Shown here one piece after another: positions 1 through 64,000 of a stretch of DNA of 64,000 nt. Location: contig CBDCCI010000002.1 in assembly GCA_965214705.1 (NCBI GenBank), positions 448,001 to 512,000 of the forward strand, written 5' to 3'. The translations under genes were made by a program, and so were the position numbers. Origin of the DNA: Alphaproteobacteria bacterium (GTDB lineage: Bacteria; Pseudomonadota; Alphaproteobacteria; UBA828). How positions within the stretch are numbered: position 1 is the stretch's first letter; each line of letters begins with the position of its first letter. The notes below the pieces were generated by a model. It made no database searches. It worked only from the letters and a program-made list of their open reading frames with translations, and was not told the DNA's origin.

Positions 1-68
1 ATGGCCCATCGCAGCGGGGAAGCCAGTCTACGTCGTGTACGCCGGCCCGAAGATCACCAAGCAGTGAT

Positions 69-3041
69 TTGGCGATGGCGGTGGAGAACGTATCGGATGT
101 TCGCCTGATCGAGCGCTGGCTTCCGATCTCCAAACTCGGCATCGAGAGCACACGCGAGCGGACGCCGATGACACCATTCCCGGCTCCGAACCGTCTCCAT
201 GTCTGGTGGGCGCGGCGGCCGTTGGTGGCGTCGCGGGCCGCCGTTCTGGCTTCCCTGCTTCCGGCGGATGCGGACCGCGAGAAGTTCCTGCATGTGCTGG
301 GTATCCACGGCGATCCGGTGTTGGCACGCAACGCAATTGACCGAGCCCGAAGAACAGGGATCCGAGTGGACAATCCTTACGATTACAACCGGGCCTTCAG
401 TTACTCTCCAAGCCAGGATGATCTGGAGTGGCTCAAATCTAATCTCACCGACGCACCCCACGCTCTGACGGTTTTCGATCCGACTGCGGGCGGCGGAAGT
501 ATACCGTTTGAAACCGTCAGGATTGGTCTTACGGTAATGGCGAATGATCTCAATCCCGTAGCCGCCCTAATACTGAAGGGCACAGTGGAATGGCCCTCCA
601 GATTTGCTCAAGAAGCAAAGAGAGAATACGATTCCTTGGCCGGCAACTGGCGTGAACAGCTCGAAAAGCGTCTGTCGGAATTTTTCCCACAGAAAGATTT
701 GCCAGATCGACTAGACGTGACTTACCTCTGGGCGCGCACGATCGCCTGCCCCTACTGCGCGGGCCTTGTCCCGCTGTCTCCGAACTGGCGTCTGGCGCCG
801 GGCGGAACGGGGGTGCGGCTGAATCCGGCCCTCGCTTCGGGACCGGGTTCAGAAGGTCGGACCTGTTCATTCGAGATCGTGGGGAACGCGCGGGAGCATT
901 CGCAAGGCACGGTGTCGCGGGGGGACGGGGCGTGCCCATATACGGATTGCGGCCGCGTCATCGACGGCGACGAGATAAAAAGTCAGGCGCAGGCCGGCCA
1001 AATGGGCGAGCAACTCTACGCCGTCGTCTACAAGAAGAGCGTGCCTGGCAAGATCTTGAAATCCGGCAAGCGCGGCAAGGACCGATGGGTACGCGGTTAC
1101 CGTGCGCCGGTGCCAGGGGACGACAACAGCGCCGAAATCGCAGCGCGGCTCGCCGAGAAGCTCCCCGAGTGGGAGGCGCTCGACATGGTGCCGAACGAGA
1201 AGTTCCCCGAAGTCAGCAACGACGATCGCCCCATCCAGTACGGCATGCCGCTCTGGCGCGACCTGTTCTCGCCGCGCCAGCTTCTGTGCCACGGCACGAG
1301 CGTCGAGGTCTTCCGAGAGATGCTCGAAACGGACCGGGCGAACGGCGAGTTGACCGGCGTTCGCGAGGCGGCGTATGGGTACCTCGCCCTCAGCCTCGAT
1401 ACGATTTTGGACTACAACAATCGCGCGAGCTACTGGGACTCCATCACGGGAAGAGGAATACGGCACATATTCGCTCGTCACGATTTCGCCATTGTGTGGT
1501 CATATGCGGAAATGGCACCACTTGTAACCGGCGTGGGGTATGACTGGGCCATCTACAAAACCGTTAAGTGCATCGACGAGCTGGTCGCAATGGTCCGTCC
1601 CGAGGCGAAGGGCGAGAACGAGGATCTCTTCGAGGGCGCGAAAACCGCGGATTACGCGCCTCCGCCTATTACCATTTCCTGCAAGTCCGGCGATAGCCTC
1701 GACCATATTGCCGACGCCAGCATCGACGCGGTCGTCATGGATCCGCCCTACTACGACAACGTCATGTACGCGGAGTTGTCGGACTTCTTCTATGTCTGGC
1801 TCAAGCGCACCGCCGGCCACGTTTTTCCCGAACTGTTCCGTCGCAACCTGACCGACAAGGAGAGCGAAGCTGTTGCGAACGTGGCGCGGTTCCGGGGCGA
1901 GAAGGGCGCGAAGGCGCTTGCGGGCCGCGACTATCAGGAACGCATGGCGTCGATCTTCGCCGAGTGCCGCCGGGTGCTGAAGCCCGAAGGCATCATGACG
2001 CTCATGTTCACGCACAAGGCGACCGGCGCGTGGGATGCGCTCACTAAGGGGTTGATCGAGGCAGAATTCGCCATCACCGCCTCATGGCCGGTCAACACCG
2101 AGTCGGAAGGCGGACTACACATAAAGAACAAGGCTGCAGCAAAAAGTACGGTCCTTCTGGCATGCCGCCCACGCGGCAGCCGGGACGACGCGGGTGAAGT
2201 TGTCTACTGGGAGGATGTTGAGCCCCGTGTGGCAAAGGCGGTTCGCAAGCGGATCGGAGAGTTTCAGGAAGCGGGGATCGCTGGCGTCGATCTCTATCTG
2301 GCCTCGTTCGGTCCGGCGCTCGAAGAGTTTTCGCGCCATTGGCCGCTCAAGCGCGGCACGCCGCGCGAGATGCCGGACGAACGCCGAAGGCGGCGGCAGC
2401 AGGTATTGTTCGAGGACGAATGGGATCCCTACGCGGCGACGCCGGAGGACGCGTTCGACGCCGCGCGCCGCGAGGTCAAGCGCTGGCGCCTGGAGAAGCT
2501 GACACATCTGAAGGCGGATGCCGATCTCGATCCTTCGACCGCCTTCTTCGTGCTCGCCTGGGACGCCTTCCGGGCGCCGGTGTTCTCCTACGACGAAGCG
2601 TTGCGCTTGGCTCGCGCCGTAGGCGCGAACCTCGACGGCGACATCGTGGGCCGGCTGGCGGGGAAGAAGGGCAGCGACATCGTCCTGTGGGACAGTGCGT
2701 GCCGGGCGGCCAAAGGGGCGCTCGGTCCCGCGGACGGCTCGCGCGGCATGATCGATGCGATCCACCACGGCGCGAACCTGGCACGCATTCGATCGCTCGC
2801 CGCCGCCCGGGAATCGCTCACCGGCACAATGGTGGACCGGGACCCCCATTTCTTCGCGGCCCTCGAGGCGGTGCTGGAGGTTCTGCCGGTTTCCCGAGCC
2901 TTCTCGGGCATCGACCTCGAAGGCGAGGCCGCAGCCTCGGGCGACGACTTCGAGGTTCTCTACAATCTGAGCCGCCTGGCCTACAGCGATCACGTCGATG
3001 AGCCCGAGCAGCTCAGGCTCTGGCGCGACGATGAACCCTGA
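69..3041 (+). CDS. DUF1156-domain adenine-specific DNA methyltransferase
   Basis: LHVWWARRPL N-terminal DUF1156 signature, DPTAGGGSIP SAM-binding motif, CPYC zinc ribbon, DPPYY catalytic motif; the true start may be the ATG at 75. Confidence 0.9.
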   Translation: MAMAVENVSDVRLIERWLPISKLGIESTRERTPMTPFPAPNRLHVWWARRPLVASRAAVLASLLPADADREKFLHVLGIHGDPVLARNAIDRARRTGIRVDNPYDYNRAFSYSPSQDDLEWLKSNLTDAPHALTVFDPTAGGGSIPFETVRIGLTVMANDLNPVAALILKGTVEWPSRFAQEAKREYDSLAGNWREQLEKRLSEFFPQKDLPDRLDVTYLWARTIACPYCAGLVPLSPNWRLAPGGTGVRLNPALASGPGSEGRTCSFEIVGNAREHSQGTVSRGDGACPYTDCGRVIDGDEIKSQAQAGQMGEQLYAVVYKKSVPGKILKSGKRGKDRWVRGYRAPVPGDDNSAEIAARLAEKLPEWEALDMVPNEKFPEVSNDDRPIQYGMPLWRDLFSPRQLLCHGTSVEVFREMLETDRANGELTGVREAAYGYLALSLDTILDYNNRASYWDSITGRGIRHIFARHDFAIVWSYAEMAPLVTGVGYDWAIYKTVKCIDELVAMVRPEAKGENEDLFEGAKTADYAPPPITISCKSGDSLDHIADASIDAVVMDPPYYDNVMYAELSDFFYVWLKRTAGHVFPELFRRNLTDKESEAVANVARFRGEKGAKALAGRDYQERMASIFAECRRVLKPEGIMTLMFTHKATGAWDALTKGLIEAEFAITASWPVNTESEGGLHIKNKAAAKSTVLLACRPRGSRDDAGEVVYWEDVEPRVAKAVRKRIGEFQEAGIAGVDLYLASFGPALEEFSRHWPLKRGTPREMPDERRRRRQQVLFEDEWDPYAATPEDAFDAARREVKRWRLEKLTHLKADADLDPSTAFFVLAWDAFRAPVFSYDEALRLARAVGANLDGDIVGRLAGKKGSDIVLWDSACRAAKGALGPADGSRGMIDAIHHGANLARIRSLAAARESLTGTMVDRDPHFFAALEAVLEVLPVSRAFSGIDLEGEAAASGDDFEVLYNLSRLAYSDHVDEPEQLRLWRDDEP

Positions 3042-3043
3042 CC

Positions 3044-6000
3044 ATGCTGCGGGATCGCGAATGGCGGCTCAAATACACTGCCGAGGACGGCGATCTCGTC
3101 CGGCTGTTCTACATCCCGGCGCTTGAGGACGCGGAGCGCTACGATCGGCTGACCGGGTATTTCAACGCGGGCGCCCTGGCACTCGCTGCGCGCGGCATCG
3201 AAGGTCTGGTGCGAAACGACGGTCGCATGAGGCTCGTCGTCGGCTGTACCCTGGACCCGCCGGAGATCGACGCGATCGAGCGGGGCGAGCAACTCCGCAG
3301 CCTCGTCGAAAGGCGCCTGACCGGCTTTCCGCTTGCCCCGCCCGATCCGGCGTCGGCCGGCGCGCTTGAACTGCTGGCGTGGATGGTCGCGCGCGGATTC
3401 CTTGAAGTGAAGGTCGCCGTCCCTTGCGACGCGGCCGGCACGCCGGTCGCGGAGGACGGCATCTTTCACGAGAAGACCGGGATCGTCGAGGATCGGGTCG
3501 GCGACCGGCTCGCATGGTCGGGGAGCCTGAACGAGACCGGCGCCGGCTGGCGGAGCAACTGGGAGAGCATCGGCGTCTATACCAGTTGGGGACCCGAGCC
3601 CGGACGTGTCGATGAGGAGGAAACGAACTTCGCGCGCATCTGGGCCGGAAAGGCGAAGCGCGTGATCGTGATGGACGTGCCGGAGGCGGCACGCCGGGAT
3701 CTGATGCGCTTCATGCCGGCAACGGACATGCCGGCCCAACTTGAACCGAAGTCGGGCGACGAGCCGTCGGAGCGGTCCGTTGGCGATGCCGGGCCCCCGC
3801 CGCTTCCGGCCACGACTCCTGCTGCGCCGCCGAAGGGTGACTTGCGGGGCCGGGTCTGGAGATTCATTCGGGAGGCGCCGTCGCGTGCGCACGGCGGCGA
3901 GCGGGTCGGCGAGGCGACCGCGGCGGTCGATCCCTGGCCGCATCAGGCGAGGGCTTTCGAGCGCCTGTACGGCGACTGGCCGCCGAGGCTCCTGATTGCG
4001 GACGAGGTGGGGCTCGGCAAGACCGTCCAGGCGGGCATGCTGCTGCGCCAGGCTTGGCTCGCCGAACGCACCAGGCGCATCCTGGTGCTCACGCCCAAGG
4101 CCGTGCTCCGCCAATGGCAGATCGAACTGCGGGAGAAGTTCAACCTCAACTGGCCGATCTACGACGGCGGCAAGCTGACATGGTATCCGTCGCCGGCGAT
4201 GAGGGGCCGTGACGAGCGCGAGGCCGGACGCGGGGACTGGCATCGCGAGCCCGCCGTGATCGCGTCGAGCCAGTTGATGCGCCGGAGCGATCGCGTAGCG
4301 GAGCTCCTCGAACGGGCGGAGCCGTGGGATCTGGTGGTGCTCGACGAGGCGCATCACGCGCGGCGGCGCGGCGCGGGCAGCCAGCGCGACGGCGGGCCCA
4401 ACACGCTGCTCAGGCTGATGCGGGGCCTGAAGGACCGCACGGCGGGGCTGGTCCTGCTGACCGCGACGCCGATGCAGGTACACCCCATAGAGGTCTGGGA
4501 CCTGCTCGACCTGCTGGGTTTGCCGCCCGAATGGACATCGAAGGCGTTTCTCGAGTTCTTCGACAATGTCGATCAGCCGAGCCCCTCGGCGGAGGCGTTG
4601 GAGCGGATGGCTTCGCTATTCAAGGCGGCGGAGCGTGCCTACGGCGAGTTCGAGATTTCCGATGCGCAGCGCATGACGGGGCTGTCCCGGCTGAAGGTCA
4701 AAAGGGTTCTCAGTGCGTTGCGCGACGCGGCGAGCATTCCACGCCGGCAACTGGAGACCGCTGAACGACGGGCGGCAGTCGACATCATGCGTGCGGGGGC
4801 GCCGATACGCAGGCTGGTCTCGAGGAACACCCGCGAACTGCTTCGGCGCTACTTCCAGAAAGGAATGATGACCACGCCGGTCGCGGAGCGTCAGGTAGAG
4901 GATTGCTTCCTGGAGGTGTCGGACGCGGAACGCGGCATCTACGACGCGGTCGAGGACTACATCGCCGGCGCGTACAGCCGCGCGAGCGGCAAGGAGCGCA
5001 CGGCCGTAGGGTTCGTCATGACGGTCTACCGCCGACGGCTCGCCAGCAGCTTCGTGGCGCTGCGCGAGACGCTGCAGAAGCGCCGCGCCGCGATCGATGA
5101 CGGGGGACGCTCGGAACTGTTCGGCCTCGACGAGGACCTCCCGGACGACGAAGCCGCGGATGAAGCGGCCGATCCCGACGAGGCGGCAAGACTCGAACGG
5201 AGCGCCCTCGCCCACGAACAGAAAGCCGAGATCGACGGTCTGCTCGGCGCGATCGGCCGCCTGCCGCCGGACAGCAAGCTCGGCAGCCTCAAGGACGTTC
5301 TGCGCGAACTGCGCCGGGCGGGCTACGGCCAGGCGATGGTGTTCACCCAGTACACCGATACCATGGACTTCCTGCGCGAGGCGCTGGTCGAAGACGGCGA
5401 ATGGCGGCTGCTCTGCTTCTCCGGGCGCGGCGGCGAAGCGCCTGGAGCGGACGGCGCGTGGCGCACTATCGGCAGGGACGATGCGAAACGGCGGTTCCGG
5501 GACCGGGAAGCCGACGTGCTGCTGTGCACCGACGCGGCGGCCGAGGGCCTGAACTTCCAGTTCTGCGGCGCGCTGGTGAATTACGACATGCCGTGGAACC
5601 CCATGCGGGTGGAGCAGCGCATCGGACGCATCGACCGGTTGGGTCAGAAGCACGCGACCATCCGCATCATCAACCTGCACTACGAGGGGACGGTGGAAAC
5701 CGATATCTACCGCGCTCTCCGGGATCGCATCGGCCTCTTCCAGTCCGTGGTGGGGCCGCTGCAGCCAATTCTTGCCCGTTTGCCCGGGAGAATTTCGCAG
5801 TGCGTGCTTGCCGGCAAAGGCCGTGACGCTCGCGAGCGCGCAAATCTCGTCGATACCATCGAACGCGAGGCGAACGAACGCCGCGACTCGGGGTTCAATA
5901 TCGACGCGATAACGGAGAGCGATCTCGCCATGCCGGAGCGTCTGCCGTCGACCGTCACCATGGAGGACCTGGACCGAATAGTCGGATCCGGCGATCTCAT

Positions 6001-6232
6001 GGCGCCGGGCGTCGAAATCCAGCGGATGGGGCATCGGGAGTACGGTCTGCTGGCGCCGGGCATGAGCGAGCCGCTTCGTGTGACGACGGATCCGGAGTAT
6101 TTCGAGGAGCACGCCGAAAGCGTGGAACTCTGGTCGCCTGGCAATCCCCTCTTCATTGCGCCGGAGTTCGCGGACGGTGTGGATCTGGACCCGTCGCACG
6201 GGACGCTGAAGGACATCCTGGATGGGGGTTGA
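3044..6232 (+). CDS. Phospholipase D-like nuclease domain fused to SNF2-family helicase
   Basis: FHEKTG...SGSLNET PLD motif; IADEVGLGKT, DEAHH, TATP, EGLNFQ and QRIGRIDR SF2 motifs; 2 bp after the methylase. Confidence 0.9.
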   Translation: MLRDREWRLKYTAEDGDLVRLFYIPALEDAERYDRLTGYFNAGALALAARGIEGLVRNDGRMRLVVGCTLDPPEIDAIERGEQLRSLVERRLTGFPLAPPDPASAGALELLAWMVARGFLEVKVAVPCDAAGTPVAEDGIFHEKTGIVEDRVGDRLAWSGSLNETGAGWRSNWESIGVYTSWGPEPGRVDEEETNFARIWAGKAKRVIVMDVPEAARRDLMRFMPATDMPAQLEPKSGDEPSERSVGDAGPPPLPATTPAAPPKGDLRGRVWRFIREAPSRAHGGERVGEATAAVDPWPHQARAFERLYGDWPPRLLIADEVGLGKTVQAGMLLRQAWLAERTRRILVLTPKAVLRQWQIELREKFNLNWPIYDGGKLTWYPSPAMRGRDEREAGRGDWHREPAVIASSQLMRRSDRVAELLERAEPWDLVVLDEAHHARRRGAGSQRDGGPNTLLRLMRGLKDRTAGLVLLTATPMQVHPIEVWDLLDLLGLPPEWTSKAFLEFFDNVDQPSPSAEALERMASLFKAAERAYGEFEISDAQRMTGLSRLKVKRVLSALRDAASIPRRQLETAERRAAVDIMRAGAPIRRLVSRNTRELLRRYFQKGMMTTPVAERQVEDCFLEVSDAERGIYDAVEDYIAGAYSRASGKERTAVGFVMTVYRRRLASSFVALRETLQKRRAAIDDGGRSELFGLDEDLPDDEAADEAADPDEAARLERSALAHEQKAEIDGLLGAIGRLPPDSKLGSLKDVLRELRRAGYGQAMVFTQYTDTMDFLREALVEDGEWRLLCFSGRGGEAPGADGAWRTIGRDDAKRRFRDREADVLLCTDAAAEGLNFQFCGALVNYDMPWNPMRVEQRIGRIDRLGQKHATIRIINLHYEGTVETDIYRALRDRIGLFQSVVGPLQPILARLPGRISQCVLAGKGRDARERANLVDTIEREANERRDSGFNIDAITESDLAMPERLPSTVTMEDLDRIVGSGDLMAPGVEIQRMGHREYGLLAPGMSEPLRVTTDPEYFEEHAESVELWSPGNPLFIAPEFADGVDLDPSHGTLKDILDGG

Positions 6233-6239
6233 TCGACCG

Positions 6240-7413
6240 TCGATGTGGGAACGGTTTCGGGCCTGATGTCGGCGGCGTGAACCGGGCGAGCGAAGACTTG
6301 GGCAATCGGAATCGAACAGGAGGCTACTGCGATCACACTGTCCTTCGTGTTGCTCGGCGCGTAGATTGCACGCCGATCGGCGCGATAAGCTATTGAAGTG
6401 GCTTGATACTAGGGGGTCACAATTGCACCCCGAGCAACACTCTCGACCGAGAGGTGCGCGTCCTGTGCTGCTACGAGGGCTTCTGGCTGGCTCGCTGGCT
6501 GGAACAGAAGATGTCCATCGAGACGGTGGTGCTCGATCCGGCGAGCCTGTTGGTGAACCGGAAGGCGAAGCAGCGCAAGACGGATCGGATCGATGCGAAG
6601 AAGATGGTGCGCGCCCTTCTCGCCCATGACCGGGGTGACGCCGCAGTGCTGAGCCGTGTGCGGGTTCCGAGCGTCGAGGAGGAGGATCGCAAGCGGCTGC
6701 TTCGCGAGCGTCGGCGCCTGGTGAAGGAGCGGACCTCGCTGACCAACTCGATCAAGGGGCTGCTGAAACTGCACGGCATCTTCCACTTGAACCCTCGTCT
6801 CAAAGCCTTTGAGGCGCAGTTCGCCGAGTTGATGACCGCGTGCGGCTCGCCGCTCCCGCCGCTAGCACGGCAGGAGATCGAGCGGCTCAAAGAGCGACTG
6901 TCCCTCGTGGAGCGGCAGATCGCAGAGGTCGAGGCCGAGCGAGATGGAGTCGCGAAGACGGGTGCGGAGTTCTCGATCGCGGACGCGCCGGAAGGCAGCA
7001 ACGAACAGGCGGCGGCGAAGATTGCAACGCTGACCCGGCTGAAGGGGATCGGTGAGAACGACGCGACTGTGCTCACCCATGAGATCTTCTACCGCGGCTT
7101 CCGCAATCGCCGCGAGCTCGCGGCCTGGGTCGGCGTGACGCCCGCGCCTTGGGCGAGCGGGAACACTCAGCGGGACCAGGGGATCGGCCGAGATGGCCCC
7201 GGCTGGATCCGGCAGCAGCTCATCCAAATGGCCTGGCGATGGTTGCAACATCAGCCCGAGAGCGCGCTCTCGATATGGTTTGAAGATCGCACTGCAGGAG
7301 CGCGAGGGCGGATACGCCGGGTGATGATCGTCGCTCTCGCCCGGAAGCTGCTGATCGCTCTCTGGCGGTTCTCCGAAACCGGTCTCGTGCCGACAGGCGC
7401 CAAGCTTGTCTGA
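6240..7413 (+). pseudogene. IS110/IS1111-family transposase with degenerate 5' end
   Basis: YEGFWL, KTDRIDA and WASG motifs; the N-terminal AKTWAIGI segment (~6290) is separated from the main ORF by a stop and indels; left boundary uncertain. Confidence 0.85.
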
Positions 7414-7749
7414 CCGCGAGACCTCATCATTCCAGTGCAGTCGGACGCGGCTGGCACTGGGCCGGGTGGCGAGTGACCGGGTATTCGCTGGGCTGAAAGA
7501 CGCCGTAAATCAGAGTGGTCCCGCCTCCGGAACGCTGCGCCCGCAGCAAGCGGGATTGGGGGACGGATCCGGCACACCCTTGCCGGCAACCGCCCGGATA
7601 AGAGCTTGGTATGCGCACTTGAGGCGCGACCGGTGCAAGAAGCGTTCGACCCGGTGGCGAAAGCGACTAGCGATCCTGCCAACTCAGAGGAGGCGAGGCA
7701 TGTGATAGCCAGCGCTAGCCTTCTGACTTGACCCAGACAGCCCCATAAG
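7414..7749 (+). ncRNA. IS1111 downstream non-coding region (putative bridge/seek RNA) and right end
   Basis: About 335-nt NCR sharing motifs with 36989-37333 (TCGGACGCG, GTGACCG, GGTCCCGCCTCC, CCGGATAAGAG); ends CCCCAT-AAG. Confidence 0.7.
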
Positions 7750-7912
7750 AGCAAATAAGCGCACTATTCGACAGTCATCAACACCGAGTGCAAACTGAGT
7801 CCCCGAACCTGTTCTTCAATTCGCAACCAACTACCGCTCCAAGAGCGATATTGTAAGACGGCAATTGACCTATCTACACTCTTTCGCGCGTGGCGCTCAT
7901 TTTCGCCTACAT

Positions 7913-8710
7913 TCACTTGTCATCGACATATCTTCGAACCGTTTCCGATAACGTCGTCCACGACGCCGCTCTCCTGCCATCTGCGTTCCGGCCATTCCAA
8001 GCATGAGGACTTACATAAAGGTCGAATCCTTTGTACCCGATGTGGTTCGCCCAAAACCTGAGTTGCGAAACTACACAGTCCGGCACTTCATGCGCGTCAA
8101 ACACGTCACTCATAAGTTTTCTCTTGAGTCCCGGTTCCTGCGTTGCATACTCCCACAAAAGCCAATCTAGGTCGTAGTTTCCAAACTCAGGCGGTCTTGT
8201 CCTGTACTTCGCTTCATCCTTGGCCACTTCATTGGTGTAGTTGTCGATCATTTCGCACACGATGAGGGCAATCTCATCCCGGGACAGAAGATAAGAATGC
8301 AGGCTGCCAAGGAACTCAGCCAGCCTTACAATCCACCTTCCTCTGTCGGACATGACGTCCAGTCTGACGGTTCGTTCGTCTCCTTCGGTTACGCCAATAT
8401 GGATATACCGTTCATGGATGATCGCACCAAGCAAAACTATGATGCCGACGTCGTTCCTGTTGGAGTATCTGTTATTCGCCGCAAACGACCTGGAAGGTTC
8501 AAATTCCAGCAGCTCAATTGCTTGTTTTGTTTTTCGTGCTTTGTCTATTTCTTCGACGATCGGCCTCATTCTCACTGACAGATCTACTACGTGATAGGGA
8601 TAACCGACAAACTCCTTACCCACCCTCATGACTGAACTCATGTGACGCTTCGCTTCCTGAACTCGATTGTACAAGCATGACGGATACAGGGCCATTTTCA
8701 TCGCCTCCAA
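7913..8710 (-). CDS. Hypothetical protein of lower GC
   Basis: 265-aa ORF in a segment visibly more AT-rich than its flanks; no motif recognised. Confidence 0.6.
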   Translation of the reverse strand: MEAMKMALYPSCLYNRVQEAKRHMSSVMRVGKEFVGYPYHVVDLSVRMRPIVEEIDKARKTKQAIELLEFEPSRSFAANNRYSNRNDVGIIVLLGAIIHERYIHIGVTEGDERTVRLDVMSDRGRWIVRLAEFLGSLHSYLLSRDEIALIVCEMIDNYTNEVAKDEAKYRTRPPEFGNYDLDWLLWEYATQEPGLKRKLMSDVFDAHEVPDCVVSQLRFWANHIGYKGFDLYVSPHAWNGRNADGRRAASWTTLSETVRRYVDDK

Positions 8711-9084
8711 ACTACTGGCCGCTCAACTCGAGACCATCCGACATCTCAGCCTCGCATTACGGGATGCCCGATTCTCACACGGGCGAAAGCGGGTGAACAG
8801 GCGCAACGCTCCTATATGTGCGTCTACATGCGTCGCCTTTCGATCCGGTCCTTGCCTCACCCTGCAGCGACCCTGCGCGCAACCGTACGTTCCGAGCTCC
8901 CGACCGTCGCGGACCCGGATCGCATCGGCGCCGCGGCTGACCGGGTCGCCACGCCTGCCGGCATCCAGCCGCGGTGTCACCTTCAGGTCATGAACCTAGC
9001 GGGCTTGCGGCTCGCGCCTGCCGCAGGCTGCCGCAAACGTACGGGGCCGGGTAGGAGGGGTCGTTGCCGAGCCCCTCCCCCGCA

Positions 9085-9545
9085 GTTGCGGTAGGAATGC
9101 GCATTGCTGCGCACCCCCCGCGCAGATCCGGACATGGTCGCTAAACCATCCGGCTCCTACCTCGGGTGATTGACGGCAAACCGCTGGTCCGGCCATGGGT
9201 GGCGGATTGAGGCGCGTGGCCACAGGATTTCGGTCATGCGCTCCAGCCGCTTCCAGTTGAAGTGGGCTCGCTGGGACCGCCGGCGCAGCGCCCGCATCCA
9301 CAGGCGTTGCAGCCTGCGGTGGAACGAGCGGATGAACCGGCTCGACCCTGGGACGGCGAAGTAGTTGAGCCAGCCATGGTAGACCTGCCCGAGCCACATG
9401 CCGACTTCCCAGATGTCGTGGTGCCAGCGCTTGCAGAGCACCTCGTCGATGCGCGCCAGGGTCCTGACGACCCGTTTCGCGACCGGTTTGCGACCAAGCC
9501 GAAAGCGTCCTCGCCGGGTCGTCGTGCAGTAGTGCGTGAAGCCCA
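9085..9545 (-). mobile_element. Group II intron 3' remnant (RT/maturase C-terminus plus domains V and VI)
   Basis: LGFTHYC...GWLNYFAV...HPR* maturase, followed by GAGCCGGATG...GTCCGGATCTGCGCGGGGGG (DV) and a DVI ending CCTACCGCAAC. Confidence 0.88.
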
Positions 9546-10440
9546 GCTCGCGCTCGCCTGGCTCGCCGGCCGGGCCGCCATATGGTGGAGCAACGCAATC
9601 GGCCCGGTTCCGACGGCTCTCCTCGATCTCGTCTTTCTGGCCGGACTCGCGGTCTTCGTCGCCAACGAGATCGTCGCAGGCCGCAATTGGCGCAACCTGC
9701 CGGTCCTCGCCGGGCTCGGGCTGATGGTCGCCGCCAACGTGCTGTTCCACCTCTCCGCGATGGACGCGGCGAACCTCGAGGAGGTTGCCGTTCGGCTTTC
9801 AATCGCCGTGGTGTCGCTGCTGCTGGCGTTGGTCGGCGGGCGCATCGTGCCGAGCTTCACGCGCAACTGGTTCGCGAAGCGGGACGGCCCGAAGATCGCG
9901 GCGCCCATGGGCAGGTTCGACAAAGTCACGCTCGCCGTGACGGGGGTGGGACTGGCGACCTGGGTGGCATCGGCGCCGGCGCCGGTTGCGGGCGGTCTCC
10001 TGACCGCAGCGGGTCTGCTCCACCTCGCGCGGCTCGCGCGCTGGCGCGGCTGGAGGACGCTGGCCGAGCCGCTTCTGACCATATTGCATGTCGGCTATCT
10101 GTGGCTCGCCATCGGCCTCGGCCTGCTTGGGGTCTCCCTGCTCGGGGAGTCGGTGTCCGAGGCAATGGCACTGCACGTGCTGACCATCGGCGCGATGGCA
10201 AGCATGACGCTCGCGGTCATGACGCGTGCGATCCGCGGCCACACCGGACGCGATCTCCACGCCGGGCCCTGGGTCGTGGCGATCTACGTTTTGGCCACGG
10301 TGCCGGTGTTCACGCGCGCAGCCTTCGAAATCGCTTACGAGGTCAGTCTCCTGTGGGCAACCGCCGGCGCCTGGTCTCTCGCTTTCGCGCTGTTTGCGGC
10401 TGTCCATGCGCCGATGGTGTTCGGGCCGCCCAAATCTTGA
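9546..10440 (+). pseudogene. nnrS: NnrS-family membrane protein, 5'-truncated
   Basis: GRNWRN, GGRIVPSFTRNW, LHVGYLW and RAIRGHTGR motifs; N-terminus replaced by the intron remnant. Confidence 0.8.
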
Positions 10441-10466
10441 GCCCGGATGGGGTCGGTTTGCCGGGC

Positions 10467-11636
10467 TCAACCCAAGGGGGGCAGTTGTGCGTCCAGTCCC
10501 ATTCTCCTGGCGATTGCCTGGCCGATCCTCTCGGCTGCTGCCTCAATGTCGCGATCTGCGAGGTGAGCGTAGCGCAAGGTCATTCGCACATTGGAGTGTC
10601 CGAGCAGCCGCGAAACCACTGGCACCGGCACACCGTTCATCACTGCGTGGCTAGCCAGAGTGTGACGGAGGTCGTGGAGGCGCACATCCTCGATGCCGGC
10701 TTCCTTGCGGACCCGGTGCCAGAGCTTGAAGTCCCGGTGGCGCGGCCGGGACGGATCGCGCGCCGACGGAAACACGAACGGACTCTCTCCCCGAGGTTGC
10801 CGTTCGAGAATACGCCGGGCCTGCGAGTTGAGGGGAACCTTCCGGGGCCCGGTCTTGCTGTCGGCCAGCATGAGCATGTCGCCCTGGACCTCGGACCAGC
10901 GCAGGCGCACGATCTCGCCCCTGCGGCACCCGGTCAGCAGCAGGAGCCGGATCAGGTCGGCCTGCTGGCGGTTGCCCCGCCCGGCTTGCCCGTCGAGCGC
11001 CCTGTGGAGGCGGGCGATCTCCTCGCGGGAGAGGAAGCGGGTGAGCTTCGGCCGGCGATTGGGTTCGATGCCTGCGGCCGGGTTGGCGTCAGCGTGACCG
11101 CGGTCGATGGCGAAGTTCATGATCTGGCGGAGGACGTCGAGGCCGCGGTTGGCGTTGACCGGGGCGGTCCGGCTGAACGCGTCGAACCACCGCCTGACCC
11201 GCGAGGGGGGAATGCGGTCGAGCGGGATCGAGCCGAACTCCGGCATCAGCTGGCTCGCGAGGAGCGAGCGGACACCCGTTTTCGTGGAGAGCTTGTAGCG
11301 CTGGAAATGCGCGTCCTTCCACTCGCCCTCGACGAACTCCCGGAACGAGAGGGCGCGGCCTTTGGGCACGCTCTCCCTGTCGGGCTCGTGGGCGAGCTGC
11401 CGCGCGAGGCAATCCCGGCGCGCCTCGGCGACGGTCCTGAGCGACACCGGACCCAGTGAGATGCGTTTCGAGCGCCCGCCGGATCGCTGCAACCAGACAT
11501 AGCTCTTCCCGCCGCCAGGCCGGACCCGGACCCCGAGGCCGGGGATGCGGTCGTCCCAGACGGTGAATTCCCGTTCTCGCGGACGGAGGCGTTCGACGGA
11601 GGCGTCGGTCAGCCGCATGCGTTCCCTGCCGGCCAT
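10467..11636 (-). CDS. Tyrosine recombinase/integrase (pair 1, second gene)
   Basis: N-terminal arm-binding-like domain, TGCRRGEI, HDLRHT, LGH and RYAH. Confidence 0.92.
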   Translation of the reverse strand: MAGRERMRLTDASVERLRPREREFTVWDDRIPGLGVRVRPGGGKSYVWLQRSGGRSKRISLGPVSLRTVAEARRDCLARQLAHEPDRESVPKGRALSFREFVEGEWKDAHFQRYKLSTKTGVRSLLASQLMPEFGSIPLDRIPPSRVRRWFDAFSRTAPVNANRGLDVLRQIMNFAIDRGHADANPAAGIEPNRRPKLTRFLSREEIARLHRALDGQAGRGNRQQADLIRLLLLTGCRRGEIVRLRWSEVQGDMLMLADSKTGPRKVPLNSQARRILERQPRGESPFVFPSARDPSRPRHRDFKLWHRVRKEAGIEDVRLHDLRHTLASHAVMNGVPVPVVSRLLGHSNVRMTLRYAHLADRDIEAAAERIGQAIARRMGLDAQLPPLG

Positions 11637-11639
11637 CGA

Positions 11640-12764
11640 TCAGTTTCCTTCCAGCACGGCGCCGACGGTCTCGGCGGCTTCCATCGTCATGGCGTCGCTG
11701 AGGTGCGTGTACTTGAGGGTCGTCTCCGGGTTGGCATGGCCGAGCAGCCGACCGATGGCGAGCACGGTCTCTCCCTCGCGCAGGGCGATGCTGGCATGGG
11801 TATGGCGGAGGTCGTGGAGACGAACGTCGTCCAGTTCCGCCTCGGCCCGGAGCTTCCACCAGAACCGGTCCAGCCAGTTGTTGCCCTGCGGGCCTGCCGT
11901 CCGGTACGAGGGGAACACCCAGCGGCCCTTTCGCTCCAGGGCGTCGAGAATGTTCCTGGCCGGCTCGGACAGCCAGACGGTTCGGGGACCCGTCTTCGAA
12001 TCGCGGAGGAACAGGCGCCCCTCTCGGTAGTCGGACCAGCGCAGCGTCAGGATTTCGCCCTTCCGGCATCCGGTCAGCAGGAGGAGGCGCACGAGCGCGA
12101 CCTGCTCCGGATGCCGCCCCTCATGGGCCGTGAGTGCCGCCGACAAGCGGCCGATCTCATCGTCCGACAGGAAGCGCTCCCGCCCCTCACGGCGGCAGCG
12201 CCGGATGCCCTTGCACGGGTTCGAGCCTTCGGGACGGAAGCCCATTGCCTCGGCCTCGCGCATGATGACGGAGAGCACCGGCATCGACCGGTCTGCGGCG
12301 ACCGGGGTGGCGCGCAGCGAAGCGAACCAGTTGGCGACGTCCCGGCTGTCGATGTCGGCGATCTGCCGTCCCGTGAAGTACGGCAGGATCTGGCTTCGCA
12401 GGTAGGCCCGGTTCACCGCCAGCGTTCCCGCCTTCCAGACCCGGCTGCGGCGCTCGAACACGGCTTCGGCGACGGCCTCGAAGAGGGTCTCGGCAGGATC
12501 GGGTGGCGGGTTCTCCCCCAGGCGGACCGCGGCGAGGACGGTCACGGCGCGCGATCGCGCCTCGCTGACATCCATGGTGGCGTCGTCGCCCATGATCTTC
12601 CAGACGCGCTCGCCGCGATGCTGGCAGTGGACGAAGAAGCGCTTGGCGCCCGAGGGCAATACCCGGAGGCCGAACCCCCTTAGCTTGCCGTCGCGAATGT
12701 CGTATGCGGTCTTGCGGGGCTTGAAGGCGCGGACGCGGGCGTCGGTAAGGTGGGTTCCAGGCAT
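11640..12764 (-). CDS. Tyrosine recombinase/integrase (pair 1, first gene)
   Basis: TGCRKGEI, HDLRHT, LGH and KYTH; close homolog of 32292-33416. Confidence 0.92.
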   Translation of the reverse strand: MPGTHLTDARVRAFKPRKTAYDIRDGKLRGFGLRVLPSGAKRFFVHCQHRGERVWKIMGDDATMDVSEARSRAVTVLAAVRLGENPPPDPAETLFEAVAEAVFERRSRVWKAGTLAVNRAYLRSQILPYFTGRQIADIDSRDVANWFASLRATPVAADRSMPVLSVIMREAEAMGFRPEGSNPCKGIRRCRREGRERFLSDDEIGRLSAALTAHEGRHPEQVALVRLLLLTGCRKGEILTLRWSDYREGRLFLRDSKTGPRTVWLSEPARNILDALERKGRWVFPSYRTAGPQGNNWLDRFWWKLRAEAELDDVRLHDLRHTHASIALREGETVLAIGRLLGHANPETTLKYTHLSDAMTMEAAETVGAVLEGN

Positions 12765-13027
12765 CTCCCCTCTTCCAGTTTCGGTTGCATCCTGGGAACC
12801 GGGAGTTGACGGATCCGTCCGGATGCAACAATGTGGGGGAGAAAAAACAACCCTTGTTCAGATAGTTAGAACCGCAGGTGCGAGTTGAGGTGTATTCCGG
12901 TTGGATCTCAGGCCGCCAGAATCCCCTTGGATCGATTTTCCTGTTGGTGCTGTTGGGCCTGTGGGCAAGGCGCGGAGCGGCTTGTCCATCATATCCACAG
13001 GCACCTCGCCCCGGTAGGCCTCGGCCG

Positions 13028-13460
13028 GGGTATGTCCGATGGTCTGTGTAAGCTGGCTTGGTGGGCATGTCGCTTTCCGGCCTCAGCGCGCTGAGGCCGG
13101 AAAGCGCTCCTCGAACAGGATCGCAAACTGCCCCATCGCGGCGGTCCACTCAATGGGCCGTCGCCAACAGACGCTGGCGTTGCGGATCGCCAGGAACAAC
13201 AGCTTGGTTGCCGCCTCGTCGTTGGGAAAGCTGCCCCCCGGTCTTGATGATCTTGCGCAACGAACGGTGCAAACTCTCCAAGGCGTTGGTGGTGTAGATC
13301 ATCTTCCGGATCGCCGGCGGGAAGGCGAACATCGGCACCACGTGCTCCCAAGCGCGCCGCCAGGCCGGGACGATCACCGGATAGCGCGACCCCAGTGGGC
13401 TTCGAACCGCGCTCGAGCCGGGCCGCTGCCGCCTCGGCCCGGTAGATCGCCTTGCGATTC
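13028..13460 (-). pseudogene. IS256-family transposase 3' remnant with right end
   Basis: [20 protein letters not shown] motif with frameshifts; end TTACACAGACCATCGGACATACC. Confidence 0.8.
13071..13106. repeat. Perfect 36-bp palindrome
   Basis: CGCTTTCCGGCCTCAGCGCGCTGAGGCCGGAAAGCG equals its own reverse complement. Confidence 0.9.
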
Positions 13461-13551
13461 CATCGATAAAGGTTGAACAGGCCTTGAATCAACGCTTTGG
13501 GGCGACCGGACAATCCGATGCCGGAACTGCCGGCTAACAAAATGCCATTGC

Positions 13552-14428
13552 TCAGGGGCCGGGCTCGCCCGCGAGCTTCATCAGGAAATCGCCGTAGATA
13601 CTCTTGCCCCGGGCGGCGTCCCAATTCGGCCAGCGCCGCGCGGTCGATCCAGCCGTTCAGGAAGGCGATCTCTTCCGGTACGGCGATGCGCTGGTTCTGG
13701 CGCTTCTCGATGATCTGCACGAACGCGGCTGCCTCCACTAGGCTGTCGTGCGTCCCGATGTCGAACCAAGTGTATCCCCGGCCCAACTGCTCGACCTGGA
13801 GGTCGCCGCGATCGAGATAGCGCCGGTTGACGTCGCTGATCTCAAGCTCGCCGCGGGCGCTCGGCCTGACCTCTTCGGCGATGCGGACGACGTCATTGTC
13901 GTAGAAGTAGAGCCCCGTCACCGCCCAGCGAGAGCGCGGCCGCTCAGGCTTCTCCTCAATGGACTTGGCGCGGCCCGCCTCATCGAAGGCGACGACGCCG
14001 TAGCGCTCGGGATCGTGAACCCGGTAGCCGAATACAGTGGCGCCCTTCTCGCGGGCGGCGGCGCGGCGCAGCTTCTCGCTCAGCCCGTGCCCATAAAAGA
14101 TGTTGTCGCCGAGCGCAAGGGCGCAGGCATCGTTCCCTATAAAATCCTTGCCGATGAGAAAGGCCTGGGCGATCCCGTCGGGGCTCGGCTGCACCGCATG
14201 GCGAAGCGCGAGGCCCCACTCGCTGCCGTCGCCCAGCAGCTGCCGGAAGCTGGGGCTGTCCTGGGGCGTGGCGATCACCAGGATGTCCCGGATCCCGGCC
14301 AGCATCAGCGTGCTGAGAGGATAATAGATCATGGGTTTGTCGTAGACGGGCAGGAGTTGCTTGCTGCTGACGCTCGTGACCGGGTGGAGCCGCGTGCCCG
14401 CTCCGCCTGCGAGAACGATGCCTTTCAT
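13552..14428 (-). CDS. rfbA: Glucose-1-phosphate thymidylyltransferase, +1 frameshift near the C-terminus (~13610)
   Basis: [33 protein letters not shown]; the native tail GKSIYGDFL lies in another frame. Confidence 0.92.
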
Positions 14429-14488
14429 CCTGTTCTCATCCGCCGTGATCCCGGGTTCGTCCATCCCACGAGGTTTCGCGCCGCGCTC

Positions 14489-14720
14489 TCAGGCTCCCGC
14501 CGGGCCGACGCCATCCCTGGCGCACATGTAGCGCTCCAGCGCGTCATGCCACGCCGGCAGGGGGCCGAACGCTGCCGCGACCCTGGAATTGTCAAGCACA
14601 CTATAGCACGGGCGCGCCGCACGCACCGGGTATTCTCCGGTCGCGCACGGGATGACATCCGCCGGGATGGCCGCGCGGGACACGATCGCGCGCGCGAACC
14701 GGCCCATGGCCCGAGGCTCG
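14489..14720 (-). pseudogene. rfbD: dTDP-4-dehydrorhamnose reductase C-terminal fragment
   Basis: YPVRAARPCYSVLDNSR...W..AL is the typical RmlD C-terminus; N-terminus missing. Confidence 0.75.
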
Positions 14721-14751
14721 GCGTTCGTTCCGCCCCGCGCGGCGCGCGCTC

Positions 14752-15309
14752 TCACGGGCTGAACGGGCTCGTGAGCTCCGAGAGCATCGGCTGTCCCAGG
14801 TCCTTGTCGGAAAGCACCACCTCGTCCGCCGGGAGCGGCCACTGGATGCCCAGGGCCGGATCGTTCCACAGGAGACCCCTGTCGTGTTCCGGCGAATAGA
14901 GGTCGCTGACCTTGTAGAGGACCTCGGTATCGGCCTCAAGGGTCATGAACCCGTGGGCGAAGCCGACCGGAACCAGGACCTGATTCCACGCCTCGGCGGA
15001 CAGTACGACGCTTGCGTGCCGGCCGTAGGTGGCCGAACCCTGCCGCAAATCGACCGCGACATCGAACACCGAACCCCGCACCACACGCACCAGCTTGTCC
15101 TGCGCGAACGGCGGCGCCTGGAAGTGCAGCCCCCGGAGGGTTCCCTTCTGCGCCGAAAGCGAGTGGTTGTCCTGCACGAAATCGATCTCGATCCCTGCCT
15201 CCAGAAGCTCCTTCCTGCTGTACACCTCCGAGAAGAAGCCGCGGCTGTCTCCGTGCTTCTCGGGTCTCAGCACCTTCACCTCTGAGATGGACGACTCTCG
15301 GATATGCAC
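14752..15309 (-). CDS. rfbC: dTDP-4-dehydrorhamnose 3,5-epimerase
   Basis: DSRGFFSE, QDNHSLS, GTLRGLHFQ, GFAHGF. Confidence 0.95.
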   Translation of the reverse strand: MHIRESSISEVKVLRPEKHGDSRGFFSEVYSRKELLEAGIEIDFVQDNHSLSAQKGTLRGLHFQAPPFAQDKLVRVVRGSVFDVAVDLRQGSATYGRHASVVLSAEAWNQVLVPVGFAHGFMTLEADTEVLYKVSDLYSPEHDRGLLWNDPALGIQWPLPADEVVLSDKDLGQPMLSELTSPFSP

Positions 15310-15709
15310 GCCAGCCCGCTCCTCGCCGATCACGCTCGTCGGGGGAGAGCGTTCACCATGCCTGACCCGCTGCAGGCGACCGACCGGGCTGCAATGTTAG
15401 CGCACGGCCGGCTTTTGGGCCACGCGGAGCGCGCGGCCTCTCAATGCGGATGGCTGCGAGAAACCGCGCTTAGATGGTGCTCATGTAACTGCCCAGGTTA
15501 TACCAATCCGACACGGATTTGGCTCATGTTGGTTGATGTAGGGTATTGCGGCTGTTCTTCCGCAACATATTGTGGTGCGGGCTGGCTTGGTTGTGGGGGG
15601 GTGCGATGGTGTTGGCGGTTACGATCACGCGGACGACGCATCCGTCGGACGAGCTTCGGAACCTTGCGCGTGCGAGTTCGGACATCAGGCAGCGCACCCG
15701 TCTTTTGAT

Positions 15710-15977
15710 GGATGTCGTCGTCCAGCGACAGAATGACTTCGTTGGTTGCATCCTCGTAAGCCAGAAAACGCCGCGCCATGCCGTATCGACGGTCTATGTC
15801 GCCGTAGTCGCGCCGATGCACCATGCGGCACCGCTCGCTCTCGTAGTCGAACGCCGTGTCCAGTTTGCCGTACGAGATGATGATCTCGTCGATCTGCGGG
15901 CATTGTGCGAGGATCGGAAGAATGATGTGCTTCAGTTTGTACGGTCGTTCCCAGTTGAGGATAACCGCCGAAATCAT
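15710..15977 (-). pseudogene. Glycosyltransferase N-terminal fragment
   Basis: ISAVILNWER ... LSLDDD (DxD), after which similarity breaks off. Confidence 0.6.
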
Positions 15978-16007
15978 GCTCGACTCCCGTATCGGTTCAG
16001 GCAGCCC

Positions 16008-16850
16008 TCAGTCCGGCGAATAGCCGAACATCCGACAATCCTCCGCGTACCGCGTTCGGAGCAACGCCTTGTTCTGCGGGGTCAGGTGCGCGTCTCTGGC
16101 GGCCGATCTGGCGGTGTTGAGCGCGCCCGGCGTCGTCTCCCATCCCGCCATCGTGTTCAACATTGGCAGCGCCGGCGCTGGCATACCGAGATGCTCGGCG
16201 ATCCGCTTCATATCGGCGTCGAGGGTCTCGAAACGGCCGACGAAATCGGGCAAGCGGTTTATGCCCCCCTCCCCGAGGTCGATCTGCATGTACTGGGACA
16301 GAAAATGCTTTTCGCCGAAGGCGTCCGAGCCATAGGGCGTGTTCAGCCAACGGCAGACATCGTCGAAGTCGCCCGTTTCCGCCAGACCGTAGAACAGGTC
16401 GAAGAGGGTCTGACGTTTCCTACCTTTGTGGCGGCGTTGTTCTCCCGTGTAGATCGCATGGGCGACATGCAATTCATGCCAGAACGAGAGCGCCCGGTCG
16501 AACGGGTGCCTGACGAACGCGAAGCTGTAGTAGCTCCTCGCTTCGGGACGCATCGCGTACACGTCTCGGACATGTTTGCTGCGGAATATCTCGGCTTCGG
16601 GATCGGCGCATCGCAGCGCCCGCATGAGGCTGCGCGACGCCACTTTGGGGACGCATATCCAGAGCCACCGGTACCTGTGGGAGACGATCTTCTCCGCCCG
16701 CTGATCGGGCTTCAGATGCGCCGTATGCGCCATGCGCTTCGCGTCGCGGAACCTCCCGTGCGACAACGCGCCCGCGACGTCTCTGGCGATGGGCGGGTTC
16801 GATGCGACGGCGGCCAGCACTCTCAAGTAGCGTTTCGGCTTGTCAATCAT
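16008..16850 (-). CDS. Sulfotransferase family 2 protein
   Basis: VPKVASRS (5'-PSB), FVRHPFDRALSFW (3'-PB), HFLSQ, FVGRFE. Confidence 0.85.
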   Translation of the reverse strand: MIDKPKRYLRVLAAVASNPPIARDVAGALSHGRFRDAKRMAHTAHLKPDQRAEKIVSHRYRWLWICVPKVASRSLMRALRCADPEAEIFRSKHVRDVYAMRPEARSYYSFAFVRHPFDRALSFWHELHVAHAIYTGEQRRHKGRKRQTLFDLFYGLAETGDFDDVCRWLNTPYGSDAFGEKHFLSQYMQIDLGEGGINRLPDFVGRFETLDADMKRIAEHLGMPAPALPMLNTMAGWETTPGALNTARSAARDAHLTPQNKALLRTRYAEDCRMFGYSPD

Positions 16851-17750
16851 GGCTGGTCTGAAAACGGCTCTTTCAACGTCCCTGAACGGCGCCGGATCGT
16901 CTCCGCGTCGAGATCGCTCGCCTCGCCCTCGGGAACCGTCGAGAATAGTTGGTCGAGGAAAGTCCCCGGACGGGCTTTCGCCATATCCAGCCGCCAATCC
17001 AGAAAATACAACGGCGTGAGCCCGTCGTCTATTGCCCGTCGCGCGTCTTCGGAAAGGGGCTGGCACAACTGCCCGAACTGACGCGGTCCGGTAAGGTCGG
17101 TCGGGGACCGCTTCGGCGTGGCGTCCCAGATTCGCCGCATCTCCGGGTGTTTCGCGTAGCAATACTTGAAGAGGTAAAACAGCCAGCCGTACGGAGCGGA
17201 TTTGATGACGTTTCTGAACAGAGGCGAGACATAGACCAGGGGGTGCCGCCGGATCCACCTTCCGAGGGCGAGCAGCGGCCAAAAGGCATAGGCGGTGCGG
17301 AGGGGAACCATCCCATCCCCAACGTTTCGTGCGAGGTCGTTCGAGACTTCCACAACCCAACCGATGGGGGACCGTTTTCGCAGCGAATCGCGCAGTCGAG
17401 GCGGGCAGCCTATCCAGTAGGCGCGCATTTCACGGCGCCAGATATCCACCGCGCGGTTGCCGCGCGCCGCCGCCAGGAAGCCGCAGAGGGGCGCCTGGCT
17501 CCACCCAAAGCCGAAGAAGCCGCTGTGCAGATATCCGAAGAGCCATTCGTCCAGCGGGCGCCGACAGAACAAGGCAGCGTCGACCCATACGCCGCCATAG
17601 GTCGCCAGCAATTCGATACGGACGATGTCGGACAAGGCTTGGGGGGTGAAATCCTTCTCCGGCGCAGCGGAAAAACCGGACAGGTCGATGTAGGCGGGCA
17701 AGGTTTCCGCGTCCAGGACGCGGATCGTCCAATCTTTAGGGTTGAGCAGG
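16847..17750 (-). pseudogene. Capsular polysaccharide synthesis glycosyltransferase, C-terminal part (split by IS91-like element)
   Basis: SDIVRIELLATYGGVWVDA motif; N-terminus lies at 20408-20510. Confidence 0.8.
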
Positions 17751-18039
17751 TTCGCGAGAGCGATCCTGCTCAACCTGTTTGAACGAAGCCGCGGGCCCCG
17801 AGACTGGACGTTGGATATGTGGAAAGTGCGCCGGTGGCGCGCTTAGGAAGGGATGACTGGCGGGATGCCTGTTGTCGCGGCTGCTGTTTCAGTCCGGGCT
17901 GGGCCGGCCTTCGGCACGTGAATCGGGGAGATCGATCGGGTCGAGCGGCGCGCCTGCGTGCATGATCGGGATCGAGCACGAGTTGCCCGGCTTGCCGGCG
18001 AGACGGCGCCGACGCACGAAGCTGAAGCGAAGGGATTAC

Positions 18040-19290
18040 TCACGGTTGCAACCCGTGGTTCGGCCATTCGTTGGGCGGCGCCCGGCTCGCGTGGGCGGGG
18101 CGCCGGCGCGGGATTTCGCGGACCAGGCGCAGCGCTGCGCCGCAATGGGGGCAGGCCACGGGAGCGGTTCCGGGGTCCGCTATTTCGTCGCGCTCGCGCT
18201 CGCCTTCGGGCGCATCGTCATCGACACACTCGTCGTCGGGACAGCCGATAGGGCCGAGGGCTTCGCGCGCGCGCTCCAGCGTCCTGGCGCGGCATCCGTT
18301 GGCGAGGATGCCGAAGTGACGGATGCGGTGCATCCCGTCGGGCAGGACATGGAGCAGGAAGCGGCGGATGAACTCGTCGACGCTGACGGTCATGGTGCCG
18401 TAGCGGGGCTTGCTCTGCCCTGGCCCCTTGGGCTTTCGGTGCCGGAAGGAGACGGTCTCGCCGTCGAAGGCCGTGATGCGGCTGTCGGAGATTGCGATCC
18501 GGTGGGTGTAGCGGGCGAGGTATCGGAACACCTGCCCAGGCCCGCGGAAGGGCCGCTTGGCGTAGACCACCCAGTCCCTGCTGCGTGCGGCGGCGAGTGT
18601 GGCGTGGAACTCGCCGGGGTTGGCGAGATGGGCGACGGTGCCGTGGAACTCCAGCTCGCCGCGGCCATGGGCGAGAGCCAACTCTTCGAGGAAGCGGCGG
18701 CGAAAGAAGCTGGCCAGGACCTTGACGGGGGCGAAGAAGGTGCCGCTCCCGGTCTTCCACTCGCCGCTCTCGACATCGAAGCCCGCGTTGGGCACCACCA
18801 CGTGCAGATGGGGATGGAAGCGGAGCTTCTGGTCCCACGTATGAAGGACGGCGGTGCCGCCGATGCGCATGCCCCCATGCCGGGGATCGGCGGCGATGGT
18901 GCGCAGGGTCTCGGCGACCGTCTTGAACAGGATGCCGAAGACGACCCTGCGGTTGCCGAAGCCGATGGCGGCGATCTGGGCTGGCAGGGTGAAGACCGCG
19001 TGGAAGTAGGGCACCGGCAGGAGCTCGGCGGCGCGTGCCTCGCTCCATCGGTTGGCTGCCAACCCCTGGCAGCTCGGGCAGTGGCGGTTGCGACAGGAAT
19101 TGTAAAGCGGATGCTCGCGCCCGCAGCCCTCACAGGCGTAGATGTGCCCGCCGAGCACGGCGGTGCGGCACGCCTCGATCGCAGCCATGACCTTGAGCCG
19201 GGCGGCGTCGATGCGCCCCTTGCAGCGCTCACGGAAAGCGAGGCCGGCGCGGCGGAAGATGTCCGCCACGCCGACGTTCTGGCGATCCAC
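18040..19290 (-). CDS. IS91-family (Y2/HUH) transposase
   Basis: SCRNRHCPSCQ zinc finger, HTW...HPHLH, YLARY. Confidence 0.93.
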   Translation of the reverse strand: MDRQNVGVADIFRRAGLAFRERCKGRIDAARLKVMAAIEACRTAVLGGHIYACEGCGREHPLYNSCRNRHCPSCQGLAANRWSEARAAELLPVPYFHAVFTLPAQIAAIGFGNRRVVFGILFKTVAETLRTIAADPRHGGMRIGGTAVLHTWDQKLRFHPHLHVVVPNAGFDVESGEWKTGSGTFFAPVKVLASFFRRRFLEELALAHGRGELEFHGTVAHLANPGEFHATLAAARSRDWVVYAKRPFRGPGQVFRYLARYTHRIAISDSRITAFDGETVSFRHRKPKGPGQSKPRYGTMTVSVDEFIRRFLLHVLPDGMHRIRHFGILANGCRARTLERAREALGPIGCPDDECVDDDAPEGERERDEIADPGTAPVACPHCGAALRLVREIPRRRPAHASRAPPNEWPNHGLQP

Positions 19291-19296
19291 GCCGGA

Positions 19297-20175
19297 TCAG
19301 CGGCGAAGCAGCGGAAAGTCCGAGATGGGGTGATCGAGGCCCTCGAACATCCTGGCGGTGGAGCGCGCGTACTCGCGGGTCGTGTCCGCACGACGATGGC
19401 CGAGCATGTCGCGGATCACCTCCATGTTGCCGCCCCGCTCATGAAGATGGGTGGCGGCCGAATGACGCAGGCAGTGGAAGGTGTGGCGGCTGTCGACGCC
19501 GGCCCGCTCGCGCGCCTTCTTGAAGGCCACGTGCAGGTCCCCTGTCCGGATGGGCACGTCGGGCGAGGCGCCATAGAAGAGCCAGGTCACCGGCTGCGGC
19601 CAGATGTTCTTGTAGAAGCCGCGCAGGTAATGGATGACGGCTTCCGGAATCGGTGCCATCCTCTCGGTGCCGCCCTTGCCGGAAGGGATGTGTAGCAGCT
19701 TCTGGTCCGACTTGATGTCGCCGATCTTGATGGCCACGGTCTCGGAGATGCGAAGCCCGACACCGTAGGCGGTGACGATGGCGGCGCGGTACCGGAGGTC
19801 GGGCGTTGCGAGGATGATGCGCTCGACCTCCTCCTCCTCCATGTGTCGCGGCAGCTTGCGGGGCTTCTTGCGGGCGCGCAGCCCGGCCACGCGCTCAGGG
19901 CATCCCAGGGTCTCGGCATAGAAGAACTTCAGGGCGGCGACGGTGACGTTGGTCGTCGCCGGCTTCAGGCCGCGATCGATGCCGGACAGGACCCAGGCGC
20001 GCACCTGGTCGGCGTCGAGGTCGGCCGGCGAGGCCTTGTAGTGCTTGGCAAGCTGCGCGATCTCGCCGATGTAGATGGTCTGCGTGCTCTCGGCGAAGTT
20101 GGCGATGCGCATCTGGTCGATCATGCGCTGGCGAAGAGGGCTGCCCGTTGTCCCCTCGGCTGTGGTCTCGGTCAT
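19297..20175 (-). CDS. Tyrosine recombinase of the IS91-like element
   Basis: LRQRMIDQM N-terminus, GLRISE, HCLRHS, LGH, Y. Confidence 0.9.
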   Translation of the reverse strand: MTETTAEGTTGSPLRQRMIDQMRIANFAESTQTIYIGEIAQLAKHYKASPADLDADQVRAWVLSGIDRGLKPATTNVTVAALKFFYAETLGCPERVAGLRARKKPRKLPRHMEEEEVERIILATPDLRYRAAIVTAYGVGLRISETVAIKIGDIKSDQKLLHIPSGKGGTERMAPIPEAVIHYLRGFYKNIWPQPVTWLFYGASPDVPIRTGDLHVAFKKARERAGVDSRHTFHCLRHSAATHLHERGGNMEVIRDMLGHRRADTTREYARSTARMFEGLDHPISDFPLLRR

Positions 20176-20407
20176 CGTCGATCTCCCGTGATCGCGACGG
20201 CGAGCCGCCGGACCGTTCCGACGACGGACCGTCTCGGGGATCGATGCTAACCACTGGTGATCGGGAACATGCCGGCCACTCGCCCGACCGGCGCTGCGCC
20301 AATGGACGCAATCTGAAGCGCGCGCGACACCTGCCAGCAGCGCACCCCGCACATCGAGGAAATGAACGAACGCTAGGCCGCCAACTCCGCGTAGCGGCTT
20401 CGTTCAA

Positions 20408-20510
20408 CCGGGATTGTGGTATTCCCAGGAGCGCAGGCAACGTTTCACCAGTTCCGGCGCGTTCTCCCGGCCCTGGAGCCAGAGCATCCAGATGGTCCGG
20501 GGGCAATCGG
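20408..20510 (-). pseudogene. N-terminal part of the split capsular polysaccharide synthesis gene
   Basis: Translates as LPRTIWMLWLQGRENAPELVKRCLRSWEYHNP. Confidence 0.75.
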
Positions 20511-21950
20511 TCATGACGATCTCCCGGCGCCGCTGCGCGCGTCGGCCCATGGTTGGCCGTACGCCGGATGCGGCAGGTCAAGATCCCCGAGATCGGCCAG
20601 TGCCGGGTCCCAGCCTGGGCTGGCACTGTCGGCTCGTGCGAGAAACCAGTCATCGGACACGTCCCAGGTATGGCGATGGCCGTGTCGAACCAGCATGAAG
20701 CCGGCGCCGTGGGTGCGGTAAACGCTGCCACCCGCTCGATCGACATCTCCAATCAGCATCTGATCGACGCCTCGCGGCGCTGGCCGCCAGCCGCCCGCCC
20801 GGTCGAGAGCGTCGCGGGCAATCAGCAGGGCGCCTCCGGCCAGGGTGGTCGGCTCGCGGTAGCTCTCGCCGCCCCCGCGATGCCAGTGCACGGTCCGATC
20901 CGATGCGGCCAGATAGACGAACTCCACCCCCTTGCCCACCAGCGTCGCCCGCGAGTACTCGTGGGCCAGGACGAGGTCCCAGACATGGTCGGCGCCGTAT
21001 AGATCGTCGTCATCCATCTTGGTCAGCAGCGCCCCGCTCGCGGCTGCCGTGGCGGCGGCGAGCACGGCGCCGAGCGGCTTACTTGCAGGCGCGCGCACCA
21101 CCTTCACCGGGTATGACGATCCAGCGACAAGCCGTTCGACCTCCGGGGAGGGACTGCCGTGCAGCGCCAGCACCAACTCCAGCCGGGGATAGGTCTGCCT
21201 TGCCACCGCGGCAAGCGCCCGCGACAGAAGCCGGGGGCGTCTGGTCGCCAGAAGGACCGACACCAGGGGCGGCGCTTCGTGGCCGAGCTGCCGGGCGCGT
21301 GCCCGGCCCGAATGGTCCCGCAGAGCCGCACGGCGCATCCTGATGCTGAGCAGCTCCCGCGCGCCAGCATCGACGCCGCTCGCGTCGGTGGCCATCAGGC
21401 CATGGAGTTCGGCGCCGAGCAGTGCCCGAAGCGATGGATCGCCATCGGCGAGATGCACCACCACACCAGTGGAGGCCATGCGAGCGAGGGCGCCGGCGCG
21501 TGCCACGACGTCGGTGTGGAACTCCCTCACGTCCTCCACATGATGAAAGCGACGAAGCCGAAGCAAGTCATCCCGCTGAACGACGCGGTGCGCCTCGACA
21601 CCGGGCGGCAGCCACTCGATCGGCCCCGTCGCCGCCACCTCGTTCTTGGCGGCGCGCGGCCATCGGAACGGATTGCAGATTCGGGGGTCAAGGGCGGGAA
21701 CGGCTGACTGGCGCGGTGCCACCGGCAGCTTCGATTCATCCTCTTCGATTTGTCGGGTAGCAGCTGGCCGGTTCCACGCCGCTCGGCTCCGTATCGAAGC
21801 GCGCTGTTTCGGCAACTTCGATGTGGCCCACAGCCACCGGCTCCAGGACCAGTGACGGAGATGCCACCATGCCGCACGCCGCATGTCGGCGGCCCGCCAC
21901 CGAACGACGTTCAACCCTCCCGCGAACGACGCTTCCATATTCTCCGTGTC
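20511..21950 (-). CDS. Glycosyltransferase (GT-A), start uncertain
   Basis: VSVLLATRRP, QTYPRLE, KMDDDD. Confidence 0.7.
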   Translation of the reverse strand, partial: DTENMEASFAGGLNVVRWRAADMRRAAWWHLRHWSWSRWLWATSKLPKQRASIRSRAAWNRPAATRQIEEDESKLPVAPRQSAVPALDPRICNPFRWPRAAKNEVAATGPIEWLPPGVEAHRVVQRDDLLRLRRFHHVEDVREFHTDVVARAGALARMASTGVVVHLADGDPSLRALLGAELHGLMATDASGVDAGARELLSIRMRRAALRDHSGRARARQLGHEAPPLVSVLLATRRPRLLSRALAAVARQTYPRLELVLALHGSPSPEVERLVAGSSYPVKVVRAPASKPLGAVLAAATAAASGALLTKMDDDDLYGADHVWDLVLAHEYSRATLVGKGVEFVYLAASDRTVHWHRGGGESYREPTTLAGGALLIARDALDRAGGWRPAPRGVDQMLIGDVDRAGGSVYRTHGAGFMLVRHGHRHTWDVSDDWFLARADSASPGWDPALADLGDLDLPHPAYGQPWADARSGAGRSS

Positions 21951-23518
21951 CGGCGCCGGAAATGCCAGGGAATCACAGACAGACGCCTGACCGCCCGCCA
22001 CCACGCCACGCCGGCTAGCCAATGCAGGAACGACCATGCCTCTCCGGCGCCGCGGATATCGCGCGCCCGGTCGCGCAAGCGTTCCCATTGCGTAGGATAG
22101 ACTACCGCCTCCGGTGCCGCAGTGCCGCAGTGCCGCAGTGCCGCAGTCCGGCCCGCCACACCTGCCGGCCGACCGGCCGCGAACTTCAGGGACGCGGCGG
22201 AGAGCGCCAGCGCGTCTCCGAAATCGGCGGGGTCGGTCGCCGTTCGGCGCGCCCGGTGGAGCGCCCAGGCCCGGGTGATCGATACCCGGGAGCCGTCGGC
22301 GAGGACCGCGACCGCAGTGACCGCGTCTCCCAGCCCGGCGTGCAGACGATGCACCAGGTCCCTGGCAAACACGGCGCCGGCAGGCAGCGTGATGTGGATG
22401 GGGGTCGCGGGGAACTCGTCGAGGGCGGAGCGAGTGGGTGCGACCCGCACCCGCGGGTCCGGACCGAACTCTTCCCGGAGCTGCGCCAGTCGTCCATCAT
22501 TGTCACCCGCGCGCGTGTCGAGTCTCACCACCAAGTCGTGCACGCGGTCGGCGAGAACCCGTGCGGCGGTCCTCTTGATCGTGTCGGCCCGGAGATATCC
22601 CGCCTCGATCGTCACCACGTACCGGCGCACCGCGAACGTTCGGCCGGGCCTGTTGTCGCGGAACCCCGGGTGGGCGATCAGGTTGGCCAGTTTCCCGCGC
22701 TGGAGCCGAAAACTCCGGTCCTTCGCGTCGCGGCCTTCCTCGGGGAGGCCCTGATGCCAAGAAATGGGGTCCAGGACCGGAACCAGTAGCCCGCCGCGGG
22801 TGTACGTCCGATAGGCGAGCTCGGTGTCCTCCCCACCCCATCGCAGGAACGATTCGTCGCTCCCGCCAACCAGATGGTAGAAATCCTTGCCGATCCCGAA
22901 GTTTCCCGCCATCACCCTGAACGGGTCGTCGGCCCTCGACGTCAGATCGTTGGTTCTGAGCATATGGGTTTTGATCCAGAACCGTTCCTCCGGCTGCTCC
23001 AGGCGGTCCGAGAACAACTCTTCCAACGTCCCCCGCCGCCGCCTGATCGTCTCCGCGTCGAGGCCGTCCACCGCCACATGAGTGCGGAACCCCATGGTCA
23101 GGGCATCGGAGACGACGTGGTGCCAGCGGGCGTGAGCCGCGATCCAGCTCGCTTCGGCCAGCATATCGCTGTCGAGAAAGAGGAGAATGTCGTGGGCAGC
23201 CGCCCGAGCGCCGGTGTTGCGCGCCCGGGCCAGCCCAAATCCGCGGCGCTCCTGACGCACCACCCTGACATCCAACGGGGTCGATCGGGGCGGCTCCAAC
23301 GGCGGCTCGGATCCGTCGTCGACGATCACCACCTCGAAGAGGTCCCGCGGGCAAGTCTGCCCTTCCAGCGCGGCCAGGGTTCTCTCCAGCGTCTCGGCGG
23401 GCGTCTGGTAGTACGGCATGATCACACTGACCGGCATGACAGGCATGAACGTCTCCAGCGGCTCCACCGCCACTTGGCGCCAGTCGTTGTACCGGACGGA
23501 ATTAGGGTGCGGGTTCAT
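21911..23518 (-). CDS. Family 2 glycosyltransferase
   Basis: VSVIMP, VIVDDGS, ARNTG, LFLDSD, WGGEDTE. Confidence 0.88.
   Translation of the reverse strand: MNPHPNSVRYNDWRQVAVEPLETFMPVMPVSVIMPYYQTPAETLERTLAALEGQTCPRDLFEVVIVDDGSEPPLEPPRSTPLDVRVVRQERRGFGLARARNTGARAAAHDILLFLDSDMLAEASWIAAHARWHHVVSDALTMGFRTHVAVDGLDAETIRRRRGTLEELFSDRLEQPEERFWIKTHMLRTNDLTSRADDPFRVMAGNFGIGKDFYHLVGGSDESFLRWGGEDTELAYRTYTRGGLLVPVLDPISWHQGLPEEGRDAKDRSFRLQRGKLANLIAHPGFRDNRPGRTFAVRRYVVTIEAGYLRADTIKRTAARVLADRVHDLVVRLDTRAGDNDGRLAQLREEFGPDPRVRVAPTRSALDEFPATPIHITLPAGAVFARDLVHRLHAGLGDAVTAVAVLADGSRVSITRAWALHRARRTATDPADFGDALALSAASLKFAAGRPAGVAGRTAALRHCGTAAPEAVVYPTQWERLRDRARDIRGAGEAWSFLHWLAGVAWWRAVRRLSVIPWHFRRRTRRIWKRRSREG
22114..22147. 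repeat. Tandem 8-mer (GTGCCGCA)x4 inside the GT2 gene
   Basis: Directly visible. Confidence 0.85.
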
Positions 23519-23527
23519 TGTTCTTGA

Positions 23528-25108
23528 TCAAGGTGCGGACTTGCTTCGGACGTTCGTCATTGTGCGCCCGAGATCCTGATCGACCGACTGCCGCTTGATG
23601 CGCGCCCGCCACCGAAGCATTGTGGCCACCGCCCTCAATAAGGACCAAGCCTCTCCGGGGTTGCGGATGTCCTGGATCCAGCCTAACAGGAGAGCCCACC
23701 GCGCAGGGTAGACTGCCATATCCGTCGCAACGCTGTGGACCGCGTCTACCGTCGGCGCGGTGTTAGCGGTGTTCTTGAACTTGAGCGACGCTGCGGAAAT
23801 CGTTCGCGCTTCTCCGAAGTCGGCGGGGCTGGCCGCTTGGCGGCGCGCCCGGTGGAGCGCCCACGTCCGTGTGATCGACACCCGGGATCCGTCGGGGAGG
23901 ATGGCGGTCGCGGCGACCGCGCTTCCCAGCCTTGCCCGCAGACGATGCACCAGGTTGTTCGCGAACGTCGCGCCGGCGGGCAGCGTGACGTGGAACGACG
24001 ACGCGGGAAACTCGTCGAGGGCGGAGCGGGCCGGTGCAACGCGCACCCGCGGCTCTGGGCCGAATTCGCCCCGGAGCAGCGCCAGCCGCTCATCGCCGTC
24101 TCGCGACGGCGTTTCGATTCTCACCACCAAGTCGTACACGCGATCGGCCAAGAGGGTCGTAACCATCGCGATGACCTGTTCCGTGGGGCAATGTCCCGCC
24201 TCGACGGTCACGACGTACTGAGGCACAGCGAAAACTCGGTTAATCCCGCTTCTGCGAAAACCGCGATGGGCGATCAGGTGGGCCGCCTTCGACCGCATGA
24301 TGCGCTGATCTCGATCCTTGGCGTCTCTACCGTCGCACCAGCGGCCCTGATGCCAGGCAAAGGCGTCCCAGACCGGGACCAGCAATCCGCCGCGAGTATA
24401 GGCCCGATATCCGAGCTCGGTGTCCTCCAGCCCGTACCGCATAAACGATTCGTCGAACCCGCCCACCGACTCGTAGAATTGCTTGCGGATCCCGAAATTG
24501 CCCGACGAGACCACCCTGAACAGGTCGTCGGCCCTCGACGTGAGATCGTCGGTCCGGAGCATGTGGCCCTCGAACCAGGGCGGGTCAGCCGGCCGGCCCG
24601 AAAACAACTCCTTCAGTGACCCCCGTCGGCGCCGGACCGTTTCCGGGTCGAGGCCGTCTACCGCCACGAAGGCGTAGAATCCCAATGTCATGGCGTCGGA
24701 TACGGCGTAGTGCCACCGAGCGTGCGCCGCGATCCAGCCGGCCTCGGCCAGCATGTCGCTGTCGAGAAAAAGGAGGATGTCGTGGGCGGCCGCCCGCGCG
24801 CCGTTGTTTCGCGCCCGGGCGGCGCCGAACCCGCGGCGTTCCTGACGCACCACCTTGACGTCAAGCGGGGTCGAACGGGGCGCCTCTACAGGCGGTTCGG
24901 ACCCATCGTCAACGATCACCACCTCGAAGAGATCACGCGGCCAAGTCTGGCCTTCGAGCGCCGCCAGGGTCCTCTCCAGCATCCCGGCCGGAGGCTGCCA
25001 AGTCGGCAGGATCACGCTGACCGGCAGGGTGGGTGTGAACACCTCGGACGCCAGCATGTCCACCTGCCGCCAGTCGTTGTACCGGACGGACGCCGGTTTG
25101 GGGAGCAT
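23528..25108 (-). CDS. Family 2 glycosyltransferase, paralog of 21911-23518
   Basis: Same motifs and colinear similarity. Confidence 0.88.
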   Translation of the reverse strand: MLPKPASVRYNDWRQVDMLASEVFTPTLPVSVILPTWQPPAGMLERTLAALEGQTWPRDLFEVVIVDDGSEPPVEAPRSTPLDVKVVRQERRGFGAARARNNGARAAAHDILLFLDSDMLAEAGWIAAHARWHYAVSDAMTLGFYAFVAVDGLDPETVRRRRGSLKELFSGRPADPPWFEGHMLRTDDLTSRADDLFRVVSSGNFGIRKQFYESVGGFDESFMRYGLEDTELGYRAYTRGGLLVPVWDAFAWHQGRWCDGRDAKDRDQRIMRSKAAHLIAHRGFRRSGINRVFAVPQYVVTVEAGHCPTEQVIAMVTTLLADRVYDLVVRIETPSRDGDERLALLRGEFGPEPRVRVAPARSALDEFPASSFHVTLPAGATFANNLVHRLRARLGSAVAATAILPDGSRVSITRTWALHRARRQAASPADFGEARTISAASLKFKNTANTAPTVDAVHSVATDMAVYPARWALLLGWIQDIRNPGEAWSLLRAVATMLRWRARIKRQSVDQDLGRTMTNVRSKSAP

Positions 25109-25158
25109 CGTTCGCTGGTCCCGACCCGTCACGTTTCTGGGGCAGGCGCAAACTTGTT

Positions 25159-27631
25159 GGCTCAATTCGTGATCCATAGGCATGGGTTGCCAGTGCTCGC
25201 GGCCACGCGCCTCTCGGGGTGCAAAATTCCTACGCACTTGACGGCGGATTCCTATTTTGCTTGATCGCGAATCCTGGCCATTTGACCGCCAAGGCGATGC
25301 CGTTTGTCAGTCTCTCCCGGGTCTTGCGGTAGGCGTTCTCCGTTGTTGGTTTCAGGGGGCTGGCCGCAGGCCAGCCCGACGCGAGCGCAAGCGAGCCCTG
25401 GTCGCCATTCAAAGGCCTGTCGGGCGCGGTGACAAGCCCCCACCAGGGCCATCCCACGCTAGGTTTCGTTGACGATTTGAGCTTCCAATCGAGGTAGTTG
25501 CATTTTCCGCTGGCTTTTCGCCGCCGGTTCGATTAGTCATGGCGGCATGGGCCACCGAGCGGATGGCAGACCCTTCTTCGAGAGCGCGCCGGACGGCTTC
25601 TCGCTTGCCGATGTCGTGGTCCGCCTCGCGGAGCCGAATGAACGCGTGCAGTGGGATGCGGCGGTCGAGCGGCACCATTACCTCGGCTTCAAGCGCTTCG
25701 CCGGACGCGGCCTGCGCTACATCGTCGAATGGTGCGGGTTGTGGATCGCGCTTGCCGGGTGGCAGGCCGGCGCCTTCAAGAGCAGGCACCGGGACCGCTG
25801 GATCGGGTGGTCGGCGGCGCAGCAGTTCCAGCGCCTGCATCTGATCGCGAACAACACCCGCTTCGTCATCCTCGGCGCGAAGCGCGTCTTTCCGTGTCTT
25901 GCCTCGTTCGCGATCGCCGCGATGCTGCGCCGCCTCGGCGACGACTGGCAGTCCTGTTATGGGCATCCGATTCTGATCGCGGAGACCTTCGTGAACCCGG
26001 CGCTCTTCGAGGGCACGATCTACGAGGCCGCCAACTGGCATTATCTCGGCGACACCAGGGGCTTTGCCCGCCACAACGGCCGCTACACCGACCCCCACGG
26101 CGAGCCCAAGCGGCTCTATGTCTATCCCCTGCGCCGCGATGCCCGCCGGCGGCTCAGCGCGCCCCGCCCGCTGCCCGCAAGCTGGGAGCCCAAGGGCCAC
26201 GCCGGCAGGGCGCCGAGCGAACTGCGCTCGCTCTACCAGGAACTCGACGGGATCGAGGACTTCCGGCGCGGCCAGGGGCGCAAGCACAGCGTCGCAACCA
26301 CGCTCGCGGTCTATATCCTCGCAAGGCTCGCCAACATGCGCGGTCCCGTCGCCGCCGCCGAGTATGCGAGCAAGCTGGCGCAGCGGGAACTGGAAGCGCT
26401 CGGCGCCTGGAAGAACCCGAAGACCGGCCTCTACGTGCCGGTCTCGAAGTCGACCCTGCACCGGGTCATCGCCTCCCTCGACCCCGAGCAGATCGAGGCG
26501 GCGCTGCAACGCTTCTCGATGCCGAGACTTAACCTTGGCCGTGCGATCGCGCTCGACGGCAAGCGCATTCGCGGCGCCAACCGCAACGGCGAGGGCCACC
26601 ACGAGACCGCGACCCTGGTCGACCACGCAACCGGCGCGCCGCTCGCAAGCCTCGCCTTCAACGACTCAGGCGGCGAGATCGCGGCCGTGTGCGCGCTGCT
26701 CGACGAGGTTCCCGTCGAAGGCCGCGTGATCACCATCGACGCGCTTCACACCACCCGCGACACCGCGCGCACCATCAAGGAAACCCACGGCGCCGACTAT
26801 CTCATGACGGTCAAGGAAAACGCGCCCGAGACCTGCGAGACCCTCGCCTCCATCGACTGGGAGCGCGACGCGAGCGGACACTTCGAGGAAGATGTCGCCA
26901 AGGCCCATGGCCGCATCGAGCAACGCCGCATCGAGACCCTGACCCCGCTTCCAGGCCTGATCAACTATCCTCATGTCGCGCAGATCTTCCGTGTCACCCG
27001 CAAGCGCACCGACGCACGGCGCAACGGCACAGGCGAGACCAGCATCGAGCACGCCTACGGCATCACCTCGGTGCCGGCAGAGCGCGCCTCGCCAAAGCAC
27101 CTTCTCGCCTGGAACCGCGGCCACTGGTCGGTCGAGGTCAACCACCACGTCAGGGACAAGCTCTTCGACGAGGACGCCTGCCTCGCGCGCACCGGCTTCG
27201 CGCCCGAGAACAACGCGCTCTGCACCAACATCGCGATCGCGCTCATCATCCACAAGACCGACTTCGACAGCGTCGCCTCGGCAACCCGCCACTTCGCGCT
27301 CCAGCGCGAGGACGCCTTCGCCGCGATCCTTTCCCCCTGAGCGCCACCACGCCGTCCGATCCGGACGGCAGACAATGGCGGTGTGCAACCTCGTCACCGC
27401 TCAGCTGTCAGCACTGACGTTCATTGCGGCCAAGCCAACGTCTCGCCCGAACCGAGAGCCGTGAGCCTGCGAATCGGGCTATCGCGCGGGAGCCGCAACA
27501 CCCGAAATCGCCCGAACGCGGCCCAGATCGTCCGCATTTGAGGAGCGTGGGATAGTCCTGCAAGCCCCCACACCGGGCATGCCGCCGCGCGATGTTTGGG
27601 CCATGCCTATGGTTCACGAAGTCCTTGAGCC
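25159..27631. mobile_element. Inverted-repeat-bounded element enclosing the DUF4338-ISAs1 transposase
   Basis: GGCTCAATTCGTGATCCATAGGCATGG at the left; CCATGCCTATGGTTCACGAAGTCCTTGAGCC at the right; the same ends occur at 62170-62362. Confidence 0.65.
25547..27340 (+). CDS. ISAs1-family transposase with N-terminal DUF4338 (DruA-like) domain
   Basis: HHYLG, NNTRFVI, ETFV, GTIYEAANW (DUF4338); DGKRIRG, TIDALH, VKEN, HGRIE, RGHWSVE (ISAs1). Confidence 0.87.
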   Translation: MGHRADGRPFFESAPDGFSLADVVVRLAEPNERVQWDAAVERHHYLGFKRFAGRGLRYIVEWCGLWIALAGWQAGAFKSRHRDRWIGWSAAQQFQRLHLIANNTRFVILGAKRVFPCLASFAIAAMLRRLGDDWQSCYGHPILIAETFVNPALFEGTIYEAANWHYLGDTRGFARHNGRYTDPHGEPKRLYVYPLRRDARRRLSAPRPLPASWEPKGHAGRAPSELRSLYQELDGIEDFRRGQGRKHSVATTLAVYILARLANMRGPVAAAEYASKLAQRELEALGAWKNPKTGLYVPVSKSTLHRVIASLDPEQIEAALQRFSMPRLNLGRAIALDGKRIRGANRNGEGHHETATLVDHATGAPLASLAFNDSGGEIAAVCALLDEVPVEGRVITIDALHTTRDTARTIKETHGADYLMTVKENAPETCETLASIDWERDASGHFEEDVAKAHGRIEQRRIETLTPLPGLINYPHVAQIFRVTRKRTDARRNGTGETSIEHAYGITSVPAERASPKHLLAWNRGHWSVEVNHHVRDKLFDEDACLARTGFAPENNALCTNIAIALIIHKTDFDSVASATRHFALQREDAFAAILSP

Positions 27632-27762
27632 ATCTTGTCACGAATTAGGGGGGGCATGCGGTGTGTCTGCAATCGGGAGGTCGTCGAGCGTCATCTGGTC
27701 CTGGAGGTGTCCCTCGCTGTCGCGGCCCGGATCGCCGTCGTGCTGGCAAGCCGCTTCGCAAC

Positions 27763-28383
27763 CTAGAATTTTCGCTCAGCGACGCGCGCGTCGGTCATCT
27801 TCGCTTGACGCAGATATTGCGAGAGTATGTGCATGATCGACTGGTGGGTGTCCTCGATCACGCCGTAGTTGTCGCCGTCGACGTGCAGGTTGACGGTGGC
27901 CAGCGGTGCCGAGCGGCCGCCGTCGAAGCCGGTCAGCGCGACGCCGTCCAGTCCGTTCGCGACCGCCCATTCGAGCGCGCGGACGATGTTTTCCGAATCG
28001 CCCGAGGCCGAAATGGTCATCAGCAGATCGCCGGGTCGTGCTGCGGTCCTGAGCTGATAGACGAAGCAATCTTCGAATGCGATGTCATTGGCGATCGCGG
28101 TAACGATCTCCATGTTCGCGCTCAGGCTCATCACCCGCGGCAGAACGCCGGTGTCGGTCTGCACCCCCTTGGCGACATCGCAGAGCAGGTGGTTGGCGAT
28201 CGCCGCCGAGCCGCCATTGCCGCAGACGAAGAGCCACGCGCCGCGCGCGAATGCCGCATCAAGCAGGTTGGCGGCATGGGTAAGCCGCGCCCGGTCGATG
28301 GAGGCACCCGCCTGTGCAAGCTGGGTCAGGTAGTCGTCGCAGTAGCGGGCCACTGATCGGTAGCCCGTGTCCGGAAAGGTCAT
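27763..28383 (-). CDS. gmhA: SIS-domain phosphoheptose isomerase
   Basis: CGNGGSAA, TAIAND, ISASGDSEN, LTGFDGG, IEDTH. Confidence 0.85.
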   Translation of the reverse strand: MTFPDTGYRSVARYCDDYLTQLAQAGASIDRARLTHAANLLDAAFARGAWLFVCGNGGSAAIANHLLCDVAKGVQTDTGVLPRVMSLSANMEIVTAIANDIAFEDCFVYQLRTAARPGDLLMTISASGDSENIVRALEWAVANGLDGVALTGFDGGRSAPLATVNLHVDGDNYGVIEDTHQSIMHILSQYLRQAKMTDARVAERKF

Positions 28384-29024
28384 GAAGCGTCCTGCGCGGG
28401 TCGGGGATTGTCGGCGGAAAGCGCCGTACCGAGCGCGACGATCGGCCGCCCGATGGTGATGGGGAAGTCGCTGCGTGCCAAGCCCGCCGCGGCGGCACGG
28501 TCCCGGGCGCCGTAGCCGGTCTGCACCAGCCAGCCGCGCGCGAGCCCGGCGCGCCGCCCGGCCTCCAAATCGTCGACGCTGTCGCCAACGATCCAGCTTC
28601 GGGCGAGATCGATACCAATATCCGCAGCGGCGGCATGGAGCATACCGGGGCTGGGCTTGCGGCAAGGGGCGCTGCTCTCAGGCAGCGCCGGGCAGGCGTA
28701 CACCGCGTCGACGAGGCCGCCGGCGGCGTCGGCGAGCGCGAGCACCCGCTTCTGCACGGCGGCGAACGCCTCCCACCCGTAGAAGCCGCGGCCGATCCCG
28801 GACTGATTGGTGACGATCACCACCCGGTACCCGCAACGACGGGCCGCGGCCAAGCTCTCGAAGGCGCCGGCGATGGGTACGACCCGTTCGGCAGTGCAGA
28901 GATAGTCCACCAGCTCAATAAGTGTCCCATCGCGGTCGAGGAAGAGCGCCGGGACAGGAGGTAGCGAGGGGTCGGCGCGCACTTCGCGCCACAGGCCGAA
29001 CGGGTCGAGCGGAAACCCGCGCAT
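28380..29024 (-). CDS. gmhB: D,D-heptose 1,7-bisphosphate phosphatase (HAD-IIIA)
   Basis: FLDRDGT, TNQSGIGRG, RKPSPGM, VGDS. Confidence 0.88.
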   Translation of the reverse strand: MRGFPLDPFGLWREVRADPSLPPVPALFLDRDGTLIELVDYLCTAERVVPIAGAFESLAAARRCGYRVVIVTNQSGIGRGFYGWEAFAAVQKRVLALADAAGGLVDAVYACPALPESSAPCRKPSPGMLHAAAADIGIDLARSWIVGDSVDDLEAGRRAGLARGWLVQTGYGARDRAAAAGLARSDFPITIGRPIVALGTALSADNPRPAQDAS

Positions 29025-29217
29025 CGCGGGTCTGTCGGTTGCGCGGCCTGGGCACGACGGAGCCATTGTCGGGCCGGAGTCGCTCCCTGCAGCCTGTCGG
29101 CGGCCACTACAAGGCGCATCCGGGACAAGTGACCGGCGGCGGCGTTGGCGTGGCTCAGCGCCGGGAGCGGAAGGGGGAGAGGGGAGGCCGAAATGGGGGC
29201 CGTGTGACGTCATTCCA

Positions 29218-30564
29218 GTGTCTCACTGCCCCGAGGCGGCCCGTTGGCTGAACGCGAACAGCGCGACCCTGGAGTTGCTCGATGTCGACAGCGGCAAGTC
29301 GCTCACGCTCAGCAAGCTCTACCGCATCGGCGACCTCTTGTGGCGTCACCGCGCGGCGCTTGAAGAGGCGCTGTGCGCCCGGGAGCGCGATCTCTTCGGC
29401 ATCCCCGACACCATCGTCTTCTTCGACCTGACCAACACCCATATGACCGGACGGCCCAGCTCCGCGCTGGCCCGCTTCGGGCGCTCGAAGCAGAGGCGTG
29501 ACGATTGTCCGATCGTGACCCTGGCCCTGTCGCTGAACCAGGCCGGCTTTCCGCAGCACAGCGAGATCCTGCCCGGCAACATCTCCGAGCCGGCCACTCT
29601 CGCCGACGCCATCGGGCGGCTGGAATGCCAAGCGCGCGGCAGCAACGCCCCCAGGCCCACGGTCATCATGGACGCCGGCATCTCCACCGAGGCCAACCTC
29701 GCCTGGCTGCGGGCACGCGGCTATCGCTGGATCACCGTTCGCCGCGGCGTCTCGGCGCCGCCCGGGCGCGAAGCCGATGCCGCCTTCGAAACCCGGGCCG
29801 GCCACGATGCCCGTGCCTGGCGTCTCGCGGCAGGGGACGACGAAGCGCACCTGTGCGTCTGGAGCCATGAGCGCCAGCAGAAGGACGAGGCCGTGCTCGC
29901 CCGTCAGCGTCACAACTTCGAGGACGCCCTGCGCGCCCTGCATGGCGGGCTGTCGAAGAAGAACCACATCAAGCAGTTCACCAAGGTGATGGAGAAGCTG
30001 GGCCGGCTGAAGGAAAGGTACAGGCGCGTCCACCGTCAGTACGACATCGAGGTCGAGCCCGGAGAGAAGGGGCGGGCCAGTGCGGTCCGCTGGAGGCGCA
30101 ACGCTCTCCATGCCGAGCGCGACCGCCAGGCGGGCATCTATGTGCTGCGCACCAGCCACGTCGAGTGGGATCTTGAAACCGTGGTCCGAACCTACTGGAA
30201 GCTCACAGAGCTCGAGGCCACCTTCCGCAGCCTGAAATCCGAAATCGGCCTGCGCCCGGTCTGGCACTCCAAGACCTCGCGCATCGCCGCCCACCTGTTC
30301 ATCGCCGTCCTCGCCTACCACGCGGTTCATCTGCTGCGAACCCGTCTGGCGGCGCACGGCTTGCATGACCGCTGGAGTACGATCCGCGACAAGCTCGCGG
30401 GCTGGGTGCGTCTCACCTCCACCATCCGGGAGGTGGACGGAAACCGCATCGTCATCCGCCAGGATGCTCAACCCGACGCCGAGGCGCGCGTCATCGCGCA
30501 GGCGGCGGGCCTCACGGTGGATCCCCACAGGCGCCGGGCGGTGCTCCCGGGAGTGTCGCGATGA
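29218..30564 (+). pseudogene. IS1634-family transposase, 5'-truncated
   Basis: FDLTNT, FGRSKQRRDD, MDAGI, EATFRSLKSEIGLRPVWH. Confidence 0.85.
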
Positions 30565-30667
30565 GCGCACAAACGTAGTGCCATAATCCCAGATGGGCCA
30601 GAAAATCAGCCCATCATCGCAACTACTTAGGTCGCAGGCGCGCCAAAATGGCAAAGATGGGTTGAAC

Positions 30668-31309
30668 TCGGGCTGCCCCTGGCGATTGATGCCGAAGGAT
30701 TTTCCGCCGCGTTCGACAGTGCAGCGCTATTTTGCCGCGTGGCGGGATGCGGGGCTGTGGTCTGGGATCAATCACGCCTTGCTGACGGCGGCGCGCGAGG
30801 CGGAGGGACGTGAGGCCGCTCCGTCCGCCGGCGTCATCGACAGCAAGTCGGTGAAGAGCACGGAAAGCGGCAGCCCACGGGACTTTGACGCGGGCAAGAA
30901 GGTCAAGGGCCGCAAGCGTCATATCCTCACCGACACCGGCGGCCTGCTGCTCGCCGCCCAGGTCCACGCCGCCGACATTCAGGGCCGCGACGGCGCGCCA
31001 GGCGTGTTCGCGGCCATCCGTCATGCCTTTCCGTCTCTGCGCCATGTCTTCGCCGACGGCGCTTATGCCGCCCCAAACTGGAAGCGGAGCTGAAGCGGAT
31101 CGGTCGATGGACCCTGGAAATTGTCAAGCGCTCGGGCGGCGCACAAGGGTTCGAGATTCTGCCCCGCCGCTGGGTTGTCGAACGCACCTTGGCTTGGTTA
31201 AACCGGAACCGGAGGCTGGCCAAAGACTTCGAGGCGACGATCGCTACTGCCCAGACTTGGCTCTTCATCGCCAGCGTTCAGCTCCTCGCCCGGCGGCTTG
31301 CAAGGCCTT
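30668..31309 (+). pseudogene. IS5-family transposase, 5'-truncated and frameshifted
   Basis: GCPWRLMPKDFPP, IDSKSVK, KGRKRHILTDT, RWVVERT. Confidence 0.85.
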
Positions 31310-31513
31310 GAAAAACACCAATTCATGTCGGGCCAGACTCTGAGGGGCCGACGCTCAAAATGAATGGCTCAAAAGGCTTATCCCTCTGAGCCACTTGCAG
31401 AATTCCGCCGTTGAGCGGGATTTTGCCGCCATGTGATGCAGATTGTTCTGGGAATCGGGACCGCTCTCTGTTCCTGTCGGGCTTCCGAAGACATCGACAG
31501 GGAGAGCGGTCCC

Positions 31514-32172
31514 ATGTCGCTGGGACAGACACTAACCAGATTCTTGAACTCCCTTCAAGGCGATCTCTTCCCGTGGCTTGAGGAGGAGCTCGGGCCACTC
31601 GGCGAGAGGTATCGGCGCTTCGTCACTGTGCTTGAGTTTGCGCGGGTCGAGAGCTTCCTTCCCCATTTTCATGGCCTGCCCGGTCGGCCGGTCGAGGACC
31701 GTGCGGCGCTGGCGCGCGCCTTCATCGCCAAGGCGGTGTTCGACGTACCCACGACACGCGCGCTGATCGAGCGCCTTGAGGTCGACAAGACGTTGCGCCG
31801 ATTGTGCGGCTGGAACTATGCCGGAGAAGTGCCGAGCGAGGCGACCTTTTCACGGGCCTTCGCCGAGTTCTCCGAGAGTGCCCTGCCCGCACGCCTGCAC
31901 GAGGCGCTGATCAAGCAGACCCTCGGCGACCACTTGGTGGGGCATGTCTCGCGCGATTCGACGGCGGTCGAGGCGCGCGAGAAGCCTCAGCGCAAACGCA
32001 AGAAGGAGAAGCCGAAGCGCAAGCGCGGTCGCCCGCGCAAGGGTGAGGAGCGGCCCAAGGAGCAGCGCCGCGTGGAGCGCCAGCTCGACATGACCCTGCC
32101 GCAGATGCTCGACGATCTGCCCAGAGCCTGCGATGTCGGCACCAAGCGAAACGCCAAGGGCCACACCACGTC
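31514..32172 (+). pseudogene. DDE transposase, N-terminal half
   Basis: PSEATFSRAF, SRDSTAVE, GTKRNAKGHTTS; continues in frame at 61276. Confidence 0.9.
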
Positions 32173-32291
32173 ACGCACCTGCGGTGCTAACTATCTGACA
32201 AAGGGTCGTTTTCTCTCCTCCACATTGTTGCATCCGGACGGATCCGTCAACTCCCGGTTCCCTGGCTGCAACCGAAACCGGGAGAGGGGAG

Positions 32292-33416
32292 ATGCCCAGA
32301 ACCCACCTTACGGACGCCCGCGTCCGCGCGCTCAAGCCCCGCAAGACCGCATACGACATTCGCGACGGCAAGCTCAGGGGGGTCGGCCTCCGCGTGCTGC
32401 CCTCAGGCGCCAAGCGCTTCTTCGTCCACTGCCAGCATCGTGGCGAGCGCGTCTGGAAGATCATAGGCGATGCCGCCACCATGGATGTCCGCGAGGCGCG
32501 ATCGCGCGCGGTGGCCATGCTCGCCGCGATCCGTCTGGGCGAGGACCCGCCACGCGATCCCGCCGAGACTCGCTTCGAGGCCATCGCCGAGGCCGCGTTC
32601 GAGCGCCGCAGCCGGCTTTGGAAGGCGGGAACGCTGGCGGTGAACCGGGGCTACCTGCGAAGACAGATACTCCCGCACTTCGCGGGACGGCAGATCGCCG
32701 ACATCGACAGCCGGGACGTCGCCAACTGGTTCGCCTCGCTGCGCGCCACCCCGGTCGCCGCAGACCGGTCCATGCCGGTGCTCTCCGTCATCATGCGCGA
32801 GGCCGAGGCGATGAGGCTCAGGCCCGAGGGCTCGAACCCGTGCAAGGGCATCCGGCGCTACCGCCGCAAGGGGCGCGAGCGCTTCCTGTCGGACGATGAG
32901 ATCCGCCGCTTGTCGGCGGCACTCACGGCCCTTGAGGGGCTGCATCCAGAGCAGGTCGCGGTCGTGCGCCTCCTCCTGCTGACCGGATGCCGGAAGGGCG
33001 AAATCCTGACGCTGCGCTGGTCCGACTACCGAGAGGGGCGCCTGTTCCTCCGTGACTCGAAGACGGGCCCCCGAACCGTCTGGCTGTCCGAGCCGGCCAG
33101 GAACATTCTCGACGCCCTGGAGCGAAAGGACCGCTGGGTGTTTCCCTCGTGCCGGACGGCAGGCCCGCAGGGCAACAACTGGCTGGACCGGTTCTGGTGG
33201 AAGCTCCGCGCCGAGGCGGAGCTGGAGGACGTTCGTCTCCACGACCTCCGCCACACCCATGCCAGCATCGCCCTGCGCGAGGGAGAGACCGTGCTCGCCA
33301 TCGGCCGGCTGCTCGGCCATGCCAGCCCGGAGACGACCCTCAAGTACACGCACCTCAGCGACGCCATGACGATGGAAGCCGCCGAAATCGTCGGCGCCGT
33401 GCTGGAAGGAAACTGA
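32292..33416 (+). CDS. Tyrosine recombinase/integrase (pair 2, first gene)
   Basis: Catalytic R, HxxR, H and Y motifs. Confidence 0.92.
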   Translation: MPRTHLTDARVRALKPRKTAYDIRDGKLRGVGLRVLPSGAKRFFVHCQHRGERVWKIIGDAATMDVREARSRAVAMLAAIRLGEDPPRDPAETRFEAIAEAAFERRSRLWKAGTLAVNRGYLRRQILPHFAGRQIADIDSRDVANWFASLRATPVAADRSMPVLSVIMREAEAMRLRPEGSNPCKGIRRYRRKGRERFLSDDEIRRLSAALTALEGLHPEQVAVVRLLLLTGCRKGEILTLRWSDYREGRLFLRDSKTGPRTVWLSEPARNILDALERKDRWVFPSCRTAGPQGNNWLDRFWWKLRAEAELEDVRLHDLRHTHASIALREGETVLAIGRLLGHASPETTLKYTHLSDAMTMEAAEIVGAVLEGN

Positions 33417-33419
33417 TCG

Positions 33420-34565
33420 ATGGCCGGCAGGGAACGCATGCGGCTGACCGACGCCTCCGTCGAACGCCTCCGTCCGCGAGAACGGGAATTCACCGTCTGG
33501 GACGACCGCACCCCCGGTCTCGGGGTCCGGGTCCGGCCCGGCGGCGGGAAGAGCTATGTGTGGTTGCAGCGATCCGGCGGGCGCTCGAAACGCATCTCCC
33601 TGGGTCCGGTGTCGCTCAGGACCGTCGCAGAGGCTCGCCGGGATTGCCTCGCGCGGCAGCTCGCCCCGGAGCCCGACAGGGAGAGCGTGCCCAGGCGCCG
33701 CGCCCCCTCGTTCCGGGAGTTCGTCGAGGGCGAGTGGAAGGACGCGCATTTCCAGCGCTACAAGCCCTCCACGAAAAAGGGGCACCGCTCACTCCTTGCG
33801 AGGCAGCTGTTGCCGAAGTTCGGGTCGATCCCGCTCGACCGCATTGCCTCCACGCGGGTCAGGCGGTGGTTCGAGGCGTATAGCCGGACCGCTCCCGGCA
33901 ATGCCAATCACAGCCTCGACGTCCTCCGCCAGATCATGAACTTCGCCATCGCGCGCGGCCATGCCGATGCCAACCCGACCGCAGGCATCCAGCCCAACCG
34001 CCGGCCGGAGCTCACACGCTTCCTCTCCCGCGAGGAGATCGCCCGTCTCCACAGGGCGCTCAACGGGCAAGCCGGACGGAGGAACCGCCAGCAGGCCGAC
34101 GTGATCCGGCTCCTGCTGCTGACCGGCTGCCGCAGGGGCGAGATCGTGCGCCTGCGCTGGTCCGAGGTCCAGGGCGACACGCTCATGTTGGCCGACAGCA
34201 AGACCGGTCCCCGGAAGGTCCCTCTCAATTCGCAGGCCCGGCGCATTCTCGAACGGCAGCCTCGGGGAGAGAGTCCGTTCGTGTTTCCGTCGCCGCGCGA
34301 TCCGTCCCGGCCGCGCCACCCCGACCTCAACCTTTGGTACCGGGTCCGGAAGGAAGCCGGCATCGACGATGTGCGCCTCCACGACCTCCGGCACACCGTG
34401 GCCAGCCAGGCGGTGATGAACGGCGTTCCGGTGCCGGTGGTGTCCCGGCTGCTCGGCCACTCCAATGTCCGAATGACCCTGCGCTACGCTCACCTCGGAG
34501 ACCGCGATATCGAACGGGCCGCCGAGAGGGTGGGTCAGGCCATCGCCAGGAGAATGGAGCGGTAG
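33420..34565 (+). CDS. Tyrosine recombinase/integrase (pair 2, second gene)
   Basis: Catalytic R, HxxR, H and Y motifs. Confidence 0.92.
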   Translation: MAGRERMRLTDASVERLRPREREFTVWDDRTPGLGVRVRPGGGKSYVWLQRSGGRSKRISLGPVSLRTVAEARRDCLARQLAPEPDRESVPRRRAPSFREFVEGEWKDAHFQRYKPSTKKGHRSLLARQLLPKFGSIPLDRIASTRVRRWFEAYSRTAPGNANHSLDVLRQIMNFAIARGHADANPTAGIQPNRRPELTRFLSREEIARLHRALNGQAGRRNRQQADVIRLLLLTGCRRGEIVRLRWSEVQGDTLMLADSKTGPRKVPLNSQARRILERQPRGESPFVFPSPRDPSRPRHPDLNLWYRVRKEAGIDDVRLHDLRHTVASQAVMNGVPVPVVSRLLGHSNVRMTLRYAHLGDRDIERAAERVGQAIARRMER

Positions 34566-34699
34566 CCTCAGACCTCACGCCCGGCAAGATCGCGATCGGG
34601 ATCGGGCGCAGCGTAGATCCGTTCGCCGATCACGAACTCGTGCAAGTGGGGGAGCAACGGCAACGGTCGGACGTGGTGAAACATGTCCGAGGGAGGGAG

Positions 34700-35009
34700 T
34701 GCTCCGCGGCCGTTTTCTCCAGAGCCAGACGCCATCGGTGATGTCTGTGCGCGCACCGTGCATTGCCCGGCCTTCGCCACCGTGCAGGGCATGATCCGCC
34801 TCGCCGACGACCATGGTGGCGATCGCCTCGACGCACTCTGCGCCGAGGCCCTCGACCTCAACCGCCTCGCCTCGGGCTTCCTCAGGGAGCGCGTCAAGAA
34901 CGGCGGCGAGCCCGATCCGCCGCGCCCCGAGCACGACGAGACCATCCCCAGCCACGGCAACATCCGCGGTGGCGACTACTACGGCAACAACGGAGGAGCG
35001 ACACCATGA
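34700..35009 (+). pseudogene. istA: IS21 IstA C-terminal fragment
   Basis: HGNIRGGDYY C-terminal signature; stop overlaps the istB start (ATGA). Confidence 0.8.
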
Positions 35010-35791
35010 CGCTGCGACAACCCAACATCGACCGCCTGCTGCAGCTCGGTCTCAGCGGCATGGCCGAGGCCCTGGAGGAACAGCGCGACATCGCCGACGT
35101 CGACCAGCTCGGCTTCAACGACCGCCTCGCCCTGATGATCGAGCGCGAGGCCGAACACCGCGATCACAAAAGCTATCTCGGCCACCTGCGCCAAGCCCAG
35201 TTGCGCATCCGCGCCGACATTCAGGACGTCGACTGCCGCGCGGGGCGCGGCATCGCCCGGACCACGCTCACCCAGCTCGCCGCCGGCGACTGGATCCGCC
35301 AGGGCCACAATCTGATTCTGGGTGGGCCAACCGGGTCGGGAAAGACGTTCGTCGCTTGCGCGCTCGCCCACCAGGCCTGCCGCCAGCACCAGTCCGTCCT
35401 CTATCGCCGCGTGCCTGAGCTGGTCGCCGCCCTCATCCGCGCCCGCGACAAGGGCACGCTCGAGCGCCTGATGGGCCGCCTGGGCAGGGTCTCCCTGCTG
35501 GTGCTCGACGACTGGGGCCTCCAGGGCTTCTCCGCCGAGGGCCGGCGCGACCTGCTGGAGATCGTCGAGCAGCGCCACGGACGCAAGTCCATCCTCATCG
35601 CCAGCCAGATCCCCGTAGACGGCTGGCCGAAGGTGATCGGCGAGCCGACGATCGCGGACGCGGTCCTCGACCGCATCGTCCACAGATACCATGAGCCGGT
35701 TGCTTCGACTCGACTTCGAGTGGTTCGAGGCACCCGGAGAGAAGGCCCCCACCTTCTCTCCGGGAGGAACCGTCAACAACGGAGTGGACGA

Positions 35792-36988
35792 ATGTCAGAC
35801 TATCCAAGCACGACCGCGCTGACAGGCGCGAGGCATAGCACGGTTTACGTTGCTGTGGAGATCAGTCTCAAATCGTGGATTGTGGGAATGCATTGCCCGG
35901 ACGCTTCGGGCGGCTGCATCAGCATCCACAAGCTGGCCACTGCGGACACGGCCGGACTGGTTGAGCTTGCTGGGTCGGTGCGGGAGCGGGTGGCGAGGGA
36001 GCTGGGTGCGCGTCCGCGAGTGATGCTGACCTACGAGGCGGGCTACGAGGGGTTCTGGCTGGCCCGGGACATCGAGCGCCGAGACGCGGAGATCGAAATC
36101 TTCATGAACGATCCGGCGAGCCTGCAGGTGAACCGCCGCGCCAAGAGGAAGAAGACCGATCGGATCGACACGAGGAAGATGCTTCGCGCCCTGAAGGCGT
36201 GGGACCAGGGCGATTCGGAGGCCATGTCCTGGGTACGAGTGCCGGCAGTGGACCGGGAGGACGACAAGCGCCTGCTGCGCGAGAGGGAGACGTTGATCGT
36301 TGAGCGCACGCGCCTCAACAATCGGATCAGGGGGCTGTTGATGCTGCACGGCATCTTCGACCTGGCGCCGCGCCGAGCGGACTTCCTGGATCGGCTTGCA
36401 GCCGCGCGGACCGGCTATGGAGCGCCTTTGCCGCCGCGGGCGCGGGCCGAGATCGAGAGGGCGGTCGCGGTGCTTCGTCTGGTTGAGGCTCATATCGACA
36501 CGATCGAGGCCGAGAAGAAGGCCCTGCTGAAGGCCGGCCGGAAAGCCGTGGACGCGCCGAACCGGGACGGGACGGCGGTGATCGCGGCGCTCACGCGGAT
36601 CCACGGCATCGGCCTCAACGATGCGACGCTGCTGGCCGGCGAGGTGTTTTATCGGGACTTCCGCAATCGGCGCGAGCTGGGCAGTTGGGCCGGCTTGACA
36701 TCGGTACCGTGGGCGAGCGGCGGGGTCGATCACGATCTCGGCATCAGCAAGGCCGGCCCCTCGCACATCAGGAAGCACATGATCCAGATGTCGTGGCGCT
36801 GGTTGAAGCTGCAACCGGAAAGCGGGATCACGAAGTGGTTCCATGCCTATGTCGCCAGAGCTGCCAATGGTGGCAGGGACAAGCGCGCCAGGAAGCGCGC
36901 GATCGTCGGCGTCGCGCGCAAGCTTCTGATCGCGCTGTGGCGCTACGCCACCCAGGGGCTGGTGCCGGAGGGCGCCATCGTCTCGTGA
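35792..36988 (+). CDS. IS110-family recombinase
   Basis: VEISLKSW, YEAGYEGFWL, KTDRID, WASG. Confidence 0.92.
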   Translation: MSDYPSTTALTGARHSTVYVAVEISLKSWIVGMHCPDASGGCISIHKLATADTAGLVELAGSVRERVARELGARPRVMLTYEAGYEGFWLARDIERRDAEIEIFMNDPASLQVNRRAKRKKTDRIDTRKMLRALKAWDQGDSEAMSWVRVPAVDREDDKRLLRERETLIVERTRLNNRIRGLLMLHGIFDLAPRRADFLDRLAAARTGYGAPLPPRARAEIERAVAVLRLVEAHIDTIEAEKKALLKAGRKAVDAPNRDGTAVIAALTRIHGIGLNDATLLAGEVFYRDFRNRRELGSWAGLTSVPWASGGVDHDLGISKAGPSHIRKHMIQMSWRWLKLQPESGITKWFHAYVARAANGGRDKRARKRAIVGVARKLLIALWRYATQGLVPEGAIVS

Positions 36989-37330
36989 CGGCGTTGGCCG
37001 AACGAGAAGGAGACAACACGAGGTTCCGACGCGGTCGGACGCGACCGCGGAGGATGCCGGGCAAGGCGTGTGACCGAATAGGCGTTGGGTTGCCGAATGG
37101 CACCGTTCCATAGATGGGTCCCGCCTCCCGGAACGTCGCGACCGCCTGGATGCGGTATTGGGGTCGCGGAGCCGGCGAGAGCCGGAGCTCCGAACCGGAT
37201 AAGAGTTGAGCAGCGTGACGAGCCGCTGCGTGGAAAAGACGTTCTGCCTGGACATCGGCCGCGGATGCGAGTGGGGAGATCACGAATGCCATTCACGTAA
37301 ATGAAGTCGGGCCTTGCAGAGAGAGCTCAT
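36989..37330 (+). ncRNA. Putative bridge/seek RNA
   Basis: NCR contains ATAGGCGTTG (37078-37087), the reverse complement of the reconstructed target CAACGCCTAT. Confidence 0.75.
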
Positions 37331-37680
37331 AAGACGCCTATCGCATCGAGCTCAAGGGAGAGTCCCAGCGCAAGCGCAACAAGCCCCCGCCACTCGACGG
37401 CGGCGGCAACAGAGCCCCGGCCTGACGGCCGGGGTCCATGGGCGCCTGCGGCGCCTTCCGGGTTGCGAGGCCGGTGGCGCGCGGCGGCATGCTGTGTGTG
37501 AGAGCTTGCCGCCGCGCCCCGCCGGCCGTTTGCATGCCCAAGAGGCCTCGCATACGCTCGGCTCGGGCTGGCCAAAGGCCAGCCCCCCGACATCACCAAG
37601 GGGAGGGTCACACCGCCAAATCCGGGAGAGACAGCGCGCTGGCGCGCGCCTGCGCCACGGTCAAGTGTTGCCAGAATCCC

Positions 37681-37726
37681 GGTCAAATAAAATCAGAATC
37701 GGCGGTCAAATAAACCGGAATCCGCA
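37681..37726 (+). repeat. IS21 right end
   Basis: Two GGTCAAATAAA-N-GAATC repeats terminating in CA. Confidence 0.75.
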
Positions 37727-37835
37727 GGAGAATGCCGTTCGCTCTTCATGGCGTCTGATCCTGCCCGCCGGGGCTTGCTCTGGCGCCGGATTTCATGCAA
37801 TGGCTTGGAGCGGCAGAAGCGAAGGTAGGTTCGAA

Positions 37836-38450
37836 ATGGAAAAGGTGTTCATCTATTGGGACAATTCGAACATCTTCATCAGCGCTCAAGAAGTCGCGAG
37901 CGAACGGGAAGGGGTAGAGACCCGTTACAGAGTGCGCGTCCAATTCCGAAACCTGCTGGAACTGGCGCGGGCCGGCCGCGATGTCGAGCGGGCGATCGCC
38001 GTCGGTTCCATTCCCCCGGAGTTGCGGCACGTCTGGAACCGATTGGAAAATGAAGGTGTCACCGTTCAGTTGCTGGAACGCGGCGCGATGGAGCGCCGAG
38101 AGCAGGGCGTCGACCAAACCCTGCAAACTGCGATGCTGCGCGATGCGTTCGACTACAACGGATCGCCGGGAATCGCGGTCATGCTCACCGGCGACGGCAG
38201 CGGCTTTCATGACGGCGTCGGTTTTCATGCCGACCTGGAGCGCATGCACAGTCGAGGATGGCGCATCGAAGTGCTGTCGTGGCGACATAGCTGCAACCGC
38301 CGGATGCGGGAATGGGCGGAGCAGAATGGCCGGTTTGTCGCCCTGGATGACTATTACGAGAGCGTAACCTTCCTTGAACCGCCGCCGCCGGGCCAGCCCA
38401 TCGCCGACCCGCGCCATGCGGTTCCGGTCAACCTGGACGACCGCTTGTGA
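37836..38450 (+). CDS. NYN-domain (PIN-like) putative ribonuclease
   Basis: IYWDNSN, EQGVD and LTGDG acidic motifs. Confidence 0.8.
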   Translation: MEKVFIYWDNSNIFISAQEVASEREGVETRYRVRVQFRNLLELARAGRDVERAIAVGSIPPELRHVWNRLENEGVTVQLLERGAMERREQGVDQTLQTAMLRDAFDYNGSPGIAVMLTGDGSGFHDGVGFHADLERMHSRGWRIEVLSWRHSCNRRMREWAEQNGRFVALDDYYESVTFLEPPPPGQPIADPRHAVPVNLDDRL

Positions 38451-38559
38451 TCCGGCCCTGCGTCTGCATGGCTCGCGCCGCGCGTTCGCGTCGGAGTTGG
38501 TGACGGGCGGCGAAACCGCGGGTGCTGAAGGGTGTCGGGGTTGATGAGCCGCCGGTTCG

Positions 38560-38790
38560 AGACCCAGCCGGCGGCGAAGCGGAGTTTGACCCTCCCGCCA
38601 ACGACCTCGACATAGCGCTCGAGCGTCTTCAGCGATGGCACATGACCGGGGCCACGGTGTGCTGGTTCATCTTCATCCCTTTGGCCACTTCGCTCTGGGT
38701 CAACCCAGCCGTGACACGCGCCTTGATGAGTTCCCGACGCCGGCTTGAACTCGGGTTTCGGAGCGTCGGTGCCGGTGGCATCATATTGCC
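38560..38790 (-). pseudogene. XRE/HTH regulator remnant, divergent from cas6
   Basis: LIKARVTAGLTQSEVA and, in another frame, PSLKTLERYVEVVG. Confidence 0.65.
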
Positions 38791-38836
38791 GGAACCGGAC
38801 GGAGCGGCCGTCCGCCTGACGATAAAGGCCCATGGT

Positions 38837-39478
38837 ATGAACGGGACGCTCGATGTTTTCTTTCGCGTCATTGGCGCGGAAGCGCCTGCCGACCATGGCT
38901 ACGCGCTGTTCGGCGCGATCTCCCGCATTCTGGAGACGGAGGACGACCGCTGGATGCACGGCAACCCGCATGTCGGCCTCCACACTATCCGCGGCGCGAA
39001 TCTGGGGAACGGCCGGCGCTTGATTGGCTCCGGCGCGCGCTTCGGCCTGCGCCTGCCGTCAGAGCTGTTGCCCCGTTCTCTGAAGTTGGCCGGAAAATGC
39101 ATCGACCTTGATGGTTGCAAGCTGCGCGTCGGCGTCGGCGAGATCCGAGCCTTGGTCCCAGCGGCAACGCTGCACTGCCGAATAGCGACCACCAAGAACG
39201 GTGACGATCCCGCTCGCTTTGACGGCCAGATCGCCCGGCAGCGCGCCTCTCTCGGCATTCGCGGCAATGTCATGCGCGCGCCGGAGAGTGCCGCGCGAAG
39301 CGACAGACGCGACCCGAGTCGCCGCATCCTCCGCGTGAAGGGCAAGCGGATCGTCGGTCATGCCCTCCTCGCGACGGAACTGACGACCGAGGAGTCTATC
39401 CTGCTTCAGAAACGCGGCCTCGGTGGCCGGCGGCGGATGGGATGCGGGGTGTTCGTGCCGGTGACTGGGAGGCCTTGA
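38837..39478 (+). CDS. cas6: Cas6, MYXAN type
   Basis: PADHGYALFGAI, C-terminal GLGGRRRMGCGVF. Confidence 0.92.
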   Translation: MNGTLDVFFRVIGAEAPADHGYALFGAISRILETEDDRWMHGNPHVGLHTIRGANLGNGRRLIGSGARFGLRLPSELLPRSLKLAGKCIDLDGCKLRVGVGEIRALVPAATLHCRIATTKNGDDPARFDGQIARQRASLGIRGNVMRAPESAARSDRRDPSRRILRVKGKRIVGHALLATELTTEESILLQKRGLGGRRRMGCGVFVPVTGRP

Positions 39479-39540
39479 CAATTGAGGCATCGGGCTGTAG
39501 TTGGTGGCTCGTCCATGCCACTAACACTATAAGGGAACAA
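39475..39540 (+). promoter_or_regulatory. Putative promoter/RBS region containing the mini-array target
   Basis: TTGACA at 39475, TATAAG at 39528, AAGGGA before ATG 39542; the -35/-10 pairing is not canonical. Confidence 0.5.
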
Positions 39541-39541
39541 G

Positions 39542-39730
39542 ATGATGCTTGGACGCAGTTGGGTACAGGTGTCTCACCGGAAATGTGTCTATGAGGAGTG
39601 GTGCGAGGAGACGGTGAGGGAGTGGTCCGAGCAACCAGAATGGCGCGGGCCGCAGAGGCCAGTCAGGAAGGCCGACGCCCTGTTAACCGTAAGACCACGA
39701 GCACCTCATGATCTTGAGACTGAGGAGTGA
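39542..39730 (+). CDS. Small orphan ORF (62 aa), candidate CRISPR-repressed toxin
   Basis: RBS-like AAGGGA; stop codon lies inside pseudo-repeat 1. Confidence 0.45.
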   Translation: MMLGRSWVQVSHRKCVYEEWCEETVREWSEQPEWRGPQRPVRKADALLTVRPRAPHDLETEE

Positions 39731-39823
39731 TGCCGAAAGGCGTTTTGCACGTGTTCGTGGCATGGGTGGTCTGATGTTGCCTGACTCCTTCAACCAGTGA
39801 TGCCGAAAGGCGTTCGCGAGCAT
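39726..39823 (+). CRISPR. Degenerate one-spacer mini-array (CreA/CreR-like)
   Basis: AGTGATGCCGAAAGGCGTTTTGCAC and CAGTGATGCCGAAAGGCGTTCGCGAGCA resemble the 3' part of the main repeat. Confidence 0.85.
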
Positions 39824-42242
39824 GAATCATGTGCTACTCGCCAAATCGCAGCGCGAAGAGGACGGCCAGATTGTCGAGCCGGTATCCTTACTGGATCACT
39901 CAAGGGCCGTCCTCGCAGCAGCCCATGCGATTCTCGACGAGATTGAAGACTTCCTTCCCCCGGAAATAGCCAAGCCCGATCTACGGAAACTGGTTCTCGC
40001 CGGAGCGGTCCTGCACGACATCGGCAAGGCCAACAACATGTTTCAGGGAATGCTTCGCCCGAAACGGGCGGAGTTCCCGGAGATCCGATGGCCCCAGAGG
40101 CAGCCGCTCCGCCATGAAGGGCTTAGCGCCCTGATTGTCGCAGGGTATATCGAGGAAGCCCGCGAGTTCTCCGACCATTTGGTCGATGAGTTCTTTGATG
40201 ATTGGAACGATCCGCACCAGGCCCTGTGGATGCTGGCTTGGCTGGTGGGTGGCCATCACCTCCAGATGCATCACGCTGAGGAAGCCGCGGTTGCCATGGT
40301 TCGCATCAGCGGCATTCCCGACGGAGCAATCCGGTTTCATGGCAATCTCTTGGGAGAAAGATGGCAACGAGAATTCGCCGACGTGTTGGGTGAGGCGCCT
40401 TGCGTTCCTGATTTTGTCGTTTCCACGGACATCGGCGACAGCGACGGACACCACGCCGCCCTCATGGATTATTTCGCCTGGGAGTCGGAAGAAAGAGCCG
40501 AATCTCTGTCAGCTGAGGAGTTGCGCTTGCTGGCGTTTGCGAAGGCGATTCTTATTGCCGCCGACGTCGCTGGCTCCGCGTTGTGGGACACGAAAGGCGG
40601 CAAGATGACCCGCTTGGAAAGCGGCGTAAGAATGTCGTTGCAGAACCATTGCCGGCGAGAAGATCTGACGGAAATTATGCGCACCCGTCTTGATGTGGGA
40701 GAAGACGGCGGCTACGAGCCCAAACTTTATCCCTTTCAGCGTCGAGTCCGCAACGCGCGTCAATCCCGTGTCGTTCTGGAGGCGGCTTGTGGCGGCGGCA
40801 AAACGCTCGCAGCCTATGGATGGGCGCTACAGCACGCGGAACAAGGACGCAAGTTGATCATCTGCTACCCGACCACGGGAACGGCGGCGGCGGGTTTCGA
40901 GGACTACCTGCTGATTCAGGGCGAGCTGGAACGCAAGCTGATGACGGGCCGCGCCGATGTTGACGTTCGCCGAATGCTGGCCAACGAGCCCGAGCCGGTC
41001 GACGGCAAAGAACGTAGTCTGCGTCACCCCAACCGCGACGAAGACCTGGAAAACCTATTGAAACAAGAGTCCCTGCAAGCCTGGGGCCAGCAAGCCATCG
41101 CCGCGACCGCTGATTTCGTCCTGGGATTGATGCAGAACCATCGCCGGGGACTCTTCAGCTTTCCGGCCATCATCAAGAGCGCAATCGTTTTCGACGAAGT
41201 CCACAGCTACGACACCAAGATGTTCGGCTCACTGGTTCGATTCTTGCGTGTATTCCCGAATGTCCCCGCGTTGCTGATGACAGCGTCGCTGCAACCGGCG
41301 CGGCGTGAAGCGTTGGATTCAGCTGGTATTGAATACGCACTTGTTCTCGGCGACGATGATAAGGAAAGAACTGGAAGGTATCGCCTGGAATGGTGCGAAA
41401 AGGATCCCCTTGTGTCGGTCGACGAAGTCCAAATCACGGCCCCGGACAAATGCTGGTCCGACGTTCAAAACGCGCTTGACAAAGGTGGTAAAGTGCTTTG
41501 GGTGTGTAACACTGTCGCGGACGCCGTACGCGTTTATGACGAGGCGGAGAAGCTGGACGGCCATGCGAAACGCATCCTGTTTCACAGCCGCTTCTGCTAT
41601 CGCCACCGCGTGGACCGTCAGAACGAGATACTGACAACCTTCAACGAAGACAAGATGCCGTGTCTGGCGGTCACGACTCAGGTGTGCGAGATGTCGCTGG
41701 ATATCAGTGCGGATATGCTGGTGACCGCCCTTTCGCCGTTTCCCGCTCTCGTGCAGCGGATGGGCCGGCTGAACCGCCGTTTGACAAACCCGGACGGCGC
41801 CCTTTGCTTGGTCTATGACTATGACGGCATGGATGGCCGGCCTTATCGTCGGGCGGATCTGAAGACGGCCCGCGATGCCGTCAGGATCCTCGCCGAAGCG
41901 CGCGGGCAGTTGTCCCAGCGCGATCTCAAGAACGAGCTGGACGGGATGCCCGAAGCGGTCGACGACATTAAGTTCCATTCCGCTTGGCTGGACGGCGGCT
42001 GGGAAAGCAGACAGGCGGCCCTGCGAGAGGGCGACGCGACCGTGCCGGTCTTGTTGGCGCAGCATGAGAGCGATATACGCGAGCGGATAAGGGAAGTCGG
42101 CAAGAACGCGGCCGTCAAAGCCGTCAAGGAGTGGTTGGTTCCGATTCTGCACGGAGCCAGGGAATTCCGCGTGGTCGGCCGAATAGGCGGCTATCCGGTC
42201 GTGTACGGCGTCGAATACGACGAAGAAAAAGGCGCGCGATGA
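39822..42242 (+). CDS. cas3: Cas3 HD nuclease-helicase
   Basis: LHDIGKAN, ACGGGKT, DEVH, MTAS, QRMGRLNR. Confidence 0.95.
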   Translation: MNHVLLAKSQREEDGQIVEPVSLLDHSRAVLAAAHAILDEIEDFLPPEIAKPDLRKLVLAGAVLHDIGKANNMFQGMLRPKRAEFPEIRWPQRQPLRHEGLSALIVAGYIEEAREFSDHLVDEFFDDWNDPHQALWMLAWLVGGHHLQMHHAEEAAVAMVRISGIPDGAIRFHGNLLGERWQREFADVLGEAPCVPDFVVSTDIGDSDGHHAALMDYFAWESEERAESLSAEELRLLAFAKAILIAADVAGSALWDTKGGKMTRLESGVRMSLQNHCRREDLTEIMRTRLDVGEDGGYEPKLYPFQRRVRNARQSRVVLEAACGGGKTLAAYGWALQHAEQGRKLIICYPTTGTAAAGFEDYLLIQGELERKLMTGRADVDVRRMLANEPEPVDGKERSLRHPNRDEDLENLLKQESLQAWGQQAIAATADFVLGLMQNHRRGLFSFPAIIKSAIVFDEVHSYDTKMFGSLVRFLRVFPNVPALLMTASLQPARREALDSAGIEYALVLGDDDKERTGRYRLEWCEKDPLVSVDEVQITAPDKCWSDVQNALDKGGKVLWVCNTVADAVRVYDEAEKLDGHAKRILFHSRFCYRHRVDRQNEILTTFNEDKMPCLAVTTQVCEMSLDISADMLVTALSPFPALVQRMGRLNRRLTNPDGALCLVYDYDGMDGRPYRRADLKTARDAVRILAEARGQLSQRDLKNELDGMPEAVDDIKFHSAWLDGGWESRQAALREGDATVPVLLAQHESDIRERIREVGKNAAVKAVKEWLVPILHGAREFRVVGRIGGYPVVYGVEYDEEKGAR

Positions 42243-44149
42243 CCGGCCAAGTCAAGAAGGCGAAAAGCACCGGAACGATCTTCCGCCTGAACGAGCCCGG
42301 TATGGGTGAGCATGAACGCGCGGGCCTGGCGGGTTTGTGCTTGAGCCTGACTGCGGCAGCGGCGTGGGAAAATCAGCGGAAGGCGTGGCCGTTGCCCGGG
42401 GCCGTGGCAAAGAAGCTCGACGCGTTGTATGAAACGATAAGCAATTCGGACGCACTGGGCTTTCCCTTCTCGGAAAACGGTAGCGGCGTCCGTTTGGAGT
42501 GGCCGGCGGGCGGTGAAAAGGCCGCGTTGGAGGCTGCCGTCAAATGGGCGTGGCAGGTCCATGACGGCGTGCTGTTCCTCCCCGGTGTCCATCGAAAGCG
42601 CGAGCATCTGGACTGCTACTATTTGCGGTTGCATATCCATGACGGCCTGTTGGGAACCTTTTTCCAGTTCCCCCGAACGATCAAGAAAGTGAAAGATCCT
42701 GAGCGGAGGGTCGTGCGCTTCGACGAGGAGAAGACCTTCTCGGTATCTTATCGCCGTATCACGTCCCACACTTTGCCCCAGCATAAGGCCGTCCCCAAGA
42801 TGGGGGTTTGCGGCGATGCTCTGGTCCCGACCATGTCTTCGTGGATTTACCCCGGGTCGGAGCCACGTTTCAACAACAACATCCCACCGAAACTCCAGCG
42901 GGAGACCGGATGGCGCGGTCCGGCGCGGTTCGCCTATCTGATGTTGTTTGCGCCCATCGCCTGTCATTACATTAGGTTGCCGCGCTCGAATGCTCAAAAT
43001 TGGTCATACATGGTTCCAAGCGTCGAGAACCTGCCGAAGTTTCAGCGCGGATTCCTGCGCCGGAATATTGTCAATGCCGGGAATTGGCCATTCCACGGCG
43101 AGGTCGCGGGGCTGGAGGACGCCGCGTTGCGCTATGCGACGCGGGACAAGACGCACGGGCAGTCCGTGACGGTCGTCATGGGAAAAGCCGACTTCTACCA
43201 TCCGCAGCAGAAGACGCGCAAAAATCTGTGGCGAGATATCGCCGTGGCCGATGACATGCGAAGGGCATTTCGACGCTATGGCATTTTCAACCGCGTATTT
43301 CCGGCGAGCAACACGGTCCGGCCGACCCGCGAGGTCAAGTGCGAGGAAAGCGACGAGAAGGGTAACCATTTCGTTGTCCTGCCGAATTGCCGTGAGCGGA
43401 TCACCGCGAACATATTGCGCAACGATCCATGGTATGCCGATCTGGCCTATATTCCTTTCTGGCAGCGCGACCGCATCGAGAACGAGTGCCAGAATGCTCG
43501 GAAACGCGGTCTGCGGGCGGTAGGACTGAACGTGCCGTGGCGAAGTGACGATCAAGAGAAGGAAACTATCTCTCCAGCGAGGCTATGGTTCCTGAAATTG
43601 TACCACTTTGAGAGGAAGCACCTGATGTCACTTGCGGACGAAAGCGAAGTCTGGGATGACCCGCTGGAGAAGCACTTGCTCGACGCCTTTCGCGAAGCGT
43701 TCCGGCGGCTCTTGAATCGTGAGTACGCAGCCGTCCGGAAAAGGAGCGGAAGCCGCGACCTGCACAAACGCTGGGACAATACGGCGGACAAGTGGCACCG
43801 CCGCCTCCTCCATGCCAAGACCCGGCTCTTGCTGTCCACAGCGGTACACGAGTTGCTCGTCGAGGCGTCGAGAAGCCCGTCGTATTTCGTGGAGAAGGAT
43901 GGCACGCGGGTGGAACGCCCTCCTGGGCCGGCCTTTCTGCTTTCGAGAAAGGGCGGCGGCGAGGAGTCCCGTCGTGACCGCAACGATAGATTCCACGCCG
44001 AATTCCGCCGAATGGTAAATCATCGGAGCGACTGGAAGAAGATTCGCGATCTGGCGCTTCTGGCGCTGACGACATTTACGGACTCGCGTCTCCGACAGCC
44101 CAGAAACGACCAATCCTCCAGAGACCACGAAGAGGAAATCGACCAGTGA
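42239..44149 (+). CDS. cas8: Cas8 large subunit (Cas8a1/Cmx8-like)
   Basis: ERAGLAGL N-terminus, LMLFAPIAC, WKKIRDLALLAL C-terminus; position between cas3 and cas7. Confidence 0.82.
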   Translation: MTGQVKKAKSTGTIFRLNEPGMGEHERAGLAGLCLSLTAAAAWENQRKAWPLPGAVAKKLDALYETISNSDALGFPFSENGSGVRLEWPAGGEKAALEAAVKWAWQVHDGVLFLPGVHRKREHLDCYYLRLHIHDGLLGTFFQFPRTIKKVKDPERRVVRFDEEKTFSVSYRRITSHTLPQHKAVPKMGVCGDALVPTMSSWIYPGSEPRFNNNIPPKLQRETGWRGPARFAYLMLFAPIACHYIRLPRSNAQNWSYMVPSVENLPKFQRGFLRRNIVNAGNWPFHGEVAGLEDAALRYATRDKTHGQSVTVVMGKADFYHPQQKTRKNLWRDIAVADDMRRAFRRYGIFNRVFPASNTVRPTREVKCEESDEKGNHFVVLPNCRERITANILRNDPWYADLAYIPFWQRDRIENECQNARKRGLRAVGLNVPWRSDDQEKETISPARLWFLKLYHFERKHLMSLADESEVWDDPLEKHLLDAFREAFRRLLNREYAAVRKRSGSRDLHKRWDNTADKWHRRLLHAKTRLLLSTAVHELLVEASRSPSYFVEKDGTRVERPPGPAFLLSRKGGGEESRRDRNDRFHAEFRRMVNHRSDWKKIRDLALLALTTFTDSRLRQPRNDQSSRDHEEEIDQ

Positions 44150-45090
44150 CCACGCACATCTTCGGTATGGCGCTCACGCACGAGGGTACCTTCTCCAACA
44201 ACCGGGGCGAAAACGAGGGCAACACCAACACGCTTCAGAAGGTCATACGCAACGGCGACATCTTCTCGACCGTTTCGGCGGAGGCGATTCGCTACGCCCT
44301 GCGCGACGGCTGGCAGCGTGATGGCGAAACCCTGAACCGGAGGACGCTCGACCATCGAGCAGTCGAATACAATGATCGGGACTTCAGTCCCGATCATTGG
44401 CCGTCCCGTCTGGATGACGATGTTCTCGGATTCATGCACGCACGGGAAGACACCGTGAGCCGCCGCGCGCCGCTGGAAGTGACCCGCGCCATTTCCGTCA
44501 CGCCATGGACCGGCGAGGTCATGCACAACTTTGCTGCTCCCGGCTCCAATCCGATAGAGAGACGCGATGACCCGAACCCAATCCCGTATTCGGTGGAAGT
44601 CCATCATACCCGCTATCAGTTCGGATTCGCCCTGACGCCGGATTCTCTGGGACGGGCAAGCAATGACGTCAACAGCGTACACAACGACGACGAGAAGATC
44701 AGGCGTGTTTCTGCAACACTGAACGGCCTCGCCGGCCTGCGGCGGGTCGGCGGCGCCCATGCCCGTTATTTCGCTGACTATTCGCCGGAAATCCTCATCC
44801 TTCGCGTTACCGCCGACCCCGCGCCGCGCATGCTATATTGCTTCGAGCAATCTGAGGGAAGCGGCTCCATCGGCGTCCGCACTCTTGAAAAGAAGCTCGG
44901 CAAAGATATCGCCCCCGAGGAACTGATCATCGGCGCGGCGATCGACATCTCCGAGTTGCGCGACTTGAAGTCGGACGATAGCGGACGCATCCTCGACGAC
45001 GGGGGCCCGTGGAAGGGAGCGACCTTGGCCGGCGGCGTGAAAGACGCAGTCGCAAGGTGCGTGGACCGCTTGAGCGGCCGGGTGTCGTGA
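44146..45090 (+). CDS. cas7: Cas7 (DevR-type)
   Basis: NNRGENEGN, VSAEAIRYALR, DDDVLGFM, EVHHTRYQ. Confidence 0.92.
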   Translation: MTTHIFGMALTHEGTFSNNRGENEGNTNTLQKVIRNGDIFSTVSAEAIRYALRDGWQRDGETLNRRTLDHRAVEYNDRDFSPDHWPSRLDDDVLGFMHAREDTVSRRAPLEVTRAISVTPWTGEVMHNFAAPGSNPIERRDDPNPIPYSVEVHHTRYQFGFALTPDSLGRASNDVNSVHNDDEKIRRVSATLNGLAGLRRVGGAHARYFADYSPEILILRVTADPAPRMLYCFEQSEGSGSIGVRTLEKKLGKDIAPEELIIGAAIDISELRDLKSDDSGRILDDGGPWKGATLAGGVKDAVARCVDRLSGRVS

Positions 45091-45773
45091 CAGGCACGGT
45101 CCCCGACTCGAGCGATATCCTCACCCTGCGAGTGGATGTTCCGATGGCGGGACTGCGTCCTATGTGGGCGCGGGAGTATCAGGAGACTTATCCCGCGCCG
45201 CCGCCCTCCACAGTCTACGGCATGTTGCTGTCTCTCGTCGGCCTCGAACGCGAGGACAAAGACAGACACTCCGGTTTGCGAATCGTGCTCGCGCTCGCGG
45301 AACACACGGCGGAGTCACTCTGGCGAAGGCAGGAGAAAGGACGGGTGTTCCGCAAATTCCGCCGCGTGGCTCAGAGCAAGAGGGACGCCGATCCCCTTGC
45401 CGACCGCCGTCCCGATTACCAGGAACTATTGCTCGGTCTGGAATTCTGGACATGGGTGGACGACTCACAGACGAAATGTCCGCTGTCCGATAAAATCCGC
45501 ATGGCGCTCGATCCGGAACGACGCAGCGAAGTTGTCCGACACGGCGCGCTATGCCTTGGCGAGTCCTCGCATATGGTCAACGAAATTTCGCTGGATCGTC
45601 CACACGGGAAAGGACGCTTTGTGGCCCCGTGCGAAAACGGATTTCTTTCAATGCCGGTCTGGAGCAACTACGGTGCAACCGGTCGGCCGACATTGGTCAA
45701 CTTTGAAATCCGAGAACCGGAAGAATTGCCGAATGATCCGCCCGACGACTGCTGGATCATCATCGCTCCCTGA
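45087..45773 (+). CDS. cas5: Cas5, MYXAN type
   Basis: AREYQETYPAPPPSTVYGMLLSLVG, LCLGES. Confidence 0.92.
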   Translation: MTGTVPDSSDILTLRVDVPMAGLRPMWAREYQETYPAPPPSTVYGMLLSLVGLEREDKDRHSGLRIVLALAEHTAESLWRRQEKGRVFRKFRRVAQSKRDADPLADRRPDYQELLLGLEFWTWVDDSQTKCPLSDKIRMALDPERRSEVVRHGALCLGESSHMVNEISLDRPHGKGRFVAPCENGFLSMPVWSNYGATGRPTLVNFEIREPEELPNDPPDDCWIIIAP

Positions 45774-47458
45774 TGACAGATGCCTCGACAGACGGTGCCC
45801 CGGCTACCCCGCCCCCCGAAGACGGAGACAACTCGCTCATCCGTGTCATGGCGTTGCACGCCTTGGCCTATTGCGAGCGGCTGTTCTATCTGGAAGAGGT
45901 CGAAGAACTTCGCGTTGCCGACCACCGCGTTCACGCCGGGCGCACACTGCACCAAGCGGAGGTGGATGGGAAGCGCGAGTGGCGGAGCTTGGAGCTTGCC
46001 AGCGACAACTGGGGCATTCGCGGCAAGGTGGATTTCGCCCGCTACCGCGATGGCCAACTTGTCGCCATAGAACACAAGAAGGGCCGCTCCAGGGGCGACG
46101 AAGCTTGGGAGACCGACAAGCTTCAAGTCACGGCCTATGCCGTTCTCCTGTCCGAACACTTCGAGAGACCGGTGGCGGAGGGGCGCGTGCGGTACCACGC
46201 CAGCAACAAGACGGTGCGCGTGGCCGTAGACGACGCGGCCCGCGAGCGTCTGCGGCGCGCCGTCGCTCGAGCGCGGAAGCTGTCGCTTTCGCTGGAGCGT
46301 CCGCCGGTGACGGACAATGAGAACCTGTGCGCCAAGTGCTCGCTCGCGCCGGTGTGTTTGCCCGAGGAGGCCCGCCTGGCCGCCGCGGTTGGCGAGGCCG
46401 ACGAACCGGCTTGTGCCGCGAAGCCACGCCGCCTGTTCCCGAAAGACGATGCGCGCCGCGTTCTGCATGTCGTGAATCCGGACGCGCAGGTGAGGCGTGC
46501 CGGCCTGCAATTCGTGGTGCGCGATTCCGATGGCGAGGAGAAGAAGTTTCCCGGCATGGATGTCGGCGCCGTGATCCTGCACGGCAACGCACAGATCACA
46601 TCGCAGGCAATCCGTTTCGCCGTCGCCAACGACATCGCCGTGCACTGGATCAGTGGCGGCGGCTGGTATGTAGGCGGCGTCGCGCCGCCCGCCGGTACGC
46701 ACCGGCGCCTGCGGCAATACCGGGCATTGCAGGACGAGGATTTTAGCCTGCGTCTCGCGCGTCGCTTGGCAGAAGCCAAGATGGAAAACCAAGTACGGTT
46801 CATCGTCCGTCAGTCGCGCGTGCGTGGCGTGCGCGCGAAAGCGGAGGCATTCTTGGCCGTCATGCGCGGCCAACTCCGGCAGGTTGAGCGATGCGCCGAC
46901 GCGGATGCCCTGCGCGGCCACGAGGGGATCGCGGCCCGTAACTACTTTTCGGCGCTCGCCCTACTTCTCGATGCCCGGGAGAAGACGATGGTGTTCTCCG
47001 GGCGAACCCGCCGACCGCCGCGCGACGGCTTCAACGCGGCCCTGTCCTTCGGCTACGGCCTGTTGTACCGCGAGGTCATGGCCGCGATCATCGCAGTGGG
47101 ACTGGACTCCGCGGTGGGATTCTTTCACGCGCCACGCACCGCGGCTCATCCGTTGGCGCTGGATCTGATGGAACTGTTTCGTACCACCCTGTGGGACATG
47201 CCGCTGGCGGCGTCGGTCAACCGGCGACAATGGACCGCTGAACATCTCGCAGTGAACAAGAAGAGGGTTTGGCTTTCCGACGCGGGCAAGCGCTTGGCGA
47301 TCAGCCTGTTCGAGCAACGCAAGCAGGAGACCTGGAAGCACCCAGTGCTCGATTATTCCCTGAGCTATGCGCGGACGATAGAACTGGAGGCGCGGCTTCT
47401 GGAAAAGGAATGGAGCGGCGAGGAAGGGCTGTTCGCCCGCATGCGCCTGCGCGGATGA
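45773..47458 (+). CDS. cas1: Cas4-Cas1 fusion
   Basis: YCERL, GKVD, EHKKG, CAKCSLAPVC (Cas4); GHEG, NAALSFGY, LDLMELFR (Cas1). Confidence 0.95.
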   Translation: MTDASTDGAPATPPPEDGDNSLIRVMALHALAYCERLFYLEEVEELRVADHRVHAGRTLHQAEVDGKREWRSLELASDNWGIRGKVDFARYRDGQLVAIEHKKGRSRGDEAWETDKLQVTAYAVLLSEHFERPVAEGRVRYHASNKTVRVAVDDAARERLRRAVARARKLSLSLERPPVTDNENLCAKCSLAPVCLPEEARLAAAVGEADEPACAAKPRRLFPKDDARRVLHVVNPDAQVRRAGLQFVVRDSDGEEKKFPGMDVGAVILHGNAQITSQAIRFAVANDIAVHWISGGGWYVGGVAPPAGTHRRLRQYRALQDEDFSLRLARRLAEAKMENQVRFIVRQSRVRGVRAKAEAFLAVMRGQLRQVERCADADALRGHEGIAARNYFSALALLLDAREKTMVFSGRTRRPPRDGFNAALSFGYGLLYREVMAAIIAVGLDSAVGFFHAPRTAAHPLALDLMELFRTTLWDMPLAASVNRRQWTAEHLAVNKKRVWLSDAGKRLAISLFEQRKQETWKHPVLDYSLSYARTIELEARLLEKEWSGEEGLFARMRLRG

Positions 47459-47739
47459 GTGGCCGGCACTGGTATATTTTCAGCTACGACATCCGGGACC
47501 CAAAACGGTGGCGCCTAGTGTATAAGATCGTCAACGGTTATGGGGAGCGGTTGCAGTACTCCCTGTTTCGATGCCACCTGACGCGGACGCAGATGGAACA
47601 AGCCCGGCACGAATTGGAAAAGGTGCTGGGGGAAGAAGACGACCTGCTCGTGATTCGGCTGTCGCCGCGCTCTCAGGTCATAGAGCGGACCAACGGAAAA
47701 CAGTGGGCCGATCCACCGCCGCGCTTCGATATCGTGTAG
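47455..47739 (+). CDS. cas2: Cas2
   Basis: YDIRDPKRW, GERLQYSLF. Confidence 0.95.
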   Translation: MSGRHWYIFSYDIRDPKRWRLVYKIVNGYGERLQYSLFRCHLTRTQMEQARHELEKVLGEEDDLLVIRLSPRSQVIERTNGKQWADPPPRFDIV

Positions 47740-47987
47740 CGCCGCGCGCGGCGGCAAGCGCCACCGGGTGGACTAGACCGCACGCGGCAAAGAAGTGGAA
47801 ATCCTGCACGATTTCAATACCTTTGATGGGCGGGTTCGCCATGTCGTGCTTGCCGGCGCCTGACAACTGAAGTTCCGTCATTTTCCTGCCGGACGACAAG
47901 CACCGGACCGGCACATGTGACGAACCGGTTGAGGTGCATGATTAGTCAGGCTATTATCCCCGCAAAACAGTGTGTTATACGAATAGA
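47740..47987 (+). promoter_or_regulatory. CRISPR leader
   Basis: Lower-GC non-coding stretch between cas2 and the first repeat. Confidence 0.7.
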
Positions 47988-49392
47988 GTGAAATTGTCAG
48001 TGATGCCGAGAGGCGTTGAGCACCCGATACCGATACCGTCCGCGTGCTCGCGGAGTGGGTGAAATTGTCAGTGATGCCGAGAGGCGTTGAGCACAGTGTG
48101 AGTGAGACGATCCACCCAGTCAATCGAGTGGGTGAAATTGTCAGTGATGCCGAGAGGCGTTGAGCACAAACAGGGTGTGCACGATATTTCCCTCGCCGAC
48201 TAGTGAAATTGTCAGTGATGCCGAGAGGCGTTGAGCACAGAAAGACCCCAAAGAGAGAGATCAAGCACTGCGGTGAAATTGTCAGTGATGCCGAGAGGCG
48301 TTGAGCACATGCAATTCGACAACCGCATGCGCATCCTCATGCACCGTGAAATTGTCAGTGATGCCGAGAGGCGTTGAGCACCACACAAACCAAAAGTTGC
48401 GTGTCATCCGAATTCGGTGAAATTGTCAGTGATGCCGAGAGGCGTTGAGCACCTCAGACGAGAGTGCACCCAGAACTACAAGATCAGAGTGAAATTGTCA
48501 GTGATGCCGAGAGGCGTTGAGCACACCGCCGAGGAATCGACCCTCCAGCCGCTCCGCGAGTGTGAAATTGTCAGTGATGCCGAGAGGCGTTGAGCACTGC
48601 GACGATAGCGGCACTGGGCAATCCTGCCCGTGCAGTGAAATTGTCAGTGATGCCGAGAGGCGTTGAGCACCTCGCGAATCTCGCCAAGGTATACGACCTG
48701 GACGAAGGTGAAATTGTCAGTGATGCCGAGAGGCGTTGAGCACGTGATGGTGCGCGGAGTTGAAGCCTGATTTCGTCGCGTGAAATTGTCAGTGATGCCG
48801 AGAGGCGTTGAGCACTACAACCGGGTCCTCCTGCCGAACGCGCGGTTCAAGCGAAATTGTCAGTGATGCCGAGAGGCGTTGAGCACCGCAATGCCCGGGC
48901 AGGAACGTAACCGCCACGCACGGGCGAAATTGTCAGTGATGCCGAGAGGCGTTGAGCACTAGATGTGGTTGGCGGTCGCCGACCGGTGGAGGGTGAGCGA
49001 AATTGTCAGTGATGCCGAGAGGCGTTGAGCACATTGTCGTCACGTCGCCTGGCGCGGCTCGCAACGGCGAAATTGTCAGTGATGCCGAGAGGCGTTGAGC
49101 ACATGAGCAGGTGGTCGAGCGCATCCGCCGCCATGTCTGCGAAATTGTCAGTGATGCCGAGAGGCGTTGAGCACCCGCTGCACGCTCCCGGTGGTGACGT
49201 CGGTGGGGTCGAACGGCGAAATTGTCAGTGATGCCGAGAGGCGTTGAGCACACCGAGACGCTCGAGATTAGCCACCGCGCCACCGGGCGAAATTGTCAGT
49301 GATGCCGAGAGGCGTTGAGCACATCGTGGCGATCAAGAGCCGCGAGGTTTGGGAAATGGGCGAAATTGTCAGTGATGCCGAGAGGCGTTGAG
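47988..49392 (+). CRISPR. CRISPR array, 20 repeats and 19 spacers
   Basis: 36-bp repeat GTGAAATTGTCAGTGATGCCGAGAGGCGTTGAGCAC; spacers 34-41 bp; last repeat lacks CAC. Confidence 0.99.
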
Positions 49393-51387
49393 GCGCAGGG
49401 CTGGTGTAGCGCAGCGCGAAGCTGGGCGGCCCTGTACGATTGCCTCCCCGGCGAACTCGAAGAAACGATGGACGGACGCGATCTCGCCGCTCACGCCGAG
49501 GAGGCGGGATCGACGGACGCGTTGCAAGCCCAGATCGAAGAGGCTGACGCGACGAGTTGGCTGGACGAGCTGCACGGCTTCCTGTCGGCTCATGGCTTCG
49601 GCGACGCGCTGCGAGGTCTGAAGATCGTCCCGGACCAGAACGGCAGGTTCGGCTCGCTCCCACAACTGCATCGCGACCGAGACATCCCCGGTGAGTTGAA
49701 GGAGATCGCGCAACTCGTCGGTTGGGATCTTCGTGCACAGTTGCGTGATACGCATTTCTGTACGCTTGCCGACGAACCCGGAGCGGGAGACATCGACAGC
49801 GACTTGGTCATCCCCAAGCTGATCGAGCGCCTACGCGAACGTATGGAGAGGCCGCTCGACGACGATTCGAGGAGCGCCAATGTCCGGCTCTTCGGCTGGC
49901 TCGCGACGCACGATCAGTGGCGCCATCTCGAAGGATTCCCGGCGTTCTCGGACGAGGACGATTCAAGCTCCCCTATCAAGCTACGACAGCACGAGGACGA
50001 CGCCTCCGAGCGGCCCCTCGCGCCTGTGTGGACATGGCCGGAACCACTCCGGCAATATGCGGACCTGTTCCCCCAACGCCGCATACTGGCTGACGACTTC
50101 GCTGTTCGACTTGACGATCCCTCTGTGTGGTCCGCTCTCGACGGGCGCGGCTTCCTCCGCACGAGTGTCCTGTATACCCGAGCGGTACAGTTCGACGAGT
50201 TTCTTCTGGACGAACCCCTGTCCGAAGCCGACGAGGGAGAGGTCGAGCACAAGGTAGACGGCACAGTCGAGGTCACGAACGTCGCCTTCCTGTCAACGAG
50301 GGATATCGGGATCCTGTCCAGGGTCCGTCAGAGCCGGAACCAGGGACAACTCTTCTGGGATTTTCTCACTCGATGGCTTGCAGTCGAGGATACCCAAGGA
50401 CTAGAGGCCCGAGAGTCGATGTGTGTATGTGGAGAGGCTCACCGCTACTACCCGGCCGCGTGGCTTGTTCCCGTCGCACACAACAAATGGGTTCCGCTGG
50501 AACGCAAGCGCACCGACCGGGCAACCGCACACTCCCTCGCGAACCTCATCCGCGACAGCCAATGGCCATCGGATCTCCTGCAGACGAGTCCGCAGGTCGT
50601 CGCTCTCCTGAAGGCGCTCCGGGTCGGCGTTCCCGAGCTCATCATGGAGCTCGTCACGACGGATGACGACGAACGGGCTGCTCTGGGCGAGACGCTCGCA
50701 CAGCTTCTGACGTCGGTCGGCAACGACTGGGACCGTTTGCAGGTGCTCGCCGAGGACATACAGGAGGACGGGGGACTGTTCGACCACCTTGAAGAACGCC
50801 GGCAGCGCCGTCGCATGGTGCGCGAGAATCAGAGGTTAGGTGCCCTCGTCGAGGATCTGGTCAGGGAGAGCCTGGAGGGCGAAGGCTTCGAGGTCCGTCG
50901 TACTGGCGTCGGCTCGGACTTCGCCATACAGCCCCGCCCGAATGCGGAAGACGAACAAATCCAGCTCGAATTGATCCGACGCGGCCGGACTTGGCTCGTC
51001 GAGATCAAGTCCGCCCGCGACCACAGCGTGAGGATGACGTCTGTCCAGGCACGAACCTCCGTCAAACACGAGCCAGACTACCTGCTTTGCGTGGTGCCGA
51101 TCAGCTCTGGCCCAGAGGATCCGGACATCGAAGCCGTTCGCAGAAGTATGCGTTTCGTCGATGGAATTGGTGCGCGCCTTGCAGACATCTGCACCGCTCT
51201 GGACCGTTTCGAGAGCTTGCGCGACAGCGTCACCGTCGAAGACCCGGCGGGCCTCCGCCTGGAACTCGATTCGGGCTCGCCGCGTATCCGCATCGAGAAC
51301 ACGGTGTGGGAGGCCGGATTCGGACTTGAGAACCTGCTCTCCCGGCTGACCGCACCGGACGACGGTGGCGGCAGTGCCGCCCCGTAA
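49393..51387 (+). pseudogene. 5'-truncated large protein with C-terminal PD-(D/E)xK (DUF3883-like) nuclease domain
   Basis: GALVE...GVGSDF...VEIKS...MTSVQ; the frame is open back into the last repeat. Confidence 0.65.
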
Positions 51388-51403
51388 GCAAGCCACCCCT
51401 TGC

Positions 51404-51613
51404 ATGAGGGGGACCCGCGTTCCCGCTCATGACCTTGCCGAGATGCTGGCCAGCGGCGATAAGATTGAGGCGATCCACGACGCTTGGCCGATCCTCTCTG
51501 TGGAGCAAATCGAGGCAGCAGCCCTCTACGCGCGCGCTTATCCCAGGCGGGGCAGACCGCGAAGTGCAGCGGCCGCGGCTGCTCTTCCAGAGGCGCCACC
51601 GCAAACGGCATGA
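51404..51613 (+). pseudogene. DUF433-domain fragment
   Basis: RGTRVP...WPILSVEQIEAA...Y. Confidence 0.65.
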
Positions 51614-51627
51614 CGGGGTCCTGGAAG

Positions 51628-51966
51628 ATGAACGCATCCGAATGCTCCATCGAACGCGGCAGCGGCAACGTATTCGCCGATCTCGATCTTCCCGACGCCG
51701 ATACCCACCTTGTGAAGGCGGGGCTCGTGAGCTGTATTGATGACATCATCCGACAACGCGGCATCACCCACGCGGAGGCTGCACGCGTGCTCGGCTTGTC
51801 GCGGTCCGACCTGTCCGGTTTGCTTCGGGGCGACGTTCGCGAGTATTCGCTGGAGCGCCTGTTGCGCTTCCTGACTGCCCTCGGCCGCGATATCGACATC
51901 GTCATCCGACCGTCGGGTTCGGACTCCGAAGGAACGCTGCGCATCGCCGCGAACGAACAGGGTTGA
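51628..51966 (+). CDS. XRE-family HTH protein (HigA2-like antitoxin)
   Basis: GSGNVFADLDLPDA, YSLERLLRFLTALG. Confidence 0.85.
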   Translation: MNASECSIERGSGNVFADLDLPDADTHLVKAGLVSCIDDIIRQRGITHAEAARVLGLSRSDLSGLLRGDVREYSLERLLRFLTALGRDIDIVIRPSGSDSEGTLRIAANEQG

Positions 51967-52239
51967 TGCCGCTGTCGTGTCGCCGAAAGCCACATGACGA
52001 AGAAGGGCGAGAACGAGATGCGCGGTGCGTTCGTGAACGGCGCGCTCGTGGTTGACGAGGGCTCGCCCGGCACCGCCGTCTAGGCCCGCGACCCGCTCCG
52101 GATCGCCGATCCGCTTCGCATTCCATGCGTGGTGCCGGTCGGCGACGAGAAGCAGCTCGATTGCGGCCGTGACCCCGGCATCGTGTGACTCTAGCGGTGA
52201 GGCAGGCGAGCTTTCCCGCAGAACCGGGAAGCAGGCTTG

Positions 52240-52640
52240 ACATCCTCGGCGCCACCTGGCAGCGCTGCCGCGTGCACTTCATGCGCAACCTGCTGGCCCA
52301 TGCCGGCAAGCAGGGCCGGCGCGTCGTCTCAGCCTTCGTCGCCTCCGCCTTCGCCCAGGACGACGCCGAGGCCGCTGCCGGCCAGTGGCGCCTGGTTGCC
52401 GACCAACTCAAGCCCAAGGCACCCAAGCTGGCGGCCCTCATGGACGAGGCCCAGCACGACGTCCTCGCCTACATGAGCTTCCCCAAGGAGCACCGCGCCA
52501 AGCTCCACTCGACCAACCCGCTCGAACGCGTCAACGGCGAGATCAAGCGACGCACCAACGTCGTCGGCATCTTCCCCAACGAGGACGCCATCACCCGCCT
52601 CGTCGGCGCCGTTCTGCTCGAGCAGAACGACTGTTGGTGA
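52240..52640 (+). pseudogene. IS256-family transposase fragment
   Basis: WQRCRVHFMRN, STNPLERVNGEIKRRT. Confidence 0.88.
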
Positions 52641-52665
52641 CGGCGCAAAAGCGCGCGTATTCGCT

Positions 52666-52750
52666 CTTATGGGGCTGTCTGGGTCAAGTCAGAAGGCTAG
52701 GGCTGGCTATCACATGCCTCGCCTCCTCCGAGTTGGCAGGATCGCTAGCC
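52666..52750 (-). repeat. Isolated IS1111 right end, near-identical to 7665-7749
   Basis: Reverse-complement match to the end of the first IS1111. Confidence 0.85.
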
Positions 52751-53283
52751 CGACTTCCGCAACTCGGCTGACTGCGTGGTAGCCGCCGGTTCTGCGTCGC
52801 CCATGCGACTTGCCATCGCTCAGCAGGTTGCGAGAATCTGCGCTGCCGGTTTGCACGGGGTCCGACTGCGGCCGCCGACGGACATGCGCCCCGAGCTCGA
52901 CGGAATGCGTGGGAGCCGGCCGAGACAGGGATTGCCGGGTTCCCACGCTCTCCTCGCGGAGACCCGTCCGGGCGACCCGAGGCTACATCCCGGTGTGGCG
53001 CTCCGGCAAGGCGCCGGCCACCCAGGCGGAAGACTCCTCTGGCCTTTGCTGCAGCTGCGTGCGCCTGCCGAACTCTCTCCACAGGGCATCGCTCCTTCGC
53101 GGCGCCTGGCCGTTCATCTCGTGCACCCGCTTCTGATGCAATTGCCTGGAACCGTCTTGGTCTGTGGGTGTTATTCTGTCGGCGGATGGCCGTTTCGCGG
53201 TCCGCGTCACGCGGACCGGGGAGGCGCGTGGCGGCCGGCATTGCTGACGTGCCCTTCGCATGTCGGCATGAGAGGAGCGCGCC

Positions 53284-54426
53284 ATGAGTTCCACCGACAA
53301 CAATGGAAACCAGTCCCCGCCGCCGGACGATGAGGATCGCAGTCTTCTGTTCGGCCCCACGAAGGCCGCAGCGGAGCGGGCTGGTGACAGGCAGAAGCCG
53401 CGCCGACCACATGCGGGTGCCGCGTCGCCACCACCCCCTAATTCCCCGCCCGCGGCGGAGGCGGCCACGGACCCTGCGGGCCGGGCCAGGCCGGGCCCGT
53501 CATCGGACGTTGCGCCGACCGAGGTCGCGTCGTCCGACGCGGTTCTGCGTCGGATGCTCGCCCTGTTGGAGGATATGGACAAGAAGGTCGCGGTCTTGTC
53601 GGCTGGCGAGACCGATCTTGCAGCGGCAGCCCGGACCATCGCCGGGCAAACGGAGCAGGTCGGCGCGGCGACCGAGTGGGTCAACGACATCAAGGCGGCG
53701 ATTTCGGAGATCCTGGCGTCGACCGGCAAGCAGATCGAAGGGCTGAAGAGCGGGAACAGGGATCTCGACGCGGCGCTGGCGCAGCTGAATGTGCTGAAGG
53801 AGGGGCTGGACAAGGTCGTGGCGTCGCTCGACGCCACGGCGAAGGGCCTCGGCAAGAGATCGTCGGAGTTGGGGGCGGTCAAGCAGGAACTCGCCGGGTA
53901 CTACCGGGAGTGGATCGCCGAGGCCAGGACCAGCCTGGGCGAGATGAGGGCGCTGTCGAAGCGTCTCGACGCGGGCGATCACATGGTGACCCGTCTGGAG
54001 ACGTCGATCGGCCCCTGGACCGAGCGCATGGAGGAGAGCATCGGGGCGAACAGCGCGGCGCAGCGCGATGCTGCGGCGAAGACCGCCGACAACGTGGACA
54101 AGCTCGCCATGACGGGCTTCAGGTTCCTGCAGGAATTCGGCACGGCCAGGGGGGACGCGCTGAAGGAGGCCCGGCAGGAGTGGACGCGCATTCGGCGCTG
54201 GACGCTTCCGGCTCTGGCAATCGCGCTGGTGATCGCCGCGCCGCTGTTCGTGTTTGCGGGCGCGCTTGGGCAGAGCGAGTTCGGCGTATTCGCCCCCTAC
54301 GACGACACCGGGGGCTGGAAGCAGGGGGTGTGGGAGCGTCACGGCCAAAAGGTCAAGGACTGCATGCTCAAGTCCTGGCGGGCGGGCGAAGTCGTCACAT
54401 GCAGCTTCGACATCCGGCACCCGTGA
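53284..54426 (+). CDS. Coiled-coil protein with C-terminal TM helix, upstream of the relaxase
   Basis: AGGAG RBS, helical Ala/Leu-rich body, hydrophobic LAIALVIAAPLFVFAG. Confidence 0.7.
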   Translation: MSSTDNNGNQSPPPDDEDRSLLFGPTKAAAERAGDRQKPRRPHAGAASPPPPNSPPAAEAATDPAGRARPGPSSDVAPTEVASSDAVLRRMLALLEDMDKKVAVLSAGETDLAAAARTIAGQTEQVGAATEWVNDIKAAISEILASTGKQIEGLKSGNRDLDAALAQLNVLKEGLDKVVASLDATAKGLGKRSSELGAVKQELAGYYREWIAEARTSLGEMRALSKRLDAGDHMVTRLETSIGPWTERMEESIGANSAAQRDAAAKTADNVDKLAMTGFRFLQEFGTARGDALKEARQEWTRIRRWTLPALAIALVIAAPLFVFAGALGQSEFGVFAPYDDTGGWKQGVWERHGQKVKDCMLKSWRAGEVVTCSFDIRHP

Positions 54427-54472
54427 TCGGCGCGGCGAACGCGGCAGCTCTTGCCGCCAAGGGCCGAGAGGC

Positions 54473-57400
54473 ATGGTCGCGAGCCTGAGCGATCTCGGCT
54501 CGAGCGCGATGACGGTCGCGTATTTCGAGCGCGAGGGCTACTACGCGAAGAACGATCTCCGGCACCGGCGTGCGAGCTTCTGGCACGGCGGGGGGGCGGC
54601 GGCGCTGGGCATGCCCAGGAATATCTCGCCCAGGACCTTCGAGCGCGTTCTTGCCGGCTACGTGCCGGGAACGGAGATCCGGCTCGGCCGGGCGCGCGGC
54701 GGGGAGCACGAGCACCGGCCTGGGCTCGACCTCACGCTGTCCGCGCCGAAGTCGGTGTCTCTGGAGGCGCTGCTCTACGGCAACCGGCAAGTGCTGAGCG
54801 CCCACGACGCGGCGGTCAGGTCGACGCTGGCCTGGGTCGAGGCCGAGCTTCTGCAGACGCGCGGCTATGACCCGGCGACAGGGCGGCGCCCGCGGGAGGC
54901 GGCGGACGGCCTGGTGGCGGCGGGGTTCCGGCACCTGACGAGCCGGGACCAGGACCCGCAGCTGCACACGCACTGCGTCATCGCCAACATGACGCGCAAC
55001 CGGGCCGGGGAGTGGCGGAGCGTGGAGCCCACGGAGATCCGCCGCAACGTGAAGCTGATCGGCGCCTGTTACCGCCACGAGCTGGCGCGGCGGCTGATCG
55101 ATCTGGGCTACCGCACGGAGACGACGATGATCGGCGGGGTCCCGGGCTTCGAGATCGCGGGCTACCCGCGCGCGCTGCTGGACACGTTCTCGTCGCGGCG
55201 CCGCGAGATCCTTGCCTGGCTGGACGAGCACGGTCTGCCCTACAGCGCGGCGCTGACGCAGCAGGCGGCGCTGATCACGCGCAAGCACAAGGTCGACAAG
55301 GATATCGACGCGCTGAAGACGGAGTGGAAGGGGCGGGCCGAGGGGATATCTCATGACCGCAGCCTCTCCCGGCAGGATCGCGCGCAGGACAGGCGCCAGT
55401 CGCGAGAGACCCACAAGGGCCGGCCCTATGTAAGGACGGAACAGGAGCTGCGGCCCGACCACCAGGGTCTCAGCCCCCGCGAGATCGTCTGGCGGGCGGT
55501 GGAGCATCTTGCTGAGCGCGCGTCGGTGCTGCGGGAGAGCGATATCCGGGCGATCGCGCTGAGCCATGCGCCTGGCCGGCACGAGCTCGGCGAGATCGAC
55601 GCGGCGGTGACGGGGCTGCTGGCTGACGGCCACCTGGTGGAGGCCAGGGTGCGGAGCGGCCGCTCCTTCGTGACGGGCGAGGCGCTGCGGTCCGAGCGCG
55701 AGATCGTGGTCCGCATGCGCGATGGCGTAGGTGCTGGGGACGCGCTGGCGGAGGAAGCGCGCGTATCGCATCGAATGGAACAGACCACCCTCACCGAGGG
55801 TCAGAGGGAGGCGGTGCGCACGATCCTGCTGTCGCGCGACCGGATCGTCGCGGTGCAGGGCGCGGCGGGGACGGGCAAGACGACGATGCTGCGCGAGGCG
55901 CTGGACCTTATCGGCGAGCGCAAGGCGATCCTGCTCGCGCCGTCGTCCGCCGCGGCGCGGGTGCTGGCGGACGAGACCGGCGCCAGGGCGCGCACGCTGC
56001 AATGGTTCCTGACGCGCTACGGCGACATCGGCAATGCGCAGAAGATGGCCAGTGCAAGGCGCGAGCACGAGGGCTCGGTGCTGGTGCTGGACGAGTCGTC
56101 GATGACGTCGACGGCGCAGATGCAGCTCCTGATGCGGATCTCGGAGCGGCTGCGCGTCGCCCGGCTGGTGCTGGTGGGCGACCGCGGCCAGCTGCGCGCG
56201 GCCGGTGCGGGCGAGCCCTTCCGCGCCCTGCAGGATGCGGGCATCGCGATGGCGGAGATGGACGAGATCCTGCGCCAGCGCGATCCGGGCCTCAAACGCG
56301 CCGTGGAGGCCCTGCAGCAGGGCCGGGCGGCGGAGGCGGCGCGGGAACTCGAAGTGCGCGAGGTGGCGCACGAGGAGCTGGGGGCGGAGGCGGCCCGGCT
56401 CTGGCTCGCGCTCGACGGGGAGCAGCGCGAAGGAACGGCGATCCTCGCGCCCACCCACTTCCTCCGCGCCGAGATCCACCGCGTGGTGCGCGAGGGGCTC
56501 GCCCGGGAGGGAGTCCTGCACGGCCGCGAGATCGAGATCGAGCGCTACGTGAACCGTCACCTGACGGCGGCCCAGAGGGCGGACGTGCGCAACCACGAGC
56601 CGGGCGACGTGGTGATCTTCCACTCGCGGGTGCCGCCGCTCAGGGTGGACGAGGGGGACGCCTGCCGGATCGCCCGCGCCGAAGGCGGGCTGGTCTTCCT
56701 CGAGCACCCCTCGGGGCGCACGGTCCACATCCGGCCGGACGACCACTGGGTGCGCTACCGTTTCGGGATCTACGAGACGGCGCGCATCCGCATCCGTGCG
56801 GGCGACCGGGTCCGCTGGACCAGGAACGACAGGCGGCACGGCCTCTTGAACGGCGGGGAGGCGGTGGTGGTGGGGATCGACTCCCGCCGGGTGAAGTTCG
56901 ACCTCGGCGGCGGAACGCGGCTGTCGCTTTCCCGCGACGACCCGCAGCTTCGCCATATCGACCACGCCTGGAGCACGACGGTGCACGGGGCGCAGGGCAT
57001 GACGCGGGATGCGGCGATCGGGGTGCTGGATACCGGGCACGGCCGTCTGACCGGCCAGGCGGGGCTCTACGTGGAGGCGAGCCGGGCGCGGGACCGCTTC
57101 GTGCTGGTGACCGACAACCGGGAGAGCCTGGAGGAGGCGCTGGAGGAGAACGCGGGTATCCGCATGACGGCGCTGGAGGCAGTGGGGGACGACGATGCGC
57201 CCCCCGGCCCGGCTGATGCAACCATCGGGATGCTGCGCGAGCTGAGGGACGACTGGCGTGCCCTCGTGGCGCGGGCCGGGGCCGAGCGTACCGCGCTCGA
57301 CCGGATTGACGGCTACGCCCGGATCGTGACCGGCGTACATGCCCTTGCGGCCGGCCCGGATCTGCCGCCGGAGATGCAGGGCTTCGTCGACGAGGTGCGT

Positions 57401-59632
57401 GAGCGGGACGCCGGGATCGTGGAACGGCGGCGCGACGCGCTGGCCTTCGTGCACGAGGCGGAGATGCACTGCCGCCGGCAGCCTCTCCTCAAGTGGGCGG
57501 CGGAGGAGCGCGGCGTGGCGGTATCCGCGCTGCCGGAGCATGCGGCGTGGCGGGCCGAGGGCGCGGCGCTGGAGGAGACCGGTAGGCGGATGCAGGAGAC
57601 CCCGGGCTTCTTCGGGCGGATCGCGGCCGCTCTGGGGCGGATCGCGCAGGGCTTCCGGCTCGACGAGGGAGAACGGTTTTGCGAAGCGGCCGCCCGCCAT
57701 GAGGCGGAGGCGCAGAGACTGGGGATCGACCCCGGCGGGATGGCGGGGGCGGCGGGGCTCGTGCAACGGGCGGAGGCGCTGGGGCGCCACGAGCTCCCCG
57801 AAGCCGTGCGCCGGACGGTCGCGGCGTGGGTCCCGATCGCCGAGCCGTCTTCTCGGGAAACGGTGCAACGACTCACTCCGGACGACCTTGAGGCCGGGCG
57901 CCGCATCGAGGCGTTCCTGCGCGACTGCCGGCAGTGCCTGGAGGCAGCCGTGCCTGCGGCGCAGGATCTGGACCCGCGGATCGACGCGGCTGAACAACTT
58001 CGCCGCGAGGGACTTCGGCTGCTCGGCGAGGGCGAGGGAGCGAAGCTCGACGATCCGGCGCGTGCACGCCTGTCCCGCGCAGCCGACGAACGCGAACAAG
58101 TGCGCGAGGCCGTACACGCGCTGGCGGCTGAGGTGCAGGCGCTCCGTTCGCGGGCGTTCATGGAACTCAGTGGGAACGTCACCCGGCAGGGCCTCGAGGC
58201 GCACTGCGATCCGGTCGACTTGCCGGCATGGGCGGACTTGCGGGATCGCGCCGAGGCGCTCCGGGGCCAGGCGGGCCTCGCGCCGGACGCGCGGGAGGCG
58301 GTCGATGCGGTGCTCGCCCGTGCCGCCCGCGTGGAGGCCGAGATCGCCCCCGTCAAGGCTCTCATCGAAGACGGCGCCCGGCACCTGGATCGGCGCGCGG
58401 CGCTGGACGAAGGGCGCGGCATCGTCGAGCCTCCATCCCCGGATGCGGTCCCGGTCTGGCGGGAACGCTCGCGGGAGCTTCGCGAGACCGCCCTTCATCT
58501 TCTGGGAGAGTCGCCGGCCGACACCCGGGAGATGCTGGCCGCAGCCAGGCTTGCCGACATGCCGCGGCTTCAGGGCGGCGTCCGGGAGGTGCTGAACCGG
58601 TTGGAGACCCTGGAGCTGCGCGACGAGGTCGCGGAGTTCCAAAAGCTTGCGGCTACGGTCGAGCGGCGAGCCAGGCGGCAGGAAACGCTGCCACTGCACG
58701 CCGAGGGCTACGGCCAGGTGACCGCGATGGCGCAATCCCTCTCCAGCAACGCGGTCTTGCCGGAAGCAGAACGCCATCAGGCGGCGGCGTGGCTCGACCG
58801 CGATCAGGGCTGGAACGAGGAGCTCGCCTCGGCGCGGAAGCTCACCGCGACGCAAGAGCAGGATGTCGACACGACGGGCCTTGCCGAGGCCCTCCGCGAG
58901 GCCGCGCACCTGCCCGCCGTGAGGTCGGCCATCAGGCAGGAAACGGCCCTGCTCGCCCGCTCGCCGATGCCGGAGCAATGGACGGCGTGGACCGGCGACG
59001 AGCCCTTGGTCGCAGGCGACCGCATCGCCTGGCGCGCTGGCGGCACGGTGCACCGGGCGGCGGTGTCGTTCCCGGGGGAGACCGGCGGCATGCGCGCGAA
59101 CGACACGCTGTTGGTGAGAATCGTGCAGCCGGCGGACGGGCCCGCTCTTGACGACGCAGGCCGGATCGTAGAGATCCATGCTCAGGCCCTTCGGGACGTC
59201 AGATGCGTCCGCGCCGAATGGTCCGACGAGGGGCTCAGGCAGCTGGAAACCGCCCTGCAGTACTCCGTGCCCAGCGCCGCCTGCCCGCTCGCCTGTCCTG
59301 AGCCCGTCGCGGGCGACCGCATCGCCTGGACCGAGGCCGCCGGCCGGAGCGAAGAGGTGCGCACGGTCGAGGCCGTGGTCGCCACACGGACCGAAGTCTC
59401 CGACGAGCACGAGTTGGGGCTGCGGGTGATCCACGCCTCAGGTCCCGACGCGCCGGAGCCCGGCGCCTCGATCCGGCGCACCGCAGACGAGGTCACCGCG
59501 CGCGGCTGCTACCGCGCCGCGTGGTCCGACGAGACCCGGCGCGAGGCCGAACTCGACCCGCAGAAGGAGGTGCGGGAGCAGACCCTGAAACAGGGCCTCG
59601 AGCACTCCCGCGGCGGGGGGATCGGCATGTGA
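54473..59632 (+). CDS. MobF (TrwC/TraI) relaxase-helicase with long C-terminal extension
   Basis: YF..EGYY, DLTLSAPKSVS, H..SRDQDPQLHTH, QGAAGTGKT, TVHGAQG. Confidence 0.92.
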   Translation: MVASLSDLGSSAMTVAYFEREGYYAKNDLRHRRASFWHGGGAAALGMPRNISPRTFERVLAGYVPGTEIRLGRARGGEHEHRPGLDLTLSAPKSVSLEALLYGNRQVLSAHDAAVRSTLAWVEAELLQTRGYDPATGRRPREAADGLVAAGFRHLTSRDQDPQLHTHCVIANMTRNRAGEWRSVEPTEIRRNVKLIGACYRHELARRLIDLGYRTETTMIGGVPGFEIAGYPRALLDTFSSRRREILAWLDEHGLPYSAALTQQAALITRKHKVDKDIDALKTEWKGRAEGISHDRSLSRQDRAQDRRQSRETHKGRPYVRTEQELRPDHQGLSPREIVWRAVEHLAERASVLRESDIRAIALSHAPGRHELGEIDAAVTGLLADGHLVEARVRSGRSFVTGEALRSEREIVVRMRDGVGAGDALAEEARVSHRMEQTTLTEGQREAVRTILLSRDRIVAVQGAAGTGKTTMLREALDLIGERKAILLAPSSAAARVLADETGARARTLQWFLTRYGDIGNAQKMASARREHEGSVLVLDESSMTSTAQMQLLMRISERLRVARLVLVGDRGQLRAAGAGEPFRALQDAGIAMAEMDEILRQRDPGLKRAVEALQQGRAAEAARELEVREVAHEELGAEAARLWLALDGEQREGTAILAPTHFLRAEIHRVVREGLAREGVLHGREIEIERYVNRHLTAAQRADVRNHEPGDVVIFHSRVPPLRVDEGDACRIARAEGGLVFLEHPSGRTVHIRPDDHWVRYRFGIYETARIRIRAGDRVRWTRNDRRHGLLNGGEAVVVGIDSRRVKFDLGGGTRLSLSRDDPQLRHIDHAWSTTVHGAQGMTRDAAIGVLDTGHGRLTGQAGLYVEASRARDRFVLVTDNRESLEEALEENAGIRMTALEAVGDDDAPPGPADATIGMLRELRDDWRALVARAGAERTALDRIDGYARIVTGVHALAAGPDLPPEMQGFVDEVRERDAGIVERRRDALAFVHEAEMHCRRQPLLKWAAEERGVAVSALPEHAAWRAEGAALEETGRRMQETPGFFGRIAAALGRIAQGFRLDEGERFCEAAARHEAEAQRLGIDPGGMAGAAGLVQRAEALGRHELPEAVRRTVAAWVPIAEPSSRETVQRLTPDDLEAGRRIEAFLRDCRQCLEAAVPAAQDLDPRIDAAEQLRREGLRLLGEGEGAKLDDPARARLSRAADEREQVREAVHALAAEVQALRSRAFMELSGNVTRQGLEAHCDPVDLPAWADLRDRAEALRGQAGLAPDAREAVDAVLARAARVEAEIAPVKALIEDGARHLDRRAALDEGRGIVEPPSPDAVPVWRERSRELRETALHLLGESPADTREMLAAARLADMPRLQGGVREVLNRLETLELRDEVAEFQKLAATVERRARRQETLPLHAEGYGQVTAMAQSLSSNAVLPEAERHQAAAWLDRDQGWNEELASARKLTATQEQDVDTTGLAEALREAAHLPAVRSAIRQETALLARSPMPEQWTAWTGDEPLVAGDRIAWRAGGTVHRAAVSFPGETGGMRANDTLLVRIVQPADGPALDDAGRIVEIHAQALRDVRCVRAEWSDEGLRQLETALQYSVPSAACPLACPEPVAGDRIAWTEAAGRSEEVRTVEAVVATRTEVSDEHELGLRVIHASGPDAPEPGASIRRTADEVTARGCYRAAWSDETRREAELDPQKEVREQTLKQGLEHSRGGGIGM

Positions 59633-59731
59633 GCCAGCCAGGCCTGCACCGCTGCCTCCAGAGAGAGCATGTTCGGATATCCCGTTCAAGCTGCTTGCCG
59701 GGGACGCGTCCGAGGACGATCGCAGCGTCGC

Positions 59732-60178
59732 TCAACCGAGCGGCGGCGGCTTGCGCGCCATCCAGTCCCGGAACTGCCGCTCGACCACCGGCCCGGCGTC
59801 CGGGCCGAACACCGCCACGAGCAGCGGCCCGAGCTCGTGCTCCCGGCTCTGCAGTACGAGGTCGTCCAACGTCGTCATGAGCAGCAGCTCGACCGACTGC
59901 CGCAGCCGTTCGATCGACCCTCCGGAGGCCGCCGACAGCATGCTCTCGGCCAGGCGGTCCACACGGTCGAGCAGCCGGCGCTGTTCCGCCTCGCTCAGCG
60001 CCAGAGCCGGCGCGTTCGCCTGCGCGGGGTCTAGCTGCACGTTCAGCCCCGCCGAGATCACGTGGTCGTTGATGGACACGTCCCGGCTCTCCGCGACCTC
60101 GCGGATCCGTTCCCACTCCGATTCCAGGCACGAGATCGCAATCCGCGCTCGGGGCGTCGCGGGCCGCTCCGCTATCAC
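59732..60178 (-). CDS. RHH/MobC-like protein
   Basis: IAISCLESEWERIREVAESRDVSINDHV pattern. Confidence 0.6.
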   Translation of the reverse strand: MIAERPATPRARIAISCLESEWERIREVAESRDVSINDHVISAGLNVQLDPAQANAPALALSEAEQRRLLDRVDRLAESMLSAASGGSIERLRQSVELLLMTTLDDLVLQSREHELGPLLVAVFGPDAGPVVERQFRDWMARKPPPLG

Positions 60179-60495
60179 GGGCCGCTCCGGCGCGACTGGA
60201 TCGCGCGCTGTATGAAGGCGATCGCGCCGAACACGGAAAGGTCGGTGCCCGACAGCGACTCCCCCAGCGCGCGGCGCACCCGGTCCATCTCCTCCACCCG
60301 CTCGTACAGGGTCCGCTGCTGTTCTTCCGACAATACCAGCCGCTGCTCGTCCTGGCGCGGCCCGCCCGCGTCCTCGTGCAGCGCGCAGGCGACCAGGTAT
60401 CCCGAGACCGGCATGCCGAGCGCGGTCGCGCGTTCCCTGATCTCGGCCCTCTCGGCCCGGCTGCAGCGCAGCGTGCGGCGCACCACGTTCCCCAT
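60175..60495 (-). CDS. RHH/MobC-like protein
   Basis: RTLRCSRAERAEIRERATALGMPVSGYL pattern. Confidence 0.65.
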   Translation of the reverse strand: MGNVVRRTLRCSRAERAEIRERATALGMPVSGYLVACALHEDAGGPRQDEQRLVLSEEQQRTLYERVEEMDRVRRALGESLSGTDLSVFGAIAFIQRAIQSRRSGP

Positions 60496-60498
60496 CGC

Positions 60499-60882
60499 TC
60501 ATGGCTGCGGCACGGGGCCGCCCTCGGGATCGGCGCTCACCGAGACCGCGCGCCAGCGTTCGGCGGCGCCCGGATCGGTCAGCCGGTCGAGCTCCGCCTC
60601 CCGGTCGAGCCACGCATCGACGGCATCGCCGAGCGCCTTCCAGCGCTCCTCCAGCCCCATGTCAGCCATGCGCCGTTCCTCGATCTTCGCGAGCAGCAGA
60701 AGCTCGCGTACCGCGCGGCGCAGAACGGTATCGGGCAGCGGGTCTGCCACGGTCGCCCTGTGCACGATGTAGCGCGATATATCCATGCCCGCGTCGGCCG
60801 CGAGTTCGCGGATGCGTGCCCATTCGCTCGCGGTCGCCATCACCGCGTGCTGTGTGCGGCGCTCCGCCGGCCTGCGCCTCAT
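60499..60882 (-). CDS. RHH/MobC-like protein
   Basis: VMATASEWARIRELAADAGMDISRYI pattern. Confidence 0.62.
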   Translation of the reverse strand: MRRRPAERRTQHAVMATASEWARIRELAADAGMDISRYIVHRATVADPLPDTVLRRAVRELLLLAKIEERRMADMGLEERWKALGDAVDAWLDREAELDRLTDPGAAERWRAVSVSADPEGGPVPQP

Positions 60883-61275
60883 GAGAGCGCCCCGGAGGCA
60901 GTGCGACACCGTGTGGAACCCCTCCCCAAGCCCGCATTCCGGCCACAACCACCTGTATTTCTCCATATAATGTAGATGAGACGCTGCCATCCCGATACGC
61001 CGCGGCACGCCATCGCCTTATCGCCTCCACATAAGCGTGTTTCCACCGCAACTCCTCCGCAACGACAGATCCATCTGCCCAGACATACGCCTTTAGTTCC
61101 CAGATTGCAACTGATCGGTTCGAAGCCTAAAATTTTATATCAGATAAAAAACCGCCACAATCCTCTTGTGAAACGACCCAATCACCTGTAATGTAATACA
61201 TATGCAGGAGAGAAAACGATCCAGTCCACCCCCTGACGCACTCCAGCTATATCGAATTCAGGACCACACCACGTC

Positions 61276-61747
61276 GTGGATCGGCTACAAGCTGCACATC
61301 GATGCCGCCGATGGCGGCATCCCGGTCAGTTGCATCCTGACGTCTGCCTCGCTGCACGACAGTCAGGTCGCGATCCCGCTGGCGACCATGAGCGCCGAAC
61401 GCGTGACCAATCTGTACGATCTCATGGACTCAGCCTACGACGCGCCTGAGATCGGCTGGCACAGCTATCTGTTGGGCCACGTTCCAATCATCGACATCAA
61501 TCCCCGGGACAGGGGCTTCAAAGAGGACTTGGCGCGGGAGGCCAAGGCGCGGCGCCGTATCGGCCACAGCCACCCGGCGGACGACCGTTACAGCGAACGC
61601 TCGAACGTCGAGCGCATCAATGGCGGGCTGAAGGACAACTGCGGTGGACGCCATGTCCGCGTGCGCGGCCATGCCAAAGTCTACTGCCACGCGATGTTCG
61701 GCATCCTGGCGCTGACGGTAGACCAATTGGTGCGCCTTCTGACTTGA
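61276..61747 (+). pseudogene. DDE transposase, C-terminal half
   Basis: WIGYKLHID, HDSQ, MDSAYD, VERINGGLK. Confidence 0.9.
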
Positions 61748-62169
61748 ACCTCACTTTCGGTTCTGTCCCTGTCATGCCGGAACACGCCTCCCTCGATGGG
61801 GGCACGGAGAGCCGCGCCCGCATCCCGGCGCCGGGCCACGAATGTGACCGCAACGGCCCTCGCTCGCGACAAATCGGCTCCCCGACGGTGGCCATGCGGC
61901 ATGTCGAACCGTCGATTCGACCGATCGTTCGCGTTACGTTCGACCAACCGCTGCCCTCATATCGAACTCCCGGGATGAACGCACCGTGCCCGAGAGTTTT
62001 GCAAGTGGCTCCCTCTGGCTCCGGTTCCCCAACATGTTGTACCGATCACCTCGGCGGCGGTATCCGACACGGTCGCAGTTCCTTCCGTGTCTCAATGGGT
62101 TGCCCGTAAAGTGCCCAGCGATCCGGCACCCCACATATGGAGAAGCCGGATGTAAGGGGATAAGCCTTT

Positions 62170-62362
62170 GGCTCAATTCGTGATTCGTAGGCATGGGCTG
62201 CCAGTGCTCGCGGGCACGAGCCTCTCGGGGCATCTGGTCGGCAAATTGAAGCCAAAGACGGCCTCTCGCGAGAGAATTCAACCGCGTCCTCGCACTAATC
62301 GGCTGAATTCCGGCTGCCACAGCGCGATGTTTGGGCCATGCCTACGGATCACGAATTGAGCC
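62170..62362. mobile_element. MITE, 193 bp with ~27-bp TIRs
   Basis: GGCTCAATTCGTGATTCGTAGGCATGG ... CCATGCCTACGGATCACGAATTGAGCC. Confidence 0.8.
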
Positions 62363-62583
62363 AACCGCTTATGCACAATGCTCCGGTGAAACCCACATGC
62401 AGCGTCTGGCGGGCCTGAAATAGCCGACATTGGGGGCAACATCATGTGGCACCGGAGCCAAGTGCATAAGCGGTTTGAGCCAAATGAATACTAACCCGAC
62501 ATTGAGGCGTGTGCGCGTTTTCATTCTACGGGGTGGCCGAGCCGCCGGCCATGAAAGTTTTCGACAGCGCGCCGCTGATCCAG

Positions 62584-63735
62584 CTAAAGCCCCATGATCG
62601 TGGCGACGGCCTTTCCGACCCTCTCGGCGGCGGCTTCGATGTCGCGGTCGCCGAGGTGGGCGTAGCGGAGCGTCATGCGCGAATTGGAGTGGCCAAGCAG
62701 CCGGGAGACGACAGGGACCGGCACGCCGTTCATCACGGCGTGGCTCGCCACGGTATGGCGCAGGTCGTGAAGGCGCGCGTCCTCGATGCCGGCCTTGCGG
62801 CGGACCCGGTACCAGAGAGAGAGTTCGGACCCGCGCGGCCGCGACGGATCGCGCGGCGAAGGGAACACGAACCGGCTTTCTCCCCGCTTCTGGCGGTCCA
62901 GGATGCTCCTGGCCTGGGCGTTGAGGGGAACCTTTCTCGGCCCGGTCTTGCTGTCGGCCAGCATCAGCGCGCCGCCCTGGACCTCGGACCAGCGGAGCCC
63001 GGCGATTTCTCCCCTGCGGCATCCGGTGAGAAGCAGCAGGCGGACGATGTCGGCCTGCGGCCTGAACCGCTCTCCCCGCTTGGCCTCTTCGTCGAGGACG
63101 GCGTGAAGACGCGCGATCTCCTCGCGCGACAGGAAGCGCGTCATCGGCGACCGGCGGTTGGGGGCGATGCCCTGCGCGGGGTTGCTGTCGAGGAGGCCGC
63201 GGGCGATGGCGAGGTTGAGGATCGAGCGAAGCAGCTTGAGCGCGTTGTTGGCGTTGCCGGGCGCGGCGCAGCTGAATGCGTCGAACCAGCGCCTGACCTG
63301 CGCAGGCGTTATGCGCTCGAGCGGGGTCGCGCCGAAGGCGGGGAGGAGGCGGGTATCGAGCAGGCAGGCATAGGACTTCCCGGTCGCGGGCTTGCAGCGC
63401 CCGAAAATCGCCTCCTTCCATGGACCCTCCACGAACTCGCGGAACAGGGGGGCGGCGGGCGCCGGACGGACGGGCTTGTCCGTCTCCGGGCTTGCCCGGC
63501 GCTGATGGCACTCCCGCCGCGCCTGCTCCACGGTCCTCGTCGAGACCGGGCCGAGGGAGACGCGCCTGGAGCGCCCCCCGGCGTGCTCCAGCAGAACCCA
63601 GGTCTTTGCGCCGCTCGGACGGACCCGGACCCCGAGGCCGGGCACGCTCTTGTCCCAGACGGCATACTCCCGCGCGCGGGGGCGGAGACCGGCGACGGCG
63701 TCGTCGGTGAGCTTCCTGCGTTCCCTTGCCGGCAC
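62584..63735 (-). CDS. Tyrosine recombinase/integrase (pair 3, second gene)
   Basis: Homolog of 33420-34565. Confidence 0.92.
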   Translation of the reverse strand: MPARERRKLTDDAVAGLRPRAREYAVWDKSVPGLGVRVRPSGAKTWVLLEHAGGRSRRVSLGPVSTRTVEQARRECHQRRASPETDKPVRPAPAAPLFREFVEGPWKEAIFGRCKPATGKSYACLLDTRLLPAFGATPLERITPAQVRRWFDAFSCAAPGNANNALKLLRSILNLAIARGLLDSNPAQGIAPNRRSPMTRFLSREEIARLHAVLDEEAKRGERFRPQADIVRLLLLTGCRRGEIAGLRWSEVQGGALMLADSKTGPRKVPLNAQARSILDRQKRGESRFVFPSPRDPSRPRGSELSLWYRVRRKAGIEDARLHDLRHTVASHAVMNGVPVPVVSRLLGHSNSRMTLRYAHLGDRDIEAAAERVGKAVATIMGL

Positions 63736-63738
63736 GGC

Positions 63739-64000
63739 TCAGCTCCCCAGCACGGCGCCGATGGTCTCGGCGGCCTGCCGCGTCATCGCGTCGGCCGGGT
63801 GGGCATACTTGAGGGTGGTCCCCGGATCGGCATGTCCGAGCAGTCTGCCGATGGCGAGCACGGTCTCGCCCTCGCGCAGCGCGATGCTGGCATGGGTATG
63901 GCGGAGATCGTGAAGACGGGCGTCGCCGAGGTCGGCCTCCGCCCGGATGCGCCACCAGAAGCTGTCCAGCCAGTGTTCGCAGTGCGCGCGTCCGGTATGG
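63739..64000 (-). CDS. Tyrosine recombinase (pair 3, first gene), cut by the window edge
   Basis: HDLRHTHASIALREGETVLAIGRLLGH. Confidence 0.9.
   Translation of the reverse strand, partial: HTGRAHCEHWLDSFWWRIRAEADLGDARLHDLRHTHASIALREGETVLAIGRLLGHADPGTTLKYAHPADAMTRQAAETIGAVLGS

Follow-up and report, generated by a model that had tools for sequence, protein, structure and literature searches.

A probably mobilizable CRISPR-Cas element within an IS transposase gene belongs to a multi-copy two-integrase family found at ACACC sites

Elements with P4-like integrases are usually thought to be strictly site-specific, often at tRNA genes. Many target sites and the carry-over of coupling sequences are found together in conjugative transposons of the Tn916 type. 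For CTnDOT, a 5-bp coupling sequence together with a conserved dinucleotide has been described (PMC2817482). In SE elements, the spacer of attB ends up at attL and that of the donor at attR, and SE-6945 was found to prefer insJ of IS3 in Escherichia coli (PMC9345347, PMC10214605); an IS gene as landing site therefore has precedent. The IntSXT/P4-like integrase subgroup is defined by an N-terminal DUF4102 domain plus a catalytic domain (PMC8138268). Here, we analysed a stretch of 64,000 nt from an Alphaproteobacteria bacterium (GCA_965214705.1, CBDCCI010000002.1:448001-512000; hereafter the window), in which a 29.1-kb segment splits an IS transposase gene. With a probability of roughly 0.7, we consider this segment to be one copy of a multi-copy two-integrase family that inserts at ACACC followed by five variable bases (N5) and carries its coupling sequence over from site to site.

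The host is an IS1182-like IS (31388-62011) with a CCTCT target-site duplication (31383-31387 and 62012-62016), broken at KGHTTS|WIGYKLH by an insert of 29,103 bp (32173-61275). Its left half (31388-32172, plus strand) encodes the N-terminal transposase part (DUF772), which stops at ...KGHTTS, and its last bases are AAGGGCCACACCACGTC at 32172; the right half (61276-62011, plus strand) picks up with GTGGATCGGCTACAAGCTGCAC at 61276 and encodes the DDE part from WIGYKLH onwards. A perfect 12-nt direct repeat, CCACACCACGTC, flanks the insert (32161-32172 and 61264-61275). This split and the repeat at both junctions, already reported in the first-pass annotation, were confirmed on the sequence, as was the statement that the IS keeps both 18-bp TIRs and its target duplication: GAGCCACTTGCAGAATTC, the TIR at 31388-31405, recurs imperfectly in inverse orientation at 61994-62011, where 16 of 18 positions match by inspection and the first 12 are identical. 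The transposase features DUF772 and DDE_Tnp_1 domains; its best NCBIfam model is IS1182 (115 bits, below the cut-off of 270), and its nearest annotated relatives are listed as “IS1182 family transposase” (43-52% identity). The proposal that excision would restore the transposase is consistent with an in silico removal of 32173-61275, which gives a 1521-bp IS with an open frame of 403 aa. Intact copies of this reconstituted IS were sought and found at C3:402041-403561 (4 differences) and C1:605008-606536 (17 differences). Both encode a full transposase, and in an intact copy from the same genome, with its 403-aa transposase, KGHTTSWIGYKLH runs uninterrupted over the break point.

The IS itself landed in a MITE of ~170 bp (TIR AAGGCTTATCC), the left 16 nt of which lie at 31372-31387 and the rest at 62012-62169, beginning with the right CCTCT copy; this right part has ~35 copies in the genome at ~98-99%. 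Because an uninterrupted paralogue of the MITE (C1:793243-793399) has a single CCTCT, the two halves represent one IS copy and not two, which answers the concern that they might stem from different copies. The MITE is in turn located in an enclosing family member of 94.4 kb (left end at C3:512979, 979 nt past the window; right end at C3:418592), which contributes Int2 (62584-63735) and the start of Int1 to the window (62584-64000, minus strand). The arrangement is thus nested: element in IS, IS in MITE and MITE in a 94-kb element of the same family. Another member, E4 (C3:439524-460883), covers 1-12883 of the window on the minus strand (Int1 11640-12764, Int2 10467-11636), with a cargo including a DUF1156 methylase and an SNF2 helicase (Hma/DISARM-like).

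The left end of the element (32173-32291, plus strand) is kept in all family members and has the order A-CGCACC-TGC-GGTGC (palindrome at 32175-32187), TAAC and a subterminal inverted repeat, GGGTCGTTTTCTCTCCT (32203-32219). At attL, the core ACACC (32163-32167) and the 5-nt coupling sequence ACGTC (32168-32172) are situated inside the left IS half. The right end (61009-61275, plus strand) contains the subterminal repeat in inverse orientation, AGGAGAGAAAACGATCC (61206-61222), and finishes with ...GGACC-ACACC (61266-61270) and the coupling sequence ACGTC (61271-61275). Subterminal inverted repeats were present in 7/7 paired family elements that were aligned, and no terminal inverted repeats were found at the very tips of the elements.

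Directly behind the left end, Int1 (32292-33416, plus strand, 374 aa) and Int2 (33420-34565, plus strand, 381 aa, 41% identical to Int1) are encoded, the Int2 start following 3 nt past the Int1 stop. Both tyrosine integrases fit the IntSXT/P4-like subgroup by their N-terminal DUF4102 (Arm-DNA-bind_3) and catalytic (Phage_integrase) domains, which score above the Pfam cut-offs (44.5 and 74.2 bits, respectively, for Int1; 32.7 and 84.6 bits for Int2), and the tyrosine-recombinase motifs R, HxxR, H and Y are present in Int1 by inspection. Against the NCBI “gamma-mobile-trio” integrase model, which we assume, as a guess, to be a stand-in for SE-type elements, the element integrases reached 25.8 bits (cut-off 600). 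DNA homology across the family stops at ~34557, near the Int2 stop, and nothing is conserved further downstream. The only other conserved gene encodes an RHH protein at the far end: a homologue of the NikA-like RHH2 was located within ~0.5 kb of 13 of the ~16 known right ends, reading inward.

The first-pass inventory of two integrases, CRISPR-Cas, a MobF relaxase and RHH genes was confirmed. The mobilisation module (53284-60034, plus strand) matches two further loci, both on contig C1, at 96-97% identity and comprises a coiled-coil ORF (53284-54426), a TrwC/MobF relaxase-helicase of 1792 aa (54254-59632; MobF 252 bits, cut-off 100) and a conserved ORF (59669-60034), all on the plus strand; the NikA-like RHH1 (60175-60495) and RHH2 (60499-61008) follow on the minus strand. 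Among the 24 scanned ORFs, no T4SS or coupling-protein (T4CP) domains were detected. An own integrase and relaxase together with absent mating-pore genes match the description of an IME, and on the basis of this gene content the 29.1-kb element is probably integrative and mobilizable. Conjugation helpers exist elsewhere in the genome (11 T4CP matches, four strong TrbI matches and four VirB4-like loci); the latter two were detected by the TrbI and TIGR00929 models, and a search of the genome for VirB4 with PF03135 gave no match. The view of a discrete, probably mobilizable CRISPR-Cas element sitting precisely in the transposase gene is supported by these data.

The type I-B/MYXAN cas operon (38522-47739, plus strand) features all genes above their NCBIfam cut-offs: cas6 (38522-39478; cas6/cmx6, 152 vs. 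99), cas3 (39822-42242; 160 vs. 102), cas8 (Cmx1/Csx13; 42131-44149; 102 vs. 81 and 53 vs. 47), cas7 (DevR; 44146-45090; 139 vs. 73), cas5 (DevS; 45009-45773; 118 vs. 112), a cas4-cas1 fusion (45773-47458; 459 vs. 358) and cas2 (47269-47739; 39 vs. 25). Together with the array of 20 repeats of 36 nt and 19 spacers (47988-49394, plus strand), which has a degenerate last repeat and its leader towards cas2, the locus is complete as judged from its annotated genes. A blast search of the 19 spacers against the own genome gave no convincing self-target, the matches being two weak partial ones of 25-27 nt with 2-3 mismatches. Downstream, an ORF of 690 aa (49315-51387, plus strand) resembles TmtA of Tiamat (PADLOC, E 1.2e-71), with neither a Pfam nor an NCBIfam match; it covers profile positions 443-1056 of 1063, i.e., the C-terminal two thirds, and is probably 5'-truncated. 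Its listed start overlaps the CRISPR array. An HTH_37 regulator (51484-51966, plus strand) and a Mutator-family transposase fragment (52185-52640, plus strand) follow. Between the integrases and the cas operon, IS debris with multi-copy matches (34770-37724, plus strand; IstB_IS21, Transposase_20) consists of a truncated IS21-family element (istB part 34770-35684, end 37334-37724), split by an IS110-family IS (35683-37334); a contig of sequencing run X18 skips 35684-37334. The adjacent NYN-domain ORF (37314-38450, plus strand; domain at aa 177-324) probably starts later than listed, since its 5' part overlaps the IS21 end.

The element is not alone in this genome. Its first 2.4 kb recur, exactly from position 1-2 on, ~20 times at 74-96% identity; blastn revealed 21 left and 13 right ends, and a profile search 36 left ends, including that of the 29.1-kb insert. 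Every member has the conserved Int1-Int2 pair at its left end. In total, the genome holds 126 integrase-like loci and 44 adjacent pairs, and in 28 of the pairs an Int1-type gene precedes an Int2-type gene. A 94%-identical integrase module was found in a second species of the genus (G017), where it lies in a non-IS flank with different cargo; the two elements have the integrase module alone in common. For the cas region, a partial match (82%) was obtained in one other genome only (G015), which is without a close integrase pair.

Exact ACACC plus five variable bases precedes 34 of the 35 anchored left ends of this genome, the flanks of which comprise at least five different repeat families, the integrase gene of another element and low-copy DNA. 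Including relatives (71 junctions were derived from 80 related loci), 104 unique anchored left junctions were compared, 93 of which show ACACC at one constant distance, and the motif is the same in other species of the genus; the five bases behind it hold no information in the logo of the 104 junctions. These junction sequences demonstrate insertion at sites with ACACC plus five variable bases as sole conserved feature. An enrichment of ISs or repeats among the left flanks was considered and rejected (7/21 vs. 124/600 random genome windows, p = 0.12). With 12,550 ACACC motifs in the genome, site choice must nevertheless need more than ACACC.

Comparison with empty-site paralogues allowed the two ends to be considered separately. 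At attL, N5 equals that of the target in eight of nine cases, and in the ninth, compared with a 92%-identical paralogue, it is 1 nt off. At attR, five of eight testable cases show the target's N5 and three a foreign one. The alignments thus demonstrate that the five target bases remain at attL, the element finishing with (C)ACACC plus five bases at attR. Among the foreign attR sequences, TTAAC also occurs as N5 at a site that is used recurrently, and GAGAC as N5 in the empty paralogues of another occupied site; by a rough estimate, two such matches would arise by chance with a probability of ~0.0025. The evidence for carry-over consists of these three foreign coupling sequences, and the asymmetry between attL and attR (0/9 vs. 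3/8, p = 0.08) is not significant. For GAGAC, which is followed by G, the target reads AGACG, and a 1-nt insertion would be an alternative description. In seven of nine paired elements the coupling sequences at the two ends are identical, which suggests hopping between identical sites. Two simpler schemes were rejected: a classical crossover within ACACC alone, as the attL N5 tracks the target and not the element, and a staggered-cut duplication as universal mechanism, as foreign N5 occur beside flanks whose paralogues differ.

Such junctions could be explained by conservative tyrosine recombination, in which ACACC would supply the identity for the first strand exchange and the 5-nt coupling sequence would travel with the element from its former location, in the manner of CTnDOT, Tn916 and SE elements. 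If matching coupling sequences are strongly preferred, an element could stay on identical sites, e.g., the copies of one IS. Int1 and Int2 would probably act as a joint heteromeric recombinase, RHH2 may serve as directionality or accessory factor, and the MOBF module lacking T4SS and T4CP genes would imply transfer aided by a conjugation system elsewhere in the genome.

The first-pass annotation regarded the IS transposase gene as attachment site, in the role usually taken by a tRNA gene. Apart from the perfect 12-nt direct repeat, this dedicated use would be in line with the occupation of the same position in two IS copies with different outer flanks and resident integrase modules ~5% apart, and with a 65-copy IS in which related elements have taken one position in three cases. 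The IS1182-like IS contains only two ACACC motifs, one of which, inside the transposase gene, is the insertion site; this position is occupied in 2/4 copies reading ACACC and in 0/30 related copies reading ATACC. When the insertion sites of related integrase pairs were collected, however, they turned out to be ACACC+N5 in varied flanks and not one IS: only two of the left ends lie in the IS1182-like IS, most other flanks are unrelated, the closest relative from another species (94%) resides in a different, non-IS flank, the target logo is uninformative beyond ACACC and repeats are not enriched. The family survey consequently largely refutes a dedicated site, which we consider unlikely, and leaves the weaker form that ACACC-bearing copies of this IS are used repeatedly; by the same survey, the IS is just one of many places where such elements land. 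For annotation, finding a perfect 12-bp direct repeat within a single gene accordingly does not prove a dedicated att site, and the family should be surveyed. It was further suggested that the intact IS ends could let the whole 30.6 kb move as a unit, with transposase provided in trans. The IS has indeed kept its two ends and the 5-bp duplication intact, and two intact IS copies encode a full transposase, but the composite is single-copy (no second one was found in the genome), the second occupied IS copy, of which the right half is missing, holds an element that is ~5% diverged, and the CCTCT duplication fits equally well with the IS arriving first and the element later, making such movement very improbable.

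A further explanation is that the element integrated once and is now immobile, the family copies being old and the junction features a record of history. The closest intragenomic copy of its integrase module is 94.7% identical (97-98.6% for the closest pairs within the family), as opposed to 99-100% among the IS copies; the cargo includes an incomplete IS21 interrupted by an IS110, a piece of a Mutator transposase and a truncated TmtA; and in a sister insertion (C3:400443), for which no right end was detected, 2.3 kb of inserted DNA interrupt the integrase pair. On the other hand, Int1, Int2, RHH1, RHH2 and the 1792-aa relaxase are all full-length open frames, the two termini are intact, as are the coupling repeats, and the cas operon and array look complete. 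Owing to the 94.7% identity and the cargo of IS debris and fragments, the copy in the window may no longer move; such a fossil state of the element appears possible rather than probable. Least credible of all is an assembly artefact, in which an element end would have been wrongly fused to an IS half because of repeats. Repeats are extremely common in the genome (209/600 random 400-bp windows are multi-copy), and among the listed contigs from the public runs X17, X18, X1 and X3 (assembled Logan contigs, compared over 30500-47900) none crosses 32172/32173. One contig each from X17, X18 and X1 stops at 32172 and runs on into the right IS half, which says nothing on excision because intact IS copies explain it; neither an excised circle nor an empty site nor a new insertion was seen. 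Both joints are, however, typical of the family (ACACC+N5, conserved ends), the coupling sequences match and the IS halves are complementary to the base, which a chance misjoin would not give; a 10-kb contig moreover covers the interior 37653-47900 with 100% identity, and it comes from X17, a run that is possibly the source sample and maybe not independent.

Insertion at ACACC+N5 by a two-integrase family, the reading preferred here, can be set beside the described systems. With SE elements (PMC9345347, PMC10214605) it shares a left end bearing two genes for tyrosine recombinases, a low specificity for the target, variable cargo and the target spacer at attL and donor spacer at attR (“fingerprint/footprint”), the latter with small-numbered support in the family (p = 0.08). 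SEs differ by an intA-tfp-intB arrangement plus srap, whereas no gene lies between Int1 and Int2; by a T-rich 6-bp spacer instead of ACACC plus 5 nt; by 1-2 copies per replicon instead of 36 copies in one genome; and by being reported only in Gammaproteobacteria and as non-mobilizable, whereas the family is alphaproteobacterial and the 29.1-kb element has a relaxase. IMEs of the SGI1/MGI type likewise combine a DUF4102 integrase, a relaxase without T4SS, helper dependence and accessory cargo including defence genes, but use one integrase and a fixed attB (tRNA gene, trmE, yicC) rather than two integrases and a 5-bp core. Unlike the family, Tn554 (tnpA-tnpB-tnpC) and GInt (four genes) are site-specific or use other targets, and to our knowledge neither contains the DUF4102 arm-binding domain. 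They resemble it in requiring more than one tyrosine recombinase and in inserting without true target duplication (PMC10214605). CTnDOT/NBU-type elements share an arm-binding tyrosine integrase, many alternative target sites and a conserved core at one overlap edge with a 5-bp variable coupling sequence moved from site to site (PMC2817482). The same features are known from Tn916-type conjugative transposons. Both types nevertheless have a single integrase (IntDOT-type in CTnDOT) of a different subgroup and Bacteroidota or Firmicutes hosts, in contrast to two DUF4102-type integrases, and their end coupling sequences are normally unlike, not identical as in 7/9 paired family elements.

Tandem “site-specific integrase” pairs 36-42% identical to Int1 occur on plasmids of Proteobacteria, e.g., on the Shewanella oneidensis MR-1 megaplasmid and on pP6W1 of Novosphingobium sp. 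P6W, where the pair lies upstream of HEPN/NTase and DRT3 defence genes. They are annotated as integrases only, and the likeness is one of genes, the element ends being undefined. In both, (C)ACACC is located 160-190 nt upstream of the Int1-like gene, which may be chance (~0.2 per locus, estimate). In a literature search of sources outside the subscription journals, we found neither elements with tandem DUF4102 integrases nor mobile elements of this genus described. Tentatively, the family could represent an undescribed alphaproteobacterial class of transposon-like integrative elements driven by a heteromeric P4-like pair, with an “imprinted” target choice: the 5-nt coupling sequence taken from the last site, beside the invariant ACACC, would direct the next insertion to sites sharing these 10 nt, and multi-copy ISs would serve as landing-pad arrays. 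If so, its elements would amplify to dozens per genome and ferry CRISPR-Cas, Hma/DISARM-like and Tiamat systems.

In this genome, a conserved P4-like integrase pair behaves as a low-specificity transposase recognising only ACACC, and its elements have reached 36 copies, nested in each other and in ISs and carrying whole defence systems. Should the coupling sequence indeed re-programme target choice, nature would offer a simple way to retarget site-specific integration, which would also explain the spread of large defence islands within the genomes of IS-rich, uncultured, symbiont-like Alphaproteobacteria.

The insertion sequence (IS) that harbors the CRISPR-Cas element starts with GAGCCACTTGCA... 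at 31388-31405, ends in an imperfect inverse of this terminus at 61994-62011 and is flanked by a CCTCT target duplication (31383-31387 and 62012-62016). It is broken after 32172 by an insert of 29,103 bp (32173-61275), and the direct repeat CCACACCACGTC is found at 32161-32172 and again at 61264-61275; all of these features, reported in the first-pass annotation, can be seen in the sequence. A search for intact copies of the reconstituted IS returned two within the same genome (three contigs, C1 to C3, 7.92 Mb, with the window at C3:448001-512000), namely C3:402041-403561 and C1:605008-606536, whose uninterrupted 403-aa transposase spans the break point (...KGHTTSWIGYKLH...). Excision had been proposed to restore the transposase, and deletion of the insert in silico indeed gives a 1521-bp IS with an open 403-aa frame and four differences to the C3 copy. 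Judged by its transposase, for which IS1182 is the top NCBIfam model with a score under the cut-off and annotated relatives share 43-52% identity, the IS is IS1182-like. Its own target was a MITE of ~170 bp (31372-31387 and 62012-62169; terminal repeats AAGGCTTATCC / GGATAAGCCTT), of which about 35 copies exist at about 98-99% identity. Because an uninterrupted MITE paralogue holds one CCTCT only, the two halves belong to a single IS copy and do not stem from different ones, as had been considered earlier.

The ends of the insert define a family of elements. In blast searches of the own genome, its first ~2.4 kb recurred ~20 times at 74-96% identity, beginning exactly at base 1-2, and its last 0.3-0.7 kb about a dozen times, stopping at the final few bases. 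Queries of 250 nt from either end of the insert returned 21 left and 13 right ends, and profile searches yielded 36 and 14, respectively. All 21 left flanks terminate in ACACC followed by five bases, hereafter the coupling sequence N5, while right ends feature CACACC plus five bases in 12 of 13 cases and CACGCC in the other. Among 119 pooled junctions from the own genome and related loci (105 unique flanks, 104 anchored), ACACC occurred at a fixed distance in 93 of the anchored ones (modal spacing in 76, off by one in 17), and information was essentially nil in the five bases after ACACC and in everything upstream. Since the genome contains 12,550 ACACC motifs, ACACC cannot alone account for the whole site choice.

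The flanks entered comprise the split IS, ~100-copy, ~50-copy and 65-copy repeats, another element's integrase gene, low-copy DNA and a related, 88%-identical IS entered at its other ACACC. Only two ACACC motifs exist in the IS, one per strand, and both are used by family members. At the position studied here, four copies carry ACACC, two of them occupied, and 30 related copies carry ATACC, none of them occupied; the second occupied copy (C3:400443) has a different outer flank and an integrase module of 95% identity. Repeats of at least five copies, covering 124 of 600 random 400-bp windows, contain 7 of the 21 left flanks, which is no significant excess (p=0.12). The initial view of the IS transposase as the attachment site stands with regard to the precise location of the insert within the IS, but family left ends follow ACACC in diverse flanks: the IS is an opportunistic landing pad, perhaps favored by homology, and not a dedicated att site. 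A second instance of one IS site being used repeatedly is the 65-copy IS, where three elements of a 60%-identity subfamily (C1:3355696, C1:655650 and C3:2067572) share one position (ACACCGACAA); one of them pairs with a right end at C1:3391608, which gives an element of ~36 kb whose repeat is perfect. The repeat load of this genome is extreme, with 209/600 random 400-bp windows present in at least 2 copies and 91/600 in at least 10 copies at ≥80% identity.

Comparison with empty-site paralogues, in which the left flank and N5 run directly into the right flank, implies that the N5 of the target remains at the left junction (attL) and that the (C)ACACC plus N5 at the right junction (attR) is extra. 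The N5 at attL was that of the target in 8/9 cases, the ninth being 1 nt off from a paralogue of 92% identity, and the N5 at attR was that of the target in 5/8. In the other three, a foreign N5 was present at attR (ATCAC vs. GCCAT, TTAAC vs. GAGAC, and GAGAC(+G) vs. AGACG in the target), of which TTAAC matches the N5 of a site that has been used repeatedly, both here and in another species, and GAGAC that of empty paralogues of another occupied site. Homologous recombination in the interior of the elements is ruled out, as N5 lies outside of the element and such junctions could not be produced this way. A crossover confined to ACACC is incompatible with an attL N5 matching the target, and a universal staggered-cut duplication with the foreign N5 at attR. 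With these three alternatives excluded, the junctions argue for integration by conservative tyrosine recombination, which would carry the coupling sequence over from an earlier site.

Paired elements had the same N5 at both ends in seven of nine cases, four of these seven residing in multi-copy repeats, and we infer that targets matching the current N5 of an element are strongly preferred. For the insert described here, the circle joint (61275 to 32173) would read ...GGACCACACC + ACGTC + ACGCACCTGCGG. Integrase modules of 97-98.6% identity occur at different sites, and the N5 of these sites all end in CG; at GCGCACC-type left ends of closely related elements, nearly all N5 do so (GGACG, AGACG, GTGCG, GCGCG, TGACG, ATGCG, GCTCG), and at ACGCACC-type left ends, N5 ends in C or T. 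The N5 ending in CG would fit a second identity requirement, at the distal border of the overlap.

Domain searches recovered the gene content that had been listed initially, i.e., two integrases, CRISPR-Cas, a MobF relaxase and RHH genes. Int1 (32292-33416) and Int2 (33420-34565) each combine an Arm-DNA-bind_3/DUF4102 and a catalytic domain, are 41% identical, and inspection showed the motifs R, HxxR, H and Y in both. The insert further contains a truncated IS21 interrupted by an IS110 (34770-37724), an ORF with an NYN domain, a complete cas operon of type I-B/MYXAN (38522-47739) and a CRISPR array of 20 repeats and 19 spacers (47988-49394). CRISPR-Cas systems are already known on integrative or conjugative elements. 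Directly 3' of the array, a 690-aa ORF (49315-51387) aligns only with the C-terminal two thirds of TmtA (Tiamat), which probably makes it a second defence gene in truncated form; another genome (G005) contains an 81% relative. Also present are an HTH gene, a fragment of a Mutator transposase, an ORF with a coiled coil and a TrwC/MobF relaxase-helicase of 1792 aa, and the right end is adjoined by a pair of NikA-like RHH genes in minus orientation. The insert showed neither T4SS nor coupling-protein domains, in line with the first-pass annotation. Outside of it, the same genome features 11 T4CP matches, four strong TrbI matches and four VirB4-like loci, several of them adjoining TrwC-type relaxases; a PF03135 search of the genome gave no match.

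The whole window is itself part of a larger family member of 94.4 kb (C3:418592-512979), whose left end (C3:512979; 979 nt past the window) and right end (C3:418592) share the direct repeat ACACCTGACG; this right end is supported by a 156-nt match of 79% identity to the right end of another member, and an IS is inserted 14 bp from its tip. Since these ends enclose it, the IS with its insert is itself cargo, next to polysaccharide-synthesis genes (12989-25237), further ISs and a second family member, E4 (window 1-12883; C3:439524-460883; coupling sequences TCAAC and TTAAC). From the outermost level, the nesting runs from the 94-kb element via the MITE, the IS1182-like IS, the 29-kb element and the IS21 fragment to the IS110. 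E4 carries genes for a DUF1156 adenine methylase (69-3041) and for a Hma/DISARM-like SNF2 helicase (3044-6232), which match the PADLOC HmaB/HmaA, DrmD and BrxH models; the family therefore carries another defence system. An ORF at 25547-27340, in which a DruA-like N-terminal region is joined to DDE_Tnp_1 transposase domains, probably represents an IS whose N-terminus is unusual.

By tblastn, 126 integrase-like loci were detected in the own genome, including 44 adjacent same-strand pairs, 28 of which are of Int1-type followed by Int2-type; the remaining 16 belong to a more distant group whose ends differ. The latter (e.g., C2:473839-475075, C2:539367-540608 and C1:1981859-1983034) share ~40% identity with Int1, lack the ACACC pattern, differ in their upstream ends and appear to represent a separate family with another target. 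Of about 16 known right ends, 13 have an RHH2 homologue no more than about 0.5 kb away, and a subterminal inverted repeat (GGGTCGTTTTCTCTCC type) was present in 7/7 paired elements examined, about 30 nt inside the left and 55 nt inside the right tip. Each of the 20 further genomes searched within the genus returned a match, with full-length integrase pairs in at least ten among the matches listed. Relatives that bear a name are MAGs with the titles Defluviicoccus sp., Rhodospirillales or Alphaproteobacteria bacterium. Among 401 genomes sampled from the class, three contained the junction motif (33, 10 and 1 matches; reversed control 0). Distant tandem Int1/Int2-like pairs, annotated merely as “integrase,” also occur on plasmids of Shewanella, Vibrio, Novosphingobium, Paracoccus and others, and one pair adjoins defence genes, as the integrases of Novosphingobium pP6W1 precede HEPN/NTase and Drt3a/b genes. 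In pP6W1 and the Shewanella MR-1 megaplasmid, (C)ACACC and then a short palindrome are located 160-190 nt upstream of Int1, which may be chance.

A description of the family was not found in a literature search covering few subscription journals. ACACC with five variable bases resembles CTnDOT, with its conserved edge plus 5 variable bp (PMC2817482). The spacer asymmetry is shared with SE elements, where attL receives the target spacer and attR the donor spacer (PMC9345347, PMC10214605); SE-6945 in insJ of IS3 is a precedent for integration into an IS gene. Unlike in the CTnDOT and SE systems, N5 is identical at both ends in 7/9 paired elements. The family also differs from SE elements by adjacent integrases, the lack of tfp, host and copy number, and from CTnDOT and Tn916 by two integrases of the P4/IntSXT subgroup.

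On sequence grounds, the insert can be described as a dual-integrase, ACACC-targeting, probably mobilizable integrative element with a putatively carried coupling sequence and defence cargo, of which this copy may or may not still be active. The preference for a matching N5 would hold such an element on copies of one IS, hopping between them.

Follow-up and report, generated by a model that had tools for sequence, protein, structure and literature searches.

The window, by which we mean the whole stretch of DNA analysed, comprises 64,000 nucleotides of contig CBDCCI010000002.1 from an Alphaproteobacteria bacterium of lineage UBA828 (assembly GCA_965214705.1, positions 448,001 to 512,000 of the forward strand). 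Slightly past its middle, the istB gene of an IS21-type element is interrupted by an insertion sequence (IS) of the IS110 family, and the locus is organised as follows:

35685..37333, + strand: IS110-family element as assembled, 1649 nt, delimited by its flanks and by unoccupied sites
35006..35684, + strand: 5′ part of istB (IstB residues about 1-226; Pfam PF01695 IstB_IS21)
37334..37425, + strand: 3′ part of istB (..NAYRIELKGESQRKR..stop), from reading of the sequence and from unoccupied copies
35792..36988, + strand: uninterrupted recombinase gene, 398 aa (NCBIfam NF033542, Pfam PF02371)
35685..35690, + strand: left terminal extension GATACC, with the donor guide GGUAUU as proposed partner
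35691..35696, + strand: left subterminal inverted repeat ATGAGC, partner of GCTCAT at 37325-37330
37325..37330, + strand: right subterminal inverted repeat GCTCAT, read from the sequence

The recombinase gene lies between a left end of 107 nt and a right end of 345 nt, and the genome contains 18 full-length copies of the element. The window copy is flanked as gtccaca|GATACC...CATAAG|acgcctat. A preliminary description of this DNA held that removing the IS restores istB, and this is borne out: without 35685-37333 the site reads GTCCACAACGCCTAT, which is exactly that of an unoccupied istB of the same IS21 type elsewhere in the genome (C3:1422131-1422160) and differs by one change, further right, from another (C1:4120300-4120329). 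Unoccupied istB copies in the genome read GTCCACA|ACGCCTAT, and two such cognate sites are free of the element. The interrupted gene is readily recognised, its 5′ part matching PF01695 over profile positions 3-218 of 238 (E=1.7e-55), and the host IS21 copy is itself 5′-truncated, homology to intact IS21 spanning only window positions 34770-37724 minus the IS. When occupied and unoccupied sites are compared for the window copy and four relatives, insertion is specific for site and orientation and leaves no target duplication. The unoccupied sites of the four relatives define the unit as GAT(A/C)C...CATAA(G/A)A, and the canonical unit in relatives measures 1650 nt and ends in CATAAGA. The subterminal repeat ATGAGC/GCTCAT is 6 bp long in the window copy, with extensions of 6 nt on the left and 3-4 nt on the right, and 8 bp long in relatives (TATGAGGC/TATGGGGC). 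The view that the target is a conserved istB motif needs correction: among 300 other genomes of the class, 10 contain the exact target 14-mer and 6 contain its reversed control. The target is therefore specific to this IS21 type and not broadly conserved as DNA.

The recombinase matches the NCBIfam model NF033542 ("IS110 family RNA-guided transposase") over residues 49-389 with 163.5 bits (cutoff 140) and Pfam PF02371 with 42.9 bits (E=6e-11, cutoff 21.3); its N-terminal domain reaches 21.8 bits against PF01548, under the cutoff of 29. Residues E23, E82, D123 and D126 are invariant among 25 relatives, which is compatible with the E-E-D-D version of the site, the first catalytic position being E and not D; these four positions presumably correspond to the catalytic residues of IS621. 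S309-G310 is likewise invariant among the 25 relatives and coincides with the SG of ISCro4 when the profile is aligned. Searching PDB sequences with the recombinase by phmmer returned nothing, and ISCro4 (E=8e-8) and IS621 (E=8e-6) were found only with the profile of the 25 relatives. In all, homologues number roughly 5000. These similarities point to an IS110-family element in the wide sense, with a predicted DEDD/serine recombinase.

The narrower label IS1111, as first proposed, applies in part. The organisation is IS1111-like, with a short left end, a long RNA-bearing right end, a subterminal inverted repeat and a top-strand guide placed 5′ of the bottom-strand guide, but the recombinase appears to group with ISRel9/ISMno20/ISAzs35, outside core IS1111. 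Its closest named relatives are genes annotated "IS110-like element ISRel9 family transposase" (38% identity), and ISRel9/ISAzs35/ISMno20 are about 20-22% identical to ISPst6-type (core IS1111) members and lie outside that block in the published matrix. The non-PDF supplements of both 2024 papers cited below contain no IS110/IS1111 label for ISRel9.

The predicted right-end RNA and its candidate guides

The right end is predicted, from 18 aligned relatives, to fold into a conserved two-domain RNA, with the following parts:

37025..37054, + strand: hairpin directly 3′ of the stop codon
37064..37126, + strand: target-binding domain, outer stem 37064-37075/37117-37126 around an internal loop and a capping hairpin 37086-37105
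37077..37087, + strand: candidate right-target guide, 5′ loop strand AAUAGGCGUUG, complementary to the target top strand CA|ACGCCTAT(T)
37106..37112, + strand: candidate left-target guide, 3′ loop strand UUCCAUA, same sense as the left flank GTCCACA
37113..37115, + strand: GAU, 3′ of the left-target guide, equal to the first bases of the IS left end
37129..37246, + strand: donor-binding domain, long-range closing stem 37129-37137/37238-37246
37154..37159, + strand: candidate donor guide GGUAUU, complementary to the left end GATACC with one G-U
37199..37205, + strand: candidate donor guide AUAAGAG, reading in the sense of the right end ATAAGA followed by the G that opens the left end

The relatives were drawn from a genome search; a related-locus search of genome contigs yielded three loci only. 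The fold comprises 33 modelled pairs, and 98.5% of the 594 cells are paired, against 33-48% in slid controls. Seven pairs show compensatory changes, and the covariation score was reached by none of 500 shuffles. In the target-binding domain, compensatory changes fall at alignment pairs 36/94 and 42/90, and in the donor-domain stem, of the 18 sequences, 9 carry C-G in place of U-A at pair 107/222 and 7 do so at pair 108/221. The fold belongs to the recombinase-sense strand, since 39 cells are G-U pairs that would be A-C on the opposite strand. All 33 pairs are retained in the window copy. As a whole, the right end has only a small folding advantage over shuffles (z = -1.61), and no Rfam 15 family matched 35500-37500 at E<=1.

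Variable segments are confined to the two loop strands of this conserved fold. The motifs reported earlier are all present, namely ATAGGCGTTG at 37078-37087, TCCATA at 37107-37112, GGTATT at 37154-37159 and ATAAG at 37199-37203, and folding of the non-coding region places every one of them in variable single-stranded parts or at their edges. Because the four matches sit in the variable parts of a conserved fold and change with the flanks, they amount to more than chance. Taken alone, the 10-nt reverse-complement match is modestly unlikely, with a chance probability of about 0.02: when the 345-nt right end was shuffled 5000 times with its dinucleotides preserved, 111 of the shuffles contained a match of at least 10 nt to the 30-nt restored site.

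The two halves of the target guide are of opposite sense, as required for reading both DNA strands; UUCCAUA reads as the left flank does and would accordingly pair with the bottom strand. The segment that follows the left-target guide reads GA(U/A/G) in 18 of 18 aligned relatives, all left ends found begin with GAT, and the GAU at 37113-37115 may be handshake-like. Among relatives, the 5′ strand is offset against the right flank by a register that shifts by 1-2 nt, which makes the exact pairing scheme and the crossover dinucleotide provisional. A shared 2-nt core as in IS621 was considered and does not fit all junctions, given this variation.

Guide segments in related copies

In 17 paralogous copies, which are 86-88% identical, the scaffold is kept and the guide segments differ: relative to the window copy, 7 of the 11 nucleotides of the 5′ strand are changed, as are 2 of the 7 in the 3′ strand. 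The paralogues have a different target, mostly an IS91-type transposase gene, with the sequence CTCTTCAACTCCTGCC. Their 5′ strand, GGCAAGAGUUG, matches CA|ACTC(T/C)TGCC. Around them, the left flank is CTCTTCA in 16 of 17, the right flank is (A/T)ACTCCTGCC after CATAAG in 15 of 17, and 75 unoccupied copies of the site read CTCTTCA|ACTCCTGCC. A +GA form, such as imprecise excision could leave behind, is present at C1:3005614.

The correspondence between guide and flank extends across the set. The first 5 nt of the 3′ strand agree with the element's own left flank at 47 of 60 positions (12 elements), cross-pairs averaging 2.1 of 5, and for the 5′ strand and the element's own right flank the average agreement is 7.0 of 8 positions (17 elements with different guides), against 4.3 for cross-pairs. 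With the misfits L062 and L003-left kept in, none of 20,000 permutations reached either match sum, although the relatives are kin and these figures overstate independence.

At least five guide sets occur on one nearly identical scaffold within this genome, and for four of them both occupied and unoccupied sites are present. That of the window copy targets the C-terminal motif of IstB, and others target the Walker-A box of IstB, the zinc finger of an IS91-type transposase (16 sites occupied, 76 without the IS) and a different IS110-type recombinase gene. A second copy with the window guide was found neither among the genome copies, nor in the metagenome contigs (0 exact matches to a 24-mer around the guide), nor, with a 20-mer as query, in any of 43 further genomes of the family.

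Proposed mechanism and alternatives

Altogether, 35685-37333 is very probably an IS110-family IS whose recombinase is directed by its own right-end guide RNA, both to the istB target and to the joined ends of the element. The original proposal that the right end encodes guides for target and ends alike is strengthened by the conserved fold, the guide swaps between paralogues, the permutation test on 17 relatives and the co-variation of donor segments with ends. In the proposed mechanism, an RNA of roughly 190 nt (about 37060-37250) would direct the 398-aa recombinase. Within the target domain, 37077-37087 would pair with the top strand of CA|ACGCCTAT and 37106-37112 with the bottom strand of GTCCACA|, while in the donor domain GGUAUU and AUAAGAG would recognise the joined ends of the excised circle, with a putative junction CATAAGA|GATACC. 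Such pairing would account for insertion after the CA of GTCCACA|ACGCC, in one orientation and without duplication, in the C-terminal coding part of istB. By analogy with IS621, ISCro4 and ISEc11, the guide would act as an RNA bound to the recombinase, the circle would be the donor and a promoter would form across the circle junction, from the following elements:

37314..37319, + strand: -35-like TTGCAG, 15 nt from the canonical right end
35687..35692, + strand: -10-like TACCAT, partner of TTGCAG across the circle junction

The spacing of 16 bp first given for this pair is correct for the element as assembled and becomes 17 bp with the canonical end CATAAGA. TTGCAG and TACCAT match the sigma-70 consensus at 3 of 6 and 4 of 6 positions, and the junction promoter is probably weak; at a similar distance from the right end, relatives carry TTGACA or TTGACT. 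A promoter scan of the integrated element returned 0 promoter-like sites.

It is possible, though doubtful, that the guide RNA is genuine and that the window copy is nevertheless stranded, immobilised by the loss of one base at its right junction. By the unit rule CATAA(G/A)A, this junction is one A short: it reads CATAAG|ACGCC, although CATAAGA|ACGCC would be expected from the relatives and the unoccupied sites, CATAAGACGCC and CATAAGAACGCC being the alternative forms at 37330-37336. The loss would displace the right flank with respect to the element end and leave the RNA unable to align both junctions for excision. The presence of a single copy despite two free cognate istB sites and the truncation of the host IS21 point the same way. 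However, the open reading frame and all modelled RNA pairs are intact, and a short-read contig that crosses the right junction without mismatch has one more letter than the window across 37241-37358, which means that an assembly error may explain the missing A (four DNA runs, with all contigs from one study; the left junction was confirmed). The copy-out routes that a preprint proposes for IS110 elements (bioRxiv 10.1101/2025.10.25.684509) might also tolerate the defect. The recombinase system can thus be called intact, as it was at first, with regard to its reading frame and its 33 of 33 RNA pairs, but not with regard to the right junction, one A short, or to the two free cognate sites left unoccupied.

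A narrower reading, and quite an improbable one, is that only the target-matching loop is functional, as a seekRNA in the narrow sense; the donor matches would then be structural or coincidental, and the protein would recognise the ends via the subterminal repeats. The donor matches are indeed short (6 and 7 nt), matches of 5-6 nt being individually within chance, and GGUAUU overlaps a predicted hairpin (37141-37145/37152-37156) by 3 nt. The ends also vary little, so that co-variation rests on few events, and for ISEc11, short seekRNAs of 82-96 nt with target matches alone suffice (PMC11187229). On the other side, the left end GATACC goes with GGUAUU and GATCCT with GGGAUU (A-U to C-G), and wherever a right end was found (20 of 20 elements), the G or A in CATAA(G/A)A recurs in AUAA(G/A)AG. 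AUAAAAG accompanies CATAAAA ends, and AUGUGAG accompanies the CATGTGA end of an ISRel9-family element on a plasmid. The donor domain is, moreover, conserved, its closing stem having two fully compensatory pairs. The second loop matches the joined element ends through short segments, and co-variation is seen at one position of the left end and at one or two of the right end, in few independent events.

RNA and the same-sense DNA strand are indistinguishable from sequence alone, and the guide could in principle act as single-stranded DNA of the element end (compare IS200/IS605). This is very unlikely: the protein belongs to a family for which RNA guides were shown (PMC11187229, PMC11208160), and the guides are located 130-255 nt in from the end, as part of the structured domain of roughly 190 nt. 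Least probable of all, and already contradicted by the guide swaps, the co-variation, the permutation tests and the fold, is an ordinary untranslated region carrying chance matches or leftover captured target DNA, which the probability of about 0.02 for a single 10-nt match and the z of -1.61 would allow, but against which stand the permutation tests (0 of 20,000), the restriction of variable segments to two loop strands and the opposite sense of the two guide halves, which fits a guide for both strands.

Comparison with known systems

An RNA-guided recombinase at this locus would follow the known bridge/seek RNA mechanism and would be a fresh example of it, with a natural guide-swap series. 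This series represents well-resolved natural guide reprogramming from an ISRel9-like recombinase clade of about 395-400 aa. It offers a guide code with which a new family of orthologues could be tested for programmable recombination, covering the readout of flank bases by loop positions, the handshake-like dinucleotides and the tolerance of a one-base core mismatch.

In the two 2024 reports, a long RNA-bearing right end with a short left end is the IS1111 criterion (PMC11208160, PMC11187229). IS1111-type seekRNAs are located 3′, with the top-strand match 5′ of the bottom-strand match (PMC11187229), and the same guide order and location are reported for IS1111-type bridge RNAs (PMC11208160). 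Subterminal repeats of 7-17 bp (PMC11208160) or 11-13 bp (PMC11187229) are given, with extensions of 7 or 6 nt on the left and 3 nt on the right. The window element shares with the IS1111-type ISEc11, ISPa11 and ISKpn4 (Siddiquee et al. 2024, PMC11187229) the long non-coding region 3′ of the recombinase gene, the guide order, an overlap of the two matches on the target, which is CA in the window element, subterminal repeats whose extensions are asymmetric (6 nt on the left and 3-4 nt on the right in this case), the absence of target duplication and natural redirection between relatives, as seen for ISEc11 and ISXne4. In contrast to IS1111-type recombinases, which measure 330-350 aa and form a tight cluster, that of the window has 398 aa and lies outside by the published matrix; the inverted repeat is 6 bp (8 bp in relatives) instead of 11-13 bp, and there is a clear second, donor-matching domain.

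ISRel9, ISMno20 and ISAzs35 (ISfinder names; PGAP annotation, 2024 supplements) are the closest named relatives, only 38% identical, and in the literature searched, including non-PDF supplements, no published guide RNA description was found for them. An ISRel9-family element on plasmid pTiAF3.44 has the same right-end RNA plan and matching guides and adjoins an istB gene; its ends, GATCCC...CATGTGA, are unlike those of the window copy. Another mobile element is also the target of a known site-specific member of the wide family, at a terminal repeat there and at a coding motif here; the recombinases show no detectable similarity by tblastn, as judged indirectly from 340 plasmid records, whose ten commonest genera include no enterobacterial one. 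It is rather unlikely, yet conceivable, that an ISRel9-like 3′-bridge-RNA clade is specialised for homing into coding motifs of other elements' transposition genes, with top-strand-only inheritance at the crossover. The crossover is mismatched (target AA, donor AG), and all copies have AG at the left junction and AA at the right; this consistent outcome suggests that only top-strand information is inherited, which, if true, would speak for natural movement by top-strand transfer or by copy-out. If selection acts on the choice of such targets, the clade would parasitise, or control, rival mobile elements in a reprogrammable way. The presence of RNA-guided elements inside other elements' transposition genes bears on mobile-element competition in IS-rich genomes.

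In the bridge RNA systems of IS621 and ISCro4 (Durrant et al. 2024, PMC11208160; Hiraizumi et al. 2026, PMC13626964), the RNA lies in the left end and the donor domain is a simple stem-loop, whereas the predicted RNA of the window element lies in the right end, with reversed loop strand order and a multi-branched donor domain. The crossover bases are CT in both donor and target for IS621, as against AG in the donor and AA in the target for the window clade, and protein similarity is detectable by profile only, in the C-terminal domain. The plan is nonetheless held in common: a two-domain RNA with target and donor loops, each reading both DNA strands, handshake-like dinucleotides that follow the left guides and match the partner DNA, and a DEDD plus serine recombinase, to which the circle donor and junction promoter of IS621/ISCro4 would be added in the window element.

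The element, its recombinase and its host gene

The IS110-family element of the window lies inside the istB gene of a truncated IS21 copy.

Features of the element and of its host gene (window positions)
35685-37333: IS element, from GATACC to CATAAG; left end 107 nt, right end 345 nt
35792-36988: recombinase gene, single and uninterrupted, 398 aa
35006-35684: 5′ part of istB, PF01695 profile positions 3-218 of 238
to 37425: 3′ part of istB, the right flank of the IS

The recombinase matches the NCBIfam model NF033542, "IS110 family RNA-guided transposase" (163.5 bits, cutoff 140), as well as Pfam PF02371, and scores under the cutoff of PF01548. As a single-sequence query it has no match in the PDB, but a profile of 25 relatives finds the C-terminal domains of ISCro4 (E=8e-8) and IS621 (E=8e-6), two bridge recombinases with solved structures, and aligns S309-G310, invariant among these relatives, to their SG. 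The presumed catalytic tetrad begins with a glutamate, residue 23 (35858-35860; ..VAVEIS..), that is likewise invariant in the 25 relatives; other IS110-family proteins displayed in a published alignment have an aspartate there (..GMDVHK..).

The label IS1111, used in the preliminary description, holds for the organisation of the element, which is IS1111-like by the criteria of PMC11187229 and PMC11208160, but not for its recombinase, which is of the ISRel9 group. The nearest named relatives, ISRel9, ISMno20 and ISAzs35 (38% identity), cluster together; in the identity matrix of PMC11187229, they come after the IS621/ISCro4 block and share ~20-22% identity with ISPst6-type members. Because its inverted repeat is only 6 bp, its protein has 398 aa and its ISRel9-type kin are distant from ISPst6-type members, the element is placed in the IS110 family sensu lato, its organisation being IS1111-like.

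Removal of the IS had been proposed to restore istB, and the restored site is correct, since two unoccupied IS21 copies of the same type in the source genome read CGTCCACAACGCCTA(T/C)CG. The IS21 of the window is a remnant whose homology to intact copies spans only 34770-37724 (intact reference at locus L070: IstA 532 aa, IstB 258 aa). A ~2.4-kb repeat (32172-34557; ~20 copies, 77-93% identical), carrying a phage-type integrase gene (33420-34565), stops ~200 nt ahead of the start of this homology and may have caused the truncation. Across 34763-36988, the istB frame continues without a stop past the 107-nt left end and joins the recombinase gene, and the annotation of the genome gives a 660-aa IstB-recombinase fusion, P0002 (PF01695 + PF02371); given the G+C-rich genome, this may be a chance product.

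Predicted guides and observed targets among related copies

The motifs first noticed in the non-coding end are all present in the window sequence where they had been placed. Taken alone, the 10-nt match is weak evidence, as one at least as good arises in 111 of 5000 dinucleotide-shuffled right ends, and the 5-6-nt donor matches are each within chance level; the case for guides depends on the paralogue, fold, flank and donor comparisons, not on single matches.

In the source genome (G000; 7.9 Mb on 3 contigs), full-length copies number 18 including that of the window; the other 17 are 86-88% identical to it, 13 of them being mutually identical. Within a near-constant right-end scaffold, the window copy reads GACCG-AATAGGCGTTG-GG ... 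CACCG-TTCCATA-GATGGG and the paralogues GACCG-GGCAAGAGTTG-GG ... CACCG-TTCTACA-GATGGG. The paralogues are flanked on the left by CTCTTCA (16/17) and, past CATAAG, by AACTCCTGCC (n=14), TACTCCTGCC (n=1), a different site (n=1) or a partial tandem copy (n=1), while unoccupied sites read CTCTTCA|ACTCCTGCC (75 cases) or CTCTTCAGAACTCC (one case); the swap of guide bases therefore tracks the swap of target. At least three flank haplotypes of occupied copies also occur among unoccupied ones, so the paralogues likely arose by more than one insertion event. An exact 24-mer searched in metagenome contigs, and a 20-mer in 43 other genomes of the family, returned no second copy with the window guide.

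In the tandem case (G000:C1:1873054-1874866), a second partial right end (IS positions 1485-1649) replaces the right half of the target. The CTCTTCAGAACTCC site (G000:C1:3005614-3005640) has two additional bases (AG or GA) in the IS91-type target and may be an imprecise-excision footprint, because recombination between the AGA repeats at both IS junctions would leave two such bases. A ~2.75-kb element bounded by terminal inverted repeats, of which this genome has 40 copies, interrupts each of three paralogues (C2:518995-523403, C3:687404-691812 and C3:1713792-1718200 of G000).

The main paralogue target is an IS91-type Y2 transposase gene, in the stretch that encodes the zinc finger (..SCRNRHCP..). 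This gene sits in a ~2.7-kb tyrosine integrase and Y2 transposase element (e.g. L068, G000:C1:4600-7700), and 16 of the ~99 copies of the element are occupied there. Elsewhere in the clade, the L003 copy interrupts a second type of istB where it encodes the Walker-A box, and the L065 group lies inside another IS110-type recombinase gene. L075 (plasmid NZ_CP072169.1, 369383-372286), annotated as ISRel9 family and with the same RNA plan, adjoins an annotated istB on the opposite strand, so that three different guide sets of the clade land in istB. At the DNA level the istB motif, proposed to be conserved, is not widely shared: an exact match to the 14-mer of the window target is present in 10 of 300 other genomes of the class, among them the unpublished G286 and G088, and the reversed 14-mer that served as control in 6. 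No published account of istB as the target of an IS110-type element turned up in the searchable literature text.

Every element with placeable ends entered the comparison of guides with flanks, the misfits (L062, the right flank of L028, the left flank of L003) being kept. The first five bases of the 3′ variable strand agree with the left flank of the same element at 47 of 60 positions (12 elements; cross-pairs mean 2.1/5), and the 5′ strand matches the right flank at a mean of 7.0/8 (17 elements; cross-pairs 4.3). None of 20,000 permutations reached either sum, figures inflated by kinship among elements; even so, simple inspection shows the signal clearly, as in L037 (CCCCACA/CCCCACA) and L064 (GCGGACA/GCGGACA).

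The predicted right-end RNA domain

The right-end plan is common to relatives at 52-57% protein identity in G000 and sister genomes (survey matches at E<=1e-40 in 13/61 genomes), and is also found in a metagenome-assembled relative (85%) and a 280-nt relic. In an 18-sequence consensus fold, the outer stem of the target domain encloses a capping hairpin with a variable strand on either side (11 nt on the 5′ side, 7 nt on the 3′ side), and the donor domain is closed by a long-range stem. Folding, which had been suggested as a check, thus places the variable guide strands beside the capping hairpin of a conserved domain, all 33 pairs being kept by the window copy. Across 594 cells, 98.5% are paired (slid controls 33-48%), with changes on both sides at 7 pairs and a covariation score reached by 0/500 shuffles; G-U occurs in 39 cells, and the fold is therefore that of the recombinase-sense strand. 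The 201-nt core of the window copy folds at -96.5 kcal/mol (z = -2.2; 3/200 shuffles as good).

The relic (L024, G000:C2:623309-623587), a right end standing alone, shares 94% identity with the window copy; its guide pair, AGCATGAGTTG / TCATACA, is a third one, and its right flank matches only partly. A second relative in the window (6469-7900), 5′-truncated and 57% identical over residues 84-395, has an RNA domain at 7436-7655, its own guide pair, GGTATTCGCTG / TAAATCA, and the right end CCCCATAAGA. L062 (G004:C1) carries two tandem right-end RNA domains (2690-2909 and 3089-3308, 399 nt apart), and its guides fit its own flanks poorly (3/8).

Junctions and donor side

Unoccupied sites of four relatives (the IS91-type site, L003, L065 and L064) show that the unit GAT(A/C)C...CATAA(G/A)A inserts after ...CA without duplication. 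The window right junction reads CATAAG|ACGCC where this rule predicts CATAAGA|ACGCC; one short-read contig, mismatch-free across 37241-37358, is one letter longer than the window somewhere in this interval, so the A may have been lost in assembly, or the lesion may be real. Under a 2-nt crossover reading, the donor is AG and the targets are AA (window clade) or AG (most of the diverged clade); in all copies the left junction is AG and the right one AA (TA in one case), a pattern that top-strand information alone would give. Among elements with placed ends, no single register was found to fit every relative. The predicted junction promoter is a weak one, its hexamers matching the sigma-70 consensus at 3/6 and 4/6 positions, relatives carrying TTGACA or TTGACT at the same place, and a scan of the integrated element found no internal promoter.

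Every left end found begins with GAT. The left end GATACC goes with RNA GGUAUU in the window clade and GATCCT with GGGAUU in the diverged clade (A-U to C-G), and right ends CATAAGA/CATAAAA occur with RNA AUAAGAG/AUAAAAG, the G/A position agreeing in 20/20 elements with a right end found. L075, the ISRel9-family-annotated element of plasmid pTiAF3.44, has the end CATGTGA, the RNA AUGUGAG and guides matching its own flanks. The circle junction CATAAGA|GATACC would fit these data, because the base that opens the left end recurs as the seventh RNA base (G). The GA after the target guide equals the start of the left end, and the donor guide is followed by G and a second base, which is G in the four elements with a right flank beginning in GG and in no others; these last bases, which represent few independent events, may be handshake-like. 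The two bases after each left guide here resemble the handshake dinucleotides of IS621.

Follow-up and report, generated by a model that had tools for sequence, protein, structure and literature searches.

The 64,000-nucleotide stretch of DNA from an Alphaproteobacteria bacterium analysed here (hereafter, the window) carries, between the cas6 and cas3 genes of a type I-MYXAN CRISPR-Cas system, a degenerate two-repeat mini-array at 39715-39820. This element is probably a gene of the CreA/CreR class, the product of which would be a crRNA-like regulatory RNA of the I-MYXAN system that represses through Cascade. Its predicted role as a crRNA-like guide, steering Cascade to a PAM-flanked and seed-matched site beside the cas genes, is well supported by sequence comparison, and the most likely consequence would be a block of rightward transcription into a short open reading frame (ORF), the mini-array itself and the cas3 operon. 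The evidence comprises the anatomy of the mini-array, the significance and register of its match to the target, matching changes at a related locus (L001), and a PAM and seed pattern that recurs in the family.

Organization of the CRISPR-Cas locus

The locus is a type I-MYXAN (I-B-related) CRISPR-Cas system, and all of its diagnostic families score above the curated NCBIfam cut-offs (cas6_cmx6, csx13_N, csx13_C, Cst2_DevR, cas5_cmx5_devS, cas1_MYXAN and cas3_core). The I-MYXAN branch is also the source of the Cascades found in type I-B CRISPR-associated transposons. The matches of Cas8 and Cas6 in the PDB are confined to one such type I-B transposon Cascade, 8fcj. The features of the locus are as follows.

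38822-39478, plus strand: cas6 (Cas6/Cmx6), NCBIfam TIGR02807 cas6_cmx6 with E 1.7e-44, Pfam Cas6
39475-39480, plus strand: TTGACA, a -35-like hexamer that overlaps the cas6 stop codon, with no acceptable -10 after it in the window
39513-39527, minus strand: target (protospacer), 14/15 with the pseudo-spacer; its plus strand would pair with the crRNA-like RNA
39528-39530, minus strand: PAM position, reading 5'-ATA-3' (TAT on the plus strand, the first half of TATAAG at 39528-39533)
39531-39536, plus strand: AAGGGA, Shine-Dalgarno-like, 5 nt upstream of the ORF62 start
39542-39730, plus strand: ORF62, an orphan ORF of 62 codons that starts with ATG 11 nt past the PAM and stops with TGA (39728-39730) inside psiR1
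39715-39750, plus strand: psiR1, first degenerate repeat, hairpin core 39726-39742, 8-nt 5' handle 39743-39750
39751-39784, plus strand: pseudo-spacer of 34 nt, seed GTGTTCGTGGCATGG at 39751-39765
39785-39820, plus strand: psiR2, second degenerate repeat, hairpin core 39796-39812, 3' 8 nt degenerate
39822-42242, plus strand: cas3 (HD nuclease and helicase), NCBIfam cas3_core and cas3_HD
42131-44149 (ORF limits), plus strand: cas8 (Cmx1/Csx13), NCBIfam
44146-45090 (ORF limits), plus strand: cas7, NCBIfam
45009-45773 (ORF limits), plus strand: cas5, NCBIfam
45773-47458, plus strand: cas4-cas1 fusion, adaptation, NCBIfam cas1_MYXAN
47455-47739, plus strand: cas2, adaptation, Pfam Cas2
47988-49392, plus strand: CRISPR array, 20 repeats of 36 nt (GTGAAATTGTCAGTGATGCCGAGAGGCGTTGAGCAC) and 19 spacers of 34-41 nt, with the last repeat degenerate

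The ORF that contains cas6 (38522-39478) encodes 318 aa, and its homology to the 80 matched loci begins only at about residue 100-110, which places the true start of cas6 near 38820. The start codon of cas3 is common to the comparison loci L001, L002 and L003 in the alignment. Contigs from four sequencing runs are identical to the window wherever they overlap 39200-40100, and no variants were found. A preliminary description of this DNA had called the locus mobile. An integrase and IS genes upstream and a shift in GC (~0.58-0.66 in the cas genes vs 0.67-0.69 in the flanks) support this in part, but no defined mobile element was delimited.

Anatomy of the mini-array

Two degenerate repeats that enclose a single spacer between cas6 and cas3, both of them retaining the hairpin of the array repeat, had been described previously, and the present analysis agrees. 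The repeat core GTGATGCCGAAAGGCGTT occurs outside the array in exactly two copies, at 39727-39744 and 39797-39814, and with one mismatch (GAGA loop) in all 20 repeats of the array (47988-49392), giving 22 matches in total vs 0.06 expected. The two degenerate repeats have a spacing of 70 nt. Compared with the 36-nt array repeat, psiR1 retains 16/17 positions of the core, 6/8 of the 3' 8 nt that form the 5' handle (TTTTGCAC vs TTGAGCAC in the array) and 2/11 of the 5' part. The corresponding values for psiR2 are 16/17, 3/8 and 2/11, and its 5' 11 nt are identical at 9/11 positions to cyanobacterial array repeats of the same repeat family. A 6-bp hairpin folds in psiR1, psiR2 and the array repeat alike. 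Furthermore, Rfam CRISPR-DR33 aligns over its full length with both elements (39719-39750, 22 bits; 39784-39817, 19.5 bits; both below the gathering score of 39 bits), which fixes the repeat/spacer register independently. The second repeat, psiR2, had been thought to overlap the start of cas3; taken at its full 36 nt, it extends to 39820 and adjoins the cas3 ATG at 39822.

The decay of the two repeats is asymmetric. The parts that would enter the mature crRNA-like RNA are kept, and the 5' part of psiR1 and the 3' 8 nt of psiR2 are degraded. The element combines three of the features by which the CreA/CreR class is recognized, namely two repeat-like elements beside a cas operon, asymmetric decay and a match restricted to the PAM-proximal part of the spacer.

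Match between the pseudo-spacer and its target

The proposed match to the minus strand of 39513-39527, 14 of 15 nt with a single mismatch at position 6 and an ATA flank, was confirmed. Its register is exact, because it begins at the first nucleotide of the pseudo-spacer (39751), and after nucleotide 15 pairing is approximately random. The best anchored match of the same 15-mer never scored 14 in 3000 374-nt chunks drawn at random from the genome that carries the locus; it scored 13 in one chunk and 12 in 24, and the best anchored match of the 19 genuine array spacers to the same target region was 11. A search of the 7.9-Mb genome for the pattern with N at position 6 returned the spacer and the target only, plus one extra site with one mismatch on another contig. 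The target lies 224 nt from the spacer, 14 nt upstream of ORF62 and 294 nt upstream of cas3.

For the PAM, the preliminary description had cited ATN/ATG in characterised Cmx8-type systems, and the literature, as far as the available text of the sources goes, gives ATG for Cascades of the type I-B transposon kind. In those accounts, the -1 base of the PAM is read by a Cas8 residue in a solved relative, and AT was once reported to be sufficient in one relative. The flank in the window is ATA instead of the ATG of the family, so Cascade binding here could be weaker or lost. For the spacers of the array itself, no protospacers, sought as a source of the PAM, were found in the own genome or in the plasmid collection, and the phage collection gave no credible protospacer, one 28/31 match at E 0.4 being disregarded.

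Recurrence of the pattern in related loci

A scan of 80 Cas6-related loci, in which seed positions 1-5 and 7-9 were required to match, found 38 stand-alone or array-edge repeat-like elements in 25 loci, 9 of the elements with a nearby seed match. The scan yielded 11 seed matches, 9 of them flanked by ATG, compared with 4 matches and 0 ATG for reversed seeds and, over 20 rounds of shuffled seeds, a mean of 1.6 matches and 0.15 ATG. A further control with spacer nucleotides 10-18 was disregarded, since 38/40 of its matches were the spacers themselves. Beyond the window and L001, eight loci possess seed-matched stand-alone repeats, seven with an ATG flank and one (L037) with ACG. ATG is therefore the flank in 8/10 loci, and the window, with ATA, is the sole locus of the ten without G at PAM position -1.

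In all 10 loci, the match starts precisely at the repeat/spacer junction. The number of loci matched is 1 at position 6, 8 at position 10, 10 at position 11, 3 at position 12, 5-8 at positions 13-17, 3 at position 18 and 3-4 at positions 21-24. Position 6 and the positions from 10 onward were not imposed by the seed search, and the lapses of pairing among them, at 6, 12 and 18, bear the signature of Cascade. The longest contiguous run from position 1 among the ten is found in the window, together with L044. In L011, L028 and L049 (ATG) and in L037 (ACG), the target lies on the same strand as a direct copy of the spacer. In contrast, L041, L042, L044 and L060 share the opposite-strand geometry of the window, with only 41-109 nt from the PAM to psiR1. 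No ORF of at least 30 codons lies in this interval in L041, L042 or L044, and L060 has one 32-codon TTG frame there. The ORF segment of the window is therefore an addition relative to these four loci.

The closest counterpart is L001, the Cas6 of which is 81-82% identical to that of the window and in which the module occupies the same place. The L001 seed differs from that of the window at positions 1 and 9, and the L001 target has both of the same changes; neither locus pairs at position 6. These matching changes concern two positions in a single sequence pair, since the exact module is present in one other locus only. The L001 target has an ATG flank and lies 230 nt from its spacer, and the psiR1 handle is kept at 8/8 positions in L001 vs 6/8 in the window. 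The matching changes and the family-wide pattern of seed, ATG and lapses at 6, 12 and 18 uphold the earlier suggestion that the degenerate mini-array would guide Cascade.

L002, the closest relative of L001, keeps only a decayed remnant of the 3' end of the spacer and psiR2, so the module is dispensable. In L002 and L003, which have no module, the gap between cas6 and cas3 is ~15-70 nt, which indicates that cas3 normally follows cas6 directly. Metagenome scans with the Cas3 N-terminus as protein and with a pattern joining the psiR2 core to the start of cas3 gave no match; in the genome collection, the contigs of L001 and L002 were all that these two queries matched. Module DNA was absent from the 60 relatives searched and had no match in the phage collection; its one match in the plasmid collection is a normal CRISPR array with repeats of this family.

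ORF62 and the block between cas6 and psiR1

As previously stated, the frame at 39542-39730 is a real open one, its stop lies inside the first repeat, and the target adjoins TATAAG and AAGGGA. L001 has an ORF of 64 codons at the same place, with its ATG 11 nt after the PAM, GGAG at the Shine-Dalgarno position and its TGA inside psiR1. A search of homologs for covariation of spacer and target and for conservation of the ORF had been proposed as a check. The former is seen in L001, and of the latter the geometry is kept, whereas the sequence is unrelated. BLASTP detected no similarity between the two ORF products, and their global similarity is marginal (41/2000 shuffles score equally well). From the cas6 stop to psiR1, the window and L001 are 35-45% identical, which equals the shuffle level, compared with 69% at the four-fold sites of cas3 and 71-85% in the mini-array. 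This difference suggests that the block has diverged faster than neutral sequence or was swapped.

A role of TATAAG as a promoter element was not sustained, since a consensus scan of 39200-40000 gave 0 sigma-70-like promoter sites. TATAAG (39528-39533) as a -10 has no -35 at 16-18 nt, and the Shine-Dalgarno-like sequence follows it directly. No terminator-like site was found within 39200-40000. In L001, a promoter-like TTGACC-18-TATGAT is present at the equivalent place, 25 nt upstream of the target. The target would then lie at ~+18 to +33 of the transcript, which points to a roadblock rather than promoter occlusion.

Possible mechanism and significance

Based on these features, a possible mechanism is proposed. 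Cas6 may bind both of the retained hairpins and release an RNA of ~70 nt that runs from the 8-nt handle (39743-39750) through the 34-nt pseudo-spacer to the 5' part of psiR2 with its hairpin. Cas8, Cas7 and Cas5 could then assemble around this RNA. The complex may find the PAM-flanked site at 39513-39530 and pair with ~15 nt of it as 5-nt segments, flipping out position 6. Such pairing would be too short for a full R-loop or the recruitment of Cas3, so that the complex would act as a roadblock or promoter blocker. Because ORF62, the mini-array and then cas3-cas8-cas7-cas5 run rightward as one unit and no terminator-like site was found, binding is expected to lower the transcription that enters this unit, whether it started locally or read through from cas6. 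The outcome could be negative feedback on the effector genes that also senses the loss or inhibition of Cascade, with ORF62 as co-repressed cargo. The steps inferred in this scheme are the processing by Cas6, the loading into Cascade, a binding that does not lead to cleavage, and the identity of the promoter affected.

In types I-B (archaeal), I-E, I-F and V-A, CRISPR effectors are known to regulate themselves through crRNA-like RNAs. The regulator class is thus already known from other CRISPR subtypes, and the locus studied here and nine related ones would extend it to the I-MYXAN branch. Sequence analysis by itself also yields a candidate PAM, ATG, and a pairing rule, that is, 5-nt segments with lapses at 6, 12 and 18 over ~17 nt, both of which could be useful in practice when these effectors are retargeted. 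In addition, an ORF of kept geometry and unrelated sequence between target and guide is a simple case in which to test directly whether modules of this kind have toxic payloads that can be replaced.

Alternative explanations

It is possible, though we consider it rather unlikely, that the module is a CreTA-type addiction unit, in which ORF62 would be a toxin, acting either as protein or as translated RNA, and Cascade carrying the mini-array RNA would keep its expression down. Once Cascade is lost or inhibited, the toxin would be set free. This would be compatible with autoregulation of the cas3 operon, as CreA of H. hispanica does both. The position of ORF62 fits such a role, since it lies immediately beneath the Cascade site, with its start 11 nt past the PAM, within a segment that four related loci lack. 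Its geometry is kept in L001 (62 vs 64 codons) though its sequence is not, and a CreA-controlled protein toxin has a precedent in CreP. ORF62 is the only open plus-strand frame at the window locus and has the best codon score among the three frames in both the window and L001; the chance that 62 codons stay open at such GC is estimated at ~1 in 10 per locus. The shuffle-level identity between the cas6 stop and psiR1 is reminiscent of the poorly conserved CreT genes. On the other hand, ORF62 has no family in Pfam or NCBIfam, no homolog in 5.8 billion clusters and no usable match in the Atlas, and its product does not resemble that of the L001 ORF. Its AlphaFold model is unconfident (mean pLDDT 49), and its codon score of -0.36 is beneath those of all in-frame cas windows (minimum -0.23). 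The peptide reads as hydrophilic, unlike the small toxins of the membrane type. No tandem rare codons follow the start, whereas in CreT such codons, after a strong Shine-Dalgarno sequence and a start codon, sequester a rare tRNA; the rare codons (12/62) include a cluster, TTA .. GTA AGA CCA, near the 3' end, and tRNA genes exist for them. ORF62 also lies upstream of the guide and cas3 in the same direction without a terminator and would be transcribed whenever the operon runs, and L002 has lost the whole block with no visible consequence. ORF62 contains a 12-nt tandem repeat (39593-39631). Its region has no similarity to the array leader and no paralog in the genome.

A more specific version, which we put forward as somewhat more tentative still, is that the DNA between the cas6 stop and psiR1 is a toxin cassette that evolves fast, can be exchanged and is silenced by Cascade. 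If so, the guide and its grammar (PAM, seed, 11-nt spacing, stop in psiR1) would be kept while unrelated ORFs are swapped or diversified under conflict, for example with anti-CRISPRs. The module would then act in bacterial I-MYXAN as an addiction unit similar to CreTA, or as an anti-anti-CRISPR one, with payloads that can be replaced.

The ORF may instead be a translated leader of which the sequence is irrelevant, with selection only for an open frame, a Shine-Dalgarno sequence and the position of the stop; we regard this as doubtful. Ribosomes would prevent premature termination over ~200 nt or modulate the access of Cas6 to psiR1. The frame, the Shine-Dalgarno-like sequence, the spacing of the start and the stop in psiR1 are kept but the amino acids are not, and ORF62 has neither a confident fold nor a homolog. 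However, a neutral leader should match the level of the cas3 four-fold sites (69%) rather than the shuffle level, and related loci do without such a segment.

It is improbable that the module is a relic, descended from a real regulator but with its binding weakened or abolished by the ATA PAM and the two changes in the psiR1 handle. The lack of G at PAM -1 in the window alone of ten loci, the 6/8 handle vs 8/8 in L001 and the loss of the module in the closely related L002 point in this direction. Against it, the 14/15 identity over the first 15 nt persists, which is not expected for long without selection, both hairpins are intact, and an AT PAM had been reported as sufficient in one relative.

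A long-range RNA helix that links 39513-39527 to 39751-39765, or a chance match in the remnant of a decayed array, is very improbable: the segments are inverted repeats on one strand and one transcript could hold both if it started upstream of 39513, as the promoter-like site of L001 suggests, but the ORF62 region and the module fold no better than shuffles (39531-39830, z -1.5; L001 counterpart, z -0.1), the start of the match is fixed at the repeat/spacer junction, mismatches fall at 6, 12 and 18, the targets of L011, L028, L049 and L037 are direct copies that allow no helix, so that RNA-RNA pairing cannot explain the pattern, and chance is excluded by the 3000-chunk test and genome-wide uniqueness.

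Comparison with known systems

The published systems are compared here as they are presented in the available portions of the sources. Shmakov et al. 2023 reported that I-B repeat-like sequences are enriched near cas6 and described mini-arrays that target the cas6 promoter (PMC10120712). The module belongs to the same general class and shares the cas6-adjacent enrichment in I-B, and L028 and L049, in which the mini-array lies upstream of cas6 with the target in between, resemble the I-B examples of that study. The order cas6-[target-ORF-guide]-cas3 is not described in the available portions of its text.

In CrePA of Acinetobacter baylyi ADP1 (type I-F), a small ORF with a Shine-Dalgarno sequence lies beside the creA mini-array in a cas intergenic region, and the seed of the pseudo-spacer matches the promoter region (bioRxiv 10.1101/2024.01.05.574328); the module is similar in this respect. 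The same preprint describes CreT genes as poorly conserved and CreP as a CreA-controlled protein toxin, and it reports that limited complementarity leads to repression without cleavage, in agreement with the preliminary description, which had assumed as much of partial pairing. In contrast to ORF62, for which no KilA-C domain or CreP-type homologs were found, CreP possesses a KilA-C domain and homologs in 50 loci, and the subtype and the PAM differ as well.

In the type I-B system of Haloarcula hispanica, CreTA, made up of the creA mini-CRISPR and the RNA toxin creT, lies between cas6 and cas8, and CreA represses creT and the cas8 operon but not cas6 (bioRxiv 10.1101/2023.03.10.532045, PMC9458426). 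The occurrence of CreTA beside cas6, noted earlier, is in line with these accounts. As in CreTA, a degenerate two-repeat mini-CRISPR immediately follows cas6 within the cas operon, its spacer has partial complementarity to a nearby PAM-flanked site, a small ORF-bearing unit lies under the target, and the genes after cas6, not cas6 itself, are downstream of the target site. Unlike CreTA, the module belongs to a bacterial I-MYXAN system, the next gene is cas3 instead of cas8, and the PAM is AT(G/A), not TTC. Moreover, the target, ORF, guide and cas3 are codirectional here, whereas CreTA has two divergent promoters flanking the target, and the ORF, of 62 codons, shows no tandem rare codons downstream of the start codon.

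CreR elements autorepress cas operons, and the CreR preprint states the same rule of asymmetric decay (bioRxiv 10.1101/2023.03.10.532045). The type I-E element of Salmonella enterica differs in subtype; in the window, an ORF lies between target and guide, and the target is upstream of the guide gene, which would place the guide within its own loop unless it is separately promoted. Nevertheless, the module resembles CreR as a stand-alone degenerate mini-CRISPR that has kept the 5' handle of psiR1 and the 3'-handle part of psiR2, and, as for CreR, its PAM-proximal match of ~15 nt to a site upstream of the effector operon predicts a Cascade-sensing autorepression.

The mini-array between cas6 and cas3

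Judged from its sequence, the degenerate mini-array between cas6 and cas3 is probably a genuine regulator gene of the CreA/CreR class (crRNA-like regulators from degenerate mini-arrays), for which no description in subtype I-MYXAN was found in the paper texts searched. The surrounding CRISPR-Cas system, of type I-MYXAN (I-B-related), is complete, and every family match in it exceeds the curated cut-off.

Features of the locus in window coordinates (cas genes assigned by family match)
31433-32899, DUF772 transposase
33420-34565, phage-type integrase
34763-36988, single long ORF matching both IS21 IstB and IS110 transposase models
37314-38450, NYN-domain protein ORF, after the IS-type ORF
ending at 39478, plus strand, cas6 (Cmx6)
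39513-39527, minus strand, target; PAM position 39528-39530
39542-39730, plus strand, ORF62
39715-39750, degenerate repeat psiR1
39751-39784, pseudo-spacer
39785-39820, degenerate repeat psiR2
39822-42242, plus strand, cas3
42131-44149, plus strand, cas8 (Cmx1/Csx13)
44146-45090, plus strand, cas7
45009-45773, plus strand, cas5
45773-47458, cas4-cas1 fusion
47455-47739, cas2
47988-49392, CRISPR array, 20 repeats of GTGAAATTGTCAGTGATGCCGAGAGGCGTTGAGCAC

Between cas6 and cas3 there are exactly two copies of the repeat core with the GAAA loop. Because Rfam CRISPR-DR33 aligns full-length to 39719-39750 and 39784-39817 (both below the gathering score), the repeat register is fixed independently of the by-eye reading. 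Relative to the array repeat, psiR1 retains 16/17 positions of the hairpin and 6/8 of the 8-nt 5' handle and only 2/11 of the 5' part, while psiR2 retains 16/17 of the hairpin and only 3/8 of the 3' 8 nt. Of the first 15 nt of the pseudo-spacer, 14 match the minus strand of 39527-39513; the mismatch is at position 6 and the flank is ATA. In 3000 random chunks of 374 nt from this genome such a match was never reached, the 19 real array spacers reach a maximum of 11 against the same region, and across the 7.9-Mb genome the spacer/target pattern recurs nowhere else except at one 1-mismatch site on another contig. The repeats and the match of the preliminary description were confirmed; psiR2, which had been said to overlap the cas3 start, adjoins its ATG without overlap.

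The first 11 nt of psiR2 (39785-39795) agree with the resident array repeat at 2/11 positions and with the repeat of L086, a Gloeothece plasmid array of the same repeat family (NC_011737.1, 3120-4240 in locus coordinates), at 9/11; the repeat variant from which the mini-array descends may be older than, or different from, that of the resident array. The pseudo-spacer seed has another copy, GTGTTCGTG, at 39449-39463 (+; 11/15 overall) in the cas6 3' end, where it encodes VFV of the conserved GCGVFVP motif; it is flanked by GGG, which is no PAM, and may be due to chance or be a trace of spacer origin.

The repeat 3' end (...GGCGTTGAGCAC) is common to arrays across the fetched Cas6-related loci. 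The GC content of the cas genes (~0.58-0.66, lower than the 0.667 of the genome and the 0.67-0.69 of the flanks) and the upstream integrase and IS genes bear out part of the earlier term "mobile CRISPR locus" and would fit horizontal acquisition. The ORF at 34763-36988 probably combines two genes, a 22-23-nt tandem repeat occupies 37671-37722 in the region of the NYN-domain ORF, and no tRNA genes were found in the 64-kb window. The cas6-containing ORF has ~100 extra codons (38522-38820) 5' of where all homologs begin, and the annotated start is thus probably near 38820.

Conservation and divergence of the module

A Cas6 scan with one genome per species yielded 114 relatives. Among the best 80 of the 114, a repeat-pair scan found a pair just 3' of cas6 only in L001, an alphaproteobacterial MAG with a Cas6 81-82% identical to that of the window; the cas6-cas3 gap itself was inspected in the first ten loci. 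The L001 seed differs at positions 1 and 9 and its target carries the matching two bases, so that spacer and target show matching changes at two positions in this one related locus. Both loci have a mismatch at position 6; L001 has an ATG flank and a target-to-spacer distance of 230 nt (224 nt in the window). The module is absent from L002, the closest relative of L001 (Cas3 88% identical, versus 76-78% to the window). In its short cas6-cas3 gap (4640-4700), ~29/49 bases by manual count align with the L001 pseudo-spacer 3' end and psiR2, a decayed remnant left by module deletion; the module is therefore ancestral to all three loci and was lost in L002. Additional searches of metagenomes, a genome collection, relatives and phages found no further copies, and contigs of other sequencing runs are identical to the window wherever they overlap.

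When the window is compared with L001, identity is 71-85% in the mini-array and 69% at 320 four-fold degenerate sites of cas3, where saturation would give 34%. The sequence that extends from the cas6 stop to psiR1 aligns with an identity of only 35-45%, and its alignment scores do not exceed those of shuffles (512/1000 as good locally, 152/500 globally). This block has therefore diverged faster than neutral sites or was replaced, yet it retains its geometry and its match to the guide. Such divergence is compatible with cargo under conflict-driven turnover and argues against a neutrally drifting leader, proving neither. CreT genes, encoding toxins under CreA control, have been described as poorly conserved.

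The evidence on a function of ORF62 is mixed. In the window and L001, the ORF (62 and 64 codons) starts 11 nt past the PAM after a Shine-Dalgarno-like sequence, ends with a TGA inside psiR1, and occupies the best-scoring of three frames; in the window it is the sole open plus-strand frame of its segment, with coding-like GC by codon position (0.65/0.48/0.63). Against a conserved protein, BLASTP found no similarity between the two products and their global similarity is marginal (41/2000 shuffles as good); the ORF is conserved in geometry and not in sequence. ORF62 matched no family (Pfam, NCBIfam) and no homolog, its fold prediction is unconfident, its codon score is below that of every in-frame cas window, and no CreT-like tandem rare codons follow its start. 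A toxin role, which would not exclude repression, is possible, with a fairly low probability. A 12-nt tandem repeat, GAGGAGTGGTGC (39593-39631; 3.2 copies, 68% matches), gives the peptide a repeated Glu-Glu-Trp motif.

Seed and PAM pattern across the family

In the 80 loci, copies of the conserved 3' part of the repeat that stand alone or lie at an array edge were collected, and a recurrence of their next 9 nt, position 6 ignored, was sought within about 700-800 nt. Nine of 38 such elements (25 loci) have a nearby seed match, and 9 of the 11 matches in total are ATG-flanked; reversed seeds gave 4 matches, none with ATG, and shuffled seeds a mean of 1.6, with 0.15 ATG-flanked. In an alignment of the window with these nine loci, the search itself dictates positions 1-5 and 7-9 and only the others are informative: position 6 is matched in 1/10, positions 12 and 18 in 3/10 each, position 10 in 8/10, position 11 in 10/10, positions 13-17 in 5 to 8, and positions 21-24 in 3 to 4. 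In Cas7-backbone complexes every sixth base is flipped out, a structural rule from type I-E, and the profile at the non-imposed positions reads as this pairing rule. The ATG-flanked targets of L011, L028 and L049 are direct copies, which excludes RNA-RNA pairing as the common cause.

The sole solved relative of the window Cas8 and Cas6 is the type I-B transposon Cascade 8fcj, and ATG is given as the PAM for this Cascade and for AvCAST (PMC13251919). G at position -1 is missing only from the window among the ten loci; its ATA flank is the main sequence-level doubt on activity in this genome and is what favors the improbable reading of the circuit as a weakened relic.

Eight further planctomycete, Terriglobia and cyanobacterial Cas6/Cmx6-related loci (L011, L028, L037, L041, L042, L044, L049 and L060) carry a stand-alone repeat-like element with a spacer seed matching a nearby site, seven ATG- and one ACG-flanked, with longer matches in L049 (18/20) and L042 (17/20). 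The L060 seed has three nearby matches (at 4212, ATG; 4521, AAG; and 4778, in the minus-strand orientation of the locus), and its guide may have several binding sites. In L042, TTGACA, a pair of small ORFs (one of 85 aa, the other of 84 aa and with a C-terminal helix-turn-helix-like stretch by eye) and a second cas6 and cas8 follow 3' of the target (7151-8609, +); this locus thus comprises cas6-cas3, a divergent mini-array and a second cas6-cas8 unit. In six cyanobacterial loci (L051, L054, L056, L059, L063 and L071), AT-rich short direct repeat pairs unlike the CRISPR repeat (spacing 74-84 nt) lie ~440-540 nt upstream of cas6; only ~3.5 kb separate cas6 from the arrays, suggesting that these loci lack cas3.

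Proposed regulated unit and comparison with known systems

Cascade-guided repression of a unit comprising ORF62, the guide and the cas3 operon is the likeliest function, and we consider it probable. Only the cas6 3' end, transcribed toward the target, lies to its left; ORF62, the mini-array and cas3-cas8-cas7-cas5 lie to its right, all rightward. No terminator-like sites were found in 39200-40000, and in module-less relatives the cas6-to-cas3 gap is about 15-70 nt. Given this layout, Cascade bound at 39513-39530 would act on transcription entering the unit. The target had been described as abutting TATAAG; a consensus scan found no promoters in 39200-40000, and TATAAG was rejected as a demonstrated -10 element. 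Since the promoter-like site of L001 (TTGACC-18-TATGAT) ends 25 nt before the L001 target, an early-transcript roadblock is favored over promoter occlusion.

In the I-MYXAN loci L041, L042, L044 and L060, with opposite-strand targets, the PAM and psiR1 are only 41-109 nt apart, without a comparable ORF. In Haloarcula hispanica, CreA is encoded between cas6 and cas8; it is reported to repress creT as well as the cas8 operon, and not cas6 (bioRxiv 10.1101/2023.03.10.532045; PMC9458426). The present guide likewise follows cas6, with the genes beyond cas6 under the target site, and the overall arrangement parallels that of the CreR elements (bioRxiv 10.1101/2023.03.10.532045). In contrast to both, the target, ORF, guide and cas3 share one direction here.
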